Shown: in pieces, positions 1 to 64,000 of the stretch | How positions within the stretch are numbered: the stretch's first letter is position 1 | How the letters are laid out: each line of letters begins with the position of its first letter | Assembly (NCBI GenBank): GCA_037441365.1 | Contig: JBBISG010000002.1 | Span: 7,462-71,461 of the forward strand | DNA from: Nitrospirota bacterium | Lineage (GTDB): Bacteria > Nitrospirota > Thermodesulfovibrionia > Thermodesulfovibrionales > UBA9159 | Reading direction: 5' to 3' | DNA length: 64,000 nt | Notes under the pieces: model-generated | What the model was told of the DNA's origin: nothing | Databases searched by the model: none | Seen by the model: only the letters and a program-made list of their open reading frames with translations | Made by a program: the position numbers and the translations under genes

Positions 1-693
1 CTTAAAGATCTGATAGATTCTGCACGGGCTGTAATAAATGAACTGGCCCAGAACAGGATACAGGATGCGAGAAAAAAATTAGGCATGATAGTCGGAAGGG
101 ACACAGATTCTCTTGATGAAAAAAGAATCCTTATGGCAACCATCGAGACCGTCTCTGAAAATCTCTCTGACGGGGTAATAGCGCCCCTGTTTTACCTCTC
201 AATTGGGGGGCTTCCTCTTGCAATGACATACAAGGCCATAAACACAATGGATTCCATGCTCGGTTATAAAGATGAAAGGTACAGGTATCTTGGATGGGCA
301 GCAGCAAGGCTCGATGATATGGCAAACTACATACCCTCAAGGATAACCGGATGGTTGATAGTGGCGTCTGTATCAGCCCTCACATTTTTTAAAGATACCC
401 GCCGCACACTGACCATCGCTCACCGGTCGATCATGATTATGCTCCGCGACGGTAAAAAACATCTAAGTCCGAATGCGGGAATCCCTGAAGCGGCTGTAGC
501 AGGCGCTATCGGTGTCAGGCTCGGTGGGGCTTCCACATATAGAGGCGTCCTTGTAGAAAAACCATATATCGGATACGATATGAGCGAGGATTATTTTGCT
601 GCCTTTGACAGCACAATAAATATTGTAAGGGTTGCGTCATTGATAGGCGTTATAACAGCGGCAATGATTTTATACATGAGGGGAGCTATATGA
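1..693 (+). CDS. cbiB: adenosylcobinamide-phosphate synthase CbiB, C-terminal part (5' end lies outside the window)
   Basis: Frame 1 is open from nt 1 (LKDLIDSARAVINELAQNRIQDARKKLGMIVGRDT...). The family-typical stretch is VGRDTDSLDEKRILMATIETVSENLSDGVIAPLFY...YLGWAAARLDDMANYIPSRITG. Stop at 691-693 overlaps the next ATG (ATGA). Confidence 0.85.
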   Translation, partial: LKDLIDSARAVINELAQNRIQDARKKLGMIVGRDTDSLDEKRILMATIETVSENLSDGVIAPLFYLSIGGLPLAMTYKAINTMDSMLGYKDERYRYLGWAAARLDDMANYIPSRITGWLIVASVSALTFFKDTRRTLTIAHRSIMIMLRDGKKHLSPNAGIPEAAVAGAIGVRLGGASTYRGVLVEKPYIGYDMSEDYFAAFDSTINIVRVASLIGVITAAMILYMRGAI

Positions 694-1979
694 ACAGGAC
701 ATGGAGTCCAGAAATGGGGTCCCCAGAAAGTCGCAGACTTTCTGGGGCAGAGAGTCAAGTTGCATACCCCTTAGAAATCCACCATTCCCTGTCGATGCAG
801 GGGTGTGGTGAAACCGATGGGATGTCTGGCTCGTGCGGATACCCCAAAAAATCTTCGATTTTTTGGGGACCCCATGGTCTCAGCGATTATGATATAGAGC
901 ATGGAGGCAATATATACAGGGCATCAGAAGAATTGGGCGTGCCCGAAGGCGGCATAATTGATTTCAGCGCATCCATAAACCCCCTCGGCGTTCCCTGGTC
1001 GGTGATCACCGAGGTCATGAACAATATCAGATCGCTGCGCCATTACCCTGACCCCGATGCAAAACGACTCAGGCAGGAGATCGCAAAATACCACAATGTC
1101 GAACCAGAATCAATCGTCTGCGGTAACGGCAGCACCGAATTGATATATCTTATCGTAAGGGCGCTGAGGCCTGATGCTGTTTTAATCCCGGCACCAACAT
1201 TCTCAGAATATGAAAAGGCATGCAGGATGAGTGATAATCGGGTAGTAACGGAGTACAAGCTGAAGAAAGAAGAATCCTTCGATATAAATCCTGACCGGTT
1301 TATCGAAGAATTGAAAAGACTTGCCGCATGCCACTCCTCACCAGGCACTAATATTATGGCGTTTCTCTGCAATCCCAACAACCCTACAGGCAGGCTGCTC
1401 AAAAGATCCGATATAATGAAGATCGCCGATGCCTCAAAAATGCTGAGGTGTTATCTTGTTGTTGACGAGGCATTTGTAGATTTTGCGCCGGAGGAGAGCG
1501 TAATCAAAGATGTCGGGGGAAACCCGTATCTGATCGTCCTTAGATCAATGACAAAGTTTTATGCCCTTGCCGGCCTGAGGCTCGGCTATGGGATATTCCC
1601 ATCAAGCCTTCTGAAGGTCATGCATCAGCATAAGGAACCATGGACGGTAAATACCCTTGCACAGACGGCTGGAATAACTGCAATAAATGACAATGGCTAC
1701 AGAAATGAGACATTCAGAATTATCAGGCAGGAAAAACAGTTCATGGAGAGTGGATTTAAAAAACTCGGGATAGATTATATCCCTTCATCAGTCAATTATT
1801 ATCTGATAAGATCGGGCAATGCAGAGAGGGTGATCACCTCACTCCGCAATAAAGGCATCCTTGTGCGGAAATGTTCCAATTTCTCGGGGCTTGACGAATC
1901 CTACATCAGGGTTGCAGTTAGATCCCGAAGGGATAATGCCCGTTTGCTTAAGGAGTTCTCCTTATGTCTAAAGGCATAG
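690..1979 (+). CDS. cobD: L-threonine-O-3-phosphate decarboxylase (class I/II aminotransferase fold; Salmonella CobD / CobC type). The ~65-aa N-terminal extension contains two palindromic elements
   Basis: HGGNIYRASEELGVPEGGIIDFSASINPLG, NPNNPTG and the PLP-lysine context RSMTKFYALAGLRLGY. ATGA coupling to cbiB supports the 690 start. The catalytic core begins near nt 890. Confidence 0.8.
   Translation: MNRTWSPEMGSPESRRLSGAESQVAYPLEIHHSLSMQGCGETDGMSGSCGYPKKSSIFWGPHGLSDYDIEHGGNIYRASEELGVPEGGIIDFSASINPLGVPWSVITEVMNNIRSLRHYPDPDAKRLRQEIAKYHNVEPESIVCGNGSTELIYLIVRALRPDAVLIPAPTFSEYEKACRMSDNRVVTEYKLKKEESFDINPDRFIEELKRLAACHSSPGTNIMAFLCNPNNPTGRLLKRSDIMKIADASKMLRCYLVVDEAFVDFAPEESVIKDVGGNPYLIVLRSMTKFYALAGLRLGYGIFPSSLLKVMHQHKEPWTVNTLAQTAGITAINDNGYRNETFRIIRQEKQFMESGFKKLGIDYIPSSVNYYLIRSGNAERVITSLRNKGILVRKCSNFSGLDESYIRVAVRSRRDNARLLKEFSLCLKA
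716..750 (+). repeat. P-element copy P1 (palindromic ~35-nt element), inside the cobD 5' region
   Basis: GGGGTCCCCAGAAAGTC-GCA-GACTTTCTGGGGCAG, translated as GSPESRRLSGA. Confidence 0.8.
841..873 (-). repeat. P-element copy P2, opposite orientation, inside the cobD 5' region
   Basis: ACCCCAAAAAATC-TTC-GATTTTTTGGGGACCCC, translated as YPKKSSIFWGP. Confidence 0.85.
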
Positions 1980-3394
1980 TAATAGCAGGCACACATAGCG
2001 GATGCGGGAAGACGACCATAACGCTTGGACTTATGGCTGCCTTAAAGAAAAGAGGGCTGAAGGTCCAGCCGTTCAAGGCAGGTCCTGATTTTATAGACGC
2101 CGGGCTTCACAGGATGGTGACGGGCAGACCTTCAAGGAATCTCGATTTATGGATGTGCGGTGAGGAATATGTGAAGGATTGTTTTTATAAATACTCGCAG
2201 GATGCGGATATGGCGATAATTGAAGGTGTAATGGGAATGTATGACGGCGAATGCAGCACTGCAAAACTGGCAGGACTGCTTAACCTGCCTGTGATTTTAG
2301 TTGTCGATGCCTATGGCATGGCTGAAAGCGCAGGGGCGTTAGTTCAAGGGTTTAGGGATTTGGGATTTGGGATTAGTAAAAAAGCTAACCCCCAGTCCCT
2401 AACCCCTAATCCCTTAGTGGGTGTTATCTTCAACCGTGTTGCATCGGAGAGACATTATGAAAGACTCAAACGCAGTATCCGCAATGTGAAAGTTCTCGGT
2501 TATCTGCCAAGAGACTTGAACTTCGAGATTCCTCACAGGCACCTTGGATTGACCGTTGTAGAAGAGAATCCTCTTGCTGAAGAAAATATGCAAAGGCTTG
2601 CAGACGCAGTTTTGAAGCATATTAATACTGATTTACTTTTAAATATTGCAAGCACACCCCGGCCACTCCACCCCCTTCCCCCTCCGCCCCTGCAGTACTT
2701 CACCGCTTCACCATTAATCGCAGTCGCTTACGACAGGGCATTCAGTTTTTACTACGAGGACAACCTCGATTTGCTGAGAGATGCTGGCGCTGAAATAGTA
2801 GTGTTCAGTCCTATCGCTAATGTATCGGTCCCTGCTGATGCAGATGCCCTTTACATCGGAGGGGGTTATCCTGAGCTTTATGCAAGGGAATTATCTGAAA
2901 ACAGTTCTATGCTTAAGTCTATTAATGAATGGGCAGATTCTAAAAGGCCCATTTATGCTGAATGCGGGGGGCTTATGTATCTGTCAAGGGGCATTTATGA
3001 CCCTGACGGGAACTTTTTCCCGATGGCCGGGATATTCTCCTTTGAAACACGGATGAAAAAAGAGAGGGCACATCTGGGCTACAGGGAGATACTTTTAAAA
3101 GAAGACTGCATACTCGGCAAGAAGGGCGAACGATTAAGGGGGCACGAGTTTCATTATTCGGAGATAGTTGACAACAACTATGAGTCAGGGGTTATGAGTT
3201 ATGAGTTAAAAAACGAAAAGAACTCCAGCCCCCTGAATTGTTACTCGTTACTTCACGGTAATCGTGATGAAGGATATGTATTTAAAAATACCCTTGCAAG
3301 CTATGTGCACGTCCATTTCGGGAGCAACCCATGCATTGCACAGAACTTCGTAAATTTCATATCGCAGGAGAGTAAATGGAAATGGAAAACATAA
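1964..3394 (+). CDS. cbiA: cobyrinate a,c-diamide synthase (CbiA/CobB) with in-frame hairpin-repeat insertions
   Basis: N-terminal P-loop GTHSGCGKTTITLGLMAAL..QPFKAGPDFID. C-terminal glutamine amidotransferase part has YAECGGLMYL and GHEFHYS. Confidence 0.85.
   Translation: MSKGIVIAGTHSGCGKTTITLGLMAALKKRGLKVQPFKAGPDFIDAGLHRMVTGRPSRNLDLWMCGEEYVKDCFYKYSQDADMAIIEGVMGMYDGECSTAKLAGLLNLPVILVVDAYGMAESAGALVQGFRDLGFGISKKANPQSLTPNPLVGVIFNRVASERHYERLKRSIRNVKVLGYLPRDLNFEIPHRHLGLTVVEENPLAEENMQRLADAVLKHINTDLLLNIASTPRPLHPLPPPPLQYFTASPLIAVAYDRAFSFYYEDNLDLLRDAGAEIVVFSPIANVSVPADADALYIGGGYPELYARELSENSSMLKSINEWADSKRPIYAECGGLMYLSRGIYDPDGNFFPMAGIFSFETRMKKERAHLGYREILLKEDCILGKKGERLRGHEFHYSEIVDNNYESGVMSYELKNEKNSSPLNCYSLLHGNRDEGYVFKNTLASYVHVHFGSNPCIAQNFVNFISQESKWKWKT
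2353..2413. repeat. H-element H1: hairpin with heptamer-repeat arms, in-frame in cbiA
   Basis: TAGGGAT TTGGGAT TTGGGAT TAG - loop TAAAAAAG - CTAACCC CCAGTCC CTAACCC CTAATCC C. Translated as DLGFGISKKANPQSLTPNPL. Confidence 0.8.
3179..3265. repeat. H-element H2, in-frame in cbiA
   Basis: Left arm GAGTCAG GGGTTAT GAGTTAT GAGTT. A-rich loop AAAAAACGAAAAG. The right arm contains CCCCTGA and TTACTCG TTACTTC and is imperfectly complementary. Confidence 0.6.
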
Positions 3395-4389
3395 TACTCA
3401 TAGGACACGGCAGCCCCAAAAGAAGTGCAAATAATATTGAACTTGTAGGAAGGCTCTTACATGCTGCAATCCATCCAGATTGCGAGAACGGCTGTGTAAG
3501 GGTTGCGTATCTGCAGTTTGCAGAACCTGATCTTAGAGCCGCCATTAAAGAGAGTGTTCGTGATGGGGCCAGAAGGATAATAATACATCCATACTTTCTG
3601 AGCAGTGGCATGCATGTCACAAAAGACATACCTGAGATAATAAAAGAGGCAAAGGATATGTATCCTGACGCGGAATTTATTTATACAGAGCCTCTTGGTA
3701 TCCACGAAAAATTGGTTCAGGTTATAGCGGAAAGGATTCTATCAGCAAAGGGGTCAGGACCGCAGGACATCGAGAAGAGAAGCTTTGAGATAATCTCAGA
3801 GGAACTCGATTTAAGGAACGTCCCCCCTGAACGGATGCCGATCATAAAGAGGGTGATACACGCAACTGCCGATTTTGAATTCCGCGATACACTCATTTTC
3901 CATCCCGATGCAATAAAGAGTGGCATTGAGTCGATAAGGTCTGGAAAAGATATCCTGACCGATATTGAGATGGTTAAGACCGGAATAATCAAACGGTGGC
4001 TCGAACCCTTTGGCGGAAAGGTAATATGCAATATTAATGACGAGGATGTTATAAGGCTCTCAAAGGAAACAGGAAAGACTCGCTCGGAGATTGCAGTTGA
4101 AAAAGCATTAAATGAAAACAATAGTATTGGCATCATCGCCATTGGCAATGCACCAACAGCCTTACTGAAAGTCGTTGAGATTTTAAGTTCCCACAACACT
4201 CCAATACTCCATCACTCCGTTCCCCTTGTTATCGGCGTGCCTGTCGGTTTTGTTAAGGCATTGGAATCAAAGGTACTGCTCTCGTCACAGAGATTTCCCT
4301 TTATTACAAATCTCAGCAGAAAGGGAGGGACACCGGTTGCAGTCGCAATCGTTAATGCATTATTAAAGATGGCAAAGGAGGAAGCATGA
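3376..4389 (+). CDS. fusion protein: small CbiX-type sirohydrochlorin cobaltochelatase (N-terminal ~125 aa) plus cobalt-precorrin-8 methylmutase CbiC/CobH (C-terminal ~210 aa)
   Basis: N part: ILIGHGSPKRS...RIIIHPYFLSSGMHVTKDIPEII. C part: IIKRVIHATADFEF...IIAIGNAPTALL...VIGVPVGFV...RKGGTPVAVAIVNALL. Confidence 0.75.
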   Translation: MEMENIILIGHGSPKRSANNIELVGRLLHAAIHPDCENGCVRVAYLQFAEPDLRAAIKESVRDGARRIIIHPYFLSSGMHVTKDIPEIIKEAKDMYPDAEFIYTEPLGIHEKLVQVIAERILSAKGSGPQDIEKRSFEIISEELDLRNVPPERMPIIKRVIHATADFEFRDTLIFHPDAIKSGIESIRSGKDILTDIEMVKTGIIKRWLEPFGGKVICNINDEDVIRLSKETGKTRSEIAVEKALNENNSIGIIAIGNAPTALLKVVEILSSHNTPILHHSVPLVIGVPVGFVKALESKVLLSSQRFPFITNLSRKGGTPVAVAIVNALLKMAKEEA

Positions 4390-5144
4390 GAATTAAAGTT
4401 TCAAAGTTCAAGGTTCAAAGTATCTGTACTGCTCTGTTGCTTTTACTTCCTGTCTGTGAGGCCCATGCGATGCACATATCAGAGGGGATACTGCCCTTCG
4501 ACTGGGCAGCGTTGTGGACTGTAATTGCAATCCCATTTGTAGCATACGGACTATATAAGCTAAAGAAGCTCTCTGCCATTGATCTGTCTTTCAAACCCCT
4601 TGTGGGATTGATGGCAGCAGTCGTCTTTATCATCTCCTGCATGCCTATACCTGTGCCGACTGCAGGCACATGCTCACATCCATGCGGAACCGGGATATCA
4701 GGGATACTCGTGGGTCCTGCAATAAGCATATTGATAACTGCTGTTGCCCTTCTAATTCAGGCGCTCTTTCTTGCTCACGGTGGTCTCAGCACATGGGGAG
4801 CGGACATAGTATCAATGGGCGTGATCGGCTCATTTGCAGGATATCTTACCTTCAGGGGATTGAGGGCGTTAAAGGCTAATCTCTGGATTGCAGGCTTCAT
4901 GGCAGGTCTCTTTGCAGACTGGGCAACATATCTGACAACATCTGTTGAACTTGCCTCAGGCATAAAAGGTGATTCGCCGTTCATGCCTCTTTTCTGGAAG
5001 ATACTTATCGCCTTTATACCGACACAGCTTCCATTAGGAATCCTTGAAGGCGCAATGACAGCAGGCATGGTTGTCCTGCTTTATAAGAAAAGACCTGACC
5101 TTCTTGTGAAGATGCGGGTATTAAAGCCAAAGGAGGCGATATGA
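4386..5144 (+). CDS. cbiM: cobalt ECF-type transporter substrate component CbiM
   Basis: Signal peptide ending AHA is followed by MHISEGILP, the conserved mature N-terminus of CbiM. Multiple TM segments. ATGA overlap with the upstream gene. Confidence 0.85.
   Translation: MRIKVSKFKVQSICTALLLLLPVCEAHAMHISEGILPFDWAALWTVIAIPFVAYGLYKLKKLSAIDLSFKPLVGLMAAVVFIISCMPIPVPTAGTCSHPCGTGISGILVGPAISILITAVALLIQALFLAHGGLSTWGADIVSMGVIGSFAGYLTFRGLRALKANLWIAGFMAGLFADWATYLTTSVELASGIKGDSPFMPLFWKILIAFIPTQLPLGILEGAMTAGMVVLLYKKRPDLLVKMRVLKPKEAI
4395..4422. repeat. H-type tandem heptamers (single arm) at the cbiM 5' end
   Basis: AAAGTTT CAAAGTT CAAGGTT CAAAGTA, encoding KVSKFKVQS of the signal-peptide n-region. Confidence 0.6.
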
Positions 5145-5473
5145 AGTTAAAAGTTGAAAGTTTAAAATTTAAAGTTAAAAGTTATGGCGTTATATTTTTG
5201 TTTATTTTTTCATTGTTAGCTGTTCACTGTTCACTTGCAACCGCTGCTGACAAATGGCCTGGTGTTGATGAGTCGGTTGTAGAGAAATACGCAAAAGAGC
5301 ATGGCAGAGAGGCGATGACGCCCTTAATAAACACTGACCAGGGAGACCTCCTTCTCTTTGTCTTCCTGCTTGCAGGCTCTGTTGGCGGTTTTGTAGCAGG
5401 ATACTACTGGAGGGAACTGATAGTCAAAGGACAGCGAGATGATAGTTGCGAAAAACAAAAGATAAAGACATAA
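5141..5473 (+). CDS. cbiN: small membrane component CbiN-like
   Basis: 110 aa with two hydrophobic segments. The loop ...GVDESVVEKYAKEHGREAMTPLINTDQGDLLLFVFLLAGSVGGFVAGYY resembles CbiN. Sits between cbiM and cbiQ. ATGA overlap with cbiM. Confidence 0.65.
   Translation: MKLKVESLKFKVKSYGVIFLFIFSLLAVHCSLATAADKWPGVDESVVEKYAKEHGREAMTPLINTDQGDLLLFVFLLAGSVGGFVAGYYWRELIVKGQRDDSCEKQKIKT
5144..5187. repeat. H-type tandem heptamers (single arm) at the cbiN 5' end
   Basis: GTTAAAA GTTGAAA GTTTAAA ATTTAAA GTTAAAA GTTATGG, encoding KLKVESLKFKVKSYG. Confidence 0.65.
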
Positions 5474-5483
5474 AGGGATAAAG

Positions 5484-6236
5484 GTGGAATTATTTTCAGA
5501 CTACTTTAAAAAGGATCATCTACTTTCAAAGGTTGATGCAAGGCTAAAGCTTATTGTCAGCCTCACCCTTCTGGGAATGATTCTAAGCTATAAGGGATTT
5601 ACCCTTCCTCTGCTTGTGACACTGCTCTGTTTGCTGCTCTGTTTAAGGATGCGGATACCCTTAAGGGTCTTTGCCCTCAGGTTTTCAGAGCCGTTGTTCA
5701 TTATCTCGGTGATCCTTATTTTAAAGGTCTTATTCTCAGGGGAGGACATCCTGTTTTCCATCAGCATATTCGGCGCCAACATTGTTGGACATAAAGACGG
5801 GTTACGGGATGGACTCATGATAGGAAGCAGAATAATAGGCGCAGTATCGGTAGTTGCAGTAATGGGATTTTCCACGCCCTTCACAGAGATTATGGCAGCC
5901 CTTTCATGGATGAGGGTTCCGAAGGGGTTCATAGAGATACTCATGTTTGCCTACCGGTATATCTTTGTCCTTCTTGAAGATGCAATGGTAATTTACAATG
6001 CACAGAAAAATCGTCTCGGTTATTCCAGCATAAAAAAGGGTTTAAACTCTTTCGGAACACTTACCGGCTCTCTTATTATCAAGGCATTTGAGCAAAGCCA
6101 GAATATTACAACTGCGATGATTCAAAGGGGATACGAAGGAAATATGCCAATGCTGAAACATAGACCATTCAGGCCTTCAGAAATTGCCGTTTCAGTCCTA
6201 TTAATAATTGTGCTGGGGTTTGTATGGAAAATATAA
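5484..6236 (+). CDS. cbiQ: ECF transporter transmembrane (T) component CbiQ
   Basis: 250 aa polytopic protein. The C-terminal part ...AYRYIFVLLEDAMVIYNAQKNRLGY... is typical of CbiQ/EcfT. Position between cbiN and cbiO. Confidence 0.8.
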   Translation: MELFSDYFKKDHLLSKVDARLKLIVSLTLLGMILSYKGFTLPLLVTLLCLLLCLRMRIPLRVFALRFSEPLFIISVILILKVLFSGEDILFSISIFGANIVGHKDGLRDGLMIGSRIIGAVSVVAVMGFSTPFTEIMAALSWMRVPKGFIEILMFAYRYIFVLLEDAMVIYNAQKNRLGYSSIKKGLNSFGTLTGSLIIKAFEQSQNITTAMIQRGYEGNMPMLKHRPFRPSEIAVSVLLIIVLGFVWKI

Positions 6237-7168
6237 CAAGAACAGACAACACAGCCCCACCTACCCATCCCTCTCCCTCGAGGGGGGAGGGTAAGGGAAA
6301 GGGTGAAAGTCCGGGGTCTGCTGTCCGGGCTCTGGATTCTGTTAGGTTAGCCGTTAAAATAAATTCATTCAAATATCCTGATGGGACTCGTGCGCTGTCT
6401 GATATCACGTTTGATGTATCGCATGGCGAATTTATCGGTATACTCGGCTCAAATGGTTCTGGAAAGACAACACTGCTTAAAGTAATGGACGGCCTGATGA
6501 AAGATTTTGAAGGCAATGTTTATCTTGACGGAGTTGACATAAAAAAACTTTCTCCAAAGGAGATTTACAAAAAGGTCGGACTCGTCTTCCAAAACCCCGA
6601 TGACCAGCTCTTTGCCTCAACGGTCTTTGAGGATGTTGCATTCGGGCCGAGAAATATGGGATTTTCTGAAAGTGATGTAGTAAGCCGTGTATGGAATGCC
6701 CTGAGCGCTGTTGAAATGGAGGCCCACTCTAAAAAATCCATCCATAACCTGAGTTTTGGACAGAAGAAAAGGGTCTGCATTGCAGGCCTTCTGGCAATGG
6801 GGCATGAAATATTACTGCTTGACGAGCCGACTGCTGGATTAGACCCGATGGGGGAGTATAAGATGATGAACCTCCTCACAAAATTAAACAAAGACAAGGG
6901 GGTAACCACTGTTATGGCAACGCACAGCGTTGACCTTGTGCCCTTATTTCTGGACAGGCTTTATATCTTGAGCAGAGGGGGCATTGTGAGGGGTGGATAC
7001 CCGGAGGATGTCTTTCAGGCGCCAGAGGAAATGGAGAATGTAAAACTCAGGCTTCCCCAGATCGCAGAGCTCGTATGGAGGCTGAAACATGAAGACAATA
7101 TGCCCTTTGAAAGGATTCCGCTCACCGTGGGTGAGGCGAGAAGGGAGATTGTAAGGTTATATGCGTAA
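6224..7168 (+). CDS. cbiO: cobalt ECF transporter ATPase CbiO, with ~40-aa repeat-derived N-terminal extension
   Basis: Walker A GSNGSGKTT, signature LSFGQKKR, Walker B ILLLDEPTAGLD. The 13-nt overlap with cbiQ supports the ATG at 6224. Confidence 0.85.
   Translation: MENITRTDNTAPPTHPSPSRGEGKGKGESPGSAVRALDSVRLAVKINSFKYPDGTRALSDITFDVSHGEFIGILGSNGSGKTTLLKVMDGLMKDFEGNVYLDGVDIKKLSPKEIYKKVGLVFQNPDDQLFASTVFEDVAFGPRNMGFSESDVVSRVWNALSAVEMEAHSKKSIHNLSFGQKKRVCIAGLLAMGHEILLLDEPTAGLDPMGEYKMMNLLTKLNKDKGVTTVMATHSVDLVPLFLDRLYILSRGGIVRGGYPEDVFQAPEEMENVKLRLPQIAELVWRLKHEDNMPFERIPLTVGEARREIVRLYA
6255..6309. repeat. H-element H5 at the cbiO 5' end
   Basis: CACCTAC CCATCCC TCTCCCT C-GA-GGGGGGA GGGTAAG GGAAAGG GTGAAAG. 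Translated as PPTHPSPSRGEGKGKGES. Confidence 0.75.
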
Positions 7169-7679
7169 AGGTTATATACAGGTATATACAGGTAATGGAA
7201 AAGGAAAGACCACTGCAGCGGTAGGGCTTGCTGTAAGGGCAGCAGGTGCTGGTCTCAGGGTATTATTTGCTCAGTTTATAAAAAAGAGAAGGTGCAGCGA
7301 ACACAAGGCCCTTGAGAGATTCAGCGACCTCATTACCGTCAGGCAGTATGGAACGGGTTTTATAAGGGGAAGGAGGCCCTCAAGGGCAGCAAGGTCTTTA
7401 TCAGAGAAAGGACTTGAGGATGCAAGAGAGGAGGTGGTCTCAGGACAGTACGACATCGTTATCCTTGACGAGATAAATGTGGCAATTAATCGCGGGCTTA
7501 TCGATCTTGAAGATGTCATCTCGATGCTGGACAGCAAACCTCCGAATGTTGAGCTTGTTCTTACAGGCAGATATGCCCACAGCAGGATCATAAGAAAGGC
7601 TGACCTTGTTACAGAGATGAAGAAGGTCAAACATTATATGGATAAAGGTGTAAAGGCAAGAATAGGAATTGAAAAGTGA
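7161..7679 (+). CDS. cobO: cob(I)yrinic acid a,c-diamide adenosyltransferase (CobO/CobA/BtuR type)
   Basis: GYIQVYTGNGKGKTTAAVGLAVRAAGAGLRVLFAQFIK and DIVILDEINVAI. Confidence 0.85.
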   Translation: MRKGYIQVYTGNGKGKTTAAVGLAVRAAGAGLRVLFAQFIKKRRCSEHKALERFSDLITVRQYGTGFIRGRRPSRAARSLSEKGLEDAREEVVSGQYDIVILDEINVAINRGLIDLEDVISMLDSKPPNVELVLTGRYAHSRIIRKADLVTEMKKVKHYMDKGVKARIGIEK

Positions 7680-8463
7680 GAGGTCAAAAGTGAGGAAGAT
7701 ATATCTCATCGGTATAGGTCCGGGTGATCCGCAGTATCTGACGCAGCAGGCAGTAGAGATAATGAGAAATGTCGATGTGTTTTTTATCCTTGAAAAGGGG
7801 TCTGAGAAGAACAGAGAGCTTGTGAGGATCAGAAAGGGGATCCTTGAAAGATATCTGCCTGACAGGAATTACAGGATTGTCACGGCGAAGATCCCTGATA
7901 GAAGTAGAGGCGGCAAGGAGTTTGAGATATATAGGGGAAGGGTTGACTCATGGCGTAAACAGAAGGCTGAAATCCTGGCCGGCCTGATCAAGGATGGGAT
8001 GAATGACGGAGAGACTGCTGCCATACTGATCTGGGGTGACCCATCTCTTTATGACGGACATATAGAGATATTAGATTATATACTCAGACAGAAAAAGATA
8101 GATCTTGAATTTGAGGTCATACCGGGTATAACGAGCATACAGGTGCTTACTGCCAGGCATAAGATACCGCTGAATCAGATAGGTGAAGGCATTGTGATAA
8201 CTACATCGAGGGGTCTCAAGGAACTCCTCCCCTCAGAGGTCAGCAATAATGTAGTCTTACTTGATAACTATCTGACCTACAGAAATTTCAGGGAAACAGA
8301 TCTCTATATATACTGGGGGGCCTATCTCGGCAGCCCTGATGAGATCATCCTTTCAGGAAAAGTGAATGATATCCTTGATGACCTTATAAGGACAAGAAAT
8401 GAGGCAAAAAAGAAAAAGGGCTGGATCATGGAGACATACATCCTGAGGAGGCATAGGGAGTGA
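7669..8463 (+). CDS. cobF: precorrin-6A synthase (deacetylating) CobF-like tetrapyrrole methylase. The start may be the GTG at 7690
   Basis: RKIYLIGIGPGDP...VDVFFILEKG...WGDPSLYD...VIPGITS...IYWGAYLGSPDEIILSGKV...GWIMETYILRR matches my recollection of Pseudomonas denitrificans CobF over its full length. Confidence 0.7.
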   Translation: MKSERSKVRKIYLIGIGPGDPQYLTQQAVEIMRNVDVFFILEKGSEKNRELVRIRKGILERYLPDRNYRIVTAKIPDRSRGGKEFEIYRGRVDSWRKQKAEILAGLIKDGMNDGETAAILIWGDPSLYDGHIEILDYILRQKKIDLEFEVIPGITSIQVLTARHKIPLNQIGEGIVITTSRGLKELLPSEVSNNVVLLDNYLTYRNFRETDLYIYWGAYLGSPDEIILSGKVNDILDDLIRTRNEAKKKKGWIMETYILRRHRE

Positions 8464-8476
8464 AGGAGAGGCTGAT

Positions 8477-9388
8477 GTGCTGAGGATAGGGCATCTATCG
8501 ACTTTTTATCATACATCCTTGTTGTTAATGGCCGAGGGAATTGACGATAGACTCGGGACTGTGGTGGAATGGAAACTCTTTGGAACAGGACCTGACATCA
8601 TACGGGCATTTGAACGGGATGAGATAGACATTGCTTATATCGGGCTTCCACCGGTGGTGATCGGGATAGACAGAGGGCTCAGGATTAAATGTATAGCAGG
8701 GGGGCATGTAGAAGGGACTGTAATTGCCGGGGCTGACAGTGTAAGGGGTTTCCCTGATGTGCAGGATCTCGGAGAATTATTACGTCAATTCAGAGGCAAG
8801 AGGATCGGGGTGCCCGGTAGGGGTTCTATCCATGATGTGATAGTGAGAGACTGTATCGATAGCTATAGCCTTGCCGGTGATATAGGGGTAATAAATTTCC
8901 CATGGGCTGATCTCATTGTAGAGGCTGTGAGAAAAGGCGAGGTCTCTATCGCCGCAGGCACGCCAAATCTATCCGTAGCATTAAGGCGGTTTCTTGGCAG
9001 AAGGATTCTATGGCCGCCAGAGAGATTGTGGCCGGACAATCCGAGCTATGGGATAGCGGTGAAGGAGGAGTTTCTCAGGGAATCAGAACTCATAAAAAAA
9101 TTTCTTCTCCTCCATGAAGATGAAACATCTTTTTTGAAAAGAAGGCCCGGGGATGCATCAAAGGTCATAGCGTCAGTCGTGGGGATAGTGGATGAGGACT
9201 TTGTCCTTGAGACCCTCATGGTCTCACCAAAATATTGTGCCTCACTGCCAGAGGGATACATCTCATCAACAATGAAACTTGTGAAGGCCATGAAAAGACT
9301 CGGTTATATAAAACAGGAACTGGCAGCACACGAAATCTTTTATACCGATATAATCAGCGAGATTCACCCCGGCAGAGCTCATTACTGA
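8477..9388 (+). CDS. periplasmic-binding-protein-fold protein (NMT1/THI5 / SsuA-TauA-like); no obvious signal peptide
   Basis: LRIGHLSTFYHTS...GPDIIRAFERDEIDIAYIGLPPVVIG is the type 2 SBP pattern. GTG start. Function not assignable. Confidence 0.45.
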   Translation: MLRIGHLSTFYHTSLLLMAEGIDDRLGTVVEWKLFGTGPDIIRAFERDEIDIAYIGLPPVVIGIDRGLRIKCIAGGHVEGTVIAGADSVRGFPDVQDLGELLRQFRGKRIGVPGRGSIHDVIVRDCIDSYSLAGDIGVINFPWADLIVEAVRKGEVSIAAGTPNLSVALRRFLGRRILWPPERLWPDNPSYGIAVKEEFLRESELIKKFLLLHEDETSFLKRRPGDASKVIASVVGIVDEDFVLETLMVSPKYCASLPEGYISSTMKLVKAMKRLGYIKQELAAHEIFYTDIISEIHPGRAHY

Positions 9389-10484
9389 AGATCTCCTTTA
9401 TTTCTACAGGTGTGAGGGGGATATTGGGGACATCTCTGTTCCCGGGCAGTGCAAGGACATGTATGAAGCGAGGCCCCGGCGACCTTTTATTTATAGCCTC
9501 TATAAGGTCCCTTTTCGTTGATACCTTTACGGTATTAGAAATTCCAAAACCCCTCGCAACCATCTCAAGGTCTGTACATCTCGCTGTGAGTGTAGGCTGG
9601 TCGCCGGTAGAACCATAAGATCCATTATCAATTGCGACGACACTGAGATTTCCCGGCCTGAGATAGGCCATAGTGCCGAGAGTGCCCGGGTTCATGAGAA
9701 GGCTTCCATCTCCATCAATGACAAGGACATCTCTTTTTGTAAAGAGAGAGATGCCAAGACCAATGGGGGTTGCCATACCCATACTTCCGAGCATGTAGAA
9801 GTTTGAAGGCTGGTGTTTTATATAAAAGAGCTCCTTCGACGGAATGCCGAGATTAGAGACCACTATCTTTTGCCCAAGATAGGGTGCCAGTGTCTCTATG
9901 AGCTCGAAACGCGTGTATCTCGGCACAGGTATTTTCGACTGCTTGATCCTGGGTCCCCTGAATCTTCCATCCCTCGGTCTTTTTAGCTGCTTCTTGATAC
10001 CCCATAGTGCTGGACTCATAAGAAAGACGGATATTTTATGACCTTTATAGACATTCTGCAATTCCTCCCTCACGAGTCTTAAATCACTGTCTTCCCTGAG
10101 GATCAGATATTCAATACCGCATGCCTCAAGTATTCCTAAAAGTGCCCGCCCCATGGGTATCTGGGCAGGTATCCTCTCATTGTCCATCCCACGCCAGCTC
10201 ACGAATATACTCAAAGGTAAATCATAGGTCTTCGTCAGCGACATAATGGCATTTAACATGTTTCCAAGGCCAGAGCTCTGGACAAACATCGCCGGCCTCT
10301 TCCCACAGAGGGCAGCACCTGCACAGATGCCCACGCCTTCCTCTTCCCTTGTCAGGGGAATATGTAAGAAATTGGATTCGATGAGTGAGAGGAGAACATT
10401 GATCTTTTCACACGGAAGTGTTGCGATGGGATCTATCGATGATGCCCTGAGGATCTCTATCATCTGTTCCTCACAGGTTTGCAC
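9354..10484 (-). CDS. fused alpha/beta TPP-dependent decarboxylase of the sulfopyruvate / phosphonopyruvate decarboxylase family (ComDE-like)
   Basis: IDPIATLPCEKINVLLSLI...REEEGVGICAGAALCGKRPAMFVQSSGLGN in the N half. TPP motif region GSMGMATPIGLGI...VIDGDGSLLMNPG in the C half. 376 aa. Confidence 0.7.
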   Translation of the reverse strand: MQTCEEQMIEILRASSIDPIATLPCEKINVLLSLIESNFLHIPLTREEEGVGICAGAALCGKRPAMFVQSSGLGNMLNAIMSLTKTYDLPLSIFVSWRGMDNERIPAQIPMGRALLGILEACGIEYLILREDSDLRLVREELQNVYKGHKISVFLMSPALWGIKKQLKRPRDGRFRGPRIKQSKIPVPRYTRFELIETLAPYLGQKIVVSNLGIPSKELFYIKHQPSNFYMLGSMGMATPIGLGISLFTKRDVLVIDGDGSLLMNPGTLGTMAYLRPGNLSVVAIDNGSYGSTGDQPTLTARCTDLEMVARGFGISNTVKVSTKRDLIEAINKRSPGPRFIHVLALPGNRDVPNIPLTPVEIKEIFSNELCRGESR

Positions 10485-11716
10485 AATGCCTCCTCTATCT
10501 CCTTACCTTCTGCCCTCTTTGAGATAAAGATCGGTTTGACAGGATAGGTGTTATACGACCTTCTATATAGATTTTCCCCTCCACCTGTTATGTGAAGAAG
10601 GATGAGGTCATTCTTTTTAAGCCTCCCCTCCTTTTCAGCCTTTATAATGCCTGCCACAGCAGCACCGCTGGCAGGGACGATATCGATCCCTTCTGATTCA
10701 AGGAATAAAGCCATAGCTGAAAAGATTTCCTCGTTTGTCACCCCGTACATCTCTCCATCTGTATTGTCAAGAATATCATATACACCACCCTTTACAGAAT
10801 AGGCAGGGTACCTGCTTGAGAGGACCCTCGTTGATATCCTGTTTATTAATGCAGGCTCAATATCCTCTGGCGATATCCCCCTTGACCTTCTCTGCCATGC
10901 CTTTACCATCGGGGCAAAGGGAAGGTTCTGGACAAGATGAAATCTTGGTAATTTCGACCCAAATCTGCCGTCACGGATAAATCTTTCAGCCATCTCAAAG
11001 ACCCCTATCGCCCCGGCACCACTGCCAACTGCCTGAAAATAATGGTCGGGAAGCCTTTTTATGACAGTGACTGCCTCAAGAAGGACAGCGCCGAGGCCAT
11101 CCCTCTTTGCAGGATTCCTCACCCCTCCCTCAAAGGGCATCCCCGTTGTCTCGGAGACCCTCTTTGCGAGGTCTATGGCATTGGAGTAGTCTCCATCAAC
11201 TACAACAAGGGTTGGAGGATTCCCATTTTTATCTATATACCACATCTCTTTAAGGCAGGCTATTGGAACGACTATTACGACAGGAAGACCTGTGATGCCT
11301 GACAGGTATGCAAATGCCTTTGCCGTATTTCCTGCTGAGGCAACGACAAGACCTTCAATGCCATTTTCTATCGCATTCTGCAAGACCACGGCTACTTCCA
11401 TCTCTTTGAATGTGCAGGTCTTTAACAGGGCCCCCCTTTCAGGCCAGTATCCGCTGAAAGCTATATAGAGGTTATCAAGCTCAAGCCTCCCTGCAAGGCT
11501 ATGAGATTTATACACAACAGTGGCCCCTGCACTGAAGAAACTACCATGCACAGGAAGCCAGTTAAACCTCCAGATACCTTTCTTACAAGGGTCTTCTCTG
11601 AATCTATCCCTGTACTCTGTAACAAGCAAGGATCCCCTGCAGTGCTCGCAGAAGGCGCAATAAGAATCCTCAAGGGCCTTTCCACATCCCCTGCATCTTA
11701 ATATAAAATGGCTCAT
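10460..11716 (-). CDS. threonine-synthase-fold PLP enzyme with N-terminal Cys4 ribbon; cysteate-synthase-like
   Basis: N-terminus CRGCGK...CAFCEHC. PLP-lysine context TCTFKEME. VVASAGNTAKAFA. 418 aa. Translationally coupled to both neighbours. Confidence 0.6.
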   Translation of the reverse strand: MSHFILRCRGCGKALEDSYCAFCEHCRGSLLVTEYRDRFREDPCKKGIWRFNWLPVHGSFFSAGATVVYKSHSLAGRLELDNLYIAFSGYWPERGALLKTCTFKEMEVAVVLQNAIENGIEGLVVASAGNTAKAFAYLSGITGLPVVIVVPIACLKEMWYIDKNGNPPTLVVVDGDYSNAIDLAKRVSETTGMPFEGGVRNPAKRDGLGAVLLEAVTVIKRLPDHYFQAVGSGAGAIGVFEMAERFIRDGRFGSKLPRFHLVQNLPFAPMVKAWQRRSRGISPEDIEPALINRISTRVLSSRYPAYSVKGGVYDILDNTDGEMYGVTNEEIFSAMALFLESEGIDIVPASGAAVAGIIKAEKEGRLKKNDLILLHITGGGENLYRRSYNTYPVKPIFISKRAEGKEIEEALCKPVRNR

Positions 11717-12954
11717 AAGAGGCTCCCTATCAGTTCCATGATATCTACGATCTCTATCTGGTTATGATAGCCTTGCATCGCCTCGTTCACCTTTGAATAA
11801 CAGGCAGGGCAGCTAAGAATGAGTTTTCTGGCGCCCTTTCCGACAGCCTCATCTATTGTCAATCTCCCCATAGCTATAGCATTGTCATGGAAGACCTTCC
11901 GTGCAGCACCACCGGCACCGCAGCATCGTGAGTCAAGCCCGTGACGGTCAAATTCAATGAGTTCAACATTGGGGATGCTTCTCAGGACAAACCTCGGTTC
12001 TTCTATCACTCCAACGCCTCTGCTCAGGTAACATGGGTCGTGATAGATCAATTTTTCATTCAATTCCCCCCTGATCTTTAGCCTCCCACCCTTTATAGCA
12101 TCTGCAACGAACTGGCTTATATGCCTTATCCTGAATGGTAATGGTCTTCCATAAAGGGATGGCCAGTCCCTTGCCATTATATTCACACAGCAGGGACATG
12201 ACGACAACAGCATCTTTACACTCCTTGCCTCATAGGCCCTCACAAGTCTCATTACAAGGCCTTCAAGCATATCCCACTGACCTGTTATGAAAAGTGGAAA
12301 CCCGCAACATACCTCATCTTCGGGTGGAAGCATTGTAAAGGGAATGCCGATGGCATCAAGCACAAGGACATCACCCCTTACCATTGGTTGTGCCTCATAG
12401 CAGCCGGTGCATCCCGCATAATACCCCACCTCTGCCTTTTCATGGACCCTTACCCCTTCAGGAAACCATGGTCTGAATCTATCCTCTGGAGGCTTGTTAT
12501 AGATATTGCCCGTCTCCTTTACAGATTTCGGGAGGTTAGCCTGTGGACCAATCGGTCCAAGCCCTATCTCGACCATTTTTCTCCTGAGCGTGGGCCAGAG
12601 TCTCTGAGTAAATATCCCGACCTCGCATGCCTGGCCACAGGCCCCGCAGGTGGTGCATTCATAGACCGCCCTTGTAAAGTCATCGAGTAGCTTTTTGTCA
12701 ATCTTTTTACCACGTATCTTTGCCTTCAGCCCTTCTGTATTCTCGATAAATTCTCTGTAAAGCCTTATCTTCTCAGGTGGAGAGATATCCCTTCTCCCTG
12801 TAACCTCCTGAACAGGGCACCATTTTAGACATTCGCTGCACCTCGTGCAAGCGTCAAGCTCTATAAGCTGGCGCCGTGTTAAACCATCAACTAAGGATGC
12901 GCCCTTACCCATGGACAAGCCCCTCAAGATAGGCCCTTCTCTTTGATGCCTCAA
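11713..12954 (-). CDS. HdrD/DsrK/GlpC-family iron-sulfur protein with two CCG domains. The likely true start is the ATG at 12912
   Basis: Two ferredoxin motifs, CTRCSECLKWCP and CTTCGACGQAC. CCG motifs EVCCGFP and SRCCGAGG. The 12912 ATG overlaps the upstream stop by 8 nt. Confidence 0.75.
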   Translation of the reverse strand: MRHQREGPILRGLSMGKGASLVDGLTRRQLIELDACTRCSECLKWCPVQEVTGRRDISPPEKIRLYREFIENTEGLKAKIRGKKIDKKLLDDFTRAVYECTTCGACGQACEVGIFTQRLWPTLRRKMVEIGLGPIGPQANLPKSVKETGNIYNKPPEDRFRPWFPEGVRVHEKAEVGYYAGCTGCYEAQPMVRGDVLVLDAIGIPFTMLPPEDEVCCGFPLFITGQWDMLEGLVMRLVRAYEARSVKMLLSSCPCCVNIMARDWPSLYGRPLPFRIRHISQFVADAIKGGRLKIRGELNEKLIYHDPCYLSRGVGVIEEPRFVLRSIPNVELIEFDRHGLDSRCCGAGGAARKVFHDNAIAMGRLTIDEAVGKGARKLILSCPACYSKVNEAMQGYHNQIEIVDIMELIGSLL

Positions 12955-13711
12955 GGGTGGTTATCTGGGCTGCAAACATATGGAACTGCTTGGAAAACGG
13001 AATAAAGGCAATAAAGGTAAATGCAGAGAGGGCATGGAATATCCAGAAGACCATGTAGAGAAGAGGAAGTGGAATGTCTCCACCGAGGGATTTAAATATA
13101 GAGGAAAACACTGCACCAACGGGCGACCAGTCCATGAGTGGAGGATTAAACCTTGCCAGACGTATCCCCTCGATGCAGAAACCACTGAAAATAACAATAA
13201 ACATCAGGATAAGGACAGCTGCATCATCCCAGCCTGAAACCACTGAATGCCTCAAAAACACAGATCTTCTCAGGATATAGAAGGAAAGGCTTATCAGGGC
13301 AAGTCCGCCTGCTATGTCAAGGACGAAGGAATAATAAAGATAAAACTTACCCTTCAGGATATCCAGCCCGAGGTCATAATCAACAGCAACTAACACCGTC
13401 CCGATAAAAAGGATTACAAACCCCCAGTAAATGAATATAAGCATCATCCCTCTGAGTTTGCTCTTCTGCATAACCCTTCGAGCCATGAGACAGTCCGCTG
13501 AAAAGATATAAAGGAGGCTTGCCATTATTAATTTAGATACCGATTTTCCAGATAAGCCGTCGGAAGGGTCAGCCCTTCCCCTGAGCCAGATAGAGACCTT
13601 AAACCACGAGCCTATAAAGAAAATAGCCACGGCCATCGAAGCTGCTGCATAGAAGACATATCTCAGCGATAATGGGATATCTCCAAAAACCTCTCTTGAT
13701 GCCTCAACCAT
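12905..13711 (-). CDS. polytopic membrane protein, NarI/DsrM/HdrE-like (putative b-type cytochrome partner of the CCG protein)
   Basis: 268 aa with about 5-6 hydrophobic helices and His residues within helices. Coupled to the HdrD-like gene. The family call rests mainly on context. Confidence 0.5.
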   Translation of the reverse strand: MVEASREVFGDIPLSLRYVFYAAASMAVAIFFIGSWFKVSIWLRGRADPSDGLSGKSVSKLIMASLLYIFSADCLMARRVMQKSKLRGMMLIFIYWGFVILFIGTVLVAVDYDLGLDILKGKFYLYYSFVLDIAGGLALISLSFYILRRSVFLRHSVVSGWDDAAVLILMFIVIFSGFCIEGIRLARFNPPLMDWSPVGAVFSSIFKSLGGDIPLPLLYMVFWIFHALSAFTFIAFIPFSKQFHMFAAQITTLEASKRRAYLEGLVHG

Positions 13712-13733
13712 CTATCCTCCTCACATCTGACCC

Positions 13734-14681
13734 TTAGAGGGTGCCCTCAAAAAACACGAAAGGACTCTTCATCAGCTCGCTCCTCTGGGCAGATTTAACT
13801 GTGTTTTCAAGGAGCATTGCTATAGTAACAGGGCCAACGCCGCCAGGCACCGGGGTGATAAAAGATGCCTTTTTTGCAACCTGCTCGAAATCCACATCGC
13901 CGACAATCGTCCCATCACTGAGGACATTGATCCCGATGTCCACAACCACAGCTCCTTCCTTAACCATATCTCCTCTTATCAACCCTCTAACCCCTGTTGC
14001 CGAACATATAATATCTGCCTGTCGGGTATGATGCCCCAGGTCATGGGTCTCTCTATGACAGACTGTCACAGTTGCCTCCTTGGCAAGAAACATCAAAGAC
14101 AGCGGCTTGCCAACGGCAAGGCTCTTGCCGATGACAACTACATGTCTTCCCCTGATCTCCACATTGTAATATTCGAGGAGTCTTATAACACCAAAGGGGG
14201 TGCACGGCAAAAAGCTTGATAAGGCAGGCATGTATTGGTTCATTACCACATGGGGCTTATGTTGAAACATCTGGAATGTGGACTCCTCAGCAGCAAGCCT
14301 CCCGACAGAGATAGAACCGAGACCATCAACATCCTTTTCAGGCACTATTGAATTCACGATCCTTCGTGAATTCATTTTGCGCGGCAGAGGGAAGAGCATC
14401 AAAAGACCATTAATCCTTTCATCATGGTTGATGGAATACACAATGTTCAATATCTCATTAATCGATGTTGAGGCAGGCAATCTATACTCATATGTGCTTA
14501 TGCCGACCTTCCTGCATGCCTTTAAGGTGGCGAGGAAATACTGTTCAGATGCAGGGTTATCTCCGACCATCAGAAGGGCCAGACCCACATCGATACCGAA
14601 CTCGTTCAGACTCTTAACGCTCTCCCTTACCCTTGCCTTTATCTCATCGGCGAGTTTTTTACCATCCATTATGTTTGACAT
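13734..14681 (-). CDS. folD: bifunctional methylenetetrahydrofolate dehydrogenase / methenyl-THF cyclohydrolase
   Basis: DGKKLADEIKARV...PVPGGVGPVTIAMLLENTV, with the Rossmann motif VVVIGKSLAVGKPL. Confidence 0.85.
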   Translation of the reverse strand: MSNIMDGKKLADEIKARVRESVKSLNEFGIDVGLALLMVGDNPASEQYFLATLKACRKVGISTYEYRLPASTSINEILNIVYSINHDERINGLLMLFPLPRKMNSRRIVNSIVPEKDVDGLGSISVGRLAAEESTFQMFQHKPHVVMNQYMPALSSFLPCTPFGVIRLLEYYNVEIRGRHVVVIGKSLAVGKPLSLMFLAKEATVTVCHRETHDLGHHTRQADIICSATGVRGLIRGDMVKEGAVVVDIGINVLSDGTIVGDVDFEQVAKKASFITPVPGGVGPVTIAMLLENTVKSAQRSELMKSPFVFFEGTL

Positions 14682-15032
14682 CTAACAGGCACACCCCCTC
14701 TCTATACCCCTGTTCTGATTATGATCTTCAAAGACTATACTCACATCCCTCGGGATACAGACCCCTGCCTCAACCTCAACAGCCTTTAATATCCCGCACG
14801 GCACAGGGCAGGCCACATGTCTTAGATGCATCGCTGCTGACCTGTAAACAGGATTTCTGGCAAACCCGGAAAATGCGGCCCTCACATCGAGGACTGAGAT
14901 ATCTTCAAGCATCCTTTTTACCATCTCACACTCTGTTTCGAGAAAGACGTGGATCTTTTTATCCTTTTCCATCACAACCATAATTCTAACAGAGAAGCCG
15001 CATATACCTGAATTTACGATGACCCCTGTCAA
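14682..15032 (-). CDS. hypothetical small Cys-rich protein (116 aa)
   Basis: The ORF fills the gap between the activator gene and folD exactly. It has seven Cys, including a C-terminal CAC. I recognise no family. Confidence 0.4.
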   Translation of the reverse strand: MTGVIVNSGICGFSVRIMVVMEKDKKIHVFLETECEMVKRMLEDISVLDVRAAFSGFARNPVYRSAAMHLRHVACPVPCGILKAVEVEAGVCIPRDVSIVFEDHNQNRGIERGCAC

Positions 15033-15037
15033 CTTCC

Positions 15038-17011
15038 TTATCCTTTTACCCCGACACGAGCCGCAGACTGCTCAAGGAGGCCTTTCAGGTTCGGGAAGGG
15101 GTCTTTCATGTGTGGTATATGCATGGCCTGCATGAACTCCTTCTGGAAATCGGGCTCTACAGCTATTTCGACGAACTCCACCCACCGCGCCCTCTCCTCT
15201 GCCTCGACTCTCTTACCCCTGTTCAGAAGGGCCATCCTCGCGCCATCTCCTGCTGCATTGCCGACTGCATAGACATTGTTAATATCACAGTCAGGGAACA
15301 TGCCGAGGGTCAGCGCAGATTCCTTATCAATATAACTCCCAAACGCACCTGCGAGTATCACCTTGTCAACCCTTTCGATACCCATCTTTTTCATCATCAG
15401 CTTTGCCCCTGCATAGAGCGCCCCCTTTGCGAGCTGAAGTGCCCTCACATCTGCCTGGTTGATAGTGATGTCCGTGCCTATGGATGTCTCATCGGCCCAT
15501 GCGAGCACATACTCGGGTCTTCCATCAGAGTCGCGTCTTACCCTCGGTGTATCCAGTCCGGAATTAAATTTGCCTGTCTTATCTATTATCCCTGCCTTGA
15601 ACATCTCAGCAACCGCATCAATGATTCCAGAGCCGCAGATGCCCTTTGCATCTATCTTTTCGAGATGGGTATGCCAGTCTGCCTTTCCTATAACCTTATA
15701 TTCAGGCTCTTTTGTTTCAGGGTCTATCCTTACCTTCTCGATTGCACCTGGCGACGCCCTCATACCAAACTTTATCTGGGCCCCTTCGAAGGCCGGACCT
15801 GTTGCACAGGATGTTGAACAGACCCTCTCTCTGCTGCCGAGCAGTAGCTCGCCGTTTGTCCCGATATCGATAATCAAAACCTTTTCATTGAGGTTATAGG
15901 GCTCTTCTGCTATGAGCACACCGACATTGTCAGCGCCTACAAAACCAGCCTCTATCGGAAGGACATATATGTACGATGACGGGTTTATCTTTATCCCTAT
16001 GTCGCGGGCCTTTACATTCAATCCATGCTGCAGGGCAGGTATAAAAGGCGACCTCCCGATATATTCAGGATCGAACCCGAGGAATATGTGGTGCATTGCC
16101 GTATTAAAAACAACTGTCATGTCAATAATGGCATCACCCCCGTCTCTGCCATTCACACGGAGGTCTGTCGTTATTTTATTAATGATCTCATTGATCCCGT
16201 CAATAATCGCCTTCTGCATCTTTTCAAGGCCGTCCTTATTCATCATGGCATAGGTAATCCTCGACATAACATCCTCGCCAAACGGCACCTGTGGATTCAT
16301 CATCGATTCAGTATTGATGACCTTTCCTGTGTTCAGGTCGCAGAGATAGCCGACAACAGTTGTTGTCCCAACGTCAACGGCGAGGCCGTAGGATGATTCA
16401 ATAAACCCTGGTTCAACCTTTATAATCTCTTTATCCATCCAGATAGAGACCGTAATGTTCCAGTTGCCCTTCCTGATGATACCCTGAAGGGTTCTGACCA
16501 CAGGGTAATCGATACTCAGGCCCTTAAGGGCATACTCGCTCTGGAGGGCATCTATGACCCTCTCGAAGTCGCCTGTTGTGAGGTCATGGAGGGTCGGCTG
16601 TCTTAGTTCGAGGAAGTATTTTTTTACTGTAGGGTCGAGGCTTATGCTCAGCTCCTTCGCAGCCTTTCTCACAATCTGTTTACCTGCCCTCGATTTCTCA
16701 GGAACGAAGACCTTTACATCACCTCTTATCACAGCAGCACATGCGAGCCTCATATCAGGGCCTTCATCAGACTTGATAAATTTCCTCTCTACCTCAGTCA
16801 TCGAGGTAAGATGAGACATCCTCGAATCCATCGCATCCTTCTCAAAATACCCCTCTTCAATTCTCACCTTGCATTTCCCGCATGTGCCCTTTCCACCACA
16901 TATAGACTCGATATCAACACCGAGCTGCCTTGCTGCATCAAGCAGGGTTATCTCACCCTGAACCTCTCCCCTCCTGCCAGAGGGCTGAAAAATCACTCTA
17001 TGCTTTCGCAT
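15038..17011 (-). CDS. corrinoid reductive activation protein (RamA/RACo type: N-terminal 2Fe-2S ferredoxin plus ASKHA ATPase domain)
   Basis: CGGKGTCGKCKV plant-type ferredoxin motif, then AVDVGTTTVVGYL and IDIGTNGEL ASKHA phosphate motifs. 657 aa. Confidence 0.8.
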   Translation of the reverse strand: MRKHRVIFQPSGRRGEVQGEITLLDAARQLGVDIESICGGKGTCGKCKVRIEEGYFEKDAMDSRMSHLTSMTEVERKFIKSDEGPDMRLACAAVIRGDVKVFVPEKSRAGKQIVRKAAKELSISLDPTVKKYFLELRQPTLHDLTTGDFERVIDALQSEYALKGLSIDYPVVRTLQGIIRKGNWNITVSIWMDKEIIKVEPGFIESSYGLAVDVGTTTVVGYLCDLNTGKVINTESMMNPQVPFGEDVMSRITYAMMNKDGLEKMQKAIIDGINEIINKITTDLRVNGRDGGDAIIDMTVVFNTAMHHIFLGFDPEYIGRSPFIPALQHGLNVKARDIGIKINPSSYIYVLPIEAGFVGADNVGVLIAEEPYNLNEKVLIIDIGTNGELLLGSRERVCSTSCATGPAFEGAQIKFGMRASPGAIEKVRIDPETKEPEYKVIGKADWHTHLEKIDAKGICGSGIIDAVAEMFKAGIIDKTGKFNSGLDTPRVRRDSDGRPEYVLAWADETSIGTDITINQADVRALQLAKGALYAGAKLMMKKMGIERVDKVILAGAFGSYIDKESALTLGMFPDCDINNVYAVGNAAGDGARMALLNRGKRVEAEERARWVEFVEIAVEPDFQKEFMQAMHIPHMKDPFPNLKGLLEQSAARVGVKG

Positions 17012-17025
17012 TTAACCTCCTGAAA

Positions 17026-17697
17026 TTAAGCAGTTAAGCTAAGAACCCCGGACATGGAGCCTTTTCTACCATAAGGACAGATATTTATACAGACACCGCA
17101 GTTGGGTTTTCTGTTCACTGCTCTGGTGTTCTTCTTGTACGAACTGCAATGGTCGGTCCTGACAAGTTCTACATAAGGCGCATCCCTCGACCAGTCCTTA
17201 CCTGTGATTGCACTGGACGGGCAGTACTCTACGCATAGTTTACACTCCCCGCAAAGACTGAATTTTATCGGACTGCCGGTGCTGAGCGGCGCGTCTGTCA
17301 GGACAGTTGCGAGCGAAAGTCTCGGACCATACTCAGGGCTTATAAGAAGACCATTCCTGCCGATCCATCCAAGCCCTGCAGAGGTTGCTGCTATCTTATG
17401 TGTGAATAACGGGTAAAGCCTCGATATAAAGGTTCCACGTATCCTATCCGAATCTGGAGGTATACAGAGATACCTGTGGCCATCTCTTCTCAGGCACCTC
17501 GCAGCCTTCTTCTGCAGGGCAAGGAGCAGCTTTACTGTATCGTCATTAAGGTTTTTATTTACACCTATCGAGATAGCCTTTCTGAGGTGTGCTATCTCGG
17601 GACCCAGAACCTCACCCACATCGGCAAAACCTACAACGGTTGCCCCTGTGGTCATAAGTTCCTTCATGATAGCCTCATTTAGCAGCCCTTTTAGCAT
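17026..17697 (-). CDS. 4Fe-4S dicluster protein, epoxyqueuosine-reductase (QueG)-like fold. The start may be 17667
   Basis: CGECKLCVEYCP and CGVCINICP motifs; GLGWIGRNGLLISPEYGPRLSLATV. Confidence 0.55.
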   Translation of the reverse strand: MLKGLLNEAIMKELMTTGATVVGFADVGEVLGPEIAHLRKAISIGVNKNLNDDTVKLLLALQKKAARCLRRDGHRYLCIPPDSDRIRGTFISRLYPLFTHKIAATSAGLGWIGRNGLLISPEYGPRLSLATVLTDAPLSTGSPIKFSLCGECKLCVEYCPSSAITGKDWSRDAPYVELVRTDHCSSYKKNTRAVNRKPNCGVCINICPYGRKGSMSGVLSLTA

Positions 17698-18370
17698 CCG
17701 CCTCCTCTTTGAGTTTCTTGAGAGAGCTCACCATATTGATGGCATCTTTCAGGGCATTGCTCGCATCCTTGGCATAACCATCTGCCCCCCATTTCTCAGC
17801 TATATCCTGAGAGACAGGCGCACCACCGATCATTATCTTGACATTGGGATTCCTGGCCTTGAGGTCATCAATAACCTTCTTCATTCCCACCATTGTGGTC
17901 GTCATCATTGCAGACAGACATACAAGGTCAGAATCTGTCCTCAATTGCTCCTCGATAAACTTATCAAGCGGGACATCGCGGCCAAGGTCATACACGGTAA
18001 AGCCTGCCACATCAAACATCATCTTCACAATATTCTTACCGATATCGTGAACATCGCCCTCAACCGTCCCGATCACAACAGAGCCCTTCACCCCGAGGTC
18101 AAGCCTTTTTACATGCGGTTTTAATATATCCAACCCGGCATAAAGCGCATCGGCACACATAAGCAACTCGGGCACAAAATACTCCTGGGCCTCGAATAGT
18201 CTACCGACCTCCTCCATCCCGCTTACAAGCCCGCTGAATATCGCATCGGATGCGTCCATCCCCGATTCGACGGCCTCTTTTGCTGCCTGCCTCGCTGCAT
18301 CTTCATCATAGTTTACCACCGCATCTCTGAGCCTTTTTAATATATCCTGTTTCTTTTCCTCTGTAACCAT
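17675..18370 (-). CDS. corrinoid (B12-binding) methyl-carrier protein, MtaC/MtvC-like
   Basis: B12-binding DxHxxG motif in GDVHDIGKNIV, followed by ...LSAMMTTTM... and a Rossmann-like domain. 231 aa with an N-terminal helical cap. Confidence 0.85.
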   Translation of the reverse strand: MVTEEKKQDILKRLRDAVVNYDEDAARQAAKEAVESGMDASDAIFSGLVSGMEEVGRLFEAQEYFVPELLMCADALYAGLDILKPHVKRLDLGVKGSVVIGTVEGDVHDIGKNIVKMMFDVAGFTVYDLGRDVPLDKFIEEQLRTDSDLVCLSAMMTTTMVGMKKVIDDLKARNPNVKIMIGGAPVSQDIAEKWGADGYAKDASNALKDAINMVSSLKKLKEEADAKRAAK

Positions 18371-18372
18371 CG

Positions 18373-19410
18373 TTACACCCTCCTGTATTTTCTTACTTCA
18401 TCCATCATTGCATCAAAATTTTCTGGCGGGACGGTTGGCCATATATCACAGCCAGGCCATACAGCACTGACCCCATCATCCATACACCTTTTAATGGTCT
18501 CCCTTACAAGCCCTGGGGTCCCTGAAACGAGGACATTATAGGGGTCATAGTTACCAAATATAAGCGCCTCCCTGCCAAGCCTTTTACGGGTCTCGGCAAC
18601 ATCATTTTTCTGATCAACACTGATCGCCCTTGCACCTGATTCTAACATAAAAGGGGCTATATCATTGGTCTTGCCGCAGATGTGTAAAACGCTCGGGACT
18701 GTAATCTTCTCAAAGACCTTTTTGAGATAGGGGAGTATCAGATTCTTGAAAACCCTGGGGCTCAACACATCAGAGGTTGCACCCATCTCCCTCACTGTTA
18801 TGTAATCAACACCTGCCTTTTCATACTCCCCAGCAACCACAGTGATGACATCAGCAAGCGTATCAAGGAGCCTTCCTACCTTATCAGGCTTTTTAAAGGA
18901 GAGTTTTAACAGATCATTAAGTTCCATAATCTGGCCTGCAAGGGTAAATGGTCCGAGGACATAGGAGCCAACCACAACGTCATCCCCTATCTCCTTTTTC
19001 AATATCCTTATTGCTTCACACACAAGGGGAATTCTTCCCCGTTGCTGCAGATTCTGCGGAATCGATATAGCCATCTCATCCTCATTATGGATCACCTTAT
19101 TTTTGATTGTGGGATACAATATGTCTGATGAATGGGCATACACATTTATTTCACAACCGAATGCCTCTGCCTCAACACAGAGGTCAAAAGGGACAACCCC
19201 GCACTCGAAGCCGAAGCGTTTATAACTTGTTGCCGCTGCCCTTGCCATTTTTTCTGCATCGAGGTGGACTGTTGCAAACTTATATCCGAGGGATTTGAGT
19301 CCTTCTATGGTAATGTTTCCCATTCCGCTAAAACAGGGCGGCCTGTCGACCCCTTCCCCATCAAAAAGCCTCAAGACCCTCTCCTTTGAAGATAAATTAG
19401 TACCTATCAT
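18373..19410 (-). CDS. uroporphyrinogen-decarboxylase-family methyltransferase (MtaA/MtvB/MtoB-like)
   Basis: 345 aa. SKERVLRLFDGEGVDRPP at the N-terminus, HICG motif (VLHICGKTND), and C-terminal PGCDIWPTVPPENFDAM. Confidence 0.75.
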   Translation of the reverse strand: MIGTNLSSKERVLRLFDGEGVDRPPCFSGMGNITIEGLKSLGYKFATVHLDAEKMARAAATSYKRFGFECGVVPFDLCVEAEAFGCEINVYAHSSDILYPTIKNKVIHNEDEMAISIPQNLQQRGRIPLVCEAIRILKKEIGDDVVVGSYVLGPFTLAGQIMELNDLLKLSFKKPDKVGRLLDTLADVITVVAGEYEKAGVDYITVREMGATSDVLSPRVFKNLILPYLKKVFEKITVPSVLHICGKTNDIAPFMLESGARAISVDQKNDVAETRKRLGREALIFGNYDPYNVLVSGTPGLVRETIKRCMDDGVSAVWPGCDIWPTVPPENFDAMMDEVRKYRRV

Positions 19411-19433
19411 CTAATCTCCTTTCCATTTTAGTA

Positions 19434-19449
19434 CGCAATTTTCATACCA
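19434..19449 (-). promoter_or_regulatory. sigma-54 type promoter upstream of the URO-D-family methyltransferase / corrinoid protein genes
   Basis: Minus strand reads TGGTATGAAAATTGCG, followed by ...GGAAAGGAGATTAG-ATG (19410). Confidence 0.55.
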
Positions 19450-19460
19450 GTTAATTTATT

Positions 19461-20408
19461 TTATCTCCTCGCCCCGCCTGTCATCAATTTCTCTATGAAA
19501 TCAGGGAAGTATTTTCTTATGGGAAGATTCCCATTGTCAGGTATGCTGCAGGTCTCACCAAACACAAGCGTAGAAAGCAGTATATGGGCAGTAGCCACAG
19601 CAGGAAATATTCTCGGCGCTGTAACTATCGGCCCATAAAAATTGAAATCGCTCCACAGGACAGAAGACATTCCCTGTGCAACTGCATCCATAGCCCTGAA
19701 TCCGTCGATTCCCCAGATAGATATTGAATCTTTCCACATATGGGTTCCGTTTGAGTATGCACCCCCGCATGGCAGTCCGAAATCTTCCTTTATAAGCCTG
19801 TTTGCAATCAGGGAAAGCGATGTTGCAGGCAGATTCATGACCGAGGTGTCAACGATCACTGTATCGAAACTATCTGCCCCCTGCGAGAGGATATTCTCAA
19901 GGGACCTGAGCCGTCCTGCTGGAGATTGATCGGTGTCATCAAATGCCTGAATAACGACGTGCCTTATTCCGAGGTCCTTTAGTTTATTCACCTGACCCCT
20001 GATATCCTTGTCCCATGGAGTTATGCTGTTATAGAGGAACCTGTCCTGAAGACCGAGCCGCGCTATATATTCTGTGGCCTTTGCCCTCTTTTCAGCGACC
20101 CACATATCTATTCCAAAGGGCATATCGGTCGTCTCGATGTAGAAATCTATATAAATCCTTGCCTCCTCAGGGGTGTTTGCGACCATTGCAACCATCGCAG
20201 GTATGCCTGTAGAGGCAGAGAGCTCTTCCTGTTTTTTTATAAGTTCAACTGCCTTTTGTCTGTCGAAGCTACCCTTCCTGTCAATTAGTATCCTGTCCTT
20301 ATTGTGAAACATTGATGCTATGAGAAGCGGTGGATTCTCCCCCGGCTGACCACCGATCTTTATGCCGGATATCTCAAAAGTTTTCTGCTCTTTTGCAAAT
20401 CTAAACAT
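19461..20408 (-). CDS. MtrH-family methyltransferase (methyl-corrinoid:pterin methyltransferase, MtoA/MtvA-like)
   Basis: MFRFAKEQKTFEISGIKIGGQPGENPPLLIASMFH is the characteristic MtrH N-terminus. 315 aa. Confidence 0.75.
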   Translation of the reverse strand: MFRFAKEQKTFEISGIKIGGQPGENPPLLIASMFHNKDRILIDRKGSFDRQKAVELIKKQEELSASTGIPAMVAMVANTPEEARIYIDFYIETTDMPFGIDMWVAEKRAKATEYIARLGLQDRFLYNSITPWDKDIRGQVNKLKDLGIRHVVIQAFDDTDQSPAGRLRSLENILSQGADSFDTVIVDTSVMNLPATSLSLIANRLIKEDFGLPCGGAYSNGTHMWKDSISIWGIDGFRAMDAVAQGMSSVLWSDFNFYGPIVTAPRIFPAVATAHILLSTLVFGETCSIPDNGNLPIRKYFPDFIEKLMTGGARR

Positions 20409-20545
20409 TCCTTCTCCTTTTGTTATCTCTGAATGGGTTTGGTTAATAAAACCTTTCGTGAACAGCGCCTGTGTCTGTTACTGACACGGGTTACCGAGTC
20501 ACTGACAGCAGAACGGAAAGGGGGAGTTTGCACTCCCCGCATTAA

Positions 20546-20995
20546 CTAATACACCCCATGGTCGAATCTGGGTTGGGGCAGGTACTCCCAGCTTTCACCC
20601 TTTCTATACTTGGCAGCAATATCCATGCATTTAAGGGCATACTCGAAGGCGTATGGAATACCAGGGCCGCCTGGCACAAAACCAGCCAGTATCATGCCAA
20701 CAGCCGCAGCCTCGAATATCTCCTGGTCAGTTGCGCCGGCATTTATAGCAGGGACGACATGTATGATACAGCGGGGTGAACAGTAGGCGACTCCGCCCGC
20801 CATGAACATCAACTCCTTGATCTTCTTAGAGAGCGCCCCATCTCCGAAGATGGTCGCATAGAAATCTGCAAAGGTCTTTCCGGGGTCAGGTGTAACAGTG
20901 TTTATTATCTGGAACATCCTCGGCACGAACCCCATGGTCTTTTTCATGTACTCGTTGACTTCCTCTGCTGTCATGGTCTTTCTTTCTTCGGCCAT
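20546..20995 (-). CDS. carboxymuconolactone decarboxylase (AhpD-like) family protein
   Basis: 149 aa, all-helical, with KELMFMAGGVAYCSPRCIIH. Family-level call only. Confidence 0.5.
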   Translation of the reverse strand: MAEERKTMTAEEVNEYMKKTMGFVPRMFQIINTVTPDPGKTFADFYATIFGDGALSKKIKELMFMAGGVAYCSPRCIIHVVPAINAGATDQEIFEAAAVGMILAGFVPGGPGIPYAFEYALKCMDIAAKYRKGESWEYLPQPRFDHGVY

Positions 20996-21124
20996 TTTTG
21001 CCTCCTTTTTCTGCTCGTAAGCGCTATGGCCCCGAGCAAATACCTTCCTAAGTTCTTCCCATGCCCCATGGGAAACCTCCCCTAACCTAAAACTAAACTG
21101 ATACTCCTTTTTATCACCCCCTTC

Positions 21125-22153
21125 TCAGAGCCTCCATTCCCTGGCGACCTGAATGAATTTTTTGATATTCTCGTAGGGAACGGTCGGCGGTATATCACAG
21201 CCTGGCATAAGGACAAAGCCTCCATCGCCTCCAGCGGTCTCGATCACCCTCTTGCTGGTCTCCTCTACCTCCTGGACAGTGCCCTGAAGCATCACCTTTA
21301 CAGGGTCTACATTCCCTGCAAAACACATCTTCCCGTGAAGTATCTCCTTTGCCCTGGCTATGTCGGTCTTATGGTCGAGACTTATACAGCTTGCACCAGT
21401 GAGTGGAAAGAGGTCGAGCCTGTCAGTGGTATTTCCGCATATATGAACAAGCGTATGGACATTGTTAGATTTTGCCCAGTCACTGAACCTCTTAAGATAG
21501 GGCATCGCAAATCTTTCAAATTGCTTCCGCGATATAAGGTCGCCCGATGCTGTGGGGTCAGCGAGGGTTATAACCTCAATGGTGCCGTCCTTTACAAGGG
21601 GCTCATATAAATGAATAAGCAGGTCTGTAGCAAAATCCACAACCTTTTCAACAAATGCAGGTTTTTTAAATGTTGCCTTCATCATGGGTTCCTCTCCAAC
21701 GAGCCTCGCCCCAAGAGTGAAAGGCCCCCATGCAGTCATGGTCACAACATATTCATCGCCGATTCTCGATTTGACGTACCTTAATGCCGTCTTTATCGTT
21801 CTTATAACATCTTCTCTGTCTATTGCCGTAATATCAAGCCTCTGAAGGTCGTCCTCCGAAGATACAAGGGGTGCCTCGAGGTCAGGGGCGCCTATCTCCC
21901 TGAACTTTATGGCGCCTCCGAGGGCAGCCGCATGGAAGTTGTTGTACCCTGAACCAGCATAGACTATGTCACAGAGTAATCTTCCCGACATCTGCACAAG
22001 CATGTCAGACATCTTTGATGCATCCAGTGATAAGTCTTTGAATGTGGTTCCAAAATTATGAATGCTCCACATACCACCGCCGAAGAGCGTTACAGGGACT
22101 CGTTCAGGTTTACCCCCCTCAAATGCCTTTAGAATTATCTCTCTGGGTTTCAT
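21125..22153 (-). CDS. second uroporphyrinogen-decarboxylase-family methyltransferase (paralog of 18373..19410)
   Basis: 342 aa. KPREIILKAFEGGKPERVP, HICGNTTD, PGCDIPPTVPYENIKKF. Confidence 0.75.
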   Translation of the reverse strand: MKPREIILKAFEGGKPERVPVTLFGGGMWSIHNFGTTFKDLSLDASKMSDMLVQMSGRLLCDIVYAGSGYNNFHAAALGGAIKFREIGAPDLEAPLVSSEDDLQRLDITAIDREDVIRTIKTALRYVKSRIGDEYVVTMTAWGPFTLGARLVGEEPMMKATFKKPAFVEKVVDFATDLLIHLYEPLVKDGTIEVITLADPTASGDLISRKQFERFAMPYLKRFSDWAKSNNVHTLVHICGNTTDRLDLFPLTGASCISLDHKTDIARAKEILHGKMCFAGNVDPVKVMLQGTVQEVEETSKRVIETAGGDGGFVLMPGCDIPPTVPYENIKKFIQVAREWRL

Positions 22154-22210
22154 AGTTATCCTCCCTCTATAACCCTATAACCCAATCTTAAAAAGGGTCG
22201 TTGCACTCTT

Positions 22211-22228
22211 AAGGGGCGAAGCCCCTTT
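22211..22228. repeat. short GC hairpin AAGGGGC-GAA-GCCCCTT (copy 1 of 2)
   Basis: A near-identical hairpin AAAGGGGC-AAA-GCCCCTTT lies at 22718-22736. The two bracket the receiver gene. No convincing U-tract on the transcribed (minus) strand. Confidence 0.5.
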
Positions 22229-22292
22229 AAAATCCTGAATAACGGGCATAGATCCATCATGCTAAGGAGTTTGAGAGACCGTCTCTCAACGC

Positions 22293-22649
22293 TCAAGATA
22301 ATGAATTACAGTGATGATGAACATGGCCGATATCATGTATTACCTGTTTAAATTCTTCAAGGTCAATAGGGTTTCCGATACTAAGCGCCTCCATAGAATG
22401 CCCCGTGTCTCCAATAATCACCACCGGTATATCAGGTGACACCGCCCTTATTATCTGGATTGCCTCTCCTGCCGAAAGGCCAAAGGATTCTGAGTCGATT
22501 ATTATAGCAGCATAATTCCACCTCAAGGTCATCTGAACAGCAAGGGCAGGATGATCAACAACCTCTACACTATACCCTTCATCCCTCAATGGCCCATAAA
22601 GACTCTTAACCAGGATCGGATTATGAGAGCATAAAAGAAGATTCTCCAT
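22293..22649 (-). CDS. stand-alone receiver (CheY-like) domain protein. The start is taken at MENLLL, not at the longer ORF
   Basis: The pattern LLLCSHNPILVKSL...IIIDSESFGLSAGEAIQIIRAVSPDIPVVIIGD fits a receiver fold. The acidic pocket is non-canonical (CSH instead of DD). Confidence 0.55.
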   Translation of the reverse strand: MENLLLCSHNPILVKSLYGPLRDEGYSVEVVDHPALAVQMTLRWNYAAIIIDSESFGLSAGEAIQIIRAVSPDIPVVIIGDTGHSMEALSIGNPIDLEEFKQVIHDIGHVHHHCNSLS

Positions 22650-22661
22650 GCTTATGGAATA

Positions 22662-22677
22662 TGCAAATTTAATACCA
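22662..22677 (-). promoter_or_regulatory. sigma-54 type promoter upstream of the receiver gene / methyltransferase genes
   Basis: Minus strand reads TGGTATTAAATTTGCA. Only 12 nt separate it from the ATG at 22649, so the transcript would be nearly leaderless. Confidence 0.45.
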
Positions 22678-22717
22678 TAGCGCCAGCCAGATGGTGAGGC
22701 AGTGAATGACACTTCAT

Positions 22718-22736
22718 AAAGGGGCAAAGCCCCTTT
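22718..22736. repeat. short GC hairpin AAAGGGGC-AAA-GCCCCTTT (copy 2 of 2)
   Basis: See 22211..22228. Confidence 0.5.
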
Positions 22737-22823
22737 AACCCCCCCTCTCCGCCACCTTCACCAATCCCGAATAGCTGAAAAATTACCCACCCTGTGGTAT
22801 TTTTCCCCGGTGAGCATCTCTGT

Positions 22824-23060
22824 CTACCTTTTCCTGATCAAGAATGTGATTGTGCCATTCAGTTCTTTTACCCCGAGGAGTTCATGCCCGAGCCTCTGTA
22901 AGAGGGCCGGAATATCGGCCTTTGATGCGGCATCTGTCGCAATTACCTCGAGTGTCTGTCCTGGTTCAAGCTCGGCCAGCGCCTTCTTTGTCCTTAGCAC
23001 CGGCATGGGGCAGACGAGACCCTTTGCGTCAAGCCTTTTGTCTGCTTTAATATCAGTCAT
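22824..23060 (-). CDS. TusA/SirA-family sulfur-carrier protein
   Basis: 78 aa. DAKGLVCPMPVLRTKKAL carries the CPxP active-site motif. Confidence 0.8.
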   Translation of the reverse strand: MTDIKADKRLDAKGLVCPMPVLRTKKALAELEPGQTLEVIATDAASKADIPALLQRLGHELLGVKELNGTITFLIRKR

Positions 23061-23152
23061 TCTTCCTCCTACTTTCTTCTTTTAATAGCAGTGCGATTAT
23101 ATAGTGCGATAGTCCCCGTGAACCGTGAAACGGAACACGGGTCATAGATTGC

Positions 23153-24022
23153 CTAAAGATAATCTGCGATTGCATCAAGTACCTCACTAACAGCATCTGA
23201 TTTATTCAGGGTATAAAAATGGAGATACCTTACACCGTTGCTTAGCAGGTCTTCGCATTGCTCTATAGCATACTCAACTCCCAGCTTCTTCATTTCATAT
23301 GGTTTATCAAGGGCAGGCTCCATCCTCTCCTTGATAACTTCAGGGATAGTTGTCTTACATAGAGTAGCGAACTCCAATATTTTCCCGTAATCAGTAATAG
23401 GCATAATGCCTGGTATTATAGGGATGGTTATCCCCTTTTTCTCTGCCCTGTCCATAAAATCGTAGTAATATCTGTTATCAAAAAACATCTGGGTAATACC
23501 AAAATCTGCACCTGCATCTATCTTTTGTTTCGTATACTCAATGTCCTTTTCACGGCCCCGAGATTCCTGGTGTCCCTCAGGATAGACAGCTACTGCTATC
23601 GAAAAATAATCGTATCTTCTAACAAACTCAACAAGGTCCTTTGCATATTTAAACTCACCTTTAGTTGGGTCAAAGTTTGGTACATTTTTGGGAGGGTCAC
23701 CCCTCAGGGCAAGGATGTTATCGATGCCATTGGTCATGTAATCCCTGAGGAGAGAATCCATACTTATCTTTGTTGCTCCGATGCAGGTAAGATGAGACAT
23801 CACGGTGAGGTCTGTCTCCTGTTTTATCCAGAGAAGGGTATTCCTCGTTCTATCCTGTGTGCTTCCTCCTGCTCCATAAGTAACAGATACATAGGTTGGA
23901 TCATAATGCCTCAGGGCATTAATAACTTTCATAAAACCTTCTTTTCCCTCCTCAGACCTGGGAGGGAAAAATTCGAAGGAGACCCCCTTTGCCCTTTTCT
24001 TCAATATCTCTCTAATCCGCAT
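23153..24022 (-). CDS. metF: methylenetetrahydrofolate reductase
   Basis: SFEFFPPRSEEG...VSVTYGAGGST...HLTCIG...ILALRGDPP...ITQMFFD. 289 aa. Confidence 0.85.
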   Translation of the reverse strand: MRIREILKKRAKGVSFEFFPPRSEEGKEGFMKVINALRHYDPTYVSVTYGAGGSTQDRTRNTLLWIKQETDLTVMSHLTCIGATKISMDSLLRDYMTNGIDNILALRGDPPKNVPNFDPTKGEFKYAKDLVEFVRRYDYFSIAVAVYPEGHQESRGREKDIEYTKQKIDAGADFGITQMFFDNRYYYDFMDRAEKKGITIPIIPGIMPITDYGKILEFATLCKTTIPEVIKERMEPALDKPYEMKKLGVEYAIEQCEDLLSNGVRYLHFYTLNKSDAVSEVLDAIADYL

Positions 24023-24064
24023 ACATACCTTACCTTAAGCCTATTTTCAAGGTATAACAGACTA

Positions 24065-24080
24065 TGCAAAAAGAATACCA
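24065..24080 (-). promoter_or_regulatory. sigma-54 type promoter upstream of metF
   Basis: Minus strand reads TGGTATTCTTTTTGCA, 42 nt upstream of the metF ATG. Confidence 0.55.
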
Positions 24081-24108
24081 CCTGTCTGTGTGCTGCACAC
24101 AGACAGGT
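24080..24108. promoter_or_regulatory. 14-bp perfect inverted repeat between the divergent metF and activator genes
   Basis: ACCTGTCTGTGTGC-T-GCACACAGACAGGT abuts the -24 element of the metF promoter. A related palindrome GACAGAC-T-GTCTGTC sits at 25862-25876. Confidence 0.45.
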
Positions 24109-24149
24109 ATCTTAATCTTCTCTAAGGGGAAAATGGTATAATAATTAAT

Positions 24150-25658
24150 ATGGGAAATTCCTCTGTTTCGGATATCTTAGACAGGCAAGACAAAAAACTC
24201 TCCATCCTTTATGAGATAGCCCTTACAGTCAGTAAGTCCTTGGATCTGAAAATGATCCTTGACGCTGTCCTCGAAAAGATAATTGCCTTTATGGGTGTGG
24301 ATGCTGGAGTTATCTATGTTATCGAGGAAGAGACACTCGAGATGGTCCCCGTGTCGTTTAAGAACCTTTCTGATGAGGTTGTGAGAGACCTTTGCGAAAA
24401 CAGGGTGAGGGTCGGTGAATGTATGTGTGGCAGTATCGCACAATGCGATAGAGAGGTCATAATCCTCAAGGACGCATCAAAAGACCCGAGATTCACCAGG
24501 GCGACATTGAAAAGGGAGGGGATGGAATTTTATGCCGGTCTGCCGTTGAAATCCAAGGGAAGGGTAGTTGGGGTCTTATGTGTTATTACGCATACGCCCT
24601 ATTACATAGAGGAAGAAAGCCTCGATGTGCTACGCGCTGCGACTGTCCCTATCGGTCTCGCTGTGGAAAATGCAATGCTCTTTGAAAATACAAAGAGGCA
24701 GGCCGATGCAAAGATGAGGTATTACAATTTTGAGGGCATCATCGCAAACAGTCCGAGGATGAAGGATGTCCTGAGCGTTGTAAGGAAGGTAACGGATGTG
24801 CCATCGAGCATATTGATATACGGAGAAAGCGGGACAGGGAAGGAATTGATAGCGCGGGCAATCCATTTTAACAGCATCAGAAGGGATAAGCCATTTATCG
24901 CCGTGAATTGCGCTGCTATTCCCGAGAGCCTCCTGGAATCAGAACTCTTCGGATATGTTAGAGGGGCATTTACGGGTGCTAATGCTGATAAAAAGGGTCT
25001 CTTCGAGGCAGCAGATAGCGGCACCATTTTTCTCGATGAGGTAGAGGCTATGAGTAAAAACCTGCAGGTTAAACTCTTAAGGGTTCTTCAGGAGAGGACG
25101 TTTTATAAGGTCGGCGGCACAACGCCTGTGCCTGTTGATATACGGATTATTGCTGCAACAAACCAGAGCCTCGAGGATGCTGTGAGATCGAAGCAATTCA
25201 GGGAAGACCTCTATTACAGGTTGAACGTTATAAAGATCGAGCTCCCACCCCTTAGAGAAAGGATAGAGGACATCCCTGTACTTGTCAGGTATTTTGTGAA
25301 TAAATTCTCAAAAAAAATAGGCAGAAATATAAGAAGGCTTTCAGATGATGCAATGGATGCGCTCATAAAATACCCGTGGCCAGGAAACATCAGGGAGCTC
25401 GAAAATACCATAGAGCGGGCGGTGGTTATCGCCGAAACCGACGAGATTCGGGGGAAAGACCTTCCACCAGAAATTACCCTCGATTCTAACATCACAAAAG
25501 AGGACCTCTCGCTCAGGAGGGCGATGAAGATCTTGGAGACGGCCCATATCCAGAGGGTTCTGAACCTAACTGGTGGCAATAAGAAAAAGGCTGCAGGCCT
25601 TCTTGGTCTGAATACTGCTACCCTGTGGCGTAAACTACGAAGTGCTGCCAACACATAG
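24150..25658 (+). CDS. sigma-54-dependent transcriptional activator with N-terminal GAF domain and C-terminal HTH
   Basis: GESGTGKELIARAIH (Walker A), ESELFGYVRGAFTGA, FLDEVEAM, C-terminal Fis-type HTH KKKAAGLLGLNTATLWRKL. Confidence 0.85.
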   Translation: MGNSSVSDILDRQDKKLSILYEIALTVSKSLDLKMILDAVLEKIIAFMGVDAGVIYVIEEETLEMVPVSFKNLSDEVVRDLCENRVRVGECMCGSIAQCDREVIILKDASKDPRFTRATLKREGMEFYAGLPLKSKGRVVGVLCVITHTPYYIEEESLDVLRAATVPIGLAVENAMLFENTKRQADAKMRYYNFEGIIANSPRMKDVLSVVRKVTDVPSSILIYGESGTGKELIARAIHFNSIRRDKPFIAVNCAAIPESLLESELFGYVRGAFTGANADKKGLFEAADSGTIFLDEVEAMSKNLQVKLLRVLQERTFYKVGGTTPVPVDIRIIAATNQSLEDAVRSKQFREDLYYRLNVIKIELPPLRERIEDIPVLVRYFVNKFSKKIGRNIRRLSDDAMDALIKYPWPGNIRELENTIERAVVIAETDEIRGKDLPPEITLDSNITKEDLSLRRAMKILETAHIQRVLNLTGGNKKKAAGLLGLNTATLWRKLRSAANT

Positions 25659-25762
25659 ATTGCAGTCGTGCAATACACTTAGAAAAAGATTTTTACTTAT
25701 ATGATAACTCTTTGGGCTGTTTAGTCAGGATACGGCCGTAAAAAAGATTGCATTGTTGCAAT
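25659..25762. promoter_or_regulatory. pair of perfect palindromes ATTGCA-N4-TGCAAT (25659-25674 and 25747-25762); candidate enhancer (UAS) sites
   Basis: ATTGCAGTCGTGCAAT and ATTGCATTGTTGCAAT, 88 bp apart, lie 150-250 bp upstream of the sigma-54 promoter at 25912 and directly after the activator gene. Confidence 0.5.
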
Positions 25763-25911
25763 TGTATATACCCTCTAATCATCCCAGAAAAGACCTGATT
25801 TCTTTTACCTCAAGGTTAATTTATGAAAAAATATGGCCTCTTTGAAGACAGACTTACAGAAGACAGACTGTCTGTCCTCTGTCCAAGGAACACCTTCAGC
25901 GATTTAAATTC

Positions 25912-25927
25912 TGGCAAGTAAATTGCA
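25912..25927 (+). promoter_or_regulatory. sigma-54 (-24/-12) promoter upstream of the osmC-like / dsrE-like (and possibly fdh) genes
   Basis: TGGCAAGTAAATTGCA matches TGGCAC-N5-TTGCW, with GG and GC 12 nt apart. It lies 34 nt upstream of the ATG at 25962. Confidence 0.65.
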
Positions 25928-25961
25928 TGATCTTTTTAAAACCAAAAAGGAGGTAGCGATT

Positions 25962-26495
25962 ATGGCAATAGTAAATGGGCTTGACACAGAGAAATTATTG
26001 AAGGTAGTTGAGACCGTCAAGCAAAACTGGGAGGCAGGAAAGACGGTATGGAAGGCATCGACATCATGGAAGGGCGGTTTCAGGGTCGGGGGATGGTCAA
26101 GGGATTTTGCCCCTGTCCTTTTTGATGAGCCTGAAATGCTGTGCGGGACAAATACGGCGTGCAATCCCGTGGAGATGGTTCTCCAGGCATATGGGGCATG
26201 TTTGACGATCGGCTATGCGATGAACGCTGCTGTCAGAGGGATAAAAATTGATAACATCAAGATCGAACTCGAAGGTGAAATAGACTTGCCAGGATTTCTC
26301 GGGCTCGAACCCCCTGAAAAACTCCATATGGATAAGCTGCCCGGATTCAAGACCATCACCGCAAATGTAAAGATAAAGGCCGATGCTGACGCTAAAACCC
26401 TTAAAGATCTCCATGAACATGTAATTAAAACATCACCTGTGGGTATAACCCTTTCAAGACCTGTAAAGGTGAATACCAATCTGGAGGTTGTTTAG
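25962..26495 (+). CDS. OsmC/Ohr-family protein
   Basis: The ATG at 25962 is preceded by AAAAGGAGG. The length and the pattern ...CNPVEMVLQAYGACLTIGY... fit the OsmC fold. Confidence 0.6.
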   Translation: MAIVNGLDTEKLLKVVETVKQNWEAGKTVWKASTSWKGGFRVGGWSRDFAPVLFDEPEMLCGTNTACNPVEMVLQAYGACLTIGYAMNAAVRGIKIDNIKIELEGEIDLPGFLGLEPPEKLHMDKLPGFKTITANVKIKADADAKTLKDLHEHVIKTSPVGITLSRPVKVNTNLEVV

Positions 26496-26903
26496 ATGCA
26501 GGAGACTGTGAGCGGCGGTTCTGCTGAGAATAAAAACGAGGACCTCTTTGTCGTTCTCTGTGCATCAGGTTTTGATAGGGTTGCAAATGCCCGTTCAGCC
26601 CTTATGTTCGCCACACTCGCTGCATCAGCCAACTATAGAACGATTCTTTTCTGTGTGCAGAACGCAGTAGATGTCATGGTCAAGGGCGCTATAGAGAAAA
26701 ATGAAACCCCTGTGCCTGGTGCCCCTACACTTGCACAGAGGCTGCGTGAGGCGATGGAGATGGGCGTTGAGATCCAGTGCTGTTCCCAGACGATTGACAA
26801 CAAGAGGCTTACAGAGAATGACCTCCTCACAGGCATAAAGGTAGCAGGGGCTATGAACCTCATAGCCCTTGCTACAAGGGCAAAGGGAACGCTTTCTTTT
26901 TAG
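26496..26903 (+). CDS. DsrE/DsrF-like family protein
   Basis: 135 aa. LFVVLCASGFDRVANARSALMFATLAAS...EIQCCSQTI...GAMNLIAL resembles the DsrE-like fold. Confidence 0.55.
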   Translation: MQETVSGGSAENKNEDLFVVLCASGFDRVANARSALMFATLAASANYRTILFCVQNAVDVMVKGAIEKNETPVPGAPTLAQRLREAMEMGVEIQCCSQTIDNKRLTENDLLTGIKVAGAMNLIALATRAKGTLSF

Positions 26904-27082
26904 TCCTTAATATAAATATAAGAGCTTGCAAGGAAACCCATAGGACGGAAAGGGATTAACATCATAATCCGTATCGAGGGTTCTTTGCGGAGTTTATCCT
27001 GAGCGAAAATATGAGATTCTTCGCTACGCTCAGAATGACAGGCGAAGGGTTCAGAGCCGCGAATAAAGCATTCTAAAATACC

Positions 27083-29167
27083 ATGAATAAGATCCTTACC
27101 CTCTGTCCTTACTGTGGGTGTGGTTGTGGCATCCATCTTCATGAAGAGAATGGACTTATTACAGGTGTCTCTCCAAGCAGGTCGCATCCAGTAAACAAAG
27201 GAAGTCTATGTGTAAAGGGCTGGAATGCCCATGAATTCATTCACCATCCTGATAGACTGAAATATCCGGTTATTAAGAAAGACGGAGAACTGAAAAGGAC
27301 TACATGGAAAGAGGCCCTCGATTTTATTGCGGCACGGCTTAATGAAATCAGGGAAAGATACGGATCTGACTCCATAGGGATCCTCAGTTCAGCAAAATGC
27401 ACAAATGAGGAAAACTACCTGATGATGAAGTTTGCAAGGGCTGTGCTGGGAACAAATAACATAGACCACTGTGCAAGACTCTGCCATTCCTCAACAGTTG
27501 GTGGTCTTGCAGCAGCCTTTGGTTCAGGTGCCATGACCAACTCCATCATCGAGATTGCCGATGCGAAGGTTCTCTTTGTTATAGGTTCAAATACCACAGA
27601 GCAGCACCCAATGATAGCAATGCATATGCTTGAGGCCGTTGACAGGGGAGCCACATTGATTGTGGCAGACCCGAGGAGGACAAAGATAGCCGAGTTTGCC
27701 CATACCCATTTGAGGCACAGGGGCGGCACAGATGTTGCCCTCCTTATGGGGATAATGAATGTCATAGTAAACGAAGGGCTTGTTGATGTGGATTTTGTCA
27801 GACGAAGGACAGAGAACTTTGATATCTTTGAAGAGTCACTCAGGCGATATCCCCCGGTGGTCGTTGAGAGTATTGCAGGTGTGAAGGCCAGTGATATAAG
27901 GAGGGTGGCAAGAATCTATGCCATGGAGAAACGCTCAATGCTCTTTTATGCTATGGGAATTACCCAGCATGTAACTGGGGTCGACAATGTAAGGGCATGT
28001 GCAAACCTCGTTATGCTTACAGGTCATATAGGACTGCCAATGTCAGGGATTAACCCCCTGCGGGGGCAGAACAATGTGCAGGGGGCCTGTGACATGGGTG
28101 CTCTGCCAGATTTCTATACGGGTTATCAGAGAGTAACAGACCCCATGGCAAGAAGGAAGTTCGAAAGGGCGTGGAGAAAGAGATTGCCGCAAAAACCTGG
28201 ATTGACCTTGATGGAGATGGTGGACAGGGCATACGAGGGCAGTCTCAAGGCAATGTATATTATGGGAGAAAATCCTATGATTTCTGACCCACACCTTAAT
28301 CATTTAAGGGATGCCATGGAGAGGCTTGAATTTTTAGTAGTTCAGGACATCTTTCCTAATGAGACCTCAGAATATGCAGATGTGATACTCCCGGCTGCAT
28401 CCTATGCAGAAAAGGACGGGACATTTACGAACACGGAACGGCGAGTTCAATTGATTAGAAAGGCAATCGAACCCATAGGTGAATCAAGACCTGACTGGGA
28501 GATCATATGTGACCTTTCAAGCAGGATGGGATATAAAATGAATTATAGAGGTACATACGAAATAATGGAAGAGATTGCACTCTTAACGCCCTCATATGGT
28601 GGGATACTCCATCACCGGCTCAATGAAGGCTTTGGTTTACAATGGCCCTGTCCTGATAGTAATCATCCGGGGACACAGTATCTTCATAGAAAAAAGTTTG
28701 CCAGAGGTCTTGGCACCTTTATTACAGTTGATTTTATACCACCTGATGAGCCACCTGATGAAACATATCCTTTACTTCTTACCACGGGCAGGATTTACTT
28801 CCGTTACCACACTCGAACCATGTGCGGTAGAACATCTGTGCTTGAAAGGGAAGAGCCCGAATGTTTTGTGGAGATAAATCCTGTAGATGCAGAAAAACTC
28901 GGCATAAAGGATAGGTCAATGGTAAGGGTAATGTCCAGAAGGGGGTCCATTGAAGTGAGAGCCTATGTCACAAACAGAACACCTGAAGGAATTGTCTTTA
29001 TCCCCTTCCATTTCAGGGAAGCTACTGTAAATATTCTAACAAATCCTGCTACAGACCCAACAGCAAAGATACCTGAATATAAGGTCTGTGCTGTAAAAGT
29101 AGAGCCGCTTCTTAAAGGGCAAAAAATAGAGAGGCCACATCTTGTAGAGGCAATGAGAAATACATGA
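27083..29167 (+). CDS. fdhA: formate dehydrogenase catalytic subunit (molybdo/tungstopterin bis-MGD oxidoreductase), Cys-type
   Basis: N-terminal 4Fe-4S motif CPYCGCGCG...CVKG. Active-site context HCARLCHSSTV has Cys where selenoproteins carry TGA/Sec. 694 aa. Confidence 0.8.
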   Translation: MNKILTLCPYCGCGCGIHLHEENGLITGVSPSRSHPVNKGSLCVKGWNAHEFIHHPDRLKYPVIKKDGELKRTTWKEALDFIAARLNEIRERYGSDSIGILSSAKCTNEENYLMMKFARAVLGTNNIDHCARLCHSSTVGGLAAAFGSGAMTNSIIEIADAKVLFVIGSNTTEQHPMIAMHMLEAVDRGATLIVADPRRTKIAEFAHTHLRHRGGTDVALLMGIMNVIVNEGLVDVDFVRRRTENFDIFEESLRRYPPVVVESIAGVKASDIRRVARIYAMEKRSMLFYAMGITQHVTGVDNVRACANLVMLTGHIGLPMSGINPLRGQNNVQGACDMGALPDFYTGYQRVTDPMARRKFERAWRKRLPQKPGLTLMEMVDRAYEGSLKAMYIMGENPMISDPHLNHLRDAMERLEFLVVQDIFPNETSEYADVILPAASYAEKDGTFTNTERRVQLIRKAIEPIGESRPDWEIICDLSSRMGYKMNYRGTYEIMEEIALLTPSYGGILHHRLNEGFGLQWPCPDSNHPGTQYLHRKKFARGLGTFITVDFIPPDEPPDETYPLLLTTGRIYFRYHTRTMCGRTSVLEREEPECFVEINPVDAEKLGIKDRSMVRVMSRRGSIEVRAYVTNRTPEGIVFIPFHFREATVNILTNPATDPTAKIPEYKVCAVKVEPLLKGQKIERPHLVEAMRNT

Positions 29168-29187
29168 AGGTGAAGGCGTAAGTATTA

Positions 29188-30294
29188 GTGGGTGAGGTAA
29201 CAGTGGGTGAATGGATACTGGATAAAAATCATCTCTCATACTGGCTGAGACAGTTAAGAAAAGACAGAGAGCTCATTGGCCCATTAAGGAATGAAGGCAA
29301 GGATATAGTTTTCAGTACTGTTGATAAGATCCACGAGCTTGTTCTTGACTGTCCTGCCTTACTTCCTTCGCCAAAGGAGTTCCTTTTTCCCCAATATGAA
29401 GCCATGCTTAGATATACTCCCAAAAATTTTTTGGGGTCCCCGACAAAGAAAGGCACAGGTATCAGCAGGAAAGCCGTGAATAGTGGTACAGATATCATTG
29501 ACCTGGCGGACAGAAAAGAGAGGGTTGTCTTTGGGATAAGGTCATGTGATATCTCTGCCCTGAGTCTTCTGGACAGATTTTATCTTGAAGGGTACAGAGA
29601 CCTTTATTACGAGCACAGGAGAAAAAATACCCTCTTTATATCAGTAGTCTGCAACAATCCAGACCCTACATGTTTCTGTATTGGCCTCGGAACAGGACCT
29701 TATCTTGAAAAGGGCTTTGATATCCAGATGACTGACCTCGGTGACAGGTATTTTTTACAGACAGACTCTGCTGAAGGAACAAGGACACTTAGGTCCATGG
29801 GTTTTCTTTTTCGAAAGCCTAAGAAACTGGATTATGAAGACCAGTATGAGGTTTTTCTCAGTTCAAAGGCAAGATTCCAGAAAAGGATAAACCTCGAGGG
29901 TATAAGACAGATTATTCTTTCAGGGAGCTTAAAGGATGATTTTTGGGAAAAGGTTGCCCTGAGGTGTTTTGAATGCGGTGGCTGTGTCTATAACTGCCCC
30001 CTCTGCACATGCTTCACTGTGACTGACAGGGAATATACTGAGGGTATTGAGAGGATAAGATTATGGGACACATGCCTTTTTAAGGGATTCACACGAATGG
30101 CAGGGGGATTGCTTCCCAATGAAAGAATGGTTCTCAGAACCAAGAGGTGGTATTATCATAAATTGATTTATTATCCGGAGACACTGGGTGGTTTCGGGTG
30201 CGTTGGTTGCGGCAGGTGCACCATCACCTGTCCCGGGAAAATTGATATGGCCACTATCACAACAAAGATAAAGGGTCTTAGCCTAAATGGATAA
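29188..30294 (+). CDS. 4Fe-4S cluster subunit, AsrA / sulfhydrogenase HydB-like
   Basis: CFECGGCVYNCPLCTCF and CVGCGRCTITCPG motifs. 368 aa. GTG start. Confidence 0.6.
   Translation: MGEVTVGEWILDKNHLSYWLRQLRKDRELIGPLRNEGKDIVFSTVDKIHELVLDCPALLPSPKEFLFPQYEAMLRYTPKNFLGSPTKKGTGISRKAVNSGTDIIDLADRKERVVFGIRSCDISALSLLDRFYLEGYRDLYYEHRRKNTLFISVVCNNPDPTCFCIGLGTGPYLEKGFDIQMTDLGDRYFLQTDSAEGTRTLRSMGFLFRKPKKLDYEDQYEVFLSSKARFQKRINLEGIRQIILSGSLKDDFWEKVALRCFECGGCVYNCPLCTCFTVTDREYTEGIERIRLWDTCLFKGFTRMAGGLLPNERMVLRTKRWYYHKLIYYPETLGGFGCVGCGRCTITCPGKIDMATITTKIKGLSLNG
29418..29441. repeat. P-element-like short variant P3 inside the FeS-subunit gene
   Basis: TCCCAAAAATTTTTTGGGGTCCCC (loop-less palindrome), translated as PKNFLGSP. 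Confidence 0.5.
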
Positions 30295-31198
30295 AACAAT
30301 GAATAGGTGGCAAAGTAACAGTGACGAAAGAAAAGTAAAGAAAGGCGCAGGTATTAGTAAAGAAAACATCTACATACCTATCAATGGAAGAATCGAGGAG
30401 GTAATACAGCTGACTGATGATGTAAGGCTTTTCAGGGTTAGACCCGATACCCCGTTGAATTACAGTCCAGGACAGTTTTTTATGGTTTCGGTCTGGGGTG
30501 CTGGTGAGGTTCCGATATCTGTAGCATCTCTGTTCGGTGGCGTAATTAACGGTTCTGAAGAAAAGGGGATACTGGAACTCTGTATCAGAAAGACAGGACT
30601 TGTGACTACCGCAATCCACTCCTTACAAAAAGGGCAATCAGTTGGATTAAGAGGACCCTATGGCAATGGCTTTCCCCTTGATATATCAAAAGGCAGGGAT
30701 GTGGTTTTGGTTGCAGGAGGAATTGGCATAGCCCCTCTGAGACCTCTCATTCAGTGGTTTATAAAGAATAGGCACAGAGATGGAGAGGTAACCCTCCTTT
30801 ATGGTTCAAGGACACCTGATGATGTGATGTTTATGAATGAGGTGGAGAGATGGAGGGCTGGAGGCATAAAGGTGGTTCTTACTGTTGATAGAGGCAACGA
30901 AAACTGGAACGGTCATGTGGGTCTTGTGACAGGCCATTTGCATAAGGTAAATACAGACTTTAAAAAGGCTGTAGCTTATATGTGTGGTCCTGAGGTGATG
31001 ATAAAGGCTGCCATGAGGGAGCTCTTTTCCCTTGGAATGTCTGAGGAGCTCATAATTGCTACCCTTGAGGCACATATGAAATGCGGGGTTGGTAAGTGTG
31101 GTCATTGCTATGCAGGCTCCAAATACATATGCACCGATGGTCCGGTTTTTTCCTGTAGAGAGATTAAAGAAAATTCTATCTGGGAAATGTCAATCTGA
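30287..31198 (+). CDS. FAD/NAD(P)-binding plus 2Fe-2S subunit, AsrB / HydG / PyrK-like
   Basis: Ferredoxin-reductase-type fold (GQFFMVSVWG, VLVAGGIGIAPLRPL) with C-terminal CGVGKCGHCYAGSKYICTDGPVF. Confidence 0.65.
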   Translation: MDKTMNRWQSNSDERKVKKGAGISKENIYIPINGRIEEVIQLTDDVRLFRVRPDTPLNYSPGQFFMVSVWGAGEVPISVASLFGGVINGSEEKGILELCIRKTGLVTTAIHSLQKGQSVGLRGPYGNGFPLDISKGRDVVLVAGGIGIAPLRPLIQWFIKNRHRDGEVTLLYGSRTPDDVMFMNEVERWRAGGIKVVLTVDRGNENWNGHVGLVTGHLHKVNTDFKKAVAYMCGPEVMIKAAMRELFSLGMSEELIIATLEAHMKCGVGKCGHCYAGSKYICTDGPVFSCREIKENSIWEMSI

Positions 31199-31205
31199 GC
31201 CTTTT

Positions 31206-31434
31206 ATGGAAAGACTTTCTGTTTTAGAGATCTTAGACAGGCAAAACAAAAAACTCTCCCACACTCGCTGCATCAGCCAACTATAGAACGATTCTTTAAC
31301 GTAACAAATGGGAAGTGAAGACTTCCTATTTCCTACTTCTTACTTCCTATGTGCCTGGTGCCCCTACACTTGCACAGAGGCTGCGTGAGGCGATGGAGAT
31401 GGGCGTTGAGATCCAGTGCTGTTCCCAGACGATT
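31206..31434 (+). pseudogene. composite gene remnant: first 18 codons of an activator paralog fused to two fragments of the dsrE-like gene, interrupted by a hairpin repeat
   Basis: 31206-31259 is about 81% identical to 24150-24203 (my hand alignment gives 10 mismatches in 54). 31259-31297 is identical to 26611-26649. 31350-31434 is identical to 26711-26795. Confidence 0.8.
31310..31350. repeat. H-element H6 interrupting the dsrE-like gene remnant
   Basis: GGGAAGTGAAG - ACTTCCT ATTTCCT ACTTCTT ACTTCCT. Same unit type as H10. Confidence 0.65.
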
Positions 31435-31439
31435 CCGAT

Positions 31440-32819
31440 TCAGGCAGAACCCTTGATCTTGATACCGTATTTCTTGAGCTTAAGATAAAGGGTTTTTCTA
31501 TCGATACCGAGTATCTGGCTCGCCCTCGATCGATTTTCGTTTGCCTCCTTGAGGACCCTGAGTATATGGTCTCTTTCCATATCCTCAAGCGAAAGAGGTG
31601 TCCCAGAAAAATCCTGCGGCAGCCATGGGTGGAGAGGTGCTGTCTCCCCCAGCGGAAAGACCGCTATAGAAAGGGATTCAGGCCCTATATTTTCCGAGTC
31701 GCAAAGGATTACAGCCCTCTCAATGACATTTTCGAGCTCTCTGACATTGCCGGGCCAGGGGTAGTTAATGAGTATCTCTACCGCCTCCATGGTGAATCCC
31801 AGAATGGACTTTGATAGTTTCTGGCTGTATTTCTTCAAAAAGTATCTTGAGAGCTCAGGGATATCTTCCCTTCTTTCTCTGAGCGGTGGGATGTTTATGT
31901 TTATGACATTCAACCTGTAATACAAATCCTGTCTGAATTTTCCCTCTTTGATGAGTTCCGTCAAGTCTCTGTTAGTAGCCGCAATTACCCTTACATCAAC
32001 AGTAATGGTCTTATTACCACCTACCCTCCTGAATTCACCTGAGTCAAGAAAGCGTAGAAGTTTTGCCTGCAGTCCCAGGGGCATCTCACCGATCTCATCA
32101 AGGAAAAGCGTTCCCTTATCAGCCACCTCAACGATGCCATACTTTGTTTGATAGGCATTCGTAAATGCGCCTTTCTCATGACCAAACAATTCAGATTCTA
32201 TCAGGTTTTCTGAAAAGGTGGCACAGTTCAGGGCTATAAATGGAAGTGTATTCCTTTTGCTGTACTGCCATATAAGATTGGCGACAAGTTCTTTACCTGT
32301 CCCGCTTTCTCCCTGAATAAAAGCTGTAGAATCAGTCGGCGCAATCTTTTTGATTAATGCAAGGATATCTTCGAGCTTTTTGCTTTTATATACAAACTCT
32401 GCCGGTGATTCTTTCCTGACAAGTTCCTGTTGAAACAGTTCACTCTTCTTTTTCAGCCTTCCATATTCATAGGCCCTGCTTATTACAATAATGAGTTCCT
32501 CAAGTTTATAAGGCTTGGTGAGATAATCATAGGCGCCATTCTTCATGGCCTCAACAGCCGTCTCGACAGTGGCCCTGCCTGTCAGGACGATGATAACTGG
32601 AGCTGCAGGGTCTTCCTTCAGCCTCCTCATAAGTGAAATGCCGTCGATCCCCGGCATCACAATATCGAGAAGGATAACATCAAAGGATTTATCCTTAAGC
32701 AGCTCAAGGGCCGCTTCTCCATCAGGTGCCACCTCTGTGTAAAACCCCTTTCTCGTAAGCTCTTTCTTGAGCAGTCTTCTTAAGGGTTCTTCATCATCAA
32801 CTACAAGTATCCTTATCAC
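31440..32819 (-). CDS. NtrC-family sigma-54-dependent response regulator (REC-AAA+-HTH), GAFTNA variant
   Basis: ILVVDDE...DVILLDIVMPGIDG, GESGTGKELVA, ESELFGHEKGAFTNA, C-terminal HTH RSRASQILGIDRKTLYLKLKKYG. Confidence 0.85.
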   Translation of the reverse strand: MIRILVVDDEEPLRRLLKKELTRKGFYTEVAPDGEAALELLKDKSFDVILLDIVMPGIDGISLMRRLKEDPAAPVIIVLTGRATVETAVEAMKNGAYDYLTKPYKLEELIIVISRAYEYGRLKKKSELFQQELVRKESPAEFVYKSKKLEDILALIKKIAPTDSTAFIQGESGTGKELVANLIWQYSKRNTLPFIALNCATFSENLIESELFGHEKGAFTNAYQTKYGIVEVADKGTLFLDEIGEMPLGLQAKLLRFLDSGEFRRVGGNKTITVDVRVIAATNRDLTELIKEGKFRQDLYYRLNVININIPPLRERREDIPELSRYFLKKYSQKLSKSILGFTMEAVEILINYPWPGNVRELENVIERAVILCDSENIGPESLSIAVFPLGETAPLHPWLPQDFSGTPLSLEDMERDHILRVLKEANENRSRASQILGIDRKTLYLKLKKYGIKIKGSA

Positions 32820-32840
32820 TGTAATGGCACCACCAATCTC

Positions 32841-35357
32841 CTATTTGGGTTTGGGATAAAGTTCTCCCTTTGCCTTTAACTTTATGATGAATGTCGTCCC
32901 CTTTCCTTCTTCGCTCTCCACATCGATGGTCCCACCGTGTTCTTCCACGATCTTGAGGCCGATCGCAAGCCCAAGCCCTGTCCCCTCACCGACAGGCTTT
33001 GTTGTAAAAAATGGATCGAATATTTTATCGATGAGATCACCTCTGATCCCTATACCGTTGTCCTTAATGGAGACCCTGATCCAATTGTCAGCCGTCTGCA
33101 ATCCCAGGGCTTCTACTGGATGGTCCTTCTCTGTTTTAATAACAATGCTTCCACCCTCAGGTGTGAAATAGAGGGAATTGATAATTATGTTCATAAAGAG
33201 CTGCCTCAGACTGCCAGGGTCTGCATATATCTTTGGTAAATCTCTGTTCAGCTTTAGCTCTATGTTGTGCTTGAGTCGTGTGGCCTTATGATTCACCAGA
33301 AGTATTACCTCCTTTATGAGTTCATTGATGTCTATTTCCCGAAATGCAGCTCCCTGCGGCCCTGCAAATTCGAGCAGGCTCTGCAATATTTTCTTGCATC
33401 TGAATATCTCGTTATGAATTGTCCCAAGATACTCTGGAAAATCCTCAAATTCCTCGATCTGTAACAGCCTTTCATCCTTGGACCTTTCAAGAAGAGCCTC
33501 TGAATAACCTGCAATTATACTGAGTGGGTTATTGATCTCGTGGGCAATGCCAGCAGCAAGTGTTCCCAGGGATGCAAGCTTGTCTGCCCTTATAAGCTGT
33601 TGTTCAAGAAGCCTTTGAGAGGTAACATCCTTCAGATAGTGAACGATTGCATAAAGTCGCCCATCTTCATCAATCAATGGATAGGCCCAGAAATGGAAGA
33701 TATTTCCACCCGTACCTTTAAGCTCTCTGAAAGATGGCCTTCCGGTTAAAAGGGTGTCCGAACACAGACATCCAGGGCTATGAATCCCTAACCTATCGAG
33801 GATCTCTTTACATTTTTTCCCGGATACCCCAAATGTCGAAAGGCCTGATTTTTCTAAAAGGGTGCGATTAGCACGAATGACGCATTGACCTTCATCCTCG
33901 ATCCATACCATATCTGTAATCGCATCAAAGGTCCTTTCCCATTCCTTTTTCTCCCTTGATATCTCTTCAAAAAGAAGGGCGTTTTCAAGGGCTATGGATA
34001 TATGTTTTGCGACAGGGAGTAATATGTCGAGGTCCTTTTCCGAGTATCTAAAAGGCACTGTGCTATAGAGATTGAAAACACCGAGTATCTTATCCTGGAA
34101 GAGTGGTATGCTGATAATAGACCTGATGCCTTCATCAAGCAACTTCCTGTCGTCAGGGAATCTTATTCCCGTTGAAAGATCGTAGTTTATCAATGGCTGA
34201 TTATTTTTAAGGACCCACCCTGCAGTCGTGCCCTCAATGGGGATGCGCACACCTTTCTTCAGATCGGTCTTTAAAGAGGTATCGAGGGCGAAGATAAACA
34301 GGTCATTCTCGTTTTCATCAAAAAGTAAGATGCTTCCACTGTCGTAATCAATAAGCCTCTTTATCTCGTGCATCATTATCCTGAAGACGGTGCCTATGCT
34401 CAGACTTGAGTTGATAATGCCACTCAGCTCATTAATAAGTTCTATCTGCCTCATCTTCTCCTGCAGCTGCCCGATCAGTTTCGCATTCTCAATCGCAACG
34501 CCAAGTTGGCTCCCTATAGTCTTCAAGAGCTGGATATCCATGGCAGTAAAATACGATGCCTTCTGACTCGCCACACCAAGGACCCCCAAAATAGTCCCCT
34601 TAGAAGATATCGGTACGCCTGCTATACTTTTTATCTTCGTATCCCTGCATGTCGCCCTCGGATCAGCATGGGCATCCTTGACAAGCAATGGCCTGTTGGA
34701 AGAAAAAACCTTACCGCTGAACGACTCTCCGGGTTTTAACCGTTTATCCCTCCCACAGATGTCAACAGTTACGCCTTTCTGGACCGCAGGGGTGAGATCC
34801 CTGGTCTTATCATCAATCAGGTATATCCATCCACCATCTGTTTCCATAAGTAAGAGTAACATATCAATAGTTTCCTGCATTATCTTCTCGGTGTCGCTAT
34901 CCCCTGTAAGTATCTTTGCAAAGGTATCGAAGATAGAAAGTTCCTTTGTCCTCTGGGATGCCTTCATTTGAAGTCTCTTCTGGTCAGAGATGTCCTGTAT
35001 TACAATGAGGGTCTGTATGTCTCTGTATCGAGGGATAACAGATACCCTTGCAAGAAAGAACTCACCGTTTTTCTTCTTGCAGAAGGACTCGAAATGAATG
35101 CCGCACAGGCTAACATCTTCGGGGAAGGATGAAACAGGTGACAAAGGGTATGATAATTCACAGACGGAGTCGGGACCGGATACAATAACTTCAGTGATGG
35201 TTTTACCTGTGATTTCATCAGGGGTGTAATGAAATATACCTTGAGCCGCAATATTGAGCGCTACAATCCTTTGTCCCTCTGTTATAAAAACAGGTATTGT
35301 GAGAGAATCAAAAATGTTTAGCAGGATATCAGATTCTTTGTCAGGCAAAATTCTCAT
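32841..35357 (-). CDS. multi-domain sensor histidine kinase (PAS-GAF-GAF-PAS-HisKA-HATPase)
   Basis: H-box GIAHEINNPL; N, G1 and G2 boxes (...DNGIGI...GTGLGLAI...). 838 aa. No clear TM segment. Confidence 0.8.
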   Translation of the reverse strand: MRILPDKESDILLNIFDSLTIPVFITEGQRIVALNIAAQGIFHYTPDEITGKTITEVIVSGPDSVCELSYPLSPVSSFPEDVSLCGIHFESFCKKKNGEFFLARVSVIPRYRDIQTLIVIQDISDQKRLQMKASQRTKELSIFDTFAKILTGDSDTEKIMQETIDMLLLLMETDGGWIYLIDDKTRDLTPAVQKGVTVDICGRDKRLKPGESFSGKVFSSNRPLLVKDAHADPRATCRDTKIKSIAGVPISSKGTILGVLGVASQKASYFTAMDIQLLKTIGSQLGVAIENAKLIGQLQEKMRQIELINELSGIINSSLSIGTVFRIMMHEIKRLIDYDSGSILLFDENENDLFIFALDTSLKTDLKKGVRIPIEGTTAGWVLKNNQPLINYDLSTGIRFPDDRKLLDEGIRSIISIPLFQDKILGVFNLYSTVPFRYSEKDLDILLPVAKHISIALENALLFEEISREKKEWERTFDAITDMVWIEDEGQCVIRANRTLLEKSGLSTFGVSGKKCKEILDRLGIHSPGCLCSDTLLTGRPSFRELKGTGGNIFHFWAYPLIDEDGRLYAIVHYLKDVTSQRLLEQQLIRADKLASLGTLAAGIAHEINNPLSIIAGYSEALLERSKDERLLQIEEFEDFPEYLGTIHNEIFRCKKILQSLLEFAGPQGAAFREIDINELIKEVILLVNHKATRLKHNIELKLNRDLPKIYADPGSLRQLFMNIIINSLYFTPEGGSIVIKTEKDHPVEALGLQTADNWIRVSIKDNGIGIRGDLIDKIFDPFFTTKPVGEGTGLGLAIGLKIVEEHGGTIDVESEEGKGTTFIIKLKAKGELYPKPK

Positions 35358-35456
35358 ATTTATATTATTATATCAAGGTAATAAAAAGATTTGAAGACGC
35401 GAGGGGGCACACCTTTGTGAGAGGTGACCCTGGGGCAAAGTGGGTTAGGAGGGCAG

Positions 35457-36863
35457 ATGTCAGAAGACAGAGGGCAAGGGGCAGAGAGAATTATAGTTAT
35501 AGGCATTGGTTATAAGCCGCTCGATAAAAGGGCGCGAAAGATTATCTCCACTGCCAACATTATCCTTACATCCAATAGGCTCTGTGAAGTCTTTAGGGAA
35601 TATGAGGAATATGAGGCAGTTAAAAATAAGATCAGGCTAATAAATAATGTGGACGAGACGATTGAATTTATTAGAGCGACAGTGTGGCAGATGGGGTCCC
35701 CGGAGAGGTGTCGCAGACCTTCTGTGGCAGAGTGCGGTAGAGCGACAGTTGTCCTCCTCGCCTCTGGAGATCCGATGTTTTTTGGCATAGGCAGAAGGAT
35801 TATCAGAGAGTTTGGAAAGGAGTGTGTGGAGATAATCCCTGACCTTTCAAGCATTCAGATGGCATTCAGCCGCATCAAGGAACCCTGGGATGATGCATTC
35901 CTTATGAGCCTTCACGGAGGCCCTGACCCTGAAAAGAGAAGGAGGGTAGCAGAGAGGAGGCTTACCTACGAGATAAAGGATATCCCGTCTCTGGCTGAGA
36001 GGTATGATAAAATAGCCATTCTCACTGATAAAGAAAACAATCCTTCTGTCATCGCAAGAGGGCTTTTAAAGCATTCGGCCTTAAAAATATATGTCTGTGA
36101 ACGACTCGGTTATTCCGATGAAAACATCATCGAAGGCACACCAGAGGAGATTGCAGGGATGACCTTCAGAGACCCAAATGTGGTGATAATAGTGAAAGAG
36201 GGCGATGCTGAGGGGGTTAATACTCGATCCGACGATTTACCAATTCAATCATTACCGGGCACCCCTTCACCGTCCCTGCCTCTCTTTGGTTTAACCGCCG
36301 ATGAGATTTACCATTCCCGTGGTCTTATAACAAAGGATGAGGTAAGGGCAATTGTTATTCATAAGTTAAGACCATTTCAGAAGATGGTCTTCTGGGACAT
36401 AGGTGCAGGCTCAGGCTCTGTATCTCTGGAGATCTCAAGGTTTTTTCCTGATGCAAGGGTCTATGCCATAGAGAGAGACACTGAACAGATAGGACACTTA
36501 AGCTTGAATACAAAAATGTTTAATACCGGTATTAATGTAATAAACGGTGAAGCACCAGAAGTCCTCCATGGACTTCCATCACCGGACAGGGTATTTATTG
36601 GTGGCAGTGGTGGAAGACTCACGGATATCCTTGAGTATGTTAACCAGAGAATGCTTAATGGTATTATTACAATAAATGCCACAACCCTTGAGACACTGAA
36701 CAGGGCAATAGAGGTATTAAGTGACAATAGTTATACAATTGATGTGATTGAGGCGAACATATCAAGACTAAAGCCATTAGGAGATTCTCAGCACCTTTCA
36801 GCAGAAAACCCTGTATTTATTATTACAGGAATAAAAGGAGGGGGCTTCAAAGTAGTGCAGTAG
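35457..36863 (+). CDS. cbiET: cobalt-precorrin-6B C5,C15-methyltransferase / decarboxylase, fused CbiE-CbiT (CobL type)
   Basis: The ATG at 35457 is preceded by AGGAGG; the ORF track starts at the GTG at 35424. CbiE part: IIVIGIGYKP...LLASGDPMFFG. CbiT part: LITKDEVRAIVIHKLRP...FWDIGAGSGSVSLE. Confidence 0.8.
   Translation: MSEDRGQGAERIIVIGIGYKPLDKRARKIISTANIILTSNRLCEVFREYEEYEAVKNKIRLINNVDETIEFIRATVWQMGSPERCRRPSVAECGRATVVLLASGDPMFFGIGRRIIREFGKECVEIIPDLSSIQMAFSRIKEPWDDAFLMSLHGGPDPEKRRRVAERRLTYEIKDIPSLAERYDKIAILTDKENNPSVIARGLLKHSALKIYVCERLGYSDENIIEGTPEEIAGMTFRDPNVVIIVKEGDAEGVNTRSDDLPIQSLPGTPSPSLPLFGLTADEIYHSRGLITKDEVRAIVIHKLRPFQKMVFWDIGAGSGSVSLEISRFFPDARVYAIERDTEQIGHLSLNTKMFNTGINVINGEAPEVLHGLPSPDRVFIGGSGGRLTDILEYVNQRMLNGIITINATTLETLNRAIEVLSDNSYTIDVIEANISRLKPLGDSQHLSAENPVFIITGIKGGGFKVVQ
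35693..35730 (+). repeat. degenerate P-element P4 inside cbiET, flanked by a 12-bp direct repeat
   Basis: GGGGTCCCCGGAGAGGTGTCGCAGACCTTCTGTGGCAG. TAGAGCGACAGT occurs at 35672-35683 and again at 35738-35749. Confidence 0.7.
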
Positions 36864-36958
36864 AGCAGCAGAACAGAGAATGGAGAGGATGGAGTAATGG
36901 AGTAATGGAGAAAAATAAGACCCAATACTCCAAAAATAAGAGTAGCTACTGCTCTAAT
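36851..36958. repeat. H-element H7 spanning the cbiET stop, the intergenic gap and the annotated cbiL 5' end
   Basis: Left arm ...TAGAGCAGCAG..ATGGAGTA ATGGAGTA ATGGAG (8-nt units). Right arm CCCAATACTCC...CTGCTCTA. TAGAGCAG (36861-36868) pairs with CTGCTCTA (36949-36956). Confidence 0.55.
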
Positions 36959-37675
36959 AAAGTAACAAATTTGAACTCCTTATATGTCATAGGCGTAGGT
37001 TCTGGGGACCCTGAGTTGCTCACCCTGAAGGCAATGAGGATTATCAGGGAAGTGCCTGTCCTGTTTGTGCCAAAAGGCAGAGAGGATGGAAAGAGTCTGG
37101 CCCTTTCTATTGTGAGCAGTGTTATAGACCTCAATGGAAAGGATATCAGGGAACTCCATTTTCCAATGGTGAAGACAAGGCATATAAACTCTGAACATGA
37201 AAAGAAATGGGAAATGATAACAGCAGAAATGGGAAAAGCCCTTGTTAGCTCTGATTGTGCCTTTCTCACCCTTGGGGACCCATCTTTTTATAGCACCTTT
37301 TTTTATCTCTATGAGAGGCTTCTTGGTTTAAGGCCAGACTTGAGGATAGAGATAATCCCTGGTGTCTCATCCATAAATGCTGCAGCAGCAAAGGCCCAGA
37401 TGTCTTTAGCCCTTGCAGATGAAAAAATAGCGATACTGCCGGCGACATACATGGAAGGCATAAAAGAAACGCTCGACAGATTCGATACTATTGTCCTTAT
37501 GAAGGTCAACAAGGTATTTGGCAGTGTGGTGAATATGCTTGGCGAAATGAATCTGACCGACAATGCTGTCTATATCTGTCGGGCAGGTATGGATGACGAA
37601 AGGATATTCAAGGACATAAGAGATGTCAGGAAAACAGACCTCGACTATTTTTCACTGGTGATAATTAAAAAATGA
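36905..37675 (+). CDS. cbiL: cobalt-factor II (precorrin-2) C20-methyltransferase. The N-terminal 22 aa lie inside a repeat hairpin; alternative TTG start at 36971
   Basis: LYVIGVGSGDPELLTLKAMRIIREVPVLFVPKG...FLTLGDPSFYSTF...IIPGVSS. Confidence 0.75.
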   Translation: MEKNKTQYSKNKSSYCSNKVTNLNSLYVIGVGSGDPELLTLKAMRIIREVPVLFVPKGREDGKSLALSIVSSVIDLNGKDIRELHFPMVKTRHINSEHEKKWEMITAEMGKALVSSDCAFLTLGDPSFYSTFFYLYERLLGLRPDLRIEIIPGVSSINAAAAKAQMSLALADEKIAILPATYMEGIKETLDRFDTIVLMKVNKVFGSVVNMLGEMNLTDNAVYICRAGMDDERIFKDIRDVRKTDLDYFSLVIIKK

Positions 37676-38427
37676 GCAAGGTCTATTTTATAGGCGCAGG
37701 GCCTGGCGACCCTGAATTGATAACCATTAAAGGCAGAAGGCTGCTGGAGGCTGCAGATGTCGTCATTTATGCTGGAAGCCTTGTTAATCCCGAACTATTA
37801 AAGGGCATAAGGGCAGATATACACGATTCATCAAAACTTGCCCTGGATGAAATCATAAAAATCATTGAATCTGCCATTAATAAAAACAAGACGGTTGTGA
37901 GGTTGCATACAGGTGATACATCATTTTACAGCGCCATCTCAGAGCAGATAGAGAGGCTCAGAAAATTGAATATACAATATGAGGTAATTCCAGGCGTATC
38001 CTCAGCAGCGGCAGGAGCGGCAATACTCGGCCAGGAGCTCACAATCCCGGAGGTGAGCCAGACTGTTATATTAACAAGACTTGAAGGAAGGACTCCTGTG
38101 CCAGAGAAGGAGAGATTGAGAGAGCTCGCAAGGCACAATGCCACAATGGTCATATTTTTGAGTGCTGCAATGATCGATAGGGTCCAGGAAGAGCTCCTTC
38201 ACGGCTATCCTGAAGACACACCCTTTGTGGTTATAGAGAAGGCAACATGGCATGAACAGAGGGTGATAAGAGGGGTGCTCAGAGACCTTTCAGATAAGGT
38301 GAAAGCGGCAGGGATTAAGAAAACAGCCCTCATCTATGTTGGCGATGCATTATGGGCCTCAGCAGAACCCCTCGGCAGGAAATCGAGACTTTATAGTAAG
38401 AATTTCACTCATGGATGCAGAAAATAG
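37672..38427 (+). CDS. cbiF: cobalt-precorrin-4 C11-methyltransferase
   Basis: KVYFIGAGPGDPELITIKGRRLLEAADVVIYAGSLVNPELL...RLHTGDTSFYSAI...VIPGVSS. Confidence 0.85.
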   Translation: MSKVYFIGAGPGDPELITIKGRRLLEAADVVIYAGSLVNPELLKGIRADIHDSSKLALDEIIKIIESAINKNKTVVRLHTGDTSFYSAISEQIERLRKLNIQYEVIPGVSSAAAGAAILGQELTIPEVSQTVILTRLEGRTPVPEKERLRELARHNATMVIFLSAAMIDRVQEELLHGYPEDTPFVVIEKATWHEQRVIRGVLRDLSDKVKAAGIKKTALIYVGDALWASAEPLGRKSRLYSKNFTHGCRK

Positions 38428-38435
38428 TGTCAGAT

Positions 38436-39539
38436 TTATCTCTCCCTTTTGCCGGCGATAAACTCCTCTACCATATCCCTTGCCGCCTCGTCAGGGAACT
38501 GCTTTATGGGATGCTTCATAAAATATGCAGATGGCGAAATAAGAACGCCTCCAATATTTCTGTCCCTTGCTATCTTACAGCACCTGATGGCATCTATAAC
38601 CACACCAGCACTGTTCGGTGAATCTTCAACAGAAAGTCTTAGTTCGAGATTTACAGGTATATGTCCGAAACCCCTGCCCTCCATCCTCAGAAAACAGATC
38701 TTGTTGTCATAAAGCCAGGGGATATAGTCCGAAGGACCGATATGTATGTTTTCGTTATTGAGTGGTCTATGAAGCTGGGATTGTACGGCCTCTGTCTTTG
38801 ATATCTTTTTTGATTTGAGCCTTTCCCGATTGAGCATGTTGAGAAAATCTGTATTGCCTCCAACATTTAACTGGTATGTGCTGTCTATCTTTACGCCCCT
38901 GTCTTCGAAAAGTCTTGTCAGTGCCCTGTGAATGATCGTTGCACCGATTTGACTTTTTATGTCATCCCCTATTATCGGGATCCTTTTTTCCTCAAAACGT
39001 CCTGCCCATCCTCTATCAGAAGCGATAAAAACAGGGACACAATTTATAAAACCAACCCCTGCCTTCAGACACATCTCTGCATAAAAGGCCGTTGCCTTTT
39101 CAGAGCCCACAGGCATATAGCTGACCAGCATGTCTGCCCCTGACCTTTTCAGAACCTGAGCCACATTGCACGGCTTTCTGTCTGAGACTATGAACCTCCT
39201 TTCATCCGGGAAATCCTTCATGTGTGGAGCTACCCCATCGAGGACCTCACCCATCTCGACCTTTACAGGATAGTCGGGGGGATCAGGGTTAAATACCTTT
39301 GTGCAATTCGGTTTTGCGAATATCGCCTCCTTAAGCGGCCTCCCGACCTTTCTCCTATCGATATCAAAGGCGGCAACAAACTCGATATCAGAGGGCCTGT
39401 ACCCACCAAGGTCATAATGCATCAGGCCGAGAGACCTGTCAGGATGCCTGTCGCCAAGCCCTTTGTAATACCCTACACCCTGAATCAGCGAGCTTGCGCA
39501 GTTTCCAACACCTGCGATGGCTACACGTATCTTTTCCAT
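38436..39539 (-). CDS. myo-inositol-1-phosphate (inositol-3-phosphate) synthase, short prokaryotic type
   Basis: [24 protein letters not shown]-terminus. 367 aa. ...[15 protein letters not shown]... NAD-binding / catalytic pattern. Confidence 0.8.
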
Positions 39540-39558
39540 TACCCCCCTATCTTAACGT

Positions 39559-39624
39559 CGGGATTAGGGATTCGGGATTAGGGATTGGGGATTCAGGCCC
39601 GAATTCCGAACTCCGAATGCCGAG
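39559..39624. repeat. H-element H8, intergenic
   Basis: CGGGATT AGGGATT CGGGATT AGGGATT GGGGATT CAGG / CCCGAAT TCCGAAC TCCGAAT GCCGAG. Same GGGATT unit type as H1. Confidence 0.8.
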
Positions 39625-39760
39625 CCCCCTTTTGCCGTAGTCGTTGCATAACTCATTCGGGCAGAAGAAGTCTATCGTCTCTGCTGAAAGTACCATGCAG
39701 ATTTTATATATCAACAGGGCTTCTCATGTCAAGATGCCGAATTGCCTCATTAGGAATCAA

Positions 39761-39796
39761 GGCACCCCAAAAAATCTGCGATTTTTTGGGGTGCCC
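39761..39796. repeat. P-element copy P5, intergenic, 12 nt downstream of the ntrC-like stop
   Basis: GGCACCCCAAAAAATC-TGC-GATTTTTTGGGGTGCC is a perfect 16-bp stem. Confidence 0.9.
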
Positions 39797-39807
39797 TTCT
39801 TTCTCCA

Positions 39808-41208
39808 TCACGGTCTTTTTATCCTGTACTCCTTTATCTTGGACCTGAGCGTATTCCTGTTGATGCCGAGGGTCTTCGCAGCCTTGAGCTGATTGCCACC
39901 TGTCTCATTAAGCACAATCTTTATGAGGGCCTTCTCCACCTCGGATATCACAGCATCATAGAGATTACAGTTGTCAAGGTTTACCATCTCTTTGAGATAG
40001 CGTCTCAACCTATCCTCGAGGAATTCCTCTATAGAATACGATCCTGCCTCTTCGAGCAGGAGGTCACGCTTTTCGATTATTGCGCCGCTGGACAGGACAT
40101 AGGCCCTTTTGATTGCATTCTCAAGTTCCCTTACATTGCCAGGCCAGTGATACCTTGACAGAAGGTCCCTAGCCTCTTTCGAGAGGTCCTTCTTGCCTGC
40201 ATTAAATTTCTTTTCTGCATCCTCAAGAAAGTGTCTTGCCAGCGGCAGGATATCCTCACGCCTCTCCCTGAGCGGGGGGAGCTTTATCTGTACTACATCG
40301 AATCTGTAGTAAAGGTCCTCCCTGAATATCCTCCTGCTGACAGCGTCCTTCAGGTCCCGATTCGTTGCGCCTATTATCCTGACATCGGCCTCTACGACAT
40401 GGTTTGACCCGAGGGGGCTGAATCTCCTGTCCTGGATAAATCTCAGGAGCTTTGCCTGAAGGTTCATATCGAGTTCGGATATCTCATCGAGGAACAGTGT
40501 GCCTCCATTTGCTGAGTCGATCTTCCCTCTGCGCCTCTCCCCTGCACCTGTAAAGGCCCCCTTTTCCATCCAAAGAGCTCTTGCCTCGAGAAGGTCCTTT
40601 GGTATAGAGGCAGAGTTTATGGCGACAAAGGGACCGCCCCTGCGGTTGCTGTTATGATGGATTGCCTTCGCAACGATCTCCTTTCCTGTCCCGCTCTCAC
40701 CTGTGATCAAAACAGTGATATCCTTTGATGCTATCCTCCCGATATCCTTAAAGACCTTCAACATCTTTGGGCTCCTTCCGATTATCTGCGGTTCTTCCGC
40801 CTCTGCTGTGGCGCTTCTGAGCTTGTTGAGCTCCTCCCTCATGGCCATATCCCTGAATGCCTTGTCCACAACAATCCTGAGCTCTTCTATATCAAAAGGC
40901 TTCTCTATGTAATCATAGGCCCCCTCCTTCATCGCCTCGATGGTGGTCTCCATCCTGCCGTGAGCAGTTATCATTATCACTGCCGCATCCCTGTAAAGCG
41001 ACCTTATCTCTCTGAGGGCATCAAGGCCATTGCCATCAGGAAGGACCAAATCCAGCAGAACGAGTTGCGAGTCTCCCTTTACTGCCTTCAACCCGGAAGA
41101 AAGTCGGGGGCGCGATACCACCTTATAACCTGATGGCTCGAGGGCCTTTTTCACAACCCATGTTATGGCATCATCATCATCTATTATCAGGACTTCCTTT
41201 TCACTCAT
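39808..41208 (-). CDS. NtrC-family sigma-54-dependent response regulator with an aberrant ESELFGH motif
   Basis: REC (LIIDDDD...LVLLDLVLPDGNG), Walker A GESGTGKEIVAKAIH, EARALWMEKGAFTGA, C-terminal HTH QLKAAKTLGINRNTLRSKIKEY. Confidence 0.85.
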   Translation of the reverse strand: MSEKEVLIIDDDDAITWVVKKALEPSGYKVVSRPRLSSGLKAVKGDSQLVLLDLVLPDGNGLDALREIRSLYRDAAVIMITAHGRMETTIEAMKEGAYDYIEKPFDIEELRIVVDKAFRDMAMREELNKLRSATAEAEEPQIIGRSPKMLKVFKDIGRIASKDITVLITGESGTGKEIVAKAIHHNSNRRGGPFVAINSASIPKDLLEARALWMEKGAFTGAGERRRGKIDSANGGTLFLDEISELDMNLQAKLLRFIQDRRFSPLGSNHVVEADVRIIGATNRDLKDAVSRRIFREDLYYRFDVVQIKLPPLRERREDILPLARHFLEDAEKKFNAGKKDLSKEARDLLSRYHWPGNVRELENAIKRAYVLSSGAIIEKRDLLLEEAGSYSIEEFLEDRLRRYLKEMVNLDNCNLYDAVISEVEKALIKIVLNETGGNQLKAAKTLGINRNTLRSKIKEYRIKRP

Positions 41209-42421
41209 TACTCTCCTCTACAGCGAATGGTATATACACATGAAACACCGTCCCCCTTGCCTGGCCTTGAGGGCTCTCGACTCTTATGAAACCGTTGTGG
41301 TCCTTAATTATCTTCTTTGAAAGGGCAAGGCCAAGCCCCGTGCCCTTTTTCTTCTTCGTATAAAAGGGGAGGAATATCCTGTGGATCTCACTCTTCGGGA
41401 TGCCCTTCCCTGTGTCCCTGATGGATATTACAGCCCACCGCCTTATCTGGCCGCTCAACACCGCATGTTCCCTCGATGGTCTTGTCTCTATGCTTAAAAT
41501 ACCACCTCCTGGCATGGCCTCTATCGCATTCTTTATTATATTCACAAAAACCTGCAGCAGCTTACCCTCATCCCCGATGACCTTCGGCAGGCTTGGGTCA
41601 TAGAACCTCTGGAGTGTTATATTAGCATTTTTAAAAGGACCCTTCGGGAATCTGCATCTCCCGCCCATCAGGGATGCATTCATTATTGAGATGGCCTTCT
41701 CAAGCACCTCGTGGATATTTATCTGGTGAAGGGCAGGCCTCCTGCTTATGGTGAGATAACCCTGAAGGATAGAGTTAAGCCTGTCCGTCTCCCTTATAAT
41801 GAGATTTATATACTCTCGGGCGGTGCCATCAATGCGTCGGTGGGAATTTGCTGCCTTCACAGTCCCCTGATCAGAAAGCCCTGCCTTTAAAAGCTGTGCC
41901 GCCCCCTTTATGCCTCCAAGGGGATTTTTGATCTCATGGGCTATTGCACCGAGAAGGTAAATGAGATAATCGAAGGAAGAGTCATCCCTCTCTGCTATCG
42001 CCATATCCTCACGGATCGAAAAAAGGGCGCCTTCGCATCTGTCGCCTACAATGAAGGGTGCGATATAAAAATCCACACTGTGGCCCCATGGATTCATGTG
42101 GACCTTTGCAGAGCCTGGCTTCGGTATGCCATTGCCCTTTACATCAACTTCTCTTGCGCTGAAGGTCCTGAGCTCTTTGATGGCCTTTTTTACCAGCGTT
42201 GAGATAGAGGCAGTGCCAGGGAATACCTCTTTTATCTTTTTGCCGACTATATCCTGATAGCCCTTCCCGAAGAATTCCTCCCCTGTCCTGTTTATAAATG
42301 TTATCACGCCCTTCCTGTCAAGAAGCAGAACGGTATCTTCAAGACAGTTTATGAGCGCCTCGGGATTGCCGAAGAATTGGTTATAACCTTTCAGTAAACC
42401 AGATGTGTTCCTGCCTGCCAT
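41201..42421 (-). CDS. NtrB-like sensor histidine kinase (PAS-HisKA-HATPase)
   Basis: H-box AHEIKNPLGGIKGAAQLL; N box NIIKNAIEAM; G boxes DTGKGI and GTGLGLALS. 8-nt overlap with the regulator gene. Confidence 0.8.
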   Translation of the reverse strand: MAGRNTSGLLKGYNQFFGNPEALINCLEDTVLLLDRKGVITFINRTGEEFFGKGYQDIVGKKIKEVFPGTASISTLVKKAIKELRTFSAREVDVKGNGIPKPGSAKVHMNPWGHSVDFYIAPFIVGDRCEGALFSIREDMAIAERDDSSFDYLIYLLGAIAHEIKNPLGGIKGAAQLLKAGLSDQGTVKAANSHRRIDGTAREYINLIIRETDRLNSILQGYLTISRRPALHQINIHEVLEKAISIMNASLMGGRCRFPKGPFKNANITLQRFYDPSLPKVIGDEGKLLQVFVNIIKNAIEAMPGGGILSIETRPSREHAVLSGQIRRWAVISIRDTGKGIPKSEIHRIFLPFYTKKKKGTGLGLALSKKIIKDHNGFIRVESPQGQARGTVFHVYIPFAVEESNE

Positions 42422-42580
42422 ATCTAAGGAAACTCTATCACAGTATGTAGCAGATTAGTCAAGTGCCAGCAAAGACCTTGCAAAAAGGGTCTCTTTTATG
42501 ATAAGCTTCCACCCTGATATTAATCAATACACACGCCTTGTAACCCCTTGCTGGTCTTTCCAGTTCAGGAGGAGAGTAGT

Positions 42581-42616
42581 GGGGTCCCGGGGCCTTTGGC
42601 TTCTGGGTAAGGGCGG
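42581..42616 (+). repeat. possible decayed P-element P6 upstream of rpsB
   Basis: GGGGTCCCGGGGCCTTTGGCTTCTGGGTAAGGGCGG shares the GGGGTCCC head and TTCTGGG tail with P1. Confidence 0.35.
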
Positions 42617-42640
42617 AGGTAAAACCAGAGGAGGAACTTT

Positions 42641-43498
42641 ATGGTAGTAACAATGAAAGAGCTCCTGGAGGCAGGGGTCCATTTTGGCCACCAGGTGAAG
42701 AGATGGAATCCGAAGATGAAGAAATACATCTTCGGCGAGAGAAACGGCATTTACATAATCGACCTTCAGAAGACACTGAAGGGGATTGAAGATGCCTGCA
42801 ATGTCATCAGAGAGGTCGCCATGAAAGGTGCACCAATACTCTTTGTTGGCACCAAGAAACAGGCCCAGGACGCTATCCAGGAGGAGGCGCAGAGGGCAGG
42901 GGCCTTTTATGTAAACCAGAGATGGCTCGGCGGAATGCTGACAAACTTTTTTACCATCAAGAAGAGCATAGAGCGACTCAAGGCCATCGAGAAGATGAGA
43001 GAGGATGGCACCTATGATGCCATATCGAAAAAAGAGGTAGCTATCCTCGAGAAGGAGAGGTCAAAGCTCCAGCGGAATCTAAGCGGTATAAAAGAGATGC
43101 CCGGACTGCCAGGTGCTATATTCGTGGTAGACTCCAAAAAGGAGAGGATCGCTGTTCTTGAGGCAAGAAGGCTCTCCATCCCTGTAGTTGCAGTGGTCGA
43201 CACGAACTGCGACCCTGACGAGGTTGACTATGTTATCCCCGGCAATGATGATGCAATCAGGGCAATAAAGCTGCTGACATCAAAGGTGGCTGATGCTGTT
43301 ATAGAGGGGAAAGAGGCGCTCTCAAAGGCTGCCTCGGCAGAGGCCGAAAAGGCGATGATAGAAGACAAGATCGAGCAGGAAGAGGGCACCCCAAAAAGTC
43401 AAAGACTTTTTGGGGACCCCGGTGAGGCAGAAGTATCTGAGGGGGGCCTTGCAGGGGAGGGGGAATATCACCCGCATACTTCGGAGGTTTCGGCATGA
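42641..43498 (+). CDS. rpsB: 30S ribosomal protein S2 with ~35-aa C-terminal extension containing a palindromic element
   Basis: [51 protein letters not shown] upstream. Confidence 0.95.
43384..43420 (-). repeat. P-element copy P7 inside the rpsB 3' extension
   Basis: GGGCACCCCAAAAAGTC-AAA-GACTTTTTGGGGACCCC, translated as [12 protein letters not shown]. Confidence 0.9.
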
Positions 43499-44091
43499 TA
43501 ACTATCTCGGCAGATATGGTTAAAGAACTGAGACAGAAGACAGGGGTCGGCATGATGGAGTGCAAAAGGGCACTCACAGAGAGCAGTGGTGATTTTGATA
43601 AGGCGGTGGCGATCCTCAGGCAGAAGGGGCTTGCGAGTGCATACAAAAAGGCAGGGCGGGCCGCATCTGAGGGTATTGTCGGTTCTTATATCCACATGGA
43701 CAGAATCGGGGTCCTCGTGGAAATAAACTGTGAGACTGATTTTGTTGCAAGGACGGATGACTTCAGGAATATGGTTAAGGATATCGCAATGCACATTGCC
43801 GCTGCAAACCCTCTGTATGTATCGAGAGAGGATGTACCCGGGGATGTCATTGAGAAGGAAAAGGAGATATACAGGGCACAGGTCGCAGGCAAACCACCGC
43901 AGGTTGTTGAAAAGATAGTAGAGGGAAAGCTCGAGAAGTTCTTCAGCGAAAACTGTCTTCTCGAACAGATATTTATAAAGGACCCTGAACAGAAGCTCAG
44001 GGTAAAGGACCTTGTGGCTGAGAAGATCGGGAAGTTAGGCGAAAACATTGTTATAAGGCGCTTTGTCAGGTTCCAGGTGGGTGAACGTTAA
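43495..44091 (+). CDS. tsf: translation elongation factor Ts
   Basis: [41 protein letters not shown]. Short (198 aa) form. ATGA overlap with rpsB. Confidence 0.95.
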
Positions 44092-44094
44092 TAG

Positions 44095-44814
<720 letters not shown>

Positions 44815-44816
44815 CC

Positions 44817-45374
44817 GTGGAAAAGGAATTGAAGAGGAAGACCATTGAAAGAATGGATGGCGCTGTTGAGGCCCTCAGGAGGGAATTCGGCTCTATAAGG
44901 ACAGGGAGGGCTTCTCTTGCCCTTCTCGATGGGATAATGGTGGATTACTATGGAACACCAATGCCGATAGGGCAGCTCGCAAGCCTGAGCGTCCCTGAGC
45001 CGCGTCAGATAGCGATACAGCCCTGGGAACAGAGGATAATCCCTGAAATAGAAAAGGCCATACTTAAGTCCGACCTCGGCCTCACCCCCACAAATGATGG
45101 AAGGATTATAAGAATAAACATCCCACCGCTTACAGAGGAGCGGAGAAAACAGCTTGTGAAGGTTGTGAGGAAAAGGGCTGAGGAGGCGAGGGTCGCCATA
45201 AGGAATATCAGAAGGGATTCGAATGAGGAGCTGAAGAGGCTCGAAAAAGAAAGACATATAAGCGAGGACGAGGTGAAAAGGTCTCAGGATGAGATACAGA
45301 AACTGACCGATTCGTATATAACCAAGGTAGATGAAATTCTCGATCATAAAGAGAAGGAGATAATGGAGGTTTAG
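44817..45374 (+). CDS. frr: ribosome recycling factor
   Basis: [49 protein letters not shown]. 185 aa. Confidence 0.95.
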
Positions 45375-45375
45375 A

Positions 45376-45519
45376 ATGGCTGACATCAATTATATCCTTA
45401 AAGTGAAGGATGCAAGGCCTGCAGATATACAGAAGGCACTTCAGCAGGCAGGCATTCAGGTCAGGAGTATCATAGAGGTATTCAAAGAGGAAGACAAAAC
45501 CGTACAAGAGGCAAAGTGA
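45376..45519 (+). CDS. possible small protein (47 aa), hypothetical
   Basis: ATG at 45376 lies 2 nt after the frr stop, with GGAGG 6 nt upstream. Translation: MADINYILKVKDARPADIQKALQQAGIQVRSIIEVFKEEDKTVQEAK. It fills the frr-dksA gap exactly and is below the ORF-track cutoff. Confidence 0.35.
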   Translation: MADINYILKVKDARPADIQKALQQAGIQVRSIIEVFKEEDKTVQEAK

Positions 45520-45520
45520 C

Positions 45521-46084
45521 ATGGCTATTAAAAAGATTAAAAAGACATGGACAGAAAAGAGGCAGGCGAAGAAGAAGCCGCTCAAACCGTCAAAAAGGAC
45601 TCCTCAGACAGGGGTCAAGGCCAGGACAACAGCAATAAAGACCCCGCAAGAGACGGAACAAAAGAAAAAGGTGTCTTCAAGGGTCAGGAAGGCAGAGGCT
45701 GCCAAAGAAAGGCTGGAATTATTGAGGAGGCAACTGCTTCAGAGGCGAGAGGAGATCATAAAAGAGGCGAAGATCGAGATAGGAAAGTATGTAAAGGGAG
45801 AGGCAAAACAGCTTGTTGAGACAGCCCTCGATGATGGCGATTGGTCTGTTATCGACCTCTCTGAAGATATCAATCTTAAAAGGCTTGAAACACACAGGGA
45901 GAGCCTCCGAAATATAGATGAGGCATTGAGAAAGCTTAAGGAAGGCACCTACGGCATATGCGAGGACTGTGGAGAGGAGATCAGTGTTGAGAGATTGAAG
46001 GTCCTGCCATTTGCCGTTCTCTGCAGGGACTGCCAGGGAAAAAAGGAGGAGATGGAAAAGATAGAGAGGGAAGAGGTTATTTAA
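45521..46084 (+). CDS. DksA/TraR-family C4 zinc-finger protein with a long basic N-terminal region
   Basis: CEDCGEEISVERLKVLPFAVLCRDCQ preceded by a coiled-coil region. 187 aa. Confidence 0.75.
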   Translation: MAIKKIKKTWTEKRQAKKKPLKPSKRTPQTGVKARTTAIKTPQETEQKKKVSSRVRKAEAAKERLELLRRQLLQRREEIIKEAKIEIGKYVKGEAKQLVETALDDGDWSVIDLSEDINLKRLETHRESLRNIDEALRKLKEGTYGICEDCGEEISVERLKVLPFAVLCRDCQGKKEEMEKIEREEVI

Positions 46085-46857
46085 GCGGGCTTATAGATTA
46101 TCCCCTCGAGAAAGAGTCCCTGTGGTGGGGCTGTGGGCCCGGCAAGCCTTCTATCTCTTGATTCGAGTATATCCTTTATAGCCTCTGGCATTATTTTCCC
46201 CCTACCAACCTCGACAAGTGTCCCCACAATATTTCTCACCATATGCCTCAGAAAGGCATCAGCCTCGATCGAGAGTTTTATGAGATTACAGGGGAATTCT
46301 GTAAAGAAAAAGGTCGCCTTTTTAAGCCTTGCAACCTCAATGCGATAGACATGCCTGACAGGATTCCTTGCCCCGCAGCCTGCCCCCCTGAAGGAGGAGA
46401 AATCGTGACTTCCACAGAGATACTCTGCTGCAGCCCTCATGGCCTCAAGATCGAGACAGGTTCTCACAGCCCATACGTATCTGTTGATGAATACAGGGAT
46501 ATCCTTCCCCTCGGCTATAATGTAAAAGTACCGCTTGCTGTGTGCACTGTACCTCGGATGAAAATCACCCTCCTCCACGCTGATGCCTGTAATCCTGATA
46601 TCCTGTGGGAGCAGGGCATTAAGCGCCCTCTTTATAACCCTGGCATCAAGCAAAGATGAAGAATCGAAGGCCGCAACCTGTTCTACGGCATGAACGCCAG
46701 CGTCAGTCCTTCCAGCACCTATGACCTTTACCCTTTCACCTGTCAATCTGTATAAACGGTCCTCAAGTAGCCCCTGAATGGTGATACCTGATGGCTGTAT
46801 CTGCCACCCGTTGTAGGCAGAACCGTCATACTGGAGTCTCAGCACTATCCGCCTCAT
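46081..46857 (-). CDS. truA: tRNA pseudouridine(38-40) synthase
   Basis: LQYDGSAYNGWQIQP...GAGRTDAGVHAVEQVAAF...FLRHMVRNIVGTLVEVG. Confidence 0.9.
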   Translation of the reverse strand: MRRIVLRLQYDGSAYNGWQIQPSGITIQGLLEDRLYRLTGERVKVIGAGRTDAGVHAVEQVAAFDSSSLLDARVIKRALNALLPQDIRITGISVEEGDFHPRYSAHSKRYFYIIAEGKDIPVFINRYVWAVRTCLDLEAMRAAAEYLCGSHDFSSFRGAGCGARNPVRHVYRIEVARLKKATFFFTEFPCNLIKLSIEADAFLRHMVRNIVGTLVEVGRGKIMPEAIKDILESRDRRLAGPTAPPQGLFLEGIIYKPA

Positions 46858-46984
46858 AGGATATATTATACTTTTGGGATAGAAGATGTTGATATACCAT
46901 AATCCGTTGGCTACGGATCATGGTTGATATATTTTATGGCTCTGCCGAACCCAAAAACTGTTATAATTCTCATCTGAGGTAAAC

Positions 46985-49357
46985 ATGCATATCTTCATAT
47001 CATTCCTATCAGGGATAGTCCTCTTCTATACCTCTCATCTGTTCCCTGTCCTGACAGGCATCGTGTTTCTTTTGTCGGCATTGTTCTTACTGTTCAGAAA
47101 GAGATACATCCTTGTGCCGATCATAATCATTGGCTTTCTCTATGCCTTCTTCAGATACGACCCTCCAGTAGAGCCATCTTCTCTAAGCAGCAGGGAGGTC
47201 ATTGTAGATTGTGTTGTGAAAAGCTCACCCTCTGAATTATCATCAGGGCGGTTTGTCAATGAGTCTGATATCCTGTCAGCAGTGGATGTCAGCACAGGCG
47301 AAACCATCGACCCTCTCAGGGGTAAAGAGATGAATCTCATTTCTGATTATGGACTGAAACCTGATCTTCGCTACGAGATTTTAGCAAAGATAGGGAATGA
47401 CAGGGAGAGACACAATCCAGGTATGATGGGGGGAGGCAGGCTTTATGCCTATCTTGAGGACGTAAGAGGGGCAGAGGAGATCAAAGGGAATCCCCTGAAT
47501 AAATGGTTTCAGCAAAATAGAGATAAACTGAATCAATATCTCAAAACTCACTTTGATAGCGATTCTGCTGCCCTGCTGTCTGCCATTACTACAGGCGAGA
47601 GGTCTGTGATGAGCGAAGACCTCAAAGACGCCTTCAGCACCACCGGCCTTGCCCACCTCCTGAGCATCTCAGGCACACACTTCGGGTTATTCTCGATGCT
47701 CATATTCGGGATATTCAGGATTGTTATCGGCTCCGTGCCGTACCGATTTCTTCAGAGGCTGACGATTTATCTCACACCATCTCAGGCATCTGCGATAGTG
47801 TCCCTTCCATTTATGTTCTTCTATCTCATAATCTCAGGGGCGAGCATCCCTGCGCTGAGGTCATTCATAATGATAAACATATTCCTCCTCGGCCTCCTCA
47901 TAGGCAGGAAGGGATTCTGGCTTAATTCTCTTTTGTTCGCTGCATTCTTAATATGCCTGTGGGAGCCCTCTGCAATCCTGAACATATCCTTTCAGCTCTC
48001 ATTCCTTGCAGTACTGTTCATAGGCCTCTGCATAAAAGAAGGGGGTCCCCAGAAGGGCTCAGAACCTTCGGGATGCTGGCAGAGATCCATCCATCGCGTT
48101 GCCGGCATGTTTAAAAATACACTGCTCATGAGCCTTTCAGCATCCCTCGGGACAACTCCTCTTGTGGCGTATTATTTTCATTATTTCTCAATAATCTCTC
48201 CTGCTGCAAACATCTTTATAACACCATTTATAGGCTTCATCCTTGTACCCCTGTCGCTCCTTTCGGCATTTGTATTCATGCTGTCAGGGCATTACCCGCT
48301 TCAGGGCCTCATTGCAGCGATAACCGAGACCGCCATACGGGGCGTAAGGCTCTTTGCATCCATACCGGCAGCAGATATCAAGATGCCTTCCTTTCCACTT
48401 ATAGCAGTCATCATCTTTTATGCCGGCGTTATGATATACATCGTAAAGGGACTGGGGATAATGCTGAGATACGTCTCAGCCTCGGTCTCGATCCTGGTCT
48501 TTTCAGGCATCATCGCCCTGCCGATGATATCGTGGAAAGACGATATGGCTGTCACATATCTCGATGTGGGACAGGGCGATGCAGCGGTCATAGAGGCATC
48601 AGGAAAGATAATCGCCATAGATACAGGAAGGACAGGGAAAGAGCTCACCTCCTATCTGAGATATCTTGGTAAAAGAAGCATTGATGCCCTTGTAATAACA
48701 CATGCTGATACTGACCATTCTGGAGGCACATCTCATGTGTCGAAGAGATTGAGGGTCAAAGAGATATGGGACAACGGACTGCTCGTCTATCCTGATGGGC
48801 CTGACGGGTTTAAAAAGACCTACATCAGGCACCTCGAAAGGGGTGATGTGCTCGAGACCGAAGGGCTCACTATCACAGTCCTCCATCCATATAAAGGATT
48901 TTATACCTTTTCTGACAGCGAGGCTGCTGCCGAAAACAACGACTCCCTCGTGTTGAAGGTAAGGGGGAAAAAAAGCTCCTTTTTGTTCACTGCTGACGCA
49001 GCAGATGAGGCAGAGTGGGATATGGTTCACCTCGGCAGATGGCTTAAGAGCGATGTCATCAAGGTATCCCATCACGGCAGCCGCACATCAACGACAGAGG
49101 ATTTTTTAGGCGCAGTATCACCAGACATAGGGGTAATAAGCGTTGGGAGGTATAATACATACGGCTACCCGCACAGGGACGCGTTAGAGAGACTCAGGGG
49201 TGTAAGGATTTACAGGACAGACAGGGACGGGGCGATCAAGATCACAGAGACCTCTGAGGGCCTTGAGGTGAAGACATACAGGGACTTCGAGTTCGAGAAG
49301 GCGAGAGACCTTGCAGGAGAATGGGGGAATATAAGGAGGCTCTTTATAAGGTGGTGA
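46985..49357 (+). CDS. comEC: DNA internalization-related competence protein ComEC/Rec2 (membrane channel plus metallo-beta-lactamase domain)
   Basis: Polytopic competence domain (TGLAHLLSISGTHFGL). C-terminal MBL domain (YLDVGQGDAAVIE...ALVITHADTDHSGG...KVSHHGS). Confidence 0.85.
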   Translation: MHIFISFLSGIVLFYTSHLFPVLTGIVFLLSALFLLFRKRYILVPIIIIGFLYAFFRYDPPVEPSSLSSREVIVDCVVKSSPSELSSGRFVNESDILSAVDVSTGETIDPLRGKEMNLISDYGLKPDLRYEILAKIGNDRERHNPGMMGGGRLYAYLEDVRGAEEIKGNPLNKWFQQNRDKLNQYLKTHFDSDSAALLSAITTGERSVMSEDLKDAFSTTGLAHLLSISGTHFGLFSMLIFGIFRIVIGSVPYRFLQRLTIYLTPSQASAIVSLPFMFFYLIISGASIPALRSFIMINIFLLGLLIGRKGFWLNSLLFAAFLICLWEPSAILNISFQLSFLAVLFIGLCIKEGGPQKGSEPSGCWQRSIHRVAGMFKNTLLMSLSASLGTTPLVAYYFHYFSIISPAANIFITPFIGFILVPLSLLSAFVFMLSGHYPLQGLIAAITETAIRGVRLFASIPAADIKMPSFPLIAVIIFYAGVMIYIVKGLGIMLRYVSASVSILVFSGIIALPMISWKDDMAVTYLDVGQGDAAVIEASGKIIAIDTGRTGKELTSYLRYLGKRSIDALVITHADTDHSGGTSHVSKRLRVKEIWDNGLLVYPDGPDGFKKTYIRHLERGDVLETEGLTITVLHPYKGFYTFSDSEAAAENNDSLVLKVRGKKSSFLFTADAADEAEWDMVHLGRWLKSDVIKVSHHGSRTSTTEDFLGAVSPDIGVISVGRYNTYGYPHRDALERLRGVRIYRTDRDGAIKITETSEGLEVKTYRDFEFEKARDLAGEWGNIRRLFIRW
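48041..48080 (+). repeat. degenerate P-element P8 inside comEC
   Basis: GGGGGTCCCCAGAAGGGCTCAGAACCTTCGGGATGCTGGC, translated as GGPQKGSEPSGCW. Confidence 0.55.
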
Positions 49358-49361
49358 GGGT

Positions 49362-49401
49362 TTGACAATTCACATTAGAATGTGATACACATATTTATGT
49401 G
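49362..49401 (+). promoter_or_regulatory. candidate vapBC promoter with two operator-like palindromes
   Basis: TTGACA at 49362-49367. Palindromes TCACATT-AG-AATGTGA (49370-49385) and CACATA-TT-TATGTG (49388-49401) lie upstream of the RBS and ATG at 49426. The -10 element is weak. Confidence 0.4.
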
Positions 49402-49425
49402 AACCTTAAAAAAGGAGGATACCCG

Positions 49426-49671
49426 ATGGAGAGACAGAATGTGACATTATCCCTTCCAAAGACGCTGGTGAAGCGAGCAAAGGCATTGGCAGCAAAAGAA
49501 GACAAGTCGCTTAGCGCTTTTATAAGTGAATCCATCGAAGAGAAAGTGAGACAGAAGGCGGGGTACAAGGAGGCGATGGAAAGACATCTAAAGATCCTTG
49601 AAAAGGGTTTTGACCTTGGAACAAAGGGACATATCTCAATCACGAGAGAAGAACTTCATGAGAGGAGATAA
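49426..49671 (+). CDS. ribbon-helix-helix (CopG/VapB-like) antitoxin
   Basis: The ATG at 49426 follows AGGAGG. MERQNVTLSLPKTLVKRAKALAAKEDKSLSAFISESIEE shows the beta-strand-helix-helix pattern. Overlaps the PIN gene by 14 nt. Confidence 0.7.
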   Translation: MERQNVTLSLPKTLVKRAKALAAKEDKSLSAFISESIEEKVRQKAGYKEAMERHLKILEKGFDLGTKGHISITREELHERR

Positions 49672-50089
49672 GGTATTTCTGGATACGAATATCTTAGTTT
49701 ATGCCCATGATACCTCTGCTGGAGACAAACACGCGATAGCACTGAGAATTATGAAGGATTTATGGACTTCAGGTCTCGGAGTTCTGAGCACCCAGGTCTT
49801 ACAGGAGTTTTTCGCTATCGCAACAAAGAGAATCCATAAACCATTAGGCGTCCCGGAGGCTAAAGAAATCATCAGGGTTCTTTTAAAGTGGAATGTTGTT
49901 ATCAATGATGGAGAAGGCATATTGGAGGCGATAGATATTCATTTGCGACATAAGTATTCTTTCTGGGACTCCATGGTCATAGAGTCGGCTATAAGGAGTG
50001 GTGCTGCATTACTGTTGTCCGAAGACCTTTTTGATGGACATACGATAGGTAGTGTTGTAATCAAAAATCCCTTTCGTAGCGCCGGGTAA
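49658..50089 (+). CDS. vapC: PIN-domain toxin (VapC-like)
   Basis: VFLDTNILVYAHD (first acidic residue), ...FWDSMVIESA... (later acidic residues). 143 aa. Confidence 0.75.
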   Translation: MRGDKVFLDTNILVYAHDTSAGDKHAIALRIMKDLWTSGLGVLSTQVLQEFFAIATKRIHKPLGVPEAKEIIRVLLKWNVVINDGEGILEAIDIHLRHKYSFWDSMVIESAIRSGAALLLSEDLFDGHTIGSVVIKNPFRSAG

Positions 50090-50160
50090 TTTTCCTTCTG
50101 ATTTTTGCAAAATATCAGTAATATTAAAAGTTTTATGAAAAAGGAGGAGAAAACATAAAA

Positions 50161-50248
50161 CCACAGAATTTAACCCAGAGCACAGAGAAAAAGAATTTTG
50201 GATTTAGAAAAAACTCTGCGAACTCGTGGTGAGAATTTCTCCGTGAGG
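50161..50248. repeat. H-element H9, intergenic between vapC and the glycosyltransferase block
   Basis: Left arm CCACAGAATTTAACCCAGAGCACAGAG. A-rich loop. Right arm CTCTGCGAACTCGTGGTGAGAATTTCTCCGTGAGG. CACAGAG-type units as in H13. Confidence 0.6.
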
Positions 50249-50288
50249 AATTTTCATTAAGAAGATTTATTCGTAAAAGGTAGGGAAT

Positions 50289-51284
50289 ATGGCGGATGAA
50301 ACTGACAACCCATTAGTTTCGATAATCGTAAGGACGAAGGACAGGCCAAAGCTCTTGAAGAGGGCACTGCAGAGTATTGCTGCCCAGACTTACAGACCAA
50401 TAGAGGTAGTCCTTGTAAATGACGGCGAAATAATATGCGATCTAAAGCTTCTTAAAGAACAGATGCAGGATATCGCCATTAATTATTTAGAAAACAACTG
50501 CGAGGGAAGAACAAGGGCTGCCAATCAAGGCCTTGAAAATGCAAGCGGTAGTTTTGTTTGCTTTCTTGATGATGATGATCTTTTTTATGATGACCATGTA
50601 TCGACCCTTGTTTGCTTTCTCAAGGACAGCGATTATAGAGTGGCATATACCGAGAGCTATTTCGTCCATACGGAATATAACCCTGCTGATAAGGCAGTCA
50701 TTCAAACAAGAAAATATCCAGCTCCAACGATAGATTTTTCCCGTGAGACGCTTCTGTTTTATAATTACATACCCTTCATGTGTCTTATGTTTGATAAAGA
50801 CGTTCTAAGACAGGTTGGTGGATTTGATGAAGATCTTGAAATGTGTGAGGATTGGGATTTAACAATTAGGGTTTCAAAAAGATTTCCCTTTTACCATATA
50901 AAAAAAATCACCTCAGAATATCACATTTGGAGTAAAGATATCCAATCAATTCAGGGCGATGCAAGACTACTCCATTACCGGAGAATGATTTACCAAAAAC
51001 ATTTAGCTGAATTGAACCCTGACATTATCTCAACATTCATTTTCAATGGTTACTGGATAAATATAAAATATATAGAAAATAAGATCCATATCTTAGAAAC
51101 AGAACTTTCAAAAAAAGACGAAGAGCTTCAAAAAATTCGAGAAGAATACCAAACGTTAGAAGCTGAGAAAAAGATGCTGGAAACCAGTTTTCGTCAATTT
51201 GAAGATTATGTCAGGACAAATACAATCAGATTGCCCAAAAGACTGAGGACATTTATTAAGGCGCTAATATCAAAGACCATTTAA
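50289..51284 (+). CDS. family-2 glycosyltransferase with C-terminal coiled-coil tail
   Basis: VSIIVRTKDRPKLLKRALQSIAAQTY...FLDDDDLF (DxD)...CEDWDL. Confidence 0.75.
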   Translation: MADETDNPLVSIIVRTKDRPKLLKRALQSIAAQTYRPIEVVLVNDGEIICDLKLLKEQMQDIAINYLENNCEGRTRAANQGLENASGSFVCFLDDDDLFYDDHVSTLVCFLKDSDYRVAYTESYFVHTEYNPADKAVIQTRKYPAPTIDFSRETLLFYNYIPFMCLMFDKDVLRQVGGFDEDLEMCEDWDLTIRVSKRFPFYHIKKITSEYHIWSKDIQSIQGDARLLHYRRMIYQKHLAELNPDIISTFIFNGYWINIKYIENKIHILETELSKKDEELQKIREEYQTLEAEKKMLETSFRQFEDYVRTNTIRLPKRLRTFIKALISKTI

Positions 51285-51323
51285 CCTCGCCCATGGATTA
51301 CTATTTGCAGATAAGGGTAAAGA

Positions 51324-52172
51324 ATGTATTCGATATCAGTTATTATAAGGACAAAAAATGAAGCAAAAACTATCGGCAAGGTCTTGCAGAGACTAAAAGA
51401 TCAAGAATACGATGGACCTGTTGAGATTATTGTTGTAGATTCAAGTTCTACAGATAAAACGGTTTCAATTGCACAAAGATTTGGATGCCATGTTATCAAT
51501 ATAAAACCAGAAGACTTTTCTTTTGGCCGTGCATTGAATATCGGAATAGAACATGCACGCGGTGAAATCATAGTAAATCTTAGCGGCCATTCAGTTCCGG
51601 TTAATACAGATTATTTTACTCTTATGGTAAAACCCTTTGAATATCCAAATGTTGCTGCAACCTTTGGAAGAGATATTCCGTGGCCTGAGGCGTGTCCGTC
51701 TCAGACAAGAGATATCCTCAATCATTTTCCTGAAACAGGGCTGGATGGAAATAAGTTTTCTAATGCAAATGCGGCGTTAAGGAGAGATATATGGGAAAAG
51801 ATAAGGTTTGACGAACAGGCATTAGCCTGTGAGGACCTTTTATGGGCAAAGAAGGTTATGCCCGCAGGCTACAGTATTGTCTATGTACCTCTGGCCAAGG
51901 TATTTCATTCTCATTCTTCATCAATTGTGTATATATTCAAGAGATACCTCAAAGAAAGGATGTCAGTTAAACATTTACTCAATCTTCCAGAGATACAGTT
52001 AAAAGATGTTTTAAAACACGCCTACTGGCAAACGTTATGTGACTTTAATTATATTAAAGAGAATGGGATTAGCCTTAAATGGTATTTCCACGTACCCTTT
52101 TATAGATTATCGCAGGAGCTGGGGCTGTATATAGGCTGTAAACTTGCAGATAGAAGGAGATTCAATGACTAA
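51324..52172 (+). CDS. family-2 glycosyltransferase
   Basis: ISVIIRTKNEAKTIGKVLQRLKDQEY...EIIVVDSSSTDKT...CEDLLWA. Confidence 0.75.
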   Translation: MYSISVIIRTKNEAKTIGKVLQRLKDQEYDGPVEIIVVDSSSTDKTVSIAQRFGCHVINIKPEDFSFGRALNIGIEHARGEIIVNLSGHSVPVNTDYFTLMVKPFEYPNVAATFGRDIPWPEACPSQTRDILNHFPETGLDGNKFSNANAALRRDIWEKIRFDEQALACEDLLWAKKVMPAGYSIVYVPLAKVFHSHSSSIVYIFKRYLKERMSVKHLLNLPEIQLKDVLKHAYWQTLCDFNYIKENGISLKWYFHVPFYRLSQELGLYIGCKLADRRRFND

Positions 52173-53601
52173 AGAGAGATTTAAAATTCTTATGGTAGTC
52201 CATTGCTTTTTGCCAGAAAGTATAGGAGGTTCGGAGGTCTATACATATAATCTATCAAAGTTATTAATGGAAAAAGGGGTTAATGTAACGGTTCTGACAA
52301 CCTTACATGATTTAACATTAGAAAGATATAAGGTAATTAAAACTGATTTTGAAGGAATCAATGTAATTAAGATAGTGAACTCTCAATTTTATGTTAATGC
52401 ATTTATAGATTATTTCATGAATCCACATATAGACAGGATGTTTATGAGGATATTAGCTGAAGAAAAACCCGATTTAATACATTTTCAACATATACCATAT
52501 TTATCGGGTAGATTGCCTGAAATTGCTCACCAGATGAATATCCCGAGTATTTTCACAATACACGATTACTGGTATATCTGTTATAGAAGTCAACTTATAA
52601 GACCTGGCATTGGCCCATGTCCTGGACCCTCTGAGGGGATATATTGCGCATCATGCAATGGGGTTTCAATCCCAAACCCTACTGCGGTCCCGAGATTTCC
52701 TATGCTAAACAAACTGATTCAATTGCCAGTTATAAGAAAACTTAATTTAAAAGAGAGGCTATCTCCATGGGTAAAACAGAAAGTCAGATCCATACTATAT
52801 AAACAACCTGCTGAGGAGGAGTGTTTATCTAATCCTTACATATTAACGATATTAGAGAATATGTTCAGGTTTAATTTTTTTAAAAGACAGTTTTTATTTC
52901 CTAAAATCGTTACGAGCCCTTCTTATCATCTTAAGAGGAGATATGAGAATGAAGGCTATCGAGAGATTGTGCATCTTCCCCTCGGATTTAATAACCCTGA
53001 CAAGGTAGAGAGATTAGCTTTCAGCGAGAAACTAAGGATTGCATACCTTGGCAATATCGTTCCCTGGAAAGGCGCGATTATTATTCTCAGGGAGCTGTTG
53101 AAGTTGCAAAAGAGAGGCGCGGTCGAGGTGCATTTTCATGGCAGACCTAACGATAAATTGTATCTGGAAGAGATCAAGAATCTTGCCAGGGCATTCCCTG
53201 ATGGAAGCATTAAATTTCATGGTGCTTATAGGGGCGATAAGGAACTTAAAGAAATATTATCCAGGGTTCATTTAGTAGTCTTCCCGTCCCTCTGGGAAGA
53301 AAACTATCCTTTAGTTGTCAGAGAGGCCCTTTTGCGTGGTGTACCAGTTATCGGGTCAAAACTTGGGGGTGTGCCAGAGGCGGTGGAAGATGGTGTTAAT
53401 GGTTTTATATTCGATCCTTACAAAGAAGGGGATCTTGCAGAAAAAATCAACCTTATACTTGAAAGTCCTAAAATTCTGGAGAAGATTACTGAAGGGGCAA
53501 GGAATACAAAGATCGAGAGCATGGAAGACCATGTTGGGAAAATTATTAAGATATACCATGATGCTATAGCTGACAATAGCGATATAAAAAATATCTTCTA
53601 A
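52165..53601 (+). CDS. GT-B fold glycosyltransferase (GT4-like)
   Basis: The ATG at 52165 follows AAGGAG and overlaps the upstream stop by 8 nt. FKILMVVHCFLPESIGGSEVY N-terminus. C-terminal FPSLWEENYPLVVREALLRGVPVIGSKLGGVPE (E-x7-E region). Confidence 0.75.
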   Translation: MTKERFKILMVVHCFLPESIGGSEVYTYNLSKLLMEKGVNVTVLTTLHDLTLERYKVIKTDFEGINVIKIVNSQFYVNAFIDYFMNPHIDRMFMRILAEEKPDLIHFQHIPYLSGRLPEIAHQMNIPSIFTIHDYWYICYRSQLIRPGIGPCPGPSEGIYCASCNGVSIPNPTAVPRFPMLNKLIQLPVIRKLNLKERLSPWVKQKVRSILYKQPAEEECLSNPYILTILENMFRFNFFKRQFLFPKIVTSPSYHLKRRYENEGYREIVHLPLGFNNPDKVERLAFSEKLRIAYLGNIVPWKGAIIILRELLKLQKRGAVEVHFHGRPNDKLYLEEIKNLARAFPDGSIKFHGAYRGDKELKEILSRVHLVVFPSLWEENYPLVVREALLRGVPVIGSKLGGVPEAVEDGVNGFIFDPYKEGDLAEKINLILESPKILEKITEGARNTKIESMEDHVGKIIKIYHDAIADNSDIKNIF

Positions 53602-53624
53602 TGCCATGATAGGTGCATTCTTAA

Positions 53625-54542
53625 ATGTGTGAAAATGGAGATGTGGATAGTATATCTATACTCATTAGGTGCAAGAATGAAGAAAAATTCATAGGTCTAA
53701 CACTCGAGAAGATATTCGAACAAGAGATCAATACGCCATTTGAAGTGATCGTAATAGATTCTGGTTCAACTGATAGAACTATTGAGATAGTGAAAAATTT
53801 CGATGTTAAATTATATCAAATAGCACCAGAAACATTTACTTTTGGCTATGCCCTTAATTATGGAATAGAACGAGCAAAAGGAACAATAATCGCTAATATT
53901 TCTGCTCATTGTATTCCTCGCAACAACCAGTGGCTCTCTGAACTGGTCAGGCCCATTGTGGAAGGTAACGCAGGTGCAACATATGGAAGGCAGATCCCCG
54001 TTGAAGGGGTAAATCCATTCGAGGAGGTTTCCTTATACAAGCACTTTCCTGAAGATGAGAAAAAAAAAGGCAGGGTACCATTTTCAAATGCAGCTTGTGC
54101 CTTTCTGAAAGAGATGTGGATTGAGAGGAGATTTGACGAGGAGATGCCCAGTTGGGAAGATTACCTATGGTATCTATTAATGAAAGACAGATACAGATTT
54201 AAATACTGCCCGGATTCAATTGTATATCACTCCCATGCCTTTTCCATGGAATGGATTAAAAGGCGCGCCTTTATAGATGGCCAGGCATTCAAATTGATCA
54301 AAAAGAAATATGGCATAGACCTTCTTGATGGTTTATATCCAACCTTTAGGGAAAAGGTGAAATGGGGTCCCCAAAAAATCGCAAGATTTTTGGGGGTGGC
54401 ACTAGGAATATTTATAAACGATGTAAAACACCATTTAAGGCTCTTTAAAAAAAATGGTTACTTGAGGCAGATATTCTTGATACCCATTGTGAGATTGCAT
54501 GTCTATAAGGCATACTGGAAGGGATACAGGTCCGTAAGGTAA
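53625..54542 (+). CDS. family-2 glycosyltransferase (paralogous to 51324..52172) carrying an in-frame palindromic element near the C-terminus
   Basis: ISILIRCKNEEKFIGLTLEKIFEQE...EVIVIDSGSTDRT...WEDYLW. Confidence 0.7.
   Translation: MCENGDVDSISILIRCKNEEKFIGLTLEKIFEQEINTPFEVIVIDSGSTDRTIEIVKNFDVKLYQIAPETFTFGYALNYGIERAKGTIIANISAHCIPRNNQWLSELVRPIVEGNAGATYGRQIPVEGVNPFEEVSLYKHFPEDEKKKGRVPFSNAACAFLKEMWIERRFDEEMPSWEDYLWYLLMKDRYRFKYCPDSIVYHSHAFSMEWIKRRAFIDGQAFKLIKKKYGIDLLDGLYPTFREKVKWGPQKIARFLGVALGIFINDVKHHLRLFKKNGYLRQIFLIPIVRLHVYKAYWKGYRSVR
54364..54400 (+). repeat. P-element copy P9 inside the fourth glycosyltransferase gene
   Basis: GGGGTCCCCAAAAAATCGCAAGATTTTTGGGGGTGGC, translated as WGPQKIARFLGV. 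Confidence 0.85.
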
Positions 54543-54567
54543 TTTGTGATTATAACAGTCATACCAT

Positions 54568-54623
54568 TGGGAAATAGGAAGTAAAATTTGTCTGAAAGTC
54601 TGTCACTTCCCATTTCCCATTTC
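54568..54623. repeat. H-element H10, intergenic
   Basis: TGGGAAATAGGAAGTAAAA - loop - CACTTCCCATTTCCCATTTC. Confidence 0.75.
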
Positions 54624-54629
54624 TTAACC

Positions 54630-54666
54630 GGGGTTCCCAAAAAGTCAAAGACTTTTTGGGGTGCCC
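54630..54666 (+). repeat. P-element copy P10, intergenic, adjacent to hairpin H10
   Basis: GGGGTTCCCAAAAAGTC-AAA-GACTTTTTGGGGTGCCC. Confidence 0.9.
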
Positions 54667-54716
54667 TCTTCCCATTTGTCTGAGTCCCCCCGGGAATAGC
54701 GTCATGTATTGAATCT

Positions 54717-57700
54717 TCACCCCTTACACCACTTTCTTGCATTCTGAAACATCTTGAGCCAGGGCGATGCCCTGAGCGTCTTCCAGTCATCGGGCATCCA
54801 CGGCCACTGCCATTTCAAGAATGTCCTCTCTGGATGGGGCATGATAGCGAGGTGTCTTCCGTCAGGCGAGCAAAGGGCCGCAATGCCGAGCGGAGAGCCG
54901 TTTGGATTGAAGGGATAGGATTCTGTAATCCCCCCGCTGTCATCAACGTATCTCACCGGAGCAAGGCCCATCTCTATCACCCTGCCTTTGACCGATTCGT
55001 CGGGGAAATATGCCCTCCCCTCACCATGCGCCACCCAGATGCCAAGGGTCGAGCCCTCCATGCCCTTAAGCATAATGGATGGGCTCGGTAAAATCTTTAC
55101 TGTGGCGAATCTCGATTCAAAGCGGCCTGACCTGTTCTGGATAAACCTCGGCTGCAATCTGTCCTCTATTCCTGTCCACGGCACCCAGCCCAGGAGGGCC
55201 ATCAGCTGGCATCCATTGCATACACCGAGGCTGAAGGTCTCATCCCTGCTGTAGAATCTTTCGAACTGCTCATATATTCTCTTATTGAACCTTATTACCC
55301 CTGCCCACCCCTTTGCCGAATCGAGGACATCTGCATAGCTGAACCCTCCAACAAAGGCGATGCCCTTAAAATCATCGAGGGATATATCCCCTCTGAGAAG
55401 GTCAGTCATTGTGACATCCCATGTCTCGAATCCTGCTTGATAAAAGGCTCCCGCCATCTCCCTGTCGCCATTACTGCCCTCTTCCCTTATGATCGCAACC
55501 CTCGGCTTTGTCCTTCGAGTGATGATTTCGGGTGCTGTTGGCTCGGGCGTGAATGTAAGCCTATATGATGGCCCCTTCCTGTCAAAGATATTCTTCCACT
55601 CCTCATCAACACAGTCAGGGTCTGCCTGCAATCTGTCGAGGCGGTAGCTCGTCTCCTCCCACGATGCCCTCAGATGCTGCATCTCTTCATCTAAAACCGT
55701 AATGCGCGAAGAAGGGCACCCCAAAAAATCTGCGATTTTTTGGGGACCCCGGTTGTGATGCGTGATAAGATTTATTTTTATTCTTTTTTCTATCAGTGTC
55801 CTGCCGATGAACTGATAAGGGACAGAGAAGCCTCTGACAATAGAAATTATCTCGTCTTCTTTCTCTGGCATGTATTCCATCACTAACCCCGATTCCTCGG
55901 AAAACAGTATTCGTATTGTCTCCTCCCCTGACTCCTGACTCCTGACTCCTGACTCCAAACTTATCTCCAATCCACAGTTTCCAGAAAACGCCATCTCCAG
56001 GAGTGCAACGATCAGTCCGCCGTCACTTATGTCGTGCCCGGAGAGGATGAGGTCATCTTCAATGAGTCTCTGGACTGCTAAGAATGTGCGCCTCAGTAAC
56101 TGTGGGTCTTCTATATCTGGAGACTCATCGCCAATCTGGTTGTAAACATGGGCGAGTGCAGAGCCTCCGAGTCTGTATCTGCCTTTCCCGAGGTCGATAT
56201 ACAGGAGCCTGCTATGGCCCGGCCTCTTTATATCAGGGGTGACGACCTTTGTTATGTCAGGACATGTGGCATAGGCTGAGATAACGAGTGCACCAGGGGC
56301 CTTAACAACCTCCCTGTCACCATTAACCCCCTGCACCATGGCTGCCATAGAGAGGCTATCCTTTCCACCATCTACCGCTATGCCGAGCTCTATCATAATG
56401 TCCCTCAAGGCTTCGGCTGCATCATAAAGGGCGGCACCCTCGCCGGGCAGCTTCGCTGCCCACATCCAGTTAGCAGAACACCTGATGTCCTCAAGTCTGC
56501 TCACCTTTGCCCAGAGGATATTTGTGATGGCCTCGGCCACGGCCATCCGCGCCATTGCTGCTGGGCTTATGAGGCCCTTGATAGGCTGCTCTCCTATAGA
56601 TATCGCTGCACCTGTAAAGACTCCATCTGAAGGGAAATGGCTTTGAGAAATGACCGCCACATCAGAGACAGTAAGCTGTAGAGGGCCGACGCACTGCTGC
56701 CTTGCTATCAGACCCGTCACAGACCTGTCGACCTTATTCGTGAGAAACCGTTTTGAGCCGACGGACACAAGCCTCAAGACCCTCTCAAGGGCATCCTTTA
56801 CATTCAGGGCATCAGGCAGTCTTAGCGGTTCAAGCTGAGGGGGGATTCTATCGAGCCTGAAGGTCTTCTGCGGCATCTCGCCAAGGACCTTTCTGAGGTC
56901 GAGATTGACAGGGGTGCTTCCATCACTTTCATCATAGAGGACTATATAGCCGTCACCTGTTATATGGCCGACTGTAGCAGAGGGAACCTTCTCCCTCCTG
57001 CACAACTCTGTGAACATCTCCGCACTTTCAGGTCTTATCAGAAGGGCATTGGATTCCTGATACTCAGCGCCCCATATCTCAAGGACAGAAAGGGTGTTGT
57101 CTCCAAGAGGTATCTTTCTCACCTCTATCTTTGCTCCAGCAGGGTATATTATCTCCTTTATGACATTGCAATTGCCGCCCGCACCCTGGTCATGGATGCT
57201 TATTATCGGGTTTTCGTCACCGAGCTCTACGCATGCACGGATGACCCTGTTGAGCTTTTGCTCCATCTCAGCATCGCCCCGCTGCACTGCATTGAAGTCG
57301 AGTTCCTCTGACAGCTCACCAGCAAGCACAGATGACGCAGATCCGCCGCCTATACCGATTCTATATGCAGGACCGCCCACCTTAACAACGAGCATCCCCT
57401 TGTCAGGCATCCCCTTTTCTGTATGTCTTTCATCCATCTGGCCTACACCGCCTGTGAACATTATAGGCTTTATCCATTCCCTCCTCTGGCCATTGGGAAG
57501 CCTCATGCCAAAAGACCTTGTAAAGCCCTGTATTACAGGCTCCCCAAATTTATTCCCATAGTCTGATGCCCCGTTGCTTGATTCTATCTCTATCTGGAGG
57601 GGGGATGCAAGGTTTCCTGGGTAACCAAAGGAGCCGTCTTCCCACGGGAGTCTGTAGCCGGGTATCCTGAGGTTGCCGACACAGTATGCAGCAGTGCCTG

Positions 57701-58799
57701 CTATCACAAGACCTCCCCTCCCAACGGCCTGTATATCCCTTATCCTCCCCCCTGTCCCTGTCTCTGCACCCGGAAATGGTGCTACACCAGTTGGAAAGTT
57801 GTGCGTCTCTGCAGTGAATATAATGTGGTATGTCGGAGACCTCTCGATGAACGGGGACGGCCTGCCAGGCCTTTCAGGGATAATGGTCTTAATCCTGTAT
57901 CCCCTTATCGCAGAAGAGTTGTCTTTAAAGGCTATTATGCTGTTATTGGGATTCTTTTTATAGGGCTCCTTTATGAGCTCCATAAGGGTAGCAGCGGCCT
58001 CTTTCCCATCTATGATAAGCCTCCCCTTAAAGAACCAGTGCCTTGAGTGTTCGCTGTTTGACTGACCGAGGTCAAAGCACTCAACATCTGTTGGGTTTCT
58101 CCTCAGGTCATTGACAAAGAGATTATAATAGTAGTCGATATCCCATTTATCAAATCCGAGGCCGAGCTCCCTGTTTATCCTCTCAATTGCTGCCCTGCCC
58201 TCTTCGATGACCTTAACCTCATACACAGGTTCAGGCCTGAGCCCTGTCTCAAAGGTCTCGAGCCTTTCAGGATAGAGGCATTCAGTCATTTTGTCAAAGA
58301 AGAGTGATAAGTGATGAGTGATGAGTGATGAGTAAAAATCATTTACACTCGTTACCCTTGACGCATCACGTATTACGAACTTATATCTCCTTGAGCGTTC
58401 AATACGGCTTATCTTCTTTAATCCACAGGCATGACATACGGAGACCGCATTCGTTGACCATGCGGTTGTGAAGTTCATCCTCGGGCCGACCTCAAGAACA
58501 GAGCTAAGAGCACAGAGCCCAGAACTCAGACTGTCTTTATCTGTGCTCTGTGTTCTGTGTTCTGTGTTCTGAATGAAGAAGCTTTCATCCGAGAAATTCT
58601 CGGGCTCGAAGGTCTCACGGAGGAGCCATTCCAGAACCCCGATCTCTTCAGGGAGAAGGGGATCCGAATCGATGTAAAAACAGTACTCTGTCTCGATATC
58701 CTCTATACCGGCGGAGACCCTCTCTCTCAATACGGACAGGAGGTTCTTCTTCTTTGTCTCGGAGAGGGCAGGGACCCTGTATCTGTAGATTAAAGGCAA
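54717..58799 (-). CDS. purL: phosphoribosylformylglycinamidine synthase, single-chain large PurL, with several in-frame repeat insertions
   Basis: 1360 aa. ETHNFPTGVAPFPGAETGTGGRIRD, the DxG-containing FGAM synthetase domains, and a C-terminal triad glutaminase (GVCNGCQ...HGEG). Confidence 0.95.
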   Translation of the reverse strand: MPLIYRYRVPALSETKKKNLLSVLRERVSAGIEDIETEYCFYIDSDPLLPEEIGVLEWLLRETFEPENFSDESFFIQNTEHRTQSTDKDSLSSGLCALSSVLEVGPRMNFTTAWSTNAVSVCHACGLKKISRIERSRRYKFVIRDASRVTSVNDFYSSLITHHLSLFFDKMTECLYPERLETFETGLRPEPVYEVKVIEEGRAAIERINRELGLGFDKWDIDYYYNLFVNDLRRNPTDVECFDLGQSNSEHSRHWFFKGRLIIDGKEAAATLMELIKEPYKKNPNNSIIAFKDNSSAIRGYRIKTIIPERPGRPSPFIERSPTYHIIFTAETHNFPTGVAPFPGAETGTGGRIRDIQAVGRGGLVIAGTAAYCVGNLRIPGYRLPWEDGSFGYPGNLASPLQIEIESSNGASDYGNKFGEPVIQGFTRSFGMRLPNGQRREWIKPIMFTGGVGQMDERHTEKGMPDKGMLVVKVGGPAYRIGIGGGSASSVLAGELSEELDFNAVQRGDAEMEQKLNRVIRACVELGDENPIISIHDQGAGGNCNVIKEIIYPAGAKIEVRKIPLGDNTLSVLEIWGAEYQESNALLIRPESAEMFTELCRREKVPSATVGHITGDGYIVLYDESDGSTPVNLDLRKVLGEMPQKTFRLDRIPPQLEPLRLPDALNVKDALERVLRLVSVGSKRFLTNKVDRSVTGLIARQQCVGPLQLTVSDVAVISQSHFPSDGVFTGAAISIGEQPIKGLISPAAMARMAVAEAITNILWAKVSRLEDIRCSANWMWAAKLPGEGAALYDAAEALRDIMIELGIAVDGGKDSLSMAAMVQGVNGDREVVKAPGALVISAYATCPDITKVVTPDIKRPGHSRLLYIDLGKGRYRLGGSALAHVYNQIGDESPDIEDPQLLRRTFLAVQRLIEDDLILSGHDISDGGLIVALLEMAFSGNCGLEISLESGVRSQESGEETIRILFSEESGLVMEYMPEKEDEIISIVRGFSVPYQFIGRTLIEKRIKINLITHHNRGPQKIADFLGCPSSRITVLDEEMQHLRASWEETSYRLDRLQADPDCVDEEWKNIFDRKGPSYRLTFTPEPTAPEIITRRTKPRVAIIREEGSNGDREMAGAFYQAGFETWDVTMTDLLRGDISLDDFKGIAFVGGFSYADVLDSAKGWAGVIRFNKRIYEQFERFYSRDETFSLGVCNGCQLMALLGWVPWTGIEDRLQPRFIQNRSGRFESRFATVKILPSPSIMLKGMEGSTLGIWVAHGEGRAYFPDESVKGRVIEMGLAPVRYVDDSGGITESYPFNPNGSPLGIAALCSPDGRHLAIMPHPERTFLKWQWPWMPDDWKTLRASPWLKMFQNARKWCKG
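55715..55751 (-). repeat. P-element copy P11 inside purL
   Basis: GGGCACCCCAAAAAATC-TGC-GATTTTTTGGGGACCCC. On the coding strand it is translated as RGPQKIADFLGCPSS. Confidence 0.9.
55928..55956. repeat. tandem heptamer run (CTGACTC x4) in-frame in purL
   Basis: CTGACTCCTGACTCCTGACTCCTGACTCC. The coding strand is translated as GVRSQESGEE. The complementary arm is not clearly retained. Confidence 0.6.
58302..58376. repeat. H-element H12, in-frame in purL
   Basis: GAGTGAT AAGTGAT GAGTGAT GAGTGAT GAGT - AAAAATCATTTA - CACTCGT TACCCTT GACGCAT CACGTAT TAC. Confidence 0.8.
58507..58571. repeat. H-element H13, in-frame in purL
   Basis: AGAGCAC AGAGCCC AGAACTC AGAC - TGTCTTTAT - CTGTGCT CTGTGTT CTGTGTT CTGTGTT CTG. 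The coding strand is translated as QNTEHRTQSTDKDSLSSGLCALSS. Confidence 0.85.
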
Positions 58800-58804
58800 T
58801 CCTG

Positions 58805-60103
58805 TTACTCCTTCCCGAACACCCTCTCGAATATATAATCCACATTCCTGAAATAATGCCCCAGATCAAAAAGGAGGTCTATCTCTTTCTGCATCAGATA
58901 CCTTCTCACATCCCTGTCCTTCAATAACAGCCTTTTGAAATCCCTTCTCGACTGCCAGCTCTTCATGGCATTTCTCTGGACAATGGTATATGCCTTCTCT
59001 CTTGTAAGCCCTTTTTCGATCAGTGCGAGCATGACCCTCTGGGAATTATAAAGCCCGTAGCTCCCTGCCATGTTTTGCTCCATCCTTTCAGGATAGACCT
59101 GAAGGCCATCGAGTATTGTCCTGAGCCTGTTCAGCATATAGTCAACGAGTATTGAGCTGTCAGGTATGATGATGCGCTCTACAGATGAATGGGAGATGTC
59201 CCTCTCATGCCAGAGGGCGATGTCCTCAAGCGCAGCCATTGCATTTGCCCTCACGACCCTTGCAAGTCCTGAGAGGTTCTCACATCCGACAGGATTTCTC
59301 TTATGCGGCATTGCTGATGACCCCTTCTGCCCTGCCTCGAATGGCTCCTCAGCCTCGAGGACCTCTGTCCTCTGCAGATGCCTTATCTCGATGGCTATCT
59401 TCTCTATGGATGCAGCGATCAAGGCAAGGGTCGTGAGATACTCCGCATGTCTGTCCCTCTGCACGATCTGTGTTGCCACTGGTTCGGGACTAAGTCCGAG
59501 TCTCCTGCACACCCTCTCTTCGATGGCGGTAGGGATGTTCGAGAACGTGCCAACAGCACCAGAGAGCTTCCCGACACTTATAACATCCCTCGCCCTCGTC
59601 ATCCGGGCTGTATTCCTCTTCATCTCCTCATACCAGAGGGCGAACTTCAGACCGAAGGTCATCGGCTCTGCATGGACGCCATGGCTTCGGCCCATACAGG
59701 GTGTGTCCTTATATCTGAATGCCTGCCTCTTAAGGACATCCATCAGGTCCTTTATATCATGGATTATGATGTCAGATGCCTCCCTCATCAGGAGCGAGAG
59801 GGCAGTGTCGACTATATCAGATGATGTCAGGCCCTTGTGGATGAATCTCGACTCCTCTCCGACATTTTCAGCAACCGAGGTGAGGAAGGCGATGACATCA
59901 TGCTTCACGGTCTTTTCTATCTCATCGATCCTTTCGACATCGAACCTCGCCTTTTTCTTGATTACCTTAACCGCATCCCTCGGTATCTCTCCGATCTCAG
60001 CCCATGCCTCACAAACGGCTATCTCGACATCGAGCCACTTCATATACCTGTTTTCGAGCGTCCATATCCTGCCCATCTCGGGCCGTGTATATCGTGCTAT
60101 CAT
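58805..60103 (-). CDS. purB: adenylosuccinate lyase
   Basis: MIARYTRPEMGRIW...GLTSSDIVDTA...GSSAMPHKRNP signature. 432 aa. Confidence 0.95.
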   Translation of the reverse strand: MIARYTRPEMGRIWTLENRYMKWLDVEIAVCEAWAEIGEIPRDAVKVIKKKARFDVERIDEIEKTVKHDVIAFLTSVAENVGEESRFIHKGLTSSDIVDTALSLLMREASDIIIHDIKDLMDVLKRQAFRYKDTPCMGRSHGVHAEPMTFGLKFALWYEEMKRNTARMTRARDVISVGKLSGAVGTFSNIPTAIEERVCRRLGLSPEPVATQIVQRDRHAEYLTTLALIAASIEKIAIEIRHLQRTEVLEAEEPFEAGQKGSSAMPHKRNPVGCENLSGLARVVRANAMAALEDIALWHERDISHSSVERIIIPDSSILVDYMLNRLRTILDGLQVYPERMEQNMAGSYGLYNSQRVMLALIEKGLTREKAYTIVQRNAMKSWQSRRDFKRLLLKDRDVRRYLMQKEIDLLFDLGHYFRNVDYIFERVFGKE

Positions 60104-62451
60104 CCTGCCCCCTTAGACAGCGCACTCTTGACAGTCTCTGCGATCTCATTTATATCATAGGGTTTCTGTACAAATCCTTCGATGCCCGCATCCCCTATCA
60201 TCTTCCTTATCTGCTCGCCTATACCGTAACCTGATGATACCAGGACCTTCACCGCCGGGTCTATCATCTTGATACGGTGAAATGCCTCATCGCCGCTCAT
60301 CTTCGGCATGACCATGTCGAGGATGATGAGGTCAATCCTTTCTCGTTGTCCCCTGTAAATCTCGACCGCCTCCTCACCATTTGATGCCTCGATGGTCTCA
60401 TAACCGAGTCCATTGAGTGTATCCCGCAGGAGACCCCTTATATCATCCTCATCATCGACAATAAGTATTGTGCCGCTACCGTGTGGAGGCTCCTTCACCA
60501 CCTCGCCCTTTTTACTGGCCTCTCTTTCTGTAGCAGGCAGGAATATGGTGAATGTCGAGCCCTTGCCCGGTTCGCTATCTACTGTTATAAAGCCATCGTG
60601 GTTCTTCACAACCCCATAGACCATTGCAAGCCCCATGCCTGTTCCCTTACCCTTTTCCTTTGTCGTGAAGAATGGCTCGAAGATGTGTTTCTTTACCTCA
60701 TCGTCCATACCCCTGCCTGTATCCGTGACTCTCACGACAGCATACCTCCCGGCCCTTGCCCATAAGTATGGGAGCTCGTCTTCGGTGATCTCTTTATTCA
60801 GGGTCTCTATATGGAGCACCCCTCCTGCAGGCATCGCATCCCTCGCATTCAGGCATAGGTTCAGGATAACATTTTCGAGCTGGCTTCTCTCTCCCTCTAC
60901 TGTCCATATATCAGGACTGAGGGTAGTCTTTATCTCTATAGCCCTGTCAAATGTCCTCGTTATGATCCTGAGCACCTCATCCACAACATCATTCAGGTTC
61001 AACGGCTCGACAACATATTTCCCTTTTCTGGCAAATCCGAGGAGCTGTTTTGTGAGGTCTGCTGCCCTTTCTGCAGAACGCTCTATCACATCGAGGGGCT
61101 TGTACATAGGGTCTGCCTCCGAGACCTTCATCTTGAGGAGCGATGCATAGCCGAGTATCCCCTGGAGCATGTTGTTAAAGTCATGGGCAATACCTCCGGC
61201 AAGGGTCCCGATGGCCTCCATCTTCTGGGCATGGAAGAGTTCCTCTTTGATACGCTCCTTTTCCCTCTCCTCATCGAGCCTCTCAAGCTCCAGAGCCACC
61301 ATCTGGCCTATGGTCTGAAAGACCTTGATGTCCGATTCATCGAATCCCCTCTCCGTGCCAAATGCATTCACGATCCCGATCACACCACCATTTCTGTCGA
61401 ATATAGCGCTGCCTATGTATGAATCTGCCCTTACCTCTCTGGTAAGCCCGGAGGAAGGATACTGCCTGTATGCATCCCTTTCAATAACGACCAGATGCCG
61501 TTTGGTGAGGACATCATCACAAGGTGTGCCCTTAAGGGAGATGTTCATGCCCTTTTTGATCTCACCGTTGAGATACAGCGCCATTACCTCTGCAGTCTCT
61601 CCATCAGGGGCAAGCCTCGCTATGAGCGAATTAAGGCCAAAGAGCCTGCCTATCGCCATTGCAACCTCGGCAAAGAACTCCTCACCCCTCCTCGATGCCA
61701 CTATGTGGTAAATATTGTTGAGCATCCCGGTTTCCTTCTCATATAACTCCATCGCCTCCTTGAGGCCCTGGCTGAGGTATTCAAACTCGGCAATGCCTCT
61801 GTAATCAGGCTTCTCGCCCCTCTTTACGGCATTCACAATCCTGCTGACCGGGACCCTCAGGGATCTGTCAACATAATAAAAGAGCAGCATGGCGGAGATT
61901 ATCAAAACGAGGTATGTGGCCCCATAGGCGCGGTTTATCCTGAAGGTCAATGGTGCAAATTCGCTGTCATCCTTTATGATGGATATGCGCCAGTCCCATG
62001 GGTCGAACCTCACGGTGTATGAATAATAACCCCTCCCATTGCGTTTGAAGGTAGAAAGCCCTCCCTTAGCATTTAGAATCATTGTCAAAGGCAGGGGAAG
62101 CCTCTCTGTCGAGAATATCGCCTTACCCTCCCCATCGATGATCGCCCCTTCAAGACCGTTGACCCTCATGAAGTCCTCTATCCTGCCGATGGCGAGGCCC
62201 TTTTTAAGCCTCACCTGCCTCGCATCCCCTGACATGCCAGACATCAGAAGGTCATTGAGGGCCTGATCACAGATGTCGTATATGGCCCGGGAGAGGTTGT
62301 CGATGGCGCGCTCAATATGGATATGGGTGAGATCAGACATCGACCTCAGGACGATGAGATGCAGAAGGAGTCCTGACAGGAGGACTGTAATGACTACAGG
62401 TGCGATAAGCCTGAATGTGAGGCTGTTAATTATTCTGTGTTTATATCTCAT
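60100..62451 (-). CDS. hybrid sensor histidine kinase (N-terminal TM-flanked sensor, GAF, HisKA, HATPase, C-terminal receiver)
   Basis: H-box GIAHDFNNML; G boxes DTGRGM and GTGMGLAMV; receiver ILIVDDEDD...LIILDMVMPKMSG. 4-nt overlaps with both neighbours. Confidence 0.8.
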   Translation of the reverse strand: MRYKHRIINSLTFRLIAPVVITVLLSGLLLHLIVLRSMSDLTHIHIERAIDNLSRAIYDICDQALNDLLMSGMSGDARQVRLKKGLAIGRIEDFMRVNGLEGAIIDGEGKAIFSTERLPLPLTMILNAKGGLSTFKRNGRGYYSYTVRFDPWDWRISIIKDDSEFAPLTFRINRAYGATYLVLIISAMLLFYYVDRSLRVPVSRIVNAVKRGEKPDYRGIAEFEYLSQGLKEAMELYEKETGMLNNIYHIVASRRGEEFFAEVAMAIGRLFGLNSLIARLAPDGETAEVMALYLNGEIKKGMNISLKGTPCDDVLTKRHLVVIERDAYRQYPSSGLTREVRADSYIGSAIFDRNGGVIGIVNAFGTERGFDESDIKVFQTIGQMVALELERLDEEREKERIKEELFHAQKMEAIGTLAGGIAHDFNNMLQGILGYASLLKMKVSEADPMYKPLDVIERSAERAADLTKQLLGFARKGKYVVEPLNLNDVVDEVLRIITRTFDRAIEIKTTLSPDIWTVEGERSQLENVILNLCLNARDAMPAGGVLHIETLNKEITEDELPYLWARAGRYAVVRVTDTGRGMDDEVKKHIFEPFFTTKEKGKGTGMGLAMVYGVVKNHDGFITVDSEPGKGSTFTIFLPATEREASKKGEVVKEPPHGSGTILIVDDEDDIRGLLRDTLNGLGYETIEASNGEEAVEIYRGQRERIDLIILDMVMPKMSGDEAFHRIKMIDPAVKVLVSSGYGIGEQIRKMIGDAGIEGFVQKPYDINEIAETVKSALSKGAG

Positions 62452-63593
62452 CTAAATACCGGTCTTGCTGTCCTTGACTTCTCCGGCCAGACGATCTCCT
62501 TCTTGCCGTTCTGCCACTGGATGATGAGGTTCTGGTGTTTCATCTGCAGCCCTGTCCTGTCAACGTTATATCTGCCAAAAATGGTCATTGTGTCCATCCC
62601 CGACAATATATCCCTTATCCTATCTCTGTCGATCTCCCCGACCTTCTTTATCGCAGCCTCCAGCAACTGCCCTGCTGCATATGCCGCTGCTGCATGGTAT
62701 GAGGGCACTCCTTTATATGCCTTTACAAAGGAGCTGTAGAACTCATTGCAACCCGGGGGGAGTAATCCACCGTGATGTTTCCACATGGAGGATGAAAAGA
62801 CATGTTCGGCATCGGCTCTGAGTTCATCATAAAATGCCTGCATCGCAGGTCCAACAGAGGCATAATATGCCTTTGGATGCCAGCCTACCCTCTTAAGGGA
62901 CAGGCGCATGATCACTGCCGCTTCAAAATGGCCACAGACAATCAGCGCATCCGCCTTTAGCTCCTTAGACCTCTTTGCAATCCAATCAAGGTCCTTCGTG
63001 CCCTTTCTGAAACCCTCAAATAAGACCACCCTGAGTCCGAATCGCTCCGCCCATTTCTTTGTGCCGGCAGCGATATCCCTTGAGAAGGAATCATCCGCAT
63101 ACACAATAGCAACCCCATCCAGACCATTTACCACCAGCATCTCAAGAAAACCGACCGAATACCTGCTTGCAGGCGTATAGATGCCAAAGACATATCTATA
63201 ACCCTTCTGCCACAGCCTGTCTGCAGATGCGCCAGACACAAGCAGTGGATAGCCGTATTTCTCTGTTACGGGCAGGACCGCCTCTGTTATCTCGGATGAG
63301 TATGGGCCAAAGACAAGGTCTACCCTATCCTTCAAAATCAGGTGTCCATAAAGTGTTTTTGCGGTCTCAGGGTCGCTCCTGTCATCATAGATGATAACCT
63401 TGACCTCTCTGCCGAGGATGCCGCCGCGGCTGTTAACATCCCTTTCCCAGAGCCTGAGACCCTTTACCTGCATCTGAGACATCTCAGAGTATTTCCCTGT
63501 AAGACCGAGGGTAAGGCCGAACTTGATGGGTTCAGCAAAGGAGGGCACTATAAAGAAAAACAGCAGTGAAAAAACAATCAGGGCCTGTCTCAT
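62448..63593 (-). CDS. periplasmic substrate-binding protein, LivK/Leu-Ile-Val-binding family, coupled to the hybrid kinase
   Basis: Signal peptide MRQALIVFSLLFFFIVPSFA, then IKFGLTLGLTGKYSEM...GGILGREVKVIIYDDRSDP. Confidence 0.75.
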   Translation of the reverse strand: MRQALIVFSLLFFFIVPSFAEPIKFGLTLGLTGKYSEMSQMQVKGLRLWERDVNSRGGILGREVKVIIYDDRSDPETAKTLYGHLILKDRVDLVFGPYSSEITEAVLPVTEKYGYPLLVSGASADRLWQKGYRYVFGIYTPASRYSVGFLEMLVVNGLDGVAIVYADDSFSRDIAAGTKKWAERFGLRVVLFEGFRKGTKDLDWIAKRSKELKADALIVCGHFEAAVIMRLSLKRVGWHPKAYYASVGPAMQAFYDELRADAEHVFSSSMWKHHGGLLPPGCNEFYSSFVKAYKGVPSYHAAAAYAAGQLLEAAIKKVGEIDRDRIRDILSGMDTMTIFGRYNVDRTGLQMKHQNLIIQWQNGKKEIVWPEKSRTARPVFR

Positions 63594-63997
63594 CTTTTAA
63601 AGACCTCCCTTGCCCTCTCCATGAACTCCCTGATATCAGAGGTCCTTTCTTTTACTGTTATGATATTCTGCCAGTTTATCTTCAGATACTGATGGATGGT
63701 TTCATTTCTGTGCTTTACCAGAGGTGCAACCTTTAAGGCTACATCACCTATAAACTCATAACAGGCAAGGAGTGTATCCTTATAGGTCTCAGGAATGTTT
63801 CTCCTGTATTTCTTCAGGATTTCCTCTGATAAGTCTACGATACATAAAATTATGTCATTTATCGTTTTGTCGAGAATATTCCTTATGTCTCTATCAGCAA
63901 AATATCTGTCTCTATCTATCCCCACAAGTTTGAGGGAGAAATAATCTAAAGTTTCATTCAAAAAAGACAGCAAATTCTCGACCTTTGTGCCCATCAA
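63590..63997 (-). CDS. HEPN-domain protein of the DUF86/HepT type (putative toxin of a HepT-MntA pair)
   Basis: 135 aa. Rx4HxY-type motif in KHRNETIHQYL near the C-terminal third. The partner gene would lie beyond nt 64000. Confidence 0.6.
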   Translation of the reverse strand: MMGTKVENLLSFLNETLDYFSLKLVGIDRDRYFADRDIRNILDKTINDIILCIVDLSEEILKKYRRNIPETYKDTLLACYEFIGDVALKVAPLVKHRNETIHQYLKINWQNIITVKERTSDIREFMERAREVFKR

Positions 63998-64000
63998 ACA

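Follow-up and report, generated by a model that had tools for sequence, protein, structure and literature searches.

The 64,000 nucleotides that we analyzed (hereafter, the window), from a Thermodesulfovibrionales bacterium, contain a family of repeats that we think are likely to be very small, non-autonomous mobile hairpin elements, about as large as REPs and with the behavior of the Rickettsia palindromic elements (RPEs), and to have been active recently. Apparently, this family has not been described before. Since this lineage diverged from a relative at just 1-2% divergence, it has gained at least four copies, and the four that we could date lie in the essential genes cobD, rpsB, and purL.

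We compared the window to three contigs of the relative (L083, L085, and L157, from SRR24079482), which have 0.6-1.9% mismatches to it. Two copies in cobD (blocks of 42 and 39 nt) and one each in rpsB and purL (42 nt each) have no counterpart in this ~98-99% identical relative. The cobD blocks are the largest two indels across the 9.8 kb that align with L083, the rpsB block is the sole internal indel across 1.3 kb of L085, and the alignment with L157 has a clean gap of 42 nt at the purL block. All four block lengths are divisible by three, and each block is open in the frame in which it is read. The second cobD copy and the copies in rpsB and purL are also lacking in more distant orthologs. 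The region of the first cobD copy contains a different, split copy in the outgroup contig L084, so the polarity is set for the other three only. Because these sites are empty both in the close relative and in distant orthologs, these are recent insertions and not ancestral peptides. Insertion in frame, in the manner of RPEs, had been proposed from the sequence of the window, and the empty sites for both cobD copies, rpsB, and purL bear this out. Peptides that were shared with orthologs would have argued against insertion, and we found the opposite in L083, L085, and L157, in 45 PurL proteins, and in orthologs of ribosomal protein S2.

The first cobD copy (714..755, plus strand; E = 2.5e-14) is a 42-nt block, ATGGGGTCCCCAGAAAGTCGCAGACTTTCTGGGGCAGAGAGT, which is read as MGSPESRRLSGAES and lies in the N-terminal extension of threonine-phosphate decarboxylase (ORF 690-1979). 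L083 has the exact empty site, TCCAGAA^CAAGTTG, with 0 duplicated bases, and the cobD ortholog P0121 does not have the 14 amino acids. The second cobD copy (837..875, minus strand) is a 39-nt block, with reverse complement ATGGGGTCCCCAAAAAATCGAAGATTTTTTGGGGTATCC, and is read as YPKKSSIFWGPHG; its empty site, GGCTCGTGC^GGTCTCAG, is found in L083 and in the outgroup L084, with a 2-nt ambiguity in the placement. There is no in-frame start codon between this copy and the conserved HGGN motif, so the second copy must be translated. More generally, the conservation of the reading frame suggests that the inserts are translated.

The rpsB copy (43382..43423, minus strand) is a 42-nt block, with reverse complement ACCGGGGTCCCCAAAAAGTCTTTGACTTTTTGGGGTGCCCTC, that adds 14 residues to the C-terminal tail of ribosomal protein S2 (42641-43498). 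The empty site in L085 is GAGCAGGAA^GAGGCAGAAG, with a 4-nt ambiguity (GAGG), and P0392, P0393, and the other S2 orthologs from Thermodesulfovibrionales that we examined do not have the peptide. (Representatives of 50% clusters were uninformative for S2, as the C-terminal tails are hypervariable, and a search of 90% clusters was decisive instead.) The purL copy (55712..55753, minus strand, within 54717-58799, also on the minus strand) is a 42-nt block, with reverse complement ACCGGGGTCCCCAAAAAATCGCAGATTTTTTGGGGTGCCCTT, that adds 14 amino acids (the NRGPQKIADFLGCP region). Its empty site in L157 is GCGCGAAG^TGTGATGCG, with 0 duplicated bases, and the peptide is missing from 45 of 45 aligned PurL orthologs. 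Across the four pairs of empty and filled sites, the junction repeats are 0, 2, 4, and 0 nt, and the left flanks (AGAA, GACC, CCTC, and CACA) have no tetranucleotide in common. The sites of insertion are unrelated to one another, and target-site duplication is not consistent among them.

The full copies in the window share the consensus GGGGT-CCCCAAAAA(A/G)TC-N3-GA(T/C)TTTTTGGGG-T(G/A), with 7 matches versus ~0.3 expected by chance, and all seven have E < 1e-10 from a covariance model (64-kb window). Also in the window, a 17-mer half-site has 14 matches (0.32 expected) and a 23-mer core has 6 (0.00 expected). The unit has a 12-bp A/T-rich stem, a G/C cap, a 3-nt loop, and, before the stem, a conserved GGGGT (each G in 88-93 of 101 copies and the T in 84 of 101). 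The stem and GGGGT move together with 2-3 more bases 5' and 5-8 bases 3', which gives the blocks of 39-42 nt. As DNA, the hairpin has a free energy of -12 to -14.5 kcal/mol, and as RNA, about -23.6 kcal/mol. Position 10 of the stem covaries with its partner (50 A-T, 46 G-C, and 5 other), and the first cobD copy has a second compensated pair. The sequence-only reading had taken the element for a symmetric palindrome with GGGGCACCC as the right arm. The arms do pair, but the right arm is actually GGGGTGCCC or GGGGACCCC, and when about 100 copies are stacked, GGGGT is kept on the 5' side while the 3' side has only T(G/A). We considered whether GGGGT might be a 5-bp target duplication, read as a direct repeat, and rejected this because the empty sites lack GGGGT.

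Four to six of the six frames of the unit are free of stops, and the encoded peptides are rich in G, P, and K (PQK[IV]xDFLG, PKKSxxFWG, and PK[SN]xR[FL]FG). The non-palindromic flanks split the family into the subfamilies ACC...TGCCCTY and AT...CAGAGAGT, and the full 42 nt, including ACC and TGCCCTY, is common to the units in purL, in rpsB, and at the intergenic site 54628. Because these flanks define subfamilies, new copies must descend from existing copies: new elements are copied from existing ones, and the source copy is inherited.

The remaining full copies are within or near other genes. A GT2 glycosyltransferase (53625-54542) has a copy in its C-terminal part (54362..54403, plus strand; E = 9e-11), a variant with a 1-nt indel that is read as GPQKIARFLG. 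This copy is common to L156 and L157, and all three proteins have 305 amino acids. A metagenome scan for close relatives of the GT2 gene gave only matches at 38% identity or below and no orthologs without the copy. An intergenic copy (54628..54669, plus strand; E = 1.6e-14) separates the GT2 gene from the 3' end of purL and consists of the ACC...TGCCCTC unit (42 nt) that is also found in rpsB and purL; L157 has it too, with an 8-nt internal deletion. Another intergenic copy (39758..39798, minus strand; E = 6e-13) is an inverted repeat with a nearly perfect stem of 17-19 bp and is 12 nt past the stop codon that ends the gene for a sigma-54 response regulator (39808-41208, minus strand). About 20 nt from this copy, synteny with L158 and L159 stops.

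Other copies are degraded. A relic in the 4Fe-4S subunit that adjoins fdhA (29410..29443, minus strand, within ORF 29188-30294; E = 0.0015) has lost the tip of the hairpin and is read as RYTPKNFLGSPT. The copy in cbiE/T (35693..35732, plus strand, within ORF 35424-36863) is read as MGSPERCRRPSVAE, and the related contig L158 has an 18-nt gap inside it. The copy in comEC (48042..48084, plus strand, within 46985-49357) is read as GGPQKGSEPSGCWQR; since a member of its 90% cluster is equally long, this is an older copy. The cbiE/T and comEC relics match the first cobD copy at both ends (GGGGTCCCC...GGCAGAG; 3 matches in all versus 0.00 expected). Thus, of the 11 or more copies or relics that were claimed from the sequence alone, 10 stand up (the 7 full copies and the relics in the FeS subunit, cbiE/T, and comEC). 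All eight that were placed in ORFs do lie in open frames of named genes, and of the three that were placed between genes, those at 39761 and 54630 are full copies while the candidate at 42581 is weak (E = 0.16) and doubtful. We also rejected two other candidates: GGGGTCCCC at 44383 is conserved coding sequence of pyrH, and a half-site at 31597 lacks a second arm and is unchanged in L158.

The element is not confined to this genome. We found it at 56 loci from many Nitrospirota genomes, one of them a cultured isolate. Copies that are in frame in other Nitrospirota genomes, including the cultured Thermodesulfovibrio sp. N1, were verified with Pfam in MutS domain V, the DHH domain of RecJ, LigA, Mfd, CobA-HemD, and a NuoN-like protein. 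Also, L036 has a copy in the linker between CbiX and CbiC, where the gene in the window has none. The hairpin with its GGGGT flank is present in Clostridia, Chloroflexota, and Aquificales as well (the contigs from other phyla are 250-1000 kb), and this cross-phylum distribution points to a widespread mobilizing activity. The claim that orientation and frame vary holds up, as all six classes are used. Relative to random sites, copies are more often in places that are spanned only by short ORFs (48% of 104 copies versus 18%) and less often deep inside long ORFs (23% versus 54%); a further 29% are near the ends of long ORFs. Thus, across genomes, roughly half of the copies are intergenic, which is a feature of REPs too. 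In Clostridia, the hairpin is often directly 5' of the ribosome-binding sites of unrelated genes, and in some genomes it is inside longer repeats of 100-300 nt.

Our searches for relatives agree with the earlier view that this is not a described family. Rfam gave no match for the window or 19 loci at the gathering score, or for one Clostridial copy at E <= 5, and full-text searches of the literature with sequence strings and keywords returned only chance matches to primers. There were no copies in viral contigs (exact pattern) or plasmids (blastn). The 81 loci have no flanking gene in common, which speaks for a non-autonomous element, and no parent IS with these ends, so association does not suggest a candidate transposase. 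A regular expression for the HUH...Y motif had no hits in the window or in ~600 kb of related loci (~660 kb in all), which fits with the earlier statement that there is no transposase in the window, but this was a crude screen, with little power, of a tiny and biased share of each genome. We did not see a TnpA or TnpB gene near any copy or a RAYT gene in the sequence that was available.

How might such a small element move and persist? We propose that it would move as a folded single-stranded hairpin, via an enzyme that is encoded elsewhere and acts in trans, and the most plausible candidate would be a HUH/Y1 nuclease (IS200/IS605- or RAYT-like). Insertions in the loops, linkers, or tails of proteins would be tolerated and persist, while others would be purged. 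In an AlphaFold2 model, the PurL insert is a loop (pLDDT 54-71) between beta strands (pLDDT 90-97), which fits this idea, although this is just one model; other inserts are in the tail of S2, the N-terminal extension of CobD, and the CbiX-CbiC linker. Leftover copies would build up between genes and would decay by internal deletions, and perfect stems may be maintained by within-hairpin correction or because recognition is under selection.

Some observations fit with other routes. The lack of a fixed tetranucleotide to the left of the four dated insertions is a counterpoint to the HUH route. The 0-4 nt of microhomology at the junctions would also fit replication or repair (template switching) and not a transposase, and selection by a host factor could be another reason why 32 nt are so conserved between phyla.

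More speculatively, these repeats might represent an unrecognized class of minimal mobile element: a 42-nt hairpin that has few stops and, with a length divisible by three, is neutral with respect to frame, that is active now and has spread between phyla (Nitrospirota, Clostridia, Chloroflexota, and Aquificales), that inserts with no duplication of its target and like neither the DDE MITEs nor the target-specific IS200/IS605 elements, and whose length and codon content are adaptations for colonizing coding sequence. We consider this idea less likely than not. If it were true, then such elements would supply loop insertions to bacterial proteins generally.

Could the peptides be ancestral segments of their host proteins instead of insertions? 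The GT2, comEC, and 54628 copies are common to the closest relatives, and at the purL site, every lineage has a variable loop. Nevertheless, four copies are missing at the exact sites in the close relative, the second cobD copy and those in rpsB and purL are missing from more distant orthologs as well, and identical DNA is read in three frames and in both orientations in unrelated proteins. Ancestry is refuted for these three copies and strongly disfavored for the first cobD copy, and overall we consider it extremely improbable. It is also hardly believable that the copies are artifacts or chimeras in a metagenome-assembled genome. The repeats do disturb assembly, given that two Logan contigs of SRR11582170 are broken within copies (L001 begins at 43395 and L156 ends at 54646). 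But the element is also in independently assembled contigs (L156, L157, and L083), at the 56 Nitrospirota loci, including the isolate, and in the large contigs from other phyla, and artifacts would not keep reading frames or lead to compensatory changes in stems. A third concern is that the inserts might not be translated, either because ribosomes bypass them, as with the bypass elements of yeast mitochondria and T4 gene 60, or because they are removed from the mRNA. They are short, are inside coding regions, and form stable hairpins as RNA. However, bypass would not require that the four dated inserts (42, 39, 42, and 42 nt) have lengths divisible by three and be open in the host's frame, or that older copies (GT2, comEC, cbiE/T, and FeS) stay open even as they drift, and we view it as very unlikely.

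Alternatively, the hairpin could have a function for its hosts, such as binding a protein, RNA processing, pausing, or organizing the nucleoid, and its spread could reflect selection and not selfish mobility. This would account for the conservation of the 32-nt sequence and its GGGGT flank in at least four phyla, the enrichment at gene ends and between genes, the location of many Clostridial copies just upstream of ribosome-binding sites, and the perfect stems. On the other hand, the gains are recent, strain-specific, and scattered, even within essential coding regions; all orientations and frames are in use; copies decay fast by deletion; and no Rfam family matches. So we think that this is unlikely. 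Function could be secondary (exaptation), as has been proposed for REPs. Finally, the repeats could be ordinary MITEs, with a DDE transposase that recognizes the two arms as terminal inverted repeats. The arms are inverted repeats of 12-17 bp, the element is non-autonomous and dispersed, and the longer repeats that contain the hairpin in some genomes would fit. This seems quite improbable to us, as the junction repeats are not of a fixed length, the ends are asymmetric, 39-42 nt with 3 nt between the arms is far under the known sizes of MITEs, and we did not see a parent IS with these ends in the 81 loci, plasmids, or viral contigs.

If these repeats are small mobile hairpins, as we favor, then they matter for several reasons. 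To our knowledge, palindromic repeats that colonize essential genes in frame have been regarded as peculiar to Rickettsia, and the same behavior is now apparent in free-living anaerobes, along with several advantages that Rickettsia lacked. The 39-42 nt unit is close to the smallest mobile DNA known. Because filled and empty sites can be paired at 1-2% divergence, the boundaries and rates of insertion can be measured directly, and because the element is present in the cultured Thermodesulfovibrio sp. N1, its mobility and translation can be tested experimentally. There are also practical consequences: assemblies break at the repeats, ORFs are lengthened or created by them (as in the N-terminal extensions of CobD), and conserved proteins in annotation databases gain peptides of 13-14 residues.

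Several known systems resemble these elements in part. MITEs that fuse in frame (ERIC, BOX, Nezha, and QMITE1) are also non-autonomous and are occasionally intragenic and translated, but MITEs are 50-500 bp or more, with terminal inverted repeats and duplicated targets, while our element is shorter and has no duplication. IS200/IS605 elements, which also have hairpin-only derivatives, insert 3' of a fixed 4-5-nt target. Our element shares with them the asymmetric ends, the absence of target-site duplications, and probably the recognition of a hairpin, but the four dated insertions do not have a fixed target. REPs are numerous imperfect palindromes of 20-40 nt in which an unpaired motif just 5' of the stem is conserved, and our element is similar in all of these respects (7 full copies in 64 kb, each with a 12-bp stem and flank). 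Like REPs, it has no terminal repeats beyond the hairpin and no target-site duplication, and it is enriched between genes and at gene ends. The flank in enterobacterial REPs is GTAG, in an analogous position to the GGGGT here. Also, our copies are mostly single: those in the window all are, there are a few tandem arrangements elsewhere (L044, L064, and L073), and we did not find the inverted pairs of REPINs or BIMEs. Furthermore, REPs are extragenic almost by definition (PMC12306157), while ORFs contain about a quarter to half of our copies and, in the window, 5 of the 7 full ones.

In that respect, our element is more like RPEs (RPE-1 to RPE-10), which are palindromic repeats of ~100-150 bp in Rickettsia (PMC10969869). 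Both are palindromic and non-autonomous, both are found in frame in unrelated housekeeping genes (here, cobD, rpsB, and purL), where the fold apparently tolerates the added peptide, and both have intergenic copies too. However, RPEs are confined to Rickettsia, and our unit occurs in Nitrospirota, Clostridia, Chloroflexota, and Aquificales. It is also 3-4 times shorter, differs in sequence, and is read in each of the three frames and on either strand. By its size and its host, our element falls outside the ten RPE families and is probably not homologous to them, even though it behaves in much the same way.

The copies that lie within genes read as insertions: comparison with relatives shows this for four of them, which are recent, and it is probable for the others, such as those in GT2 and the 4Fe-4S subunit. 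If the peptides were ancestral parts of the host proteins, then orthologs should carry the same peptides, but we found the opposite: the blocks in cobD (two), rpsB, and purL are missing in relatives, and these empty sites exclude an ancestral origin (for copy 1 of cobD, they strongly disfavour it), in keeping with the insertions proposed by the sequence-only reading. A homolog of CobD (P0121) is 92% identical and 27 residues shorter, and its contig (L083, from the Logan assembly of SRR24079482) aligns to 1-9855 of the window with 115 mismatches. Both cobD copies coincide exactly with indels, the two largest in this alignment: the block at 714-755 (42 nt) has junctions without repeated bases, and the placement of the block at 837-875 (39 nt) is ambiguous by 2 nt. 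Contig L084 (JGI 3300009943), which is more distant, is empty at the same site for copy 2; in the region of copy 1 it has a different hairpin copy, itself split by another palindrome (GCCGAGCACTCAGCC...GGCTGAGTGCTCGG). There is no in-frame start codon between copy 2 and the conserved HGGN motif, so copy 2 must be translated if the enzyme is made.

The 42-nt block in rpsB (14 residues, at 43382) is missing in the closest ortholog (P0392) and in its contig (L085), and the peptide is also missing in about 40 further S2 proteins from the Thermodesulfovibrionales. Similarly, the 42-nt block in purL (at 55712) is missing in the relative's contig L157, and its 14 residues are missing in 45 of 45 aligned orthologs. 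The relative also has the copies in the GT2 glycosyltransferase gene (54362) and between genes at 54628, which are therefore older than the four that we dated; its version of the latter has lost 8 nt from one arm. Over about 16 kb of comparable sequence, there were four gains in the window's lineage and none in the relative.

Could the copies be assembly artefacts? Contigs do break inside them: two Logan contigs from SRR11582170 that are 99.9% identical to the window, L001 (which starts at 43395) and L156 (which ends at 54646), terminate inside copies, so the element does fragment short-read assemblies. But the copies recur in independent assemblies and in many genomes, they keep reading frames, and their stems show compensatory changes, all of which makes an artefact very unlikely. 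For the relative, the contigs come from Logan assemblies without polishing; each of the four gaps in them is clean and in frame, and other orthologs agree at the protein level.

The half-site GGGGTCCCCAAAAAATC has 14 matches in the window at up to 3 mismatches, versus 0.32 expected, and the core CCAAAAAATC-N3-GATTTTTTGG has 6 versus 0.00 expected. A covariance model made from 71 copies and run on the window without filters finds seven full copies, each with E < 1e-10 (at 714, 835, 39758, 43382, 54362, 54628, and 55712), and a clear relic at 29410-29443 (E = 0.0015). The relics in cbiET and comEC score poorly with this model. Because they share both ends (GGGGTCCCC...GGCAGAG; 3 matches, 0.00 expected) with the copy at 716, they are degraded members of its subfamily. 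Thus 10 of the 11 copies or relics that had been claimed from the sequence stand, and the putative intergenic relic at 42581 is weak (E = 0.16). Another match to GGGGTCCCC, at 44383, is ordinary pyrH coding sequence, and we rejected it. The names given to the host genes were right throughout: CobD (threonine-phosphate decarboxylase, with an aminotransferase fold), ribosomal protein S2, a GT2 glycosyltransferase, the large form of PurL, ComEC, a 4Fe-4S subunit adjoining a molybdopterin oxidoreductase, and a CbiE/T-like methylase.

We aligned about 100 copies, taken from the window and the 81 loci that were listed by an exact-pattern scan (one genome per species). The consensus is 5'-GGGGT CCCCAAAAA(A/G)TC NNA GA(T/C)TTTTTGGGG T(G/A)-3', and the element is asymmetric, with a sharp left edge and a right edge that fades. 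Stem position 10, where the search pattern permitted all four combinations, covaries with its partner (50 A-T, 46 G-C, and 5 other), and in copy 1 of the window a second pair is compensated as well (AGAAAGTC/GACTTTCT). Folding energies show a stable hairpin: -11.6 to -14.5 kcal/mol for DNA and about -23.6 for RNA, with z-scores from -3.7 to -5. Bases outside the palindrome distinguish two subfamilies in the window: ACC-GGGGT...GGGG-TGCCCT(T/C), in rpsB, in purL, and at 54628, and AT-GGGGT..., in GT2 and both cobD copies, with relics in cbiET and comEC.

Within the element, 4-6 of the six frames are open. The claim that orientation and frame vary while the ORF stays open extends beyond the window, as the 41 copies in long ORFs use all six orientation and frame classes, 4-8 times each. 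Three types of peptide are encoded: PQK[IV]xDFLG, PKKSxxFWG, and PK[SN]xR[FL]FG. The dated blocks are 42, 39, 42, and 42 nt, and the 42-nt ACC unit has the same length between genes as within genes, so its frame-neutral length belongs to the unit itself and did not arise by later trimming. If the inserts were bypassed by the ribosome or removed from the RNA, neither lengths in multiples of three nor open frames would be needed, and old, drifted copies are still open. AlphaFold2 models the PurL insert as a loop with pLDDT 54-71, flanked by two beta strands that are predicted confidently (residues 860-1360; mean pLDDT 88.6). In other host proteins, the copies occupy a C-terminal tail, an N-terminal extension, and inter-domain linkers. 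A PurL ortholog from another lineage (P0028) has a different 18-residue insert (PGLHPLSIGTGAG...) in the loop that matches 55712-55753, so insertions seem to be accepted there time and again.

Repeats have a hot spot at the start of cobD (L084 5470-5700; the N-termini of the homologs P0122, P0135, and P0148), and in several CobD orthologs the N-terminus is extended by other peptides that derive from repeats (PLNPPYLKG..., SPLKGEGK...). The relative also has a full hairpin copy of its own at the N-terminus of cbiB (L083 3658-3698), just upstream of the window's start. A second, unrelated family of palindromic repeats has GGGATT(A/C/G) heptamers facing (N)AATCCC heptamers. One member (2348-2414) is in frame in a cbiA/cobB-like ORF (1964-3394), where it encodes FRDLGFGISKKANPQSLTPNPL; in L083 and L084 a different segment takes its place, shorter by 7 amino acids. 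Another (39558-39620) is intergenic and stands in place of about 318 nt that, in the related contig L158, encode most of a 143-amino-acid HTH_28 protein. Synteny with L158 and another related contig, L159, stops at 39737-39760, about 20 nt from an intergenic hairpin copy, which may mark a rearrangement junction; beyond it, the window has a sigma-54 two-component pair and the other contigs have RecO and other genes. A 4.5-kb block at 26905-31438 (an fdhA-like molybdopterin oxidoreductase, a 4Fe-4S subunit, and a FAD/NAD-binding subunit) is missing in L158, in which the flanking genes are only 32 nt apart.

The named organisms nearest to the window are Thermodesulfovibrionales. Among the 81 loci listed by the exact-pattern scan, there are at least 56 from Nitrospirota (including the cultured Thermodesulfovibrio sp. 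N1), 13 from Bacillota, 5 from Chloroflexota, 3 from Aquificales, and 4 from other groups; these are lower bounds and not frequencies. The search pattern did not demand the GGGGT flank, and 7 of the 13 listed Bacillota copies have it exactly, so the Bacillota hairpin is this same motif rather than a terminator that resembles it by chance. In other Nitrospirota, Pfam-verified proteins with in-frame copies include MutS (domain V), RecJ (DHH domain), LigA, Mfd (two copies), CobA-HemD, and a NuoN-like membrane subunit. At locus L036 there is a copy in the CbiX-CbiC linker, and the window's ortholog is empty at that site.

Copies are enriched outside of genes: only short ORFs span the site for 48% of 104 copies versus 18% of random positions, and 23% of these copies versus 54% of random positions are deep inside long ORFs. 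So the genic copies are a tolerated minority, not a preferred location. In gut Clostridia MAGs (L012, L042, L045, L071, L073, and L080), a longer repeat of about 130 nt consists of three GC-rich hairpins and has the hairpin at its 3' end; this repeat has no match in Rfam and is immediately upstream of ribosome-binding sites, in front of unrelated genes (yabP-like, dxs, and LysR-type). Several Nitrospirota MAGs contain the hairpin within longer composite repeats (100-300 nt) that are genome-specific (L033/L060/L069/L078; L010/L032/L043; L007/L017/L024/L044; L019/L041/L047); one family of these adjoins a 5S rRNA gene in L033, and there are tandem arrays in L044 and L064. Conservation across phyla, together with the placement of the Clostridia copies just upstream of ribosome-binding sites, points to a function selected by the host as a possible secondary role.

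How might the element move? The flanks are inherited, so new copies derive from existing copies. The dated insertions are at unrelated sites and have no consistent target-site duplication (0, 2, 4, and 0 nt). A MITE moved by a DDE-type transposase is disfavoured by the element's size, its asymmetry, and the missing duplication. REP/RAYT and IS200/IS605 systems are similar in three respects, namely a conserved, unpaired motif beside the stem (GGGGT here), asymmetry, and the absence of a duplication, and an enzyme encoded elsewhere would act on the folded single strand. No gene is common to the flanks of the 81 listed loci, and the viral contigs and plasmids that we searched contain no copy. Against an enzyme of the REP/RAYT or IS200/IS605 type, the four left flanks share no target motif, and a crude HUH...Y screen of about 660 kb gave no candidate. 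A replication or repair route via 0-4 nt of microhomology is a possible alternative. The stems could be kept near-perfect by selection for recognition or by correction within the hairpin.

We did not find a description of the element's sequence in Rfam or in the searchable literature. In behavior, the closest known system is the Rickettsia palindromic elements, ten families of about 150 bp that are often in frame in metabolic genes (PMC10969869); our element differs in length and in host. Its size and shape are most like those of REPs, which by definition seldom overlap coding regions (PMC12306157), but it lacks their extragenic location, their GTAG, and their pairing. It also lacks the duplication that defines MITEs and the fixed target that defines IS200/IS605. 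The concept of in-frame palindromic mobile repeats is already known; what is new is this element, with a minimal unit that is frame-neutral, recent activity that can be demonstrated, and a range that spans phyla.

Follow-up and report, generated by a model that had tools for sequence, protein, structure and literature searches.

The tandem arrays of short units scattered through a 64-kb stretch (hereafter, the window) of an uncultured Thermodesulfovibrionales (Nitrospirota) bacterium belong to a repeat class that cyanobacteria and Xanthomonas are already known to carry, here in a heavily intragenic version, and are not a new kind of element. On balance, and with some reserve, we read them as families of dispersed heptanucleotide (occasionally octanucleotide) tandem-repeat cassettes, kin to the cyanobacterial STRR and the Xanthomonas/Nostoc repeats. 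When period-7 arrays were defined as at least three units with at least 80% self-match, the window contained 12, whereas 50 dinucleotide shuffles averaged 0.16 and never gave more than 1, so the excess over shuffled sequence implied by the initial annotation was borne out. Five period-8 arrays were present against 0.22 expected from dinucleotide shuffles, whereas enrichment in the window was only mild for period 6 and absent for periods 4–5. Tandem Repeats Finder recovered identical array loci in the window. The arrays are real sequence and not artefacts, because such structures are present in JGI contigs and two Logan assemblies as well as in a MAG contig from NCBI.

Among relatives (1.45 Mb scanned), we found 193 heptamer arrays, a raw count that exceeds the number of independent events because many loci are orthologous. 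ORF-like frames contained 162 of the 193 (84%), and array density was only 2.2-fold higher outside ORFs than inside. Some MAGs of the Thermodesulfovibrionales had densities of up to 6 per 10 kb, whereas other MAGs of this order and the outgroups had none. More than 60 distinct canonical units were counted among 147 arrays of the relatives. At 80 related loci, an adjoining inverted arm (score of at least 20) accompanied 15% of heptamer arrays but 0.5% of controls, so the hairpin layout is real yet a minority state.

Arrays and hairpins in the window

The members in the window are as follows.

H1, 2347..2414, + strand: hairpin in a cbiA loop (aa 128-151), built of a (GGGATTT)n arm, the loop AGTAAAAAAGC, and a (TAACCCC)n arm; dispersed GGGATTN family
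H2, 3187..3250, + strand: degenerate hairpin in another loop of cbiA, with (GAGTTAT)n and (GTTACTC)n arms around an A-rich loop
(AAGTTCA)n, 4395..4421, + strand: single-arm array right after the cbiM start codon, leader region
(AAGTTAA)n, 5144..5184, + strand: single-arm array at the cbiN start, in an N-terminal extension or the cbiM-cbiN spacer
(GTTCACT)n, 5209..5235, + strand: single-arm array coding for the hydrophobic stretch of the CbiN leader
H5, 6258..6305, + strand: C-rich/G-rich hairpin (CCCATCC CTCTCCC / GGGGGAGGGTAAGGG) near the cbiO N-terminus
H6, 31306..31349, unstranded: hairpin with an 11-bp stem (GGGAAGT/ACTTCC) and, after it, an (ACTTCCT)n array; located downstream of convergent genes
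H7, 36851..36950, + strand: composite hairpin of 8-nt units (GCAGTAGA.., ATGGAGTA..) at the junction of cbiET and the next gene
H8, 39558..39623, unstranded: (GGGATTN)5, short loop, (CCGAAYT)3
H9, 50160..50232, unstranded: degenerate intergenic CACAGAG / CTCTGCG hairpin
H10, 54568..54624, unstranded: GGGAAATAGGAAGT, 22-nt loop, ACTTCCCATTTCCCATTTC, between convergent genes
(ACGCATC)n, 55700..55770, − strand: degenerate array in purL, interrupted by a 42-nt P-element insertion
(AGTCAGG)4, 55924..55961, − strand: single-arm array in a purL linker (aa 947-959), peptide SLESGVRSQESGE
H12, 58302..58376, − strand: purL hairpin (aa 144-166) with a (CTCATCA)n arm encoding SSLITHHLSL and a degenerate (ACGCATC-like) arm
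H13, 58498..58574, − strand: purL hairpin (aa 76-101) with a (CAGAACA)n arm, loop, and degenerate complementary arm

The initial annotation had described one hairpin layout at 13 or more loci; about half of the listed loci folded clearly, whereas the rest were single-arm or weak. Clear folds, with z from −3.4 to −5.9, lay at 2345-2420, 54565-54630, 58298-58375, 58495-58575, and 36845-36960, and four of these five were among the top 16 when 80-nt structure outliers were ranked by strength over the entire window. The z values were −4.1 (+) and −5.9 (−) for H1, −3.6 (+) and −5.0 (−) for H10, and −5.1 for H13. Weaker or degenerate folds were found at 3180-3255, 31295-31355, 39555-39630, 50158-50236, and 6255-6312. 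Among these, H2 folded weakly (z −2.45), its array being detected by both Tandem Repeats Finder and our own scan; 31295-31355 consisted of an 11-bp stem with a trailing single-arm array; and H9 reached z −3.5 on the minus strand only. H5 is a weak member: it is a structure outlier with a fold of −30 kcal/mol, but z is only −1.6, the periodicity is a loose 6-7 nt, and the fold at 6255-6312 was no better than shuffles. Arrays without a hairpin occupied 4395-4421, 5144-5184, 5209-5235, and 55924-55961, the first two lying at the cbiM and cbiN starts, where single-arm runs had already been noticed. Hairpin arms comprised three to five units, the hairpin members were inverted repeats throughout, their loops were mostly A-rich on the coding strand, as originally described, and no match to Rfam was obtained.

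Several positions were also occupied in relatives. A related (AAATTCA)n array is found at the matching cbiM leader position of L085, and related arrays with different units are found at the cbiN start of L085 and L087; the CbiM and CbiN leader regions are array-bearing in three genomes. The cbiET junction holds a different (ACAGACA)n array in L086, and the TTG near 36968 is the likely true start of the gene after H7. H8 is part of the 5' leader of the minus-strand gene for inositol-1-phosphate synthase, just upstream of the ribosome-binding site, and aligns with the H1 family; in L082 and L086, a small Zn-ribbon/HTH ORF occupies its exact position. H6 is terminator-like on the + strand, H10 adjoins a P-element at 54635-54661, and ACTTCCYATTTCC is common to H6, H10, and the L083 elements.

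Host genes and coding consequences

The arrays are placed in DNA under relaxed sequence constraint: enzyme surface loops and interdomain linkers, leader/signal-peptide regions, and intercistronic and 3' spacers. In orthologues, they clustered at corresponding positions: protein loops that tolerate indels, signal-peptide regions, and spacers between genes. Three purL and three cbiA sites carried arrays, hairpins, or P-elements in most orthologues, and the T. yellowstonii-like genes contained none of these inserts. The H2 site in cbiA is a hypervariable insertion hot spot in orthologues. The purL insert sites fell at gaps in the alignment to solved PurL structures. One orthologous site can hold different units in different genomes; at the purL linker site of 55924..55961, for example, orthologues carried arrays of related or unrelated units, and the array was conserved in L082. 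The (ACGCATC)n array of purL is unbroken in L082, and L004 has a different palindromic insert within it. H12 is common to the window, L004, L005, L015, L019, and L082, and L009 has the first arm of H13 only. The claim that intragenic arrays keep the frame was correct in every case, because gene intactness requires it.

Synonymous codon identity was 63% in H12 and 37% in its flanks. Since 7 is coprime to 3, each unit position is read as codon positions 1, 2, and 3 in successive units, so that all codon positions are sampled and a homogenised array has no truly silent sites; unusual nucleotide conservation is thus explained without a structural function. In 23 of 26 intragenic hairpins, the antisense fold was the more stable, compared with 41% of control coding windows, and antisense folds contained 94 G.U pairs whereas sense folds contained 50.

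Strain comparisons and shared units

Orthologous perfect arrays differed by one substitution repeated in every unit (e.g., AGTCAGG vs AGTCAGA), and at purL site 2, 42% of orthologous pairs differed by no more than 1 nt, compared with 3% in the null. These unit-wide substitutions represent concerted evolution. Close-strain comparison, as proposed earlier, revealed cassette replacement but not unit-number variation. Whole cassettes were swapped between strains 96–99% identical: L084, which is 98.8% identical, has another cassette in place of H1, and the divergence extends 30–50 nt into the flanks, and the purL site 2 cassette was exchanged between the 96%-identical L005 and L017. The 90%-identical L082 lacked H13 and had 27 nt of unrelated filler in its place (net 54 nt). 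No clean empty site for heptamer hairpins was found, all three strain-level differences being replacements with diverged flanks; P-elements, by contrast, were clean, in-frame insertions with clean gaps in relatives. cbiA is a mosaic gene. In L087, H1 was identical at 66 of 68 nt (97%), loop included, whereas cbiA overall was only 72% identical, which is not predicted by slippage and drift and fits very recent transfer or direct selection; the two differences, read by eye, were not compensatory. The arrays at 3187, 4395, 5144, and 5209 were identical in L084, contrary to the suggestion of phase-variation-like length change, and those at 55924 and 58302 had no indel relative to L082.

Among pairs from non-orthologous purL sites, 2.3% shared identical heptamers, compared with 0.09% in a composition-matched null (25-fold). 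The GGGATTN hairpins with their A-rich loop could be aligned from end to end across five different sites, distributed over four genomes, and in L089 the site-1 and site-2 copies had a private loop variant in common. L083 contained two near-identical 95-nt composite copies, and cbiA cassette 'alleles' were common to distant lineages. Because of the cross-site unit identity, the alignable GGGATTN hairpins, and the duplicate L083 copies, several sequence families must have spread, and the hairpins do not stem solely from a sequence-blind generator. The same three observations contradict the earlier description of a shared architecture without shared sequence: units do differ between loci within the window, but overall the same units reappear elsewhere, in different genomes as well as at different sites. 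The accompanying proposal of a generating mechanism instead of spread retains its first half, in the form of local array dynamics (concerted evolution), and loses its second; the view that the loci are not one MITE family was supported. The data lean toward recurring units whose flanks are independent and whose phylogeny does not fit convergence. For the heptamer hairpins, we could not delimit family-specific termini and found no target-site duplication, and the 64-kb window encoded no transposase, RAYT, Y1 transposase, or reverse transcriptase.

Known repeat systems and origin of the arrays

The cyanobacterial short tandemly repeated repetitive sequences (STRR) are short 7-nt tandem arrays in several recurring unit families, dispersed over many loci, strongly over-represented, and without known function. 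The arrays described here are likewise short, head-to-tail, 7-nt, dispersed, and over-represented, with recurring unit families. They differ in their host phylum, Nitrospirota, in their far greater number of unit types, in their frequent inverted pairing, and in that 84% are in frame inside ORFs, whereas the described STRR/heptamer cases are mainly intergenic; the mainly intergenic placement seen in cyanobacteria and Xanthomonas was thus not found among the relatives (162 of 193 in ORF-like frames). In many bacteria, no other long simple-sequence repeat is as over-represented as the heptanucleotide class (PMC4692102, PMC4679880) and Rickettsia palindromic elements (RPE) insert in frame (reviewed in PMC10969869), so the initial statement that no equivalent had been described does not hold. 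Each Xanthomonas genome has 70–75 loci at which two GGGAATC arrays converge as an inverted pair (Rehm et al. 2015, PMC4692102); this array-loop-inverted-array architecture matches the present hairpins, and the G3-4N3-4 units of Xanthomonas (GGGAATC) and Nostoc (GGGGA(T/C)T) are nearly the GGGATTN unit of H1 and H8. The array type is usually kept between species, with varying length (PMC4692102). Convergent inverted array pairs like those of Rehm et al. (2015) occur here, but their G3-4 tract per 7-nt unit is found only in H1, H8, and relatives; the present arrays use many different units, mostly not G-rich, and are mostly coding.

The TAACTGA direct repeats of marine Beggiatoaceae, cyanobacteria, and Bacteroidetes (MacGregor 2015, PMC4679880) are also patchily distributed heptamer arrays of 2–6 units, often immediately 5' of start codons, one orientation of which translates to 7-residue periodic peptides. 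That system, however, consists of a single heptamer, almost always direct (one indirect repeat was reported) and mainly intergenic (PMC4679880). RPE resemble the present elements in behaviour only, being palindromic, in frame, in unrelated housekeeping genes at fold-compatible positions, with a characteristic peptide per family; they are discrete insertions of ~100–150 bp and not tandem heptamers, whereas the elements here are 45–100 nt, and no sequence relationship is apparent. REP/REPIN-RAYT sequences are likewise short, imperfect, many-copy palindromes, often between operon genes, but they are extragenic, with a conserved family sequence, a recognition tetranucleotide, and a co-occurring RAYT gene (PMC3116915). 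We rejected REP/REPIN identity on the grounds that our elements are mostly intragenic, have many unrelated sequences, and have no Y1 transposase within the window. Phase-variable contingency repeats were also rejected, given the lack of unit-number differences relative to L084 or L082 and the housekeeping nature of the host genes.

Tiny non-autonomous mobile elements could also account for spread if each unit type were a 45–95-nt palindromic family (MITE-, REP-, or RPE-like) mobilised by an enzyme in trans and inserted into permissive sites, ORFs included, with single-arm arrays as decayed remnants. The conserved loop of the GGGATTN hairpins across five non-homologous sites, the private loop variant at two sites of L089, the L083 copies, the unit vocabulary common to different sites, and the better conservation of the H1 cassette than of its flanks all fit such elements, as do the co-resident P-elements, which demonstrably insert cleanly and in frame, and the transposase-like Zn-ribbon/HTH ORF at the H8 position in relatives. 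We nevertheless consider this origin unlikely, because all three strain comparisons gave cassette-for-cassette replacement with diverged flanks and no clean empty site, no conserved termini could be defined, no target-site duplication was found, ~85% of arrays have no inverted arm, the unit-wide substitutions in orthologous arrays are typical of in-place concerted evolution, and the window has no transposase or RAYT.

Sequence-blind local generation, in which a lineage-specific replication or repair quirk duplicates arbitrary 7-nt stretches and makes snap-back copies at low-constraint sites, entails no sequence spread between sites. It would suit the more than 60 canonical units among 147 arrays, the different units at one orthologous site, the 8-nt variants beside 7-nt ones, the resemblance of the H8 arm-2 end (TGCCGAG) and several array borders to adjacent native sequence, and the proposal that a polymerase holds ~7 nt of DNA, favouring slippage (summarised in PMC4679880). 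It is decidedly unlikely in view of the 25-fold excess of identical units at non-orthologous sites, the full-length alignable hairpins, loops included, at unrelated sites, and the cbiA cassette 'alleles' of distant lineages. Function as terminators, mRNA stabilisers, translational regulators, G-quadruplex/protein-binding arrays, or selected antisense/template-strand structure appears very unlikely: the ORFs of unrelated housekeeping genes contain 84% of arrays, the weaker hairpin is the transcribed-strand one, the H1 differences from L087 are not compensatory by eye, cassettes are lost or swapped for unrelated ones in 90–99%-identical strains, and Rfam gave no match. In favour of function stand the terminator-like H6, the positions of H10 between convergent genes and of H8 and H7 just upstream of start codons, the similar placement of the Beggiatoaceae TAACTGA arrays (PMC4679880), nucleotide conservation above coding needs, the consistent strand polarity, and the likeness of GGGATTN units to G4-forming GGGNATC/GGGGAYT repeats (PMC4692102).

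Under the favoured reading of dispersed tandem-repeat cassette families, the units and complete hairpins, drawn from a restricted repertoire and observed to recur, would have spread as copies to non-homologous sites. Uniformity within an array may be kept by replication slippage or intra-array conversion, consistent with the observed pattern of concerted evolution, and template switching may create or renew the inverted arms. Homologous recombination moves whole cassettes and some flank between lineages, as seen in the replacement tracts and gene mosaics. Selection would act only as a filter, partly visible in the data, for lengths in multiples of three, units free of stops in all three frames, and tolerable peptides, and may also favour the weaker sense-strand hairpin; alternatively, the strand asymmetry could reflect selection for antisense-strand structure. 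Comparison of the window and its relatives gave no evidence for a switch role or a required structure. Some intergenic members occupy positions at which a function is plausible, namely H6 (terminator-like) and H8 (just upstream of a ribosome-binding site). The arrays are probably neutral or selfish repeat DNA that is tolerated by its hosts and incidentally supplies variable peptide linkers.

Arrays, hairpins and palindromes in the window

The window has a G+C content of 46% and is dense with housekeeping genes, including a cbi/cob cobalamin operon, corrinoid methyltransferase genes, sigma-54 regulators, rpsB-tsf-pyrH-frr, comEC with glycosyltransferase genes, and a single-chain purL plus purB. 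A fixed-lag self-similarity scan detected 12 period-7 arrays, whereas 50 dinucleotide-preserving shuffles averaged 0.16, and five period-8 arrays, for which the shuffles gave 0.22; no enrichment was seen at periods 4 and 5. Tandem Repeats Finder located arrays at matching places. The initial annotation had described tandem-heptamer hairpins (loci H1–H13) and proposed shuffled sequence as a check, and this observation proved real and non-random. The hairpin itself is a minority state of the heptamer array (at least three tandem 7-nt units): across 80 related loci, an adjacent inverted arm accompanied 15% of heptamer arrays, compared with 0.5% of controls. Folding of both strands separated the window loci into the following groups, and four heptamer hairpins ranked within the top 16 structure outliers of the window.

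Array loci, grouped by folding, and P-element copies (window coordinates)
2345–2420, convincing hairpin
36845–36960, convincing hairpin
54565–54630, convincing hairpin
58298–58375, convincing hairpin
58495–58575, convincing hairpin
3180–3255, moderate or degenerate hairpin
31295–31355, moderate or degenerate hairpin
39555–39630, moderate or degenerate hairpin
50158–50236, moderate or degenerate hairpin
6255–6312, G/C-rich hairpin, fold no better than its own shuffles
4395–4421, plain single-arm array
5144–5184, plain single-arm array
5209–5235, plain single-arm array
55924–55961, plain single-arm array
720–747, P-element
841–868, P-element
39764–39791, P-element
43388–43415, P-element
54368–54396, P-element
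54635–54661, P-element
55718–55745, P-element

The P-element, a palindrome of about 40 nt (GGGGxCCCCAAAAARTC-loop-GAYTTTTTGGGGxCCC) with seven copies in the window, tends to sit within or next to heptamer arrays. Several copies lie in frame within genes (an aminotransferase gene, rpsB, a glycosyltransferase gene and purL). Three are missing from close relatives, which have precise in-frame gaps of 39 or 42 nt without target duplication, and the elements have therefore been mobile recently. The absence of target duplication at these three clean insertions led us to reject the possibility that the arrays are stacked 7-bp target-site duplications left by P-element insertion and excision.

Other structures were also observed. 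A perfect 16-bp palindrome followed by a second hairpin and a T-run lies after a DsrE-like gene (26841–26905) and is terminator-like, and a perfect 13-bp hairpin (CCTGTCTGTGTGC/GCACACAGACAGG; 24081–24109) occupies the divergent promoter region upstream of a sigma-54 activator gene. No Rfam family reached its gathering score on either strand of positions 1–64000, and this included the cobalamin riboswitch, although cbi/cob genes are abundant. In a related locus (L071, 1345–1602), about 35 heptamer units resembling (CCCTCTGA)/(CCTCTGTG) are accompanied by a short inverted arm, indicating that arrays can far exceed the three to six units typical of coding sites.

Insertion sites, turnover and shared units

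The comparison covered the 64 kb of the host genome together with purL- and cbi-centred loci of relatives. The window PurL was at most 74% identical to those of species representatives, and its matches all came from Nitrospirota or Thermodesulfovibrionales MAGs. Closer material comprised an NCBI MAG contig (L082, PurL 90% identical), a further locus (L083, PurL 79% identical), a Logan contig with 98.8% DNA identity to window positions 1–9855 (L084), and two JGI contigs with roughly 80–93% DNA identity (L085 and L086). Independent assemblies contained matching structures, which rules out an assembly artefact.

In an alignment of PurL from 24 relatives, the three window purL loci corresponded to three short stretches that carry inserts in almost every Thermodesulfovibrionales orthologue, namely heptamer or octamer arrays, array hairpins, or P-elements read as PPxPPLxKGG. 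Thermodesulfovibrio yellowstonii-like genes and outgroups had no insert at these sites, which fall in gaps when aligned with solved PurL structures. Three loops of CbiA behaved similarly among 80 homologues, and arrays occurred in the CbiM and CbiN leader regions and in the spacer between cbiET and the next gene in every genome compared. A third class of repeat-derived insert, resembling an in-frame REP-like element, was present in many Nitrospirota CbiA proteins in the loop at window residues ~230–245 (e.g., ASYSVIPACRESFLAEGLRTSRNDK and SFPLVGNHSSSEGLRTSRNDN in homologues P0123–P0163). In 1.45 Mb of related DNA, 162 of 193 period-7 arrays lay within ORF-like frames, taken as any frame open for 120 codons or more, a definition that overestimates coding DNA; many of these loci are orthologous, so that independent events are fewer than the raw numbers. 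Array density outside ORFs was only about twice that inside. Overall density differed between lineages, with values between zero and about six per 10 kb; lineages resembling L005, L050 and L081 are array-rich, whereas OY760142.1 (L077) has no array in 24 kb.

Whole arrays or array hairpins (cassettes) were replaced even between close relatives. In L084, a different cassette (..ATTCACCGATTCACCG..) stands in place of H1, a hairpin in a cbiA loop; the 250-nt bin containing H1 had 61 mismatches, compared with about two in other bins, and the divergence extended 30–50 nt into the flanks. The remaining four arrays were identical. Likewise, the ~90%-identical L082 has 27 unrelated bases in place of H13 in purL and retains the purL hairpin H12 and the 55924 linker array, and a whole cassette was exchanged at purL site 2 between two 96%-identical loci (L005 and L017). 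Identity between the window cbiA (1964–3394) and L085 was ~95% at both ends and 40–65% between 2316 and 2700. The H1 cassette matched its copy in L087 at 66 of 68 positions, while the L087 gene is only 72% identical overall; around H1, cbiA is closest to L087, and elsewhere L087 is distant from the window. The window cbiA is thus a recombination mosaic. At the intergenic H8 site (39554–39623), relatives carry at exactly the matching place an ORF of 110–136 aa with Zn-ribbon and HTH_28 domains (L082, 15548–15958; L086, 3816–4148; minus strand in both), which matches the N-terminal domains of IS1 and TnsD transposases only weakly and extends over the ribosome-binding site of the inositol-1-phosphate synthase gene. 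None of the heptamer-cassette differences in these comparisons (L084, L082, L005/L017, L085/L087 and the H8 site) was a clean insertion.

The initial annotation had also raised phase-variation-like changes in unit number, and this idea was rejected because heptamer unit number was unchanged in the 98.8%-identical L084. The only tandem array to differ in unit number between the two was an AAATGG hexamer repeat in the cbiA/cbiX-cbiC overlap (3374–3388), by exactly one unit; a separate 3-nt repeat indel lies at about 7371.

Orthologous arrays often differed by a single substitution repeated in each unit (e.g., AGTCAGG ×4 versus AGTCAGA ×4), a signature of concerted evolution within arrays. At purL site 2, consensus units agreed to within one mismatch in 42% of locus pairs, compared with 3% in a composition-matched null. 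Non-orthologous sites had identical units in 2.3% of pairs (null, 0.09%) and units with at most one mismatch in 7.9% (null, 1.0%), with CTCATCA/CTCGTCA, CAGAACA, AACTCCG, AGAAGTC and CTTCAGC recurring. Moreover, the GGGATTN hairpin of H1 could be aligned from end to end, A-rich loop included, with copies in a second cbiA loop, cobD and an aminotransferase gene of L089, and could also be aligned with H8. Two L089 copies had a private loop variant in common that orthologous copies in other genomes lacked. L083 contained two near-identical 95-nt composite elements, whose inner motif, ACTTCCCATTTCC, also occurs in the intergenic window hairpins H6 and H10. The earlier proposal of a shared architecture without shared sequence is contradicted by these cross-site units and alignable whole hairpins, and the heptamer cassettes comprise several dispersed sequence families. 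Metagenomes scanned for H1-family members (GGGATTNGGGATTRG..YAACCCCCA) gave a single bacterial match (L097) among a flood of telomere-like contig ends, and were uninformative on dispersal. The low-GC (18–30%) contigs of this set (L090–L169) carry (GGGGATT)n-GGGCCC-(AATCCCC)n, mostly at their ends; the repeats probably represent ciliate-type telomeres fused head to head, either in vivo or during assembly, and are unrelated to the bacterial elements despite matching the pattern.

Coding constraint and strand polarity

In the array encoding SSLITHHSSL, which is common to 14 lineages, the codons of identical degenerate amino acids matched in 63% of cases, compared with 37% in flanking conserved codons. 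This is attributed to arithmetic: because 7 is coprime to 3, each unit position is read at all three codon positions over successive units, and a homogenised array has no silent sites.

Among 27 array hairpins within ORFs, the antisense fold was the more stable in 23, the sense fold in three, and one was tied, whereas the antisense strand was more stable in only 41% of random coding windows of the same genes (binomial P about 1e-6). With orthologues collapsed, antisense was stronger in about 17 of 20 by our own count. G·U pairs numbered 94 in antisense and 50 in sense folds, and intergenic hairpins in co-directional gene runs showed a like tendency (6 to 3). Base composition was rejected as the cause because the sense strand folds slightly better in control coding windows. 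As far as we found, this asymmetry is a new quantitative observation. The simplest reading is that mismatches weakening the mRNA (or sense-strand) hairpin are favoured, implying tolerance of the structure rather than a use for it; selection on the peptide or an effect of the replication strand may be responsible instead. As regards structural covariation, the window and L087 copies of H1 have only two differences, neither of them compensatory.

Origin of the arrays and relation to known repeats

The best-supported account, which we consider moderately probable, is that the arrays are STRR-like dispersed heptanucleotide repeat families. Such families would persist where sequence constraint is low, slippage-type processes would keep the arrays uniform, and arrays would occasionally be copied to new sites and exchanged as cassettes by homologous recombination, with selection filtering out those that break the frame, introduce stops, encode unacceptable peptides or fold strongly on the sense strand. 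The sequence families would also suit transposase-driven miniature elements, but the cassettes lack clean empty sites and defined ends, and no transposase, RAYT or reverse transcriptase was found within the 64-kb window; we regard this origin as somewhat unlikely. The shared unit vocabulary contradicts a purely local, sequence-blind generator, which is quite improbable. Least probable of all is that the hairpins are functional structures; a function is plausible in a few intergenic cases, the terminator-like H6 among them, but the arrays lie mostly in coding DNA, their sense-strand folds are the weaker, and cassettes are freely replaced between strains. Two known systems were rejected: a diversity-generating retroelement, for want of a reverse transcriptase and a template/variable repeat pair, and CRISPR, for want of spacer structure.

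In many bacteria, heptanucleotides are reported to be over-represented more strongly than any other long simple-sequence repeat, and slippage linked to the polymerase has been suggested (summarised in PMC4679880 and PMC4692102). Xanthomonas genomes each have 70–75 convergent inverted pairs of GGGAATC arrays, and Nostoc has GGGGA(T/C)T arrays (PMC4692102); the H1/H8 unit is nearly the same as these. TAACTGA arrays lie near start codons in Beggiatoaceae, cyanobacteria and some Bacteroidetes (PMC4679880), and Rickettsia palindromic elements are characterised by the in-frame insertion of palindromes into housekeeping genes (PMC10969869). The present arrays differ from known heptamer repeats in their phylum, Nitrospirota, in their number of unit families, in being mostly intragenic and in frame at orthologous loop hot spots, and in their cassette swapping and strand asymmetry. 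No paper in the literature searched linked Nitrospirota or Thermodesulfovibrio with heptanucleotide or heptamer repeats.

The repeat-encoded peptides in the PurL and CbiA loops differ in nearly every species, even in 96–99%-identical strains. The cassettes inflate apparent protein divergence and seed spurious peptide motifs (for example SSLITHHSSL, NTEHRTQNTE and RDWGLGIG..NPQPLTPNP); they may also break assemblies and serve as sensitive strain markers. The reason why bacteria favour 7-nt repeats can now be tested in a second phylum, unrelated to the first, in which candidate genes can be compared between lineages with and without arrays, and the strand asymmetry could separate transcription-linked from replication-linked constraints on intragenic hairpins. 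A bolder and unlikely idea is that an active process peculiar to the lineage, such as an atypical polymerase for replication or repair or a DNA-binding or nicking protein, continuously rewrites unconstrained DNA into 7-nt and snap-back inverted arrays and copies favoured cassettes between sites. The loops, leader peptides and spacers of the clade would in that case be assembled from an exchangeable repeat "vocabulary", and the sense/antisense asymmetry would mark the strand acted on. If the arrays are instead dispersed heptanucleotide repeat families, the clade would be a natural experiment in which simple-sequence DNA invades and reshapes essential proteins.

Follow-up and report, generated by a model that had tools for sequence, protein, structure and literature searches.

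Precedents come from methanogens. Starvation of M. acetivorans for coenzyme M (CoM) jointly induces ssuA/ssuC, cs, comDE and hdrABC (PMC12068725). In Methanocella conradii the hdrCBA genes are divergent from the genes for cysteate synthase (CS) and sulfopyruvate decarboxylase (ComDE). EtfD, the ETF:menaquinone oxidoreductase, carries electrons from ETF to menaquinone without disulfide chemistry. A His-Cys-Cys zinc site is typical of S-methyltransferases (PMC10418091). We found no paper that describes a module like the one presented here or a thiol like the one it may produce.

Layout of the locus

The window, which is the whole stretch of 64,000 nucleotides that was analysed (contig JBBISG010000002.1), comes from a member of the Thermodesulfovibrionia (Nitrospirota). 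The features discussed below are the following, with model scores given as score/cut-off where two numbers stand together.

8477..9388, plus strand, cytoplasmic SsuA/TauA-like protein (NMT1_2 family, 303 aa)
9354..10484, minus strand, fused ComDE (376 aa from GTG; 369 aa from ATG at 10463)
10460..11716, minus strand, cysteate synthase (418 aa; TIGR03844)
11713..12912, minus strand, HdrD-like FeS protein (399 aa from ATG at 12912; a TTG-start variant covers 11713-12954)
12905..13711, minus strand, NarI-superfamily membrane subunit (268 aa, about 5 TM helices)
13734..14681, minus strand, FolD (Pfam THF_DHG_CYH and C-terminal domain; FolD models at most 331 bits)
14682-15032, minus strand, DUF6951 protein
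15038-17011, minus strand, RACo-type corrinoid reductive activase
17026-17697, minus strand, RDH/QueG-like 2x[4Fe-4S] protein
17675-18370, minus strand, corrinoid protein (TIGR02370, 212.8 bits)
18373-19410, minus strand, MtaA1, MtaA/CmuA-family S-methyltransferase (passes TIGR01463, 249.6/235.4, and NF004889, 272/244)
19461-20408, minus strand, MtrH-family methyl-corrinoid:pterin methyltransferase (NF002142, 334/287)
20546-20995, minus strand, CMD/AhpD-like protein
21125-22153, minus strand, MtaA2, second MtaA-family methyltransferase (under the family cut-offs, 181/235)
23153..24022, minus strand, MetF, methylene-THF reductase, heading the gene array (TIGR00676, 343.7/293.7)
26496..26903, plus strand, DsrE-family protein (Pfam DsrE)

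The first-pass annotation described four overlapping minus-strand ORFs 3' of folD, and they were located exactly where it had placed them, with overlaps of 8, 4 and 25 nt. On direct inspection of the sequence, 22 nt separate the folD stop from the ATG that starts the membrane gene; a GGAGG lies 6 nt before this ATG. The membrane gene meets the HdrD-like gene in ATGGGTAA (8 nt overlap) and the HdrD-like gene meets CS in ATGA (4 nt). The overlap between CS and ComDE is 25 nt if ComDE starts at the GTG at 10484, which has a GAGGAGG 5 nt in front of it, and 4 nt (ATGA) if it starts at the ATG at 10463 chosen by the public gene call.

The overlaps thus stand, but the extent of the unit has to be revised. 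Eleven genes, from the MtrH-like gene (20408) to ComDE (9354), follow one another with gaps of 51 nt at most, which makes it probable that the four genes are only part of a much longer transcription unit, and the gene at 8477-9388, which is convergent with ComDE and overlaps its 3' end by 35 nt, belongs to the conserved set. The MtaA-family genes said to lie near the unit are indeed there, upstream of the four genes. MetF, FolD and formate dehydrogenase (FDH) are found within one gene island, and the stretch DUF6951/RACo/RDH-QueG-like (14682..17697) is syntenic in most loci.

Cysteate synthase and sulfopyruvate decarboxylase

The PLP enzyme belongs to the Pfam family PALP, has its PLP lysine within a TFKE motif and carries the N-terminal Cys-rich ribbon that had been reported (CRGCG...CAFCEHC). 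It scores 457.1 bits with the cysteate synthase model TIGR03844 (cut-off 324.9) versus at most 98 bits with the ThrC models, and in the PDB it matches the cysteate synthase 9k3c with 286 bits and ThrC with 68 bits. Threonine synthase was rejected on these scores, by which the enzyme is classed as a cysteate synthase, as first proposed. The name is used by NCBI and JGI for relatives in Nitrospirae, Ca. Sulfobium, Hydrothermarchaeales and methanogens.

The TPP enzyme (TPP_enzyme_N and TPP_enzyme_C domains, motif GDGS...DNG) passes the ComD and ComE models TIGR03845 (186.3, cut-off 147.95) and TIGR03846 (223.9, cut-off 221.5), whereas the phosphonopyruvate decarboxylase model TIGR03297 fails (205.3, cut-off 312.5). 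Judged by these models the enzyme is a fused sulfopyruvate decarboxylase.

The redox pair

The HdrD-like protein has two cubane 4Fe-4S motifs (8 Cys) and two complete CCG motifs (10 Cys; Pfam CCG twice and Fer4_8), and all 10 CCG cysteines are kept in 63/63 orthologs. It retains every cysteine of HdrD and adds an invariant one, Cys241 (CPCC). The NCBIfam scores (TfrB 174 bits versus DsrK 83 bits) place it closer to HdrD/TfrB than to DsrK, which bears out its description as HdrD-like; JGI names close relatives hdrD, and the identity to HdrD of Ca. Argoarchaeum/Ethanoperedens is 37%. The top PDB match is EtfD (9ojn, 78 bits). Cys241 is at the position of EtfD His583, the residue that renders the EtfD cluster non-catalytic, but both CCG motifs are complete, unlike those of EtfD. 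Since the closest solved relative is EtfD and the extra cysteine is at the EtfD His site, the role of thiol/disulfide reductase is one that we infer.

The membrane subunit is the partner of the HdrD-like protein. It had been called NarI/DsrM/HdrE-like. The likeness to NarI holds: the Pfam match to Nitrate_red_gam is weak (20 bits, cut-off 22.9), PF02665 is found in most close homologs, and JGI gives the name narI. The likeness to HdrE does not, as the relatives are called NarI and no conserved helix-2 His is present over 74 sequences. The same sequences keep a PFSKQFHMF motif, two last-helix His (H226, H244) and an invariant Cys74. The membrane part of QmoC is matched with E=1.5e-4. In 51 loci the subunit is replaced by a four-His NarI-like protein which is homologous to it (hhalign 97%, 14% identity).

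Conservation and neighbouring genes

The HdrD-like gene is directly upstream of CS in 71/75 species-level loci and ComDE is downstream of CS in 72/72. This order recurs in different species and is found rearranged in other lineages at 37-56% identity, so the association is more than chance. Usually the pair follows a corrinoid methyltransferase cluster with two MtaA homologs. The HdrD-like pair also occurs with CS-ComDE without the methyltransferases (loci L044, L086 and L092), and the methyltransferase cluster with CS-ComDE without the pair (L067, L104, L105). Three independent associations centre on CS-ComDE, namely those with the Hdr-like pair, the methyltransferase cluster and the SsuA-like gene.

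The SsuA-like protein matches NMT1_2 with 47 bits, TIGR01728 (SsuA_fam) over its full length with 67 bits, which is under the cut-off, and TauA weakly in the PDB. Nine His/Cys are invariant in the ortholog alignment. Its gene flanks CS-ComDE in 6/6 other non-methanogen contexts (L086, L091/92, L093, L094, L096, L097/98). The protein is a candidate for a sulfonate-binding or catalytic partner. This fifth gene and the breadth of conservation had been overlooked in the first-pass annotation.

The DsrE-family protein of the window is 37.5% identical to a DsrE encoded between CS and ComDE, inside the operon of L073, and 40% identical to one encoded 3' of the NMT1_2 gene and of the operon in L093. 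Because of these homologs in CS-ComDE operons it is possibly a sulfur carrier for the module.

Models for the function of the module

The model which we tentatively prefer, at somewhat less than even confidence, states that the four genes and 8477-9388 serve the synthesis and redox handling of a two-carbon sulfonate, most likely CoM (2-mercaptoethanesulfonate) or a very close thiol-sulfonate. CS would condense sulfite, which is plentiful in a sulfate reducer, with O-phosphoserine to cysteate, a housekeeping aminotransferase would convert this to sulfopyruvate in a Methanosarcina-like way, and ComDE would decarboxylate it to sulfoacetaldehyde; the CS and ComDE steps are backed by the family tests. 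The aldehyde might then become a thiol by reductive sulfur transfer without ComF/MMP16. Candidates for this step are the SsuA/TauA-like protein, by sulfonate binding or catalysis, the DsrE-type carrier in some genomes, and the HdrD-like/NarI-like pair. The pair would have an Hdr-type site with its two complete CCG motifs wired to the menaquinone pool, and could either supply two electrons to split a mixed disulfide and so free the thiol, or maintain the thiol pool in the reduced state. Within the Thermodesulfovibrionia, the two upstream MtaA-family zinc enzymes may use this thiol as substrate and would, jointly with RACo and the corrinoid and MtrH-like proteins, shuttle methyl groups between the thioether and tetrahydrofolate.

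This model rests on the sulfonate-specific equivalog models, which pass where those for ThrC and phosphonopyruvate decarboxylase fail, on the three associations of CS-ComDE, and on the operon structure with its stop/start overlaps and short gaps. The sulfonate property is matched by the SsuA/TauA-like fold and thiol/disulfide chemistry by the invariant CCG cysteines. A methylatable thiol is matched by the His-Cys-Cys zinc ligands of MtaA1 (48/48 orthologs; 164 bits with M. mazei MtaA 4ay7) and MtaA2 (19/19), which strengthen the proposed link to thiol methyl transfer. The DsrE genes inside the L073 operon and after that of L093 and both methanogen precedents add to this. Against the model we count that a ComF/MMP16 (COG1900) gene was found neither within the window nor in any fetched locus, the absence of evidence for CoB or MCR, which leaves a heterodisulfide cycle of the methanogen kind with no visible source, the kinship with EtfD and the position of Cys241, the missing helix-2 His, and co-orthologous pairs without nearby CS-ComDE in marine archaea and in one cytochrome-oxidase-bearing organism. 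Among close relatives just 20/34 informative metagenome loci have the SsuA-like gene beside ComDE, and in L096 the CS-ComDE-SsuA-like set lies beside heme-copper oxidase genes, where a methyl-carrier role is unlikely.

In a second model, which we consider less likely, the sulfoacetaldehyde made by CS and ComDE ends up in isethionate, taurine or sulfoacetate, none of them a thiol, as an osmolyte, lipid head-group precursor or sulfite sink. The pair would be an unrelated EtfD-like wire that passes electrons to menaquinone from a cytoplasmic donor of the C1 pathway, e.g. MetF or a ferredoxin-like protein. EtfD as top PDB match and Cys241 fit this, as do FolD immediately upstream and MetF and FDH in the island; methyl-THF oxidation requires an acceptor of a potential above that of NAD+. 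So do the occurrence of CS-ComDE-SsuA-like in cytochrome oxidase organisms and a KS/ACP/radical-SAM lipid-like cluster preceding the module in L044. However, the pair stays with CS-ComDE without near C1 genes (L044, L086, L092), the CCG motifs are complete, no ETF genes were found in the window, the adjoining methyltransferases have thiol-type zinc sites, and reduction or transamination of sulfoacetaldehyde requires neither an FeS/quinone module nor a DsrE carrier.

The module could also break sulfonates down, which seems improbable. Imported cysteate, sulfolactate or sulfopyruvate would yield sulfoacetaldehyde through ComDE, desulfonation would release sulfite as electron acceptor, and the Hdr-like pair would bring in electrons from the quinone pool. 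According to Denger et al. (2009), bacterial ComDE homologs reportedly act in sulfolactate degradation in Roseovarius nubinhibens. Sulfite is respired by the host clade, the module includes an SsuA-like binding protein, and a Desulfobaccales relative of the pair adjoins TauE, Na/sulfate symporter and sulfotransferase genes. But the PLP enzyme is of the biosynthetic type (457 bits with TIGR03844 versus 27 bits with the cysteate sulfo-lyase CuyA), the SsuA-like protein lacks a signal peptide, and neither Xsc, an IslAB-type glycyl radical enzyme nor a sulfonate ABC permease/ATPase was found in the window or the loci.

It is very unlikely that the pair is DsrMK, or a spare copy of it, in DsrC/TusA/DsrE sulfur trafficking with CS-ComDE adjacent by accident. 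The architecture is the same (NarI-like plus CCG protein), dsr genes are present in the host clade (PMC11033732), the window has a DsrE-like gene, and in L086, a related genome, the pair is 3 kb away from dsr genes. But the DsrK score of 83 bits compares with a cut-off of 400, the pair adjoins CS in 71/75 species, and L086 has its own dsrC-dsrM-dsrK-tusA-dsrEFH besides the separate orthologous pair and CS-ComDE, its DsrK being only 24.5% identical to the HdrD-like protein of the window. The suggestion that in a dsr-bearing genome the pair is simply dsrMK is thereby contradicted, and this reading is largely refuted.

That the enzymes are threonine synthase and phosphonopyruvate decarboxylase of a phosphonate synthesis is scarcely credible and, already tested, not supported: the solved structures nearest to the TPP enzyme bear the label of putative phosphonopyruvate decarboxylase subunits and TIGR03846 is passed by just 2.4 bits, but the ThrC and TIGR03297 scores and the lack of a PEP mutase within the window speak against it.

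Two archaeal genes for the start of CoM synthesis thus share an operon with an Hdr-like membrane pair and S-methylating enzymes in a sulfate reducer. This set recurs in more than 70 related species, which suggests that a CoM-like thiol may exist outside the methanogens.

Organization of the operon

The window derives from a metagenome-assembled genome and was also traced to Logan run SRR11582170. The first-pass annotation described four minus-strand genes, and these are borne out by the list of ORFs. The genes discussed here are:

8477-9388, plus strand, SsuA-like (NMT1_2) gene, convergent with ComDE
9354-10484, minus strand, ComDE, fused sulfopyruvate decarboxylase (the TPP protein)
10460-11716, minus strand, CS, cysteate synthase (the PLP protein)
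11713-12912, minus strand, HdrD-like FeS protein
12905-13711, minus strand, NarI-like membrane protein
18373-19410, MtaA1, MtaA/CmuA-family methyltransferase homolog
21125-22153, MtaA2, MtaA/CmuA-family methyltransferase homolog

The junctions are tight. As read in the sequence, the membrane gene follows folD after a gap of 22 nt, with a GGAGG box present. It overlaps the FeS gene by 8 nt (ATGGGTAA), the FeS gene starting with the ATG at 12912, and the FeS gene in turn overlaps CS by the 4 nt of ATGA. The overlap between CS and ComDE is 25 nt if ComDE starts at the GTG at 10484, which has a good Shine-Dalgarno sequence, or 4 nt if it starts at the ATG at 10463, which is the start in the public gene call. 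The observation of a four-gene unit is confirmed and extended, the gene array being longer than this: from the MtrH-like gene (start at 20408) to the end of ComDE (9354) there are eleven consecutive genes with no gap larger than 51 nt. The array in the window is headed by MetF, and a formate dehydrogenase is found just past MetF.

Two sigma-54-type boxes (TGGTAT-N5-TTTGCA) are located at 24065-24080 and 22662-22677, both on the minus strand, ahead of metF and of a small receiver-like ORF. Near metF there is also a perfect 14-bp inverted repeat (24079-24109), and a divergent gene (24150-25658, plus strand) codes for a sigma-54 activator with a GAF domain. A search of the whole window for sigma-54 promoters gave 29 matches where 28.7 were expected, which is the chance level, and because of this the two well-placed boxes are taken only as leads on how the operon is regulated. 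Scans of the window for tRNA and Rfam families found no RNA genes.

Cysteate synthase and sulfopyruvate decarboxylase

The PLP protein obtains 457.1 bits with the cysteate synthase equivalog model TIGR03844 (cut-off 324.9), and its best score with the threonine synthase (ThrC) models is 98.2 bits. Compared to solved structures it gives 286 bits with the cysteate synthase 9k3c and 68 bits with ThrC. The TPP protein passes TIGR03845 for the alpha part (186.3 bits, cut-off 147.95) and TIGR03846 for the beta part (223.9 bits, cut-off 221.5, a margin of only 2.4 bits), and fails the phosphonopyruvate decarboxylase model TIGR03297 (205.3 bits, cut-off 312.5). A profile scan for PEP_mutase among all sizeable ORFs of the 64-kb window found no PEP mutase. 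Since the two proteins pass the sulfonate models and fail those for ThrC and phosphonopyruvate decarboxylase, the HMM tests favour cysteate synthase and ComDE, which is what the first-pass annotation had proposed; the two alternative identities are rejected on the scores.

Judged from these assignments, CS and ComDE of the window very probably make sulfoacetaldehyde. Work by Graham et al. from 2009 is said to describe the same CS/ComDE biochemistry leading to sulfoacetaldehyde. The route yields this product given a general aminotransferase (PMC12068725). The class I/II aminotransferase at 690-1979 was considered as the missing cysteate aminotransferase; it is more simply CobD, because it is placed behind CbiB in a cobalamin cluster.

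The closest known system is the type II coenzyme M (CoM) pathway of Methanosarcinales and other class II methanogens, encoded by MA3297 (CS), MA3298 (ComDE) and MA3299 (MMP16/ComF) (PMC12068725). In both systems CS and a fused ComDE are adjacent, co-directional and pass the same equivalog models, and neither encodes a dedicated aminotransferase. The stop and start overlap in the window as the two genes adjoin in MA3297-MA3298, and the genes adjoin likewise in 72 of 72 related loci. In methanogens, too, an Hdr and an SsuA-type protein are linked to the pathway, physically or through regulation (PMC12068725; Methanocella conradii). The window differs in that the host is a bacterium (Thermodesulfovibrionia) without a known MCR, in that the third gene codes for a cytoplasmic SsuA/TauA-like protein and not for MMP16, and in that an HdrD-like/NarI-like pair is translationally coupled upstream; its end product is putative. 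MCR is unreported for the Thermodesulfovibrionia clade in the literature searched. The xcb genes of Xanthobacter autotrophicus Py2 (PMC9457059) are a bacterial source of CoM, as the window module would be. The xcb route is wholly different: it starts from phosphoenolpyruvate, goes through a step of the aspartase/fumarase family and is used by aerobes to metabolise alkenes, and no homologs of it are involved in the window.

The HdrD-like/NarI-like pair

In the FeS protein a dicluster ferredoxin domain is combined with two CCG domains. Among curated models it scores highest with TfrB, the HdrD-like part of thiol:fumarate reductase (174 bits), and JGI names its close relatives 'heterodisulfide reductase subunit D'. 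Cluster representatives at 50% identity were searched exhaustively, which gave a tight clade and then a drop: the next relative has 48% identity and lies on a metagenome contig with cytochrome-oxidase genes nearby, followed by marine archaeal proteins (43%) and Desulfobaccales (39%), and the identity to bona fide HdrD of Ca. Argoarchaeum/Ethanoperedens is 37%. The Cys residues of the cubane motifs (22, 25, 28, 32, 86, 89, 92, 96) and of the CCG motifs (168, 202, 203, 239, 242, 294, 330, 331, 368, 371) are complete; all eight and ten fall in the same columns as in HdrD of Ca. Argoarchaeum and are invariant in 63 of 63 orthologs. The active-site surroundings of canonical HdrD, with Gly in C-P-x-C of the first CCG domain, are not found. 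Here the motif is CPCC, and Cys241 is invariant in the window clade, where canonical HdrD and local paralogs have Gly. The closest solved structure is mycobacterial EtfD (78 bits), in the alignment of which Cys241 falls exactly at the position of His583.

The membrane subunit belongs to the NarI superfamily, has about five helices, and its relatives are labelled narI in the sources. NarI-type haem ligands are His pairs in helix 2 and helix 5; among 74 homologs only H226 and H244 of the last helix are conserved, and no His of helix 2 is. In 51 related loci this subunit is replaced by a very divergent homolog with the classical four His. The same HdrD-like ortholog is thus found with two membrane types, the two-His type (window and about 10 loci) and the four-His NarI-like type (51 loci, family 'f6', L005-L080), which share 14% identity with an hhalign probability of 97%. 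Two further variations concern the make-up of the complex. In five loci (L016, L017, L034, L056, L058; ~6.7-8.0 kb) an extra canonical-type HdrD paralog with 28-31% identity and Gly in place of Cys241 is present upstream of the membrane gene, and therefore two HdrD-like proteins flank one membrane subunit. In others (L083-L085, L087, L092 and L073, e.g. L073 8911-9162) a Cys-rich protein of 80-83 aa is encoded between the HdrD-like and the membrane genes; it has no family match and is missing from the window arrangement.

HdrDE is the methanophenazine:CoM-S-S-CoB oxidoreductase of Methanosarcina. The window pair resembles it in having a membrane subunit of the NarI superfamily and a cytoplasmic protein with two cubane and two full CCG motifs, in the 37% identity to a Methanosarcinales-related HdrD and in the hdrD label of close relatives. 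It differs in the invariant Cys241 for Gly and in a membrane subunit that has no helix-2 His and is related to narI-labelled proteins; furthermore, the quinone in the window host would be menaquinone, and CoB is not known in the clade. The pair has an HdrDE-like build, yet in view of Cys241, the likeness to EtfD and the missing helix-2 His we do not file it as HdrDE. The earlier description of an HdrD/HdrE-like pair accordingly holds for the FeS protein, which keeps all the Cys of HdrD, and needs qualification as to the extra Cys and the membrane subunit.

The other part of that description, a DsrK/DsrM-like pair, had to be given up. There is a likeness to DsrMK of sulfate reducers, in the NarI-like membrane subunit, the CCG protein and the sulfur-metabolising host. 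With the DsrK model, however, the FeS protein scores 83.3 bits against a cut-off of 400. The comparison locus L086 contains a dsrC-dsrM-dsrK-tusA-dsrEFH cluster and, behind it, a distinct NarI-like/HdrD-like pair whose members are 41% and 37% identical to those of the window, and DsrK of L086 has 24.5% identity in comparison with the window FeS protein. Since L086 holds both dsrMK and the orthologous pair, the latter is paralogous to DsrMK. The possibility raised earlier that it is simply dsrMK was checked in this locus and is largely refuted by it and by the HMM score.

Conservation of the module

One genome per species was scanned with the cysteate synthase, which gave 80 loci with 58-75% identity. 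Almost all carry the label Nitrospirota/Thermodesulfovibrionia, Ca. Sulfobium among them, and one 'Betaproteobacteria' bin is probably misbinned. The HdrD-like ortholog is directly upstream of CS in 71 of the 75 loci with room for it, and ComDE is downstream of CS in 72 of 72; nothing is conserved on the same strand downstream of ComDE in the survey loci. In most loci the upstream array contains genes for MtaA-like, CMD/AhpD-like, MtrH-like, MtaA-like, corrinoid, RDH/QueG-like FeS, RACo and DUF6951 proteins, and sometimes FolD.

The module also occurs in other company. In L086 the pair is convergent with ComDE-CS (56% and 47% identity), which is followed by an SsuA-like NMT1_2 gene (49%); as this locus shows, the set of five genes also recurs where there are no methyltransferases. 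In L091/92, on a 1.9-Mb Juan de Fuca contig, all five are co-directional, with 4-nt overlaps among CS, ComDE and the SsuA-like gene. CS-ComDE-NMT1_2 is also found in L093 (a Hydrothermarchaeales archaeon), L094, L096 (Ca. Pyrohabitans) and L097/98, often with a PNPOx-like gene and sometimes with an amidohydrolase or DsrE gene. In L067, L104 and L105 RACo-DUF6951-CS-ComDE is kept and the Hdr-like pair is gone, and in L073 a DsrE gene is located between CS and ComDE. Conversely, Hdr-like pairs lacking CS-ComDE are known from marine archaea, from a cytochrome-oxidase-bearing organism and from Desulfobaccales, in the last case beside TauE and sulfate-transport genes.

Three neighbourhoods may be noted separately. 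In one species (L044, 118-6577) a lipid-like biosynthetic cluster replaces the corrinoid methyltransferases ahead of HdrE-HdrD-CS-ComDE. The cluster codes for a methyltransferase, a ketoacyl synthase, an AMP-ligase, two radical SAM proteins (one B12-binding) and an acyl carrier protein, a gene content which may point to the sulfonate being used for something of the sulfonolipid type. In Desulfobaccales (L087/L088, 5288-11092) a related HdrD-like/83-aa/NarI-like set has a TauE/SafE exporter on one side and molybdopterin oxidoreductases on the other, with Na/sulfate symporter and sulfotransferase genes in the neighbourhood, a further sulfur or sulfonate context for the HdrD-like subfamily. In Methanocella conradii HZ254, a true methanogen (L095, 1994-8384), hdrC-hdrB-hdrA(MvhD-fused) divergently adjoins CS-ComDE, and MMP16 was not found within 6 kb of CS-ComDE.

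The SsuA-like gene

The SsuA-like gene of the window is the ortholog of the NMT1_2 genes which flank CS-ComDE elsewhere. Its product matches the SsuA family over the full length with a score under the cut-off, the match to TauA is weak, a signal peptide is absent, and nine His/Cys residues are invariant. Structure prediction from a 5-row alignment gave a mean pLDDT of 54.6. When metagenomes were searched reciprocally from the SsuA-like protein, ComDE was within 3 kb in 20 of the 34 informative loci; the association is common in the close clade without being obligatory.

ComF/MMP16 (COG1900) was found neither in the window nor within 10 kb in the 80 genome loci and the other contexts. The position after ComDE is occupied by MMP16/ComF in methanogens and by the SsuA-like gene here. 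A protein of ~198 aa with a ribbon-helix-helix-like C-terminus ('f11') is usually encoded after the SsuA-like gene (L004, L013, L014, L023 and many metagenome loci, e.g. L104 4044-4583). It has no family match, is missing from the window and may be a regulator.

Upstream methyltransferases and neighbouring islands

MtaA1 passes TIGR01463 (249.6 bits, cut-off 235.4) and NF004889 (272, cut-off 244); MtaA2 is under the family cut-offs, and the score for the methanogen equivalog MtaA_Meth, 244 bits, falls short of its cut-off of 400. The His-Cys-Cys zinc ligands are kept in 48 of 48 orthologs of MtaA1 and 19 of 19 of MtaA2. This triad is typical of the S- (or Se-) methyltransferases of the UroD superfamily, and O-demethylases lose one or both Cys (Kountz and Balskus, PMC10418091). 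Because the triad is kept in every ortholog we read MtaA1 and MtaA2 as thiol methyltransferases. A reading as Mto-like O-demethylases was set aside, both UroD-family proteins retaining both zinc Cys.

The array was compared with MtaA/MtbA/MtsA of methanogens, with type 1 mlp clusters (PMC10418091) and with Mto/MtgA-type MtrH-like systems (PMC8630106). It shares with them two UroD-family methyltransferases (His-Cys-Cys), a corrinoid protein, a bacterial-type RACo and an MtrH-like pterin methyltransferase. Type 1 mlp clusters are without a folate methyltransferase (PMC10418091), whereas the window cluster has one, and the Mto systems, unlike the window, employ O-demethylases (PMC8630106). None of the systems compared has been reported joined to CS-ComDE or to an Hdr-like pair.

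Several neighbouring regions deserve mention. Adjoining the module, 85-8463 contains cobalamin biosynthesis and CbiMNQO cobalt transport genes (CbiB, the aminotransferase which is probably CobD, CbiA, CbiX/CbiC, CobO, CobF), which fits the corrinoid demand of a methyltransferase system. The region 25923-31198 codes for OsmC-like and DsrE-like proteins, then a formate dehydrogenase alpha subunit (TIGR01591, 871 bits), and finally for a ShyB/AsrA-like FeS protein and an FAD/NAD protein. Taken with MetF and FolD, the region forms a C1-oxidation island. The OsmC-like and CMD proteins match '(seleno)protein' family models. Across a run of glycosyltransferase genes at 50000-54600 the GC content falls from ~47% to 37%, and this may be a horizontally acquired polysaccharide island.

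A model for the module

CS-ComDE is found separately with three kinds of partners, a sulfonate-binding-type protein, an Hdr-type redox pair and thiol methyltransferases, and is the hub of the module. Each partner fits one property of CoM, which is a sulfonate, a disulfide-forming thiol and a methylatable thiol. Methanogens offer a precedent for such a grouping, because hdrCBA is divergent from CS-ComDE in M. conradii and because CoM starvation of M. acetivorans co-induces ssuA/ssuC, cs, comDE and hdrABC (PMC12068725).

In the model we propose, the last reductive thiolation step would be carried out differently from methanogens, without ComF/MMP16. The task of the SsuA-like protein would be to bind the sulfonate or convert it, sulfur would in some genomes arrive on a DsrE-type carrier, and the Hdr-like pair (elsewhere the PNPOx-like reductase) would give electrons, or free the thiol from a mixed disulfide, using menaquinol. 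To the whole model, in which the Hdr-like pair handles a CoM-like thiol that is the substrate of the methyltransferases, we give slightly less than an even chance. A more specific version, which we consider rather unlikely, is that sulfate-reducing Nitrospirota and non-methanogenic archaea (Hydrothermarchaeales) would make CoM itself by a ComF-independent last step (SsuA-like enzyme, DsrE-type carrier, menaquinone-linked Hdr-like reductase), and that methyl-CoM would be an intermediate of corrinoid-dependent methyl metabolism in Thermodesulfovibrionia without methyl-CoM reductase.

The main rival explanation is that the sulfoacetaldehyde pathway ends in a non-thiol sulfonate and that the Hdr-like pair is an EtfD-like electron outlet of the C1 pathway. 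EtfD (Rv0338c; PDB 9ojn) is the ETF:(methyl)menaquinone oxidoreductase, an electron wire from ETF to menaquinone in which the first CCG is degenerate and His583 caps the second cluster (PMC13083937). The pair resembles EtfD, one fused chain with a five-helix membrane part, two cubanes and two CCG, in domain order and menaquinone wiring. EtfD has CTG, a linear 3Fe-4S cluster with a four-Cys site, and His583, whereas in the window protein both CC pairs are intact and a Cys takes the place of His583; these features of EtfD were not found, and no ETF genes are present among all sizeable ORFs of the 64-kb window. The first-pass interpretation, a sulfonate thiol pathway coupled to a membrane thiol/disulfide reductase, stands as far as the identities of CS and ComDE are concerned; it does not stand as to an HdrDE identity of the pair, and ComF/MMP16 was not found.

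Significance

The annotation of the enzyme pre-exists, since NCBI already names Nitrospirota proteins 'cysteate synthase'. A search of the full-text literature found no paper tying cysteate synthase, comDE or CoM to Nitrospirota, Thermodesulfovibrio, Ca. Sulfobium or Hydrothermarchaeota, and the module genes are unmentioned in the Ca. Sulfobium genome paper and in a Nitrospirota aquifer study.

CoM is regarded as a cofactor of methanogens, alkane oxidisers and a few alkene-oxidising aerobes, and it serves as a biomarker for methanogen biomass. The last step of its synthesis is still debated, even for methanogens. Recent papers on CoM treat the CS-ComDE route as archaeal and the unrelated xcb pathway as the bacterial route (PMC9457059; PMC12068725). 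Carr et al. (PMC6775978) noted that Hydrothermarchaeota, which lack MCR, have MtrH, methyltransferases and hdr, and did not decide what becomes of methyl-CoM.

The operon, conserved in a widespread subsurface and wetland clade of sulfate reducers, pairs an archaeal CS-ComDE with thiol methyltransferases and an Hdr-like membrane complex. If the model is true, it would extend CoM, or a new relative of CoM, to bacterial sulfur respirers, and would provide a candidate alternative for the last step of CoM synthesis. The more specific version would add a new CoM synthase and make this the third setting in biology in which CoM is used. The model would also assign a defined role to one branch of the numerous orphan HdrD-like/NarI-like pairs, and would be relevant to the long-standing question of why lineages without MCR, such as Hydrothermarchaeota and Archaeoglobi, have MtrH, methyltransferase and Hdr genes.
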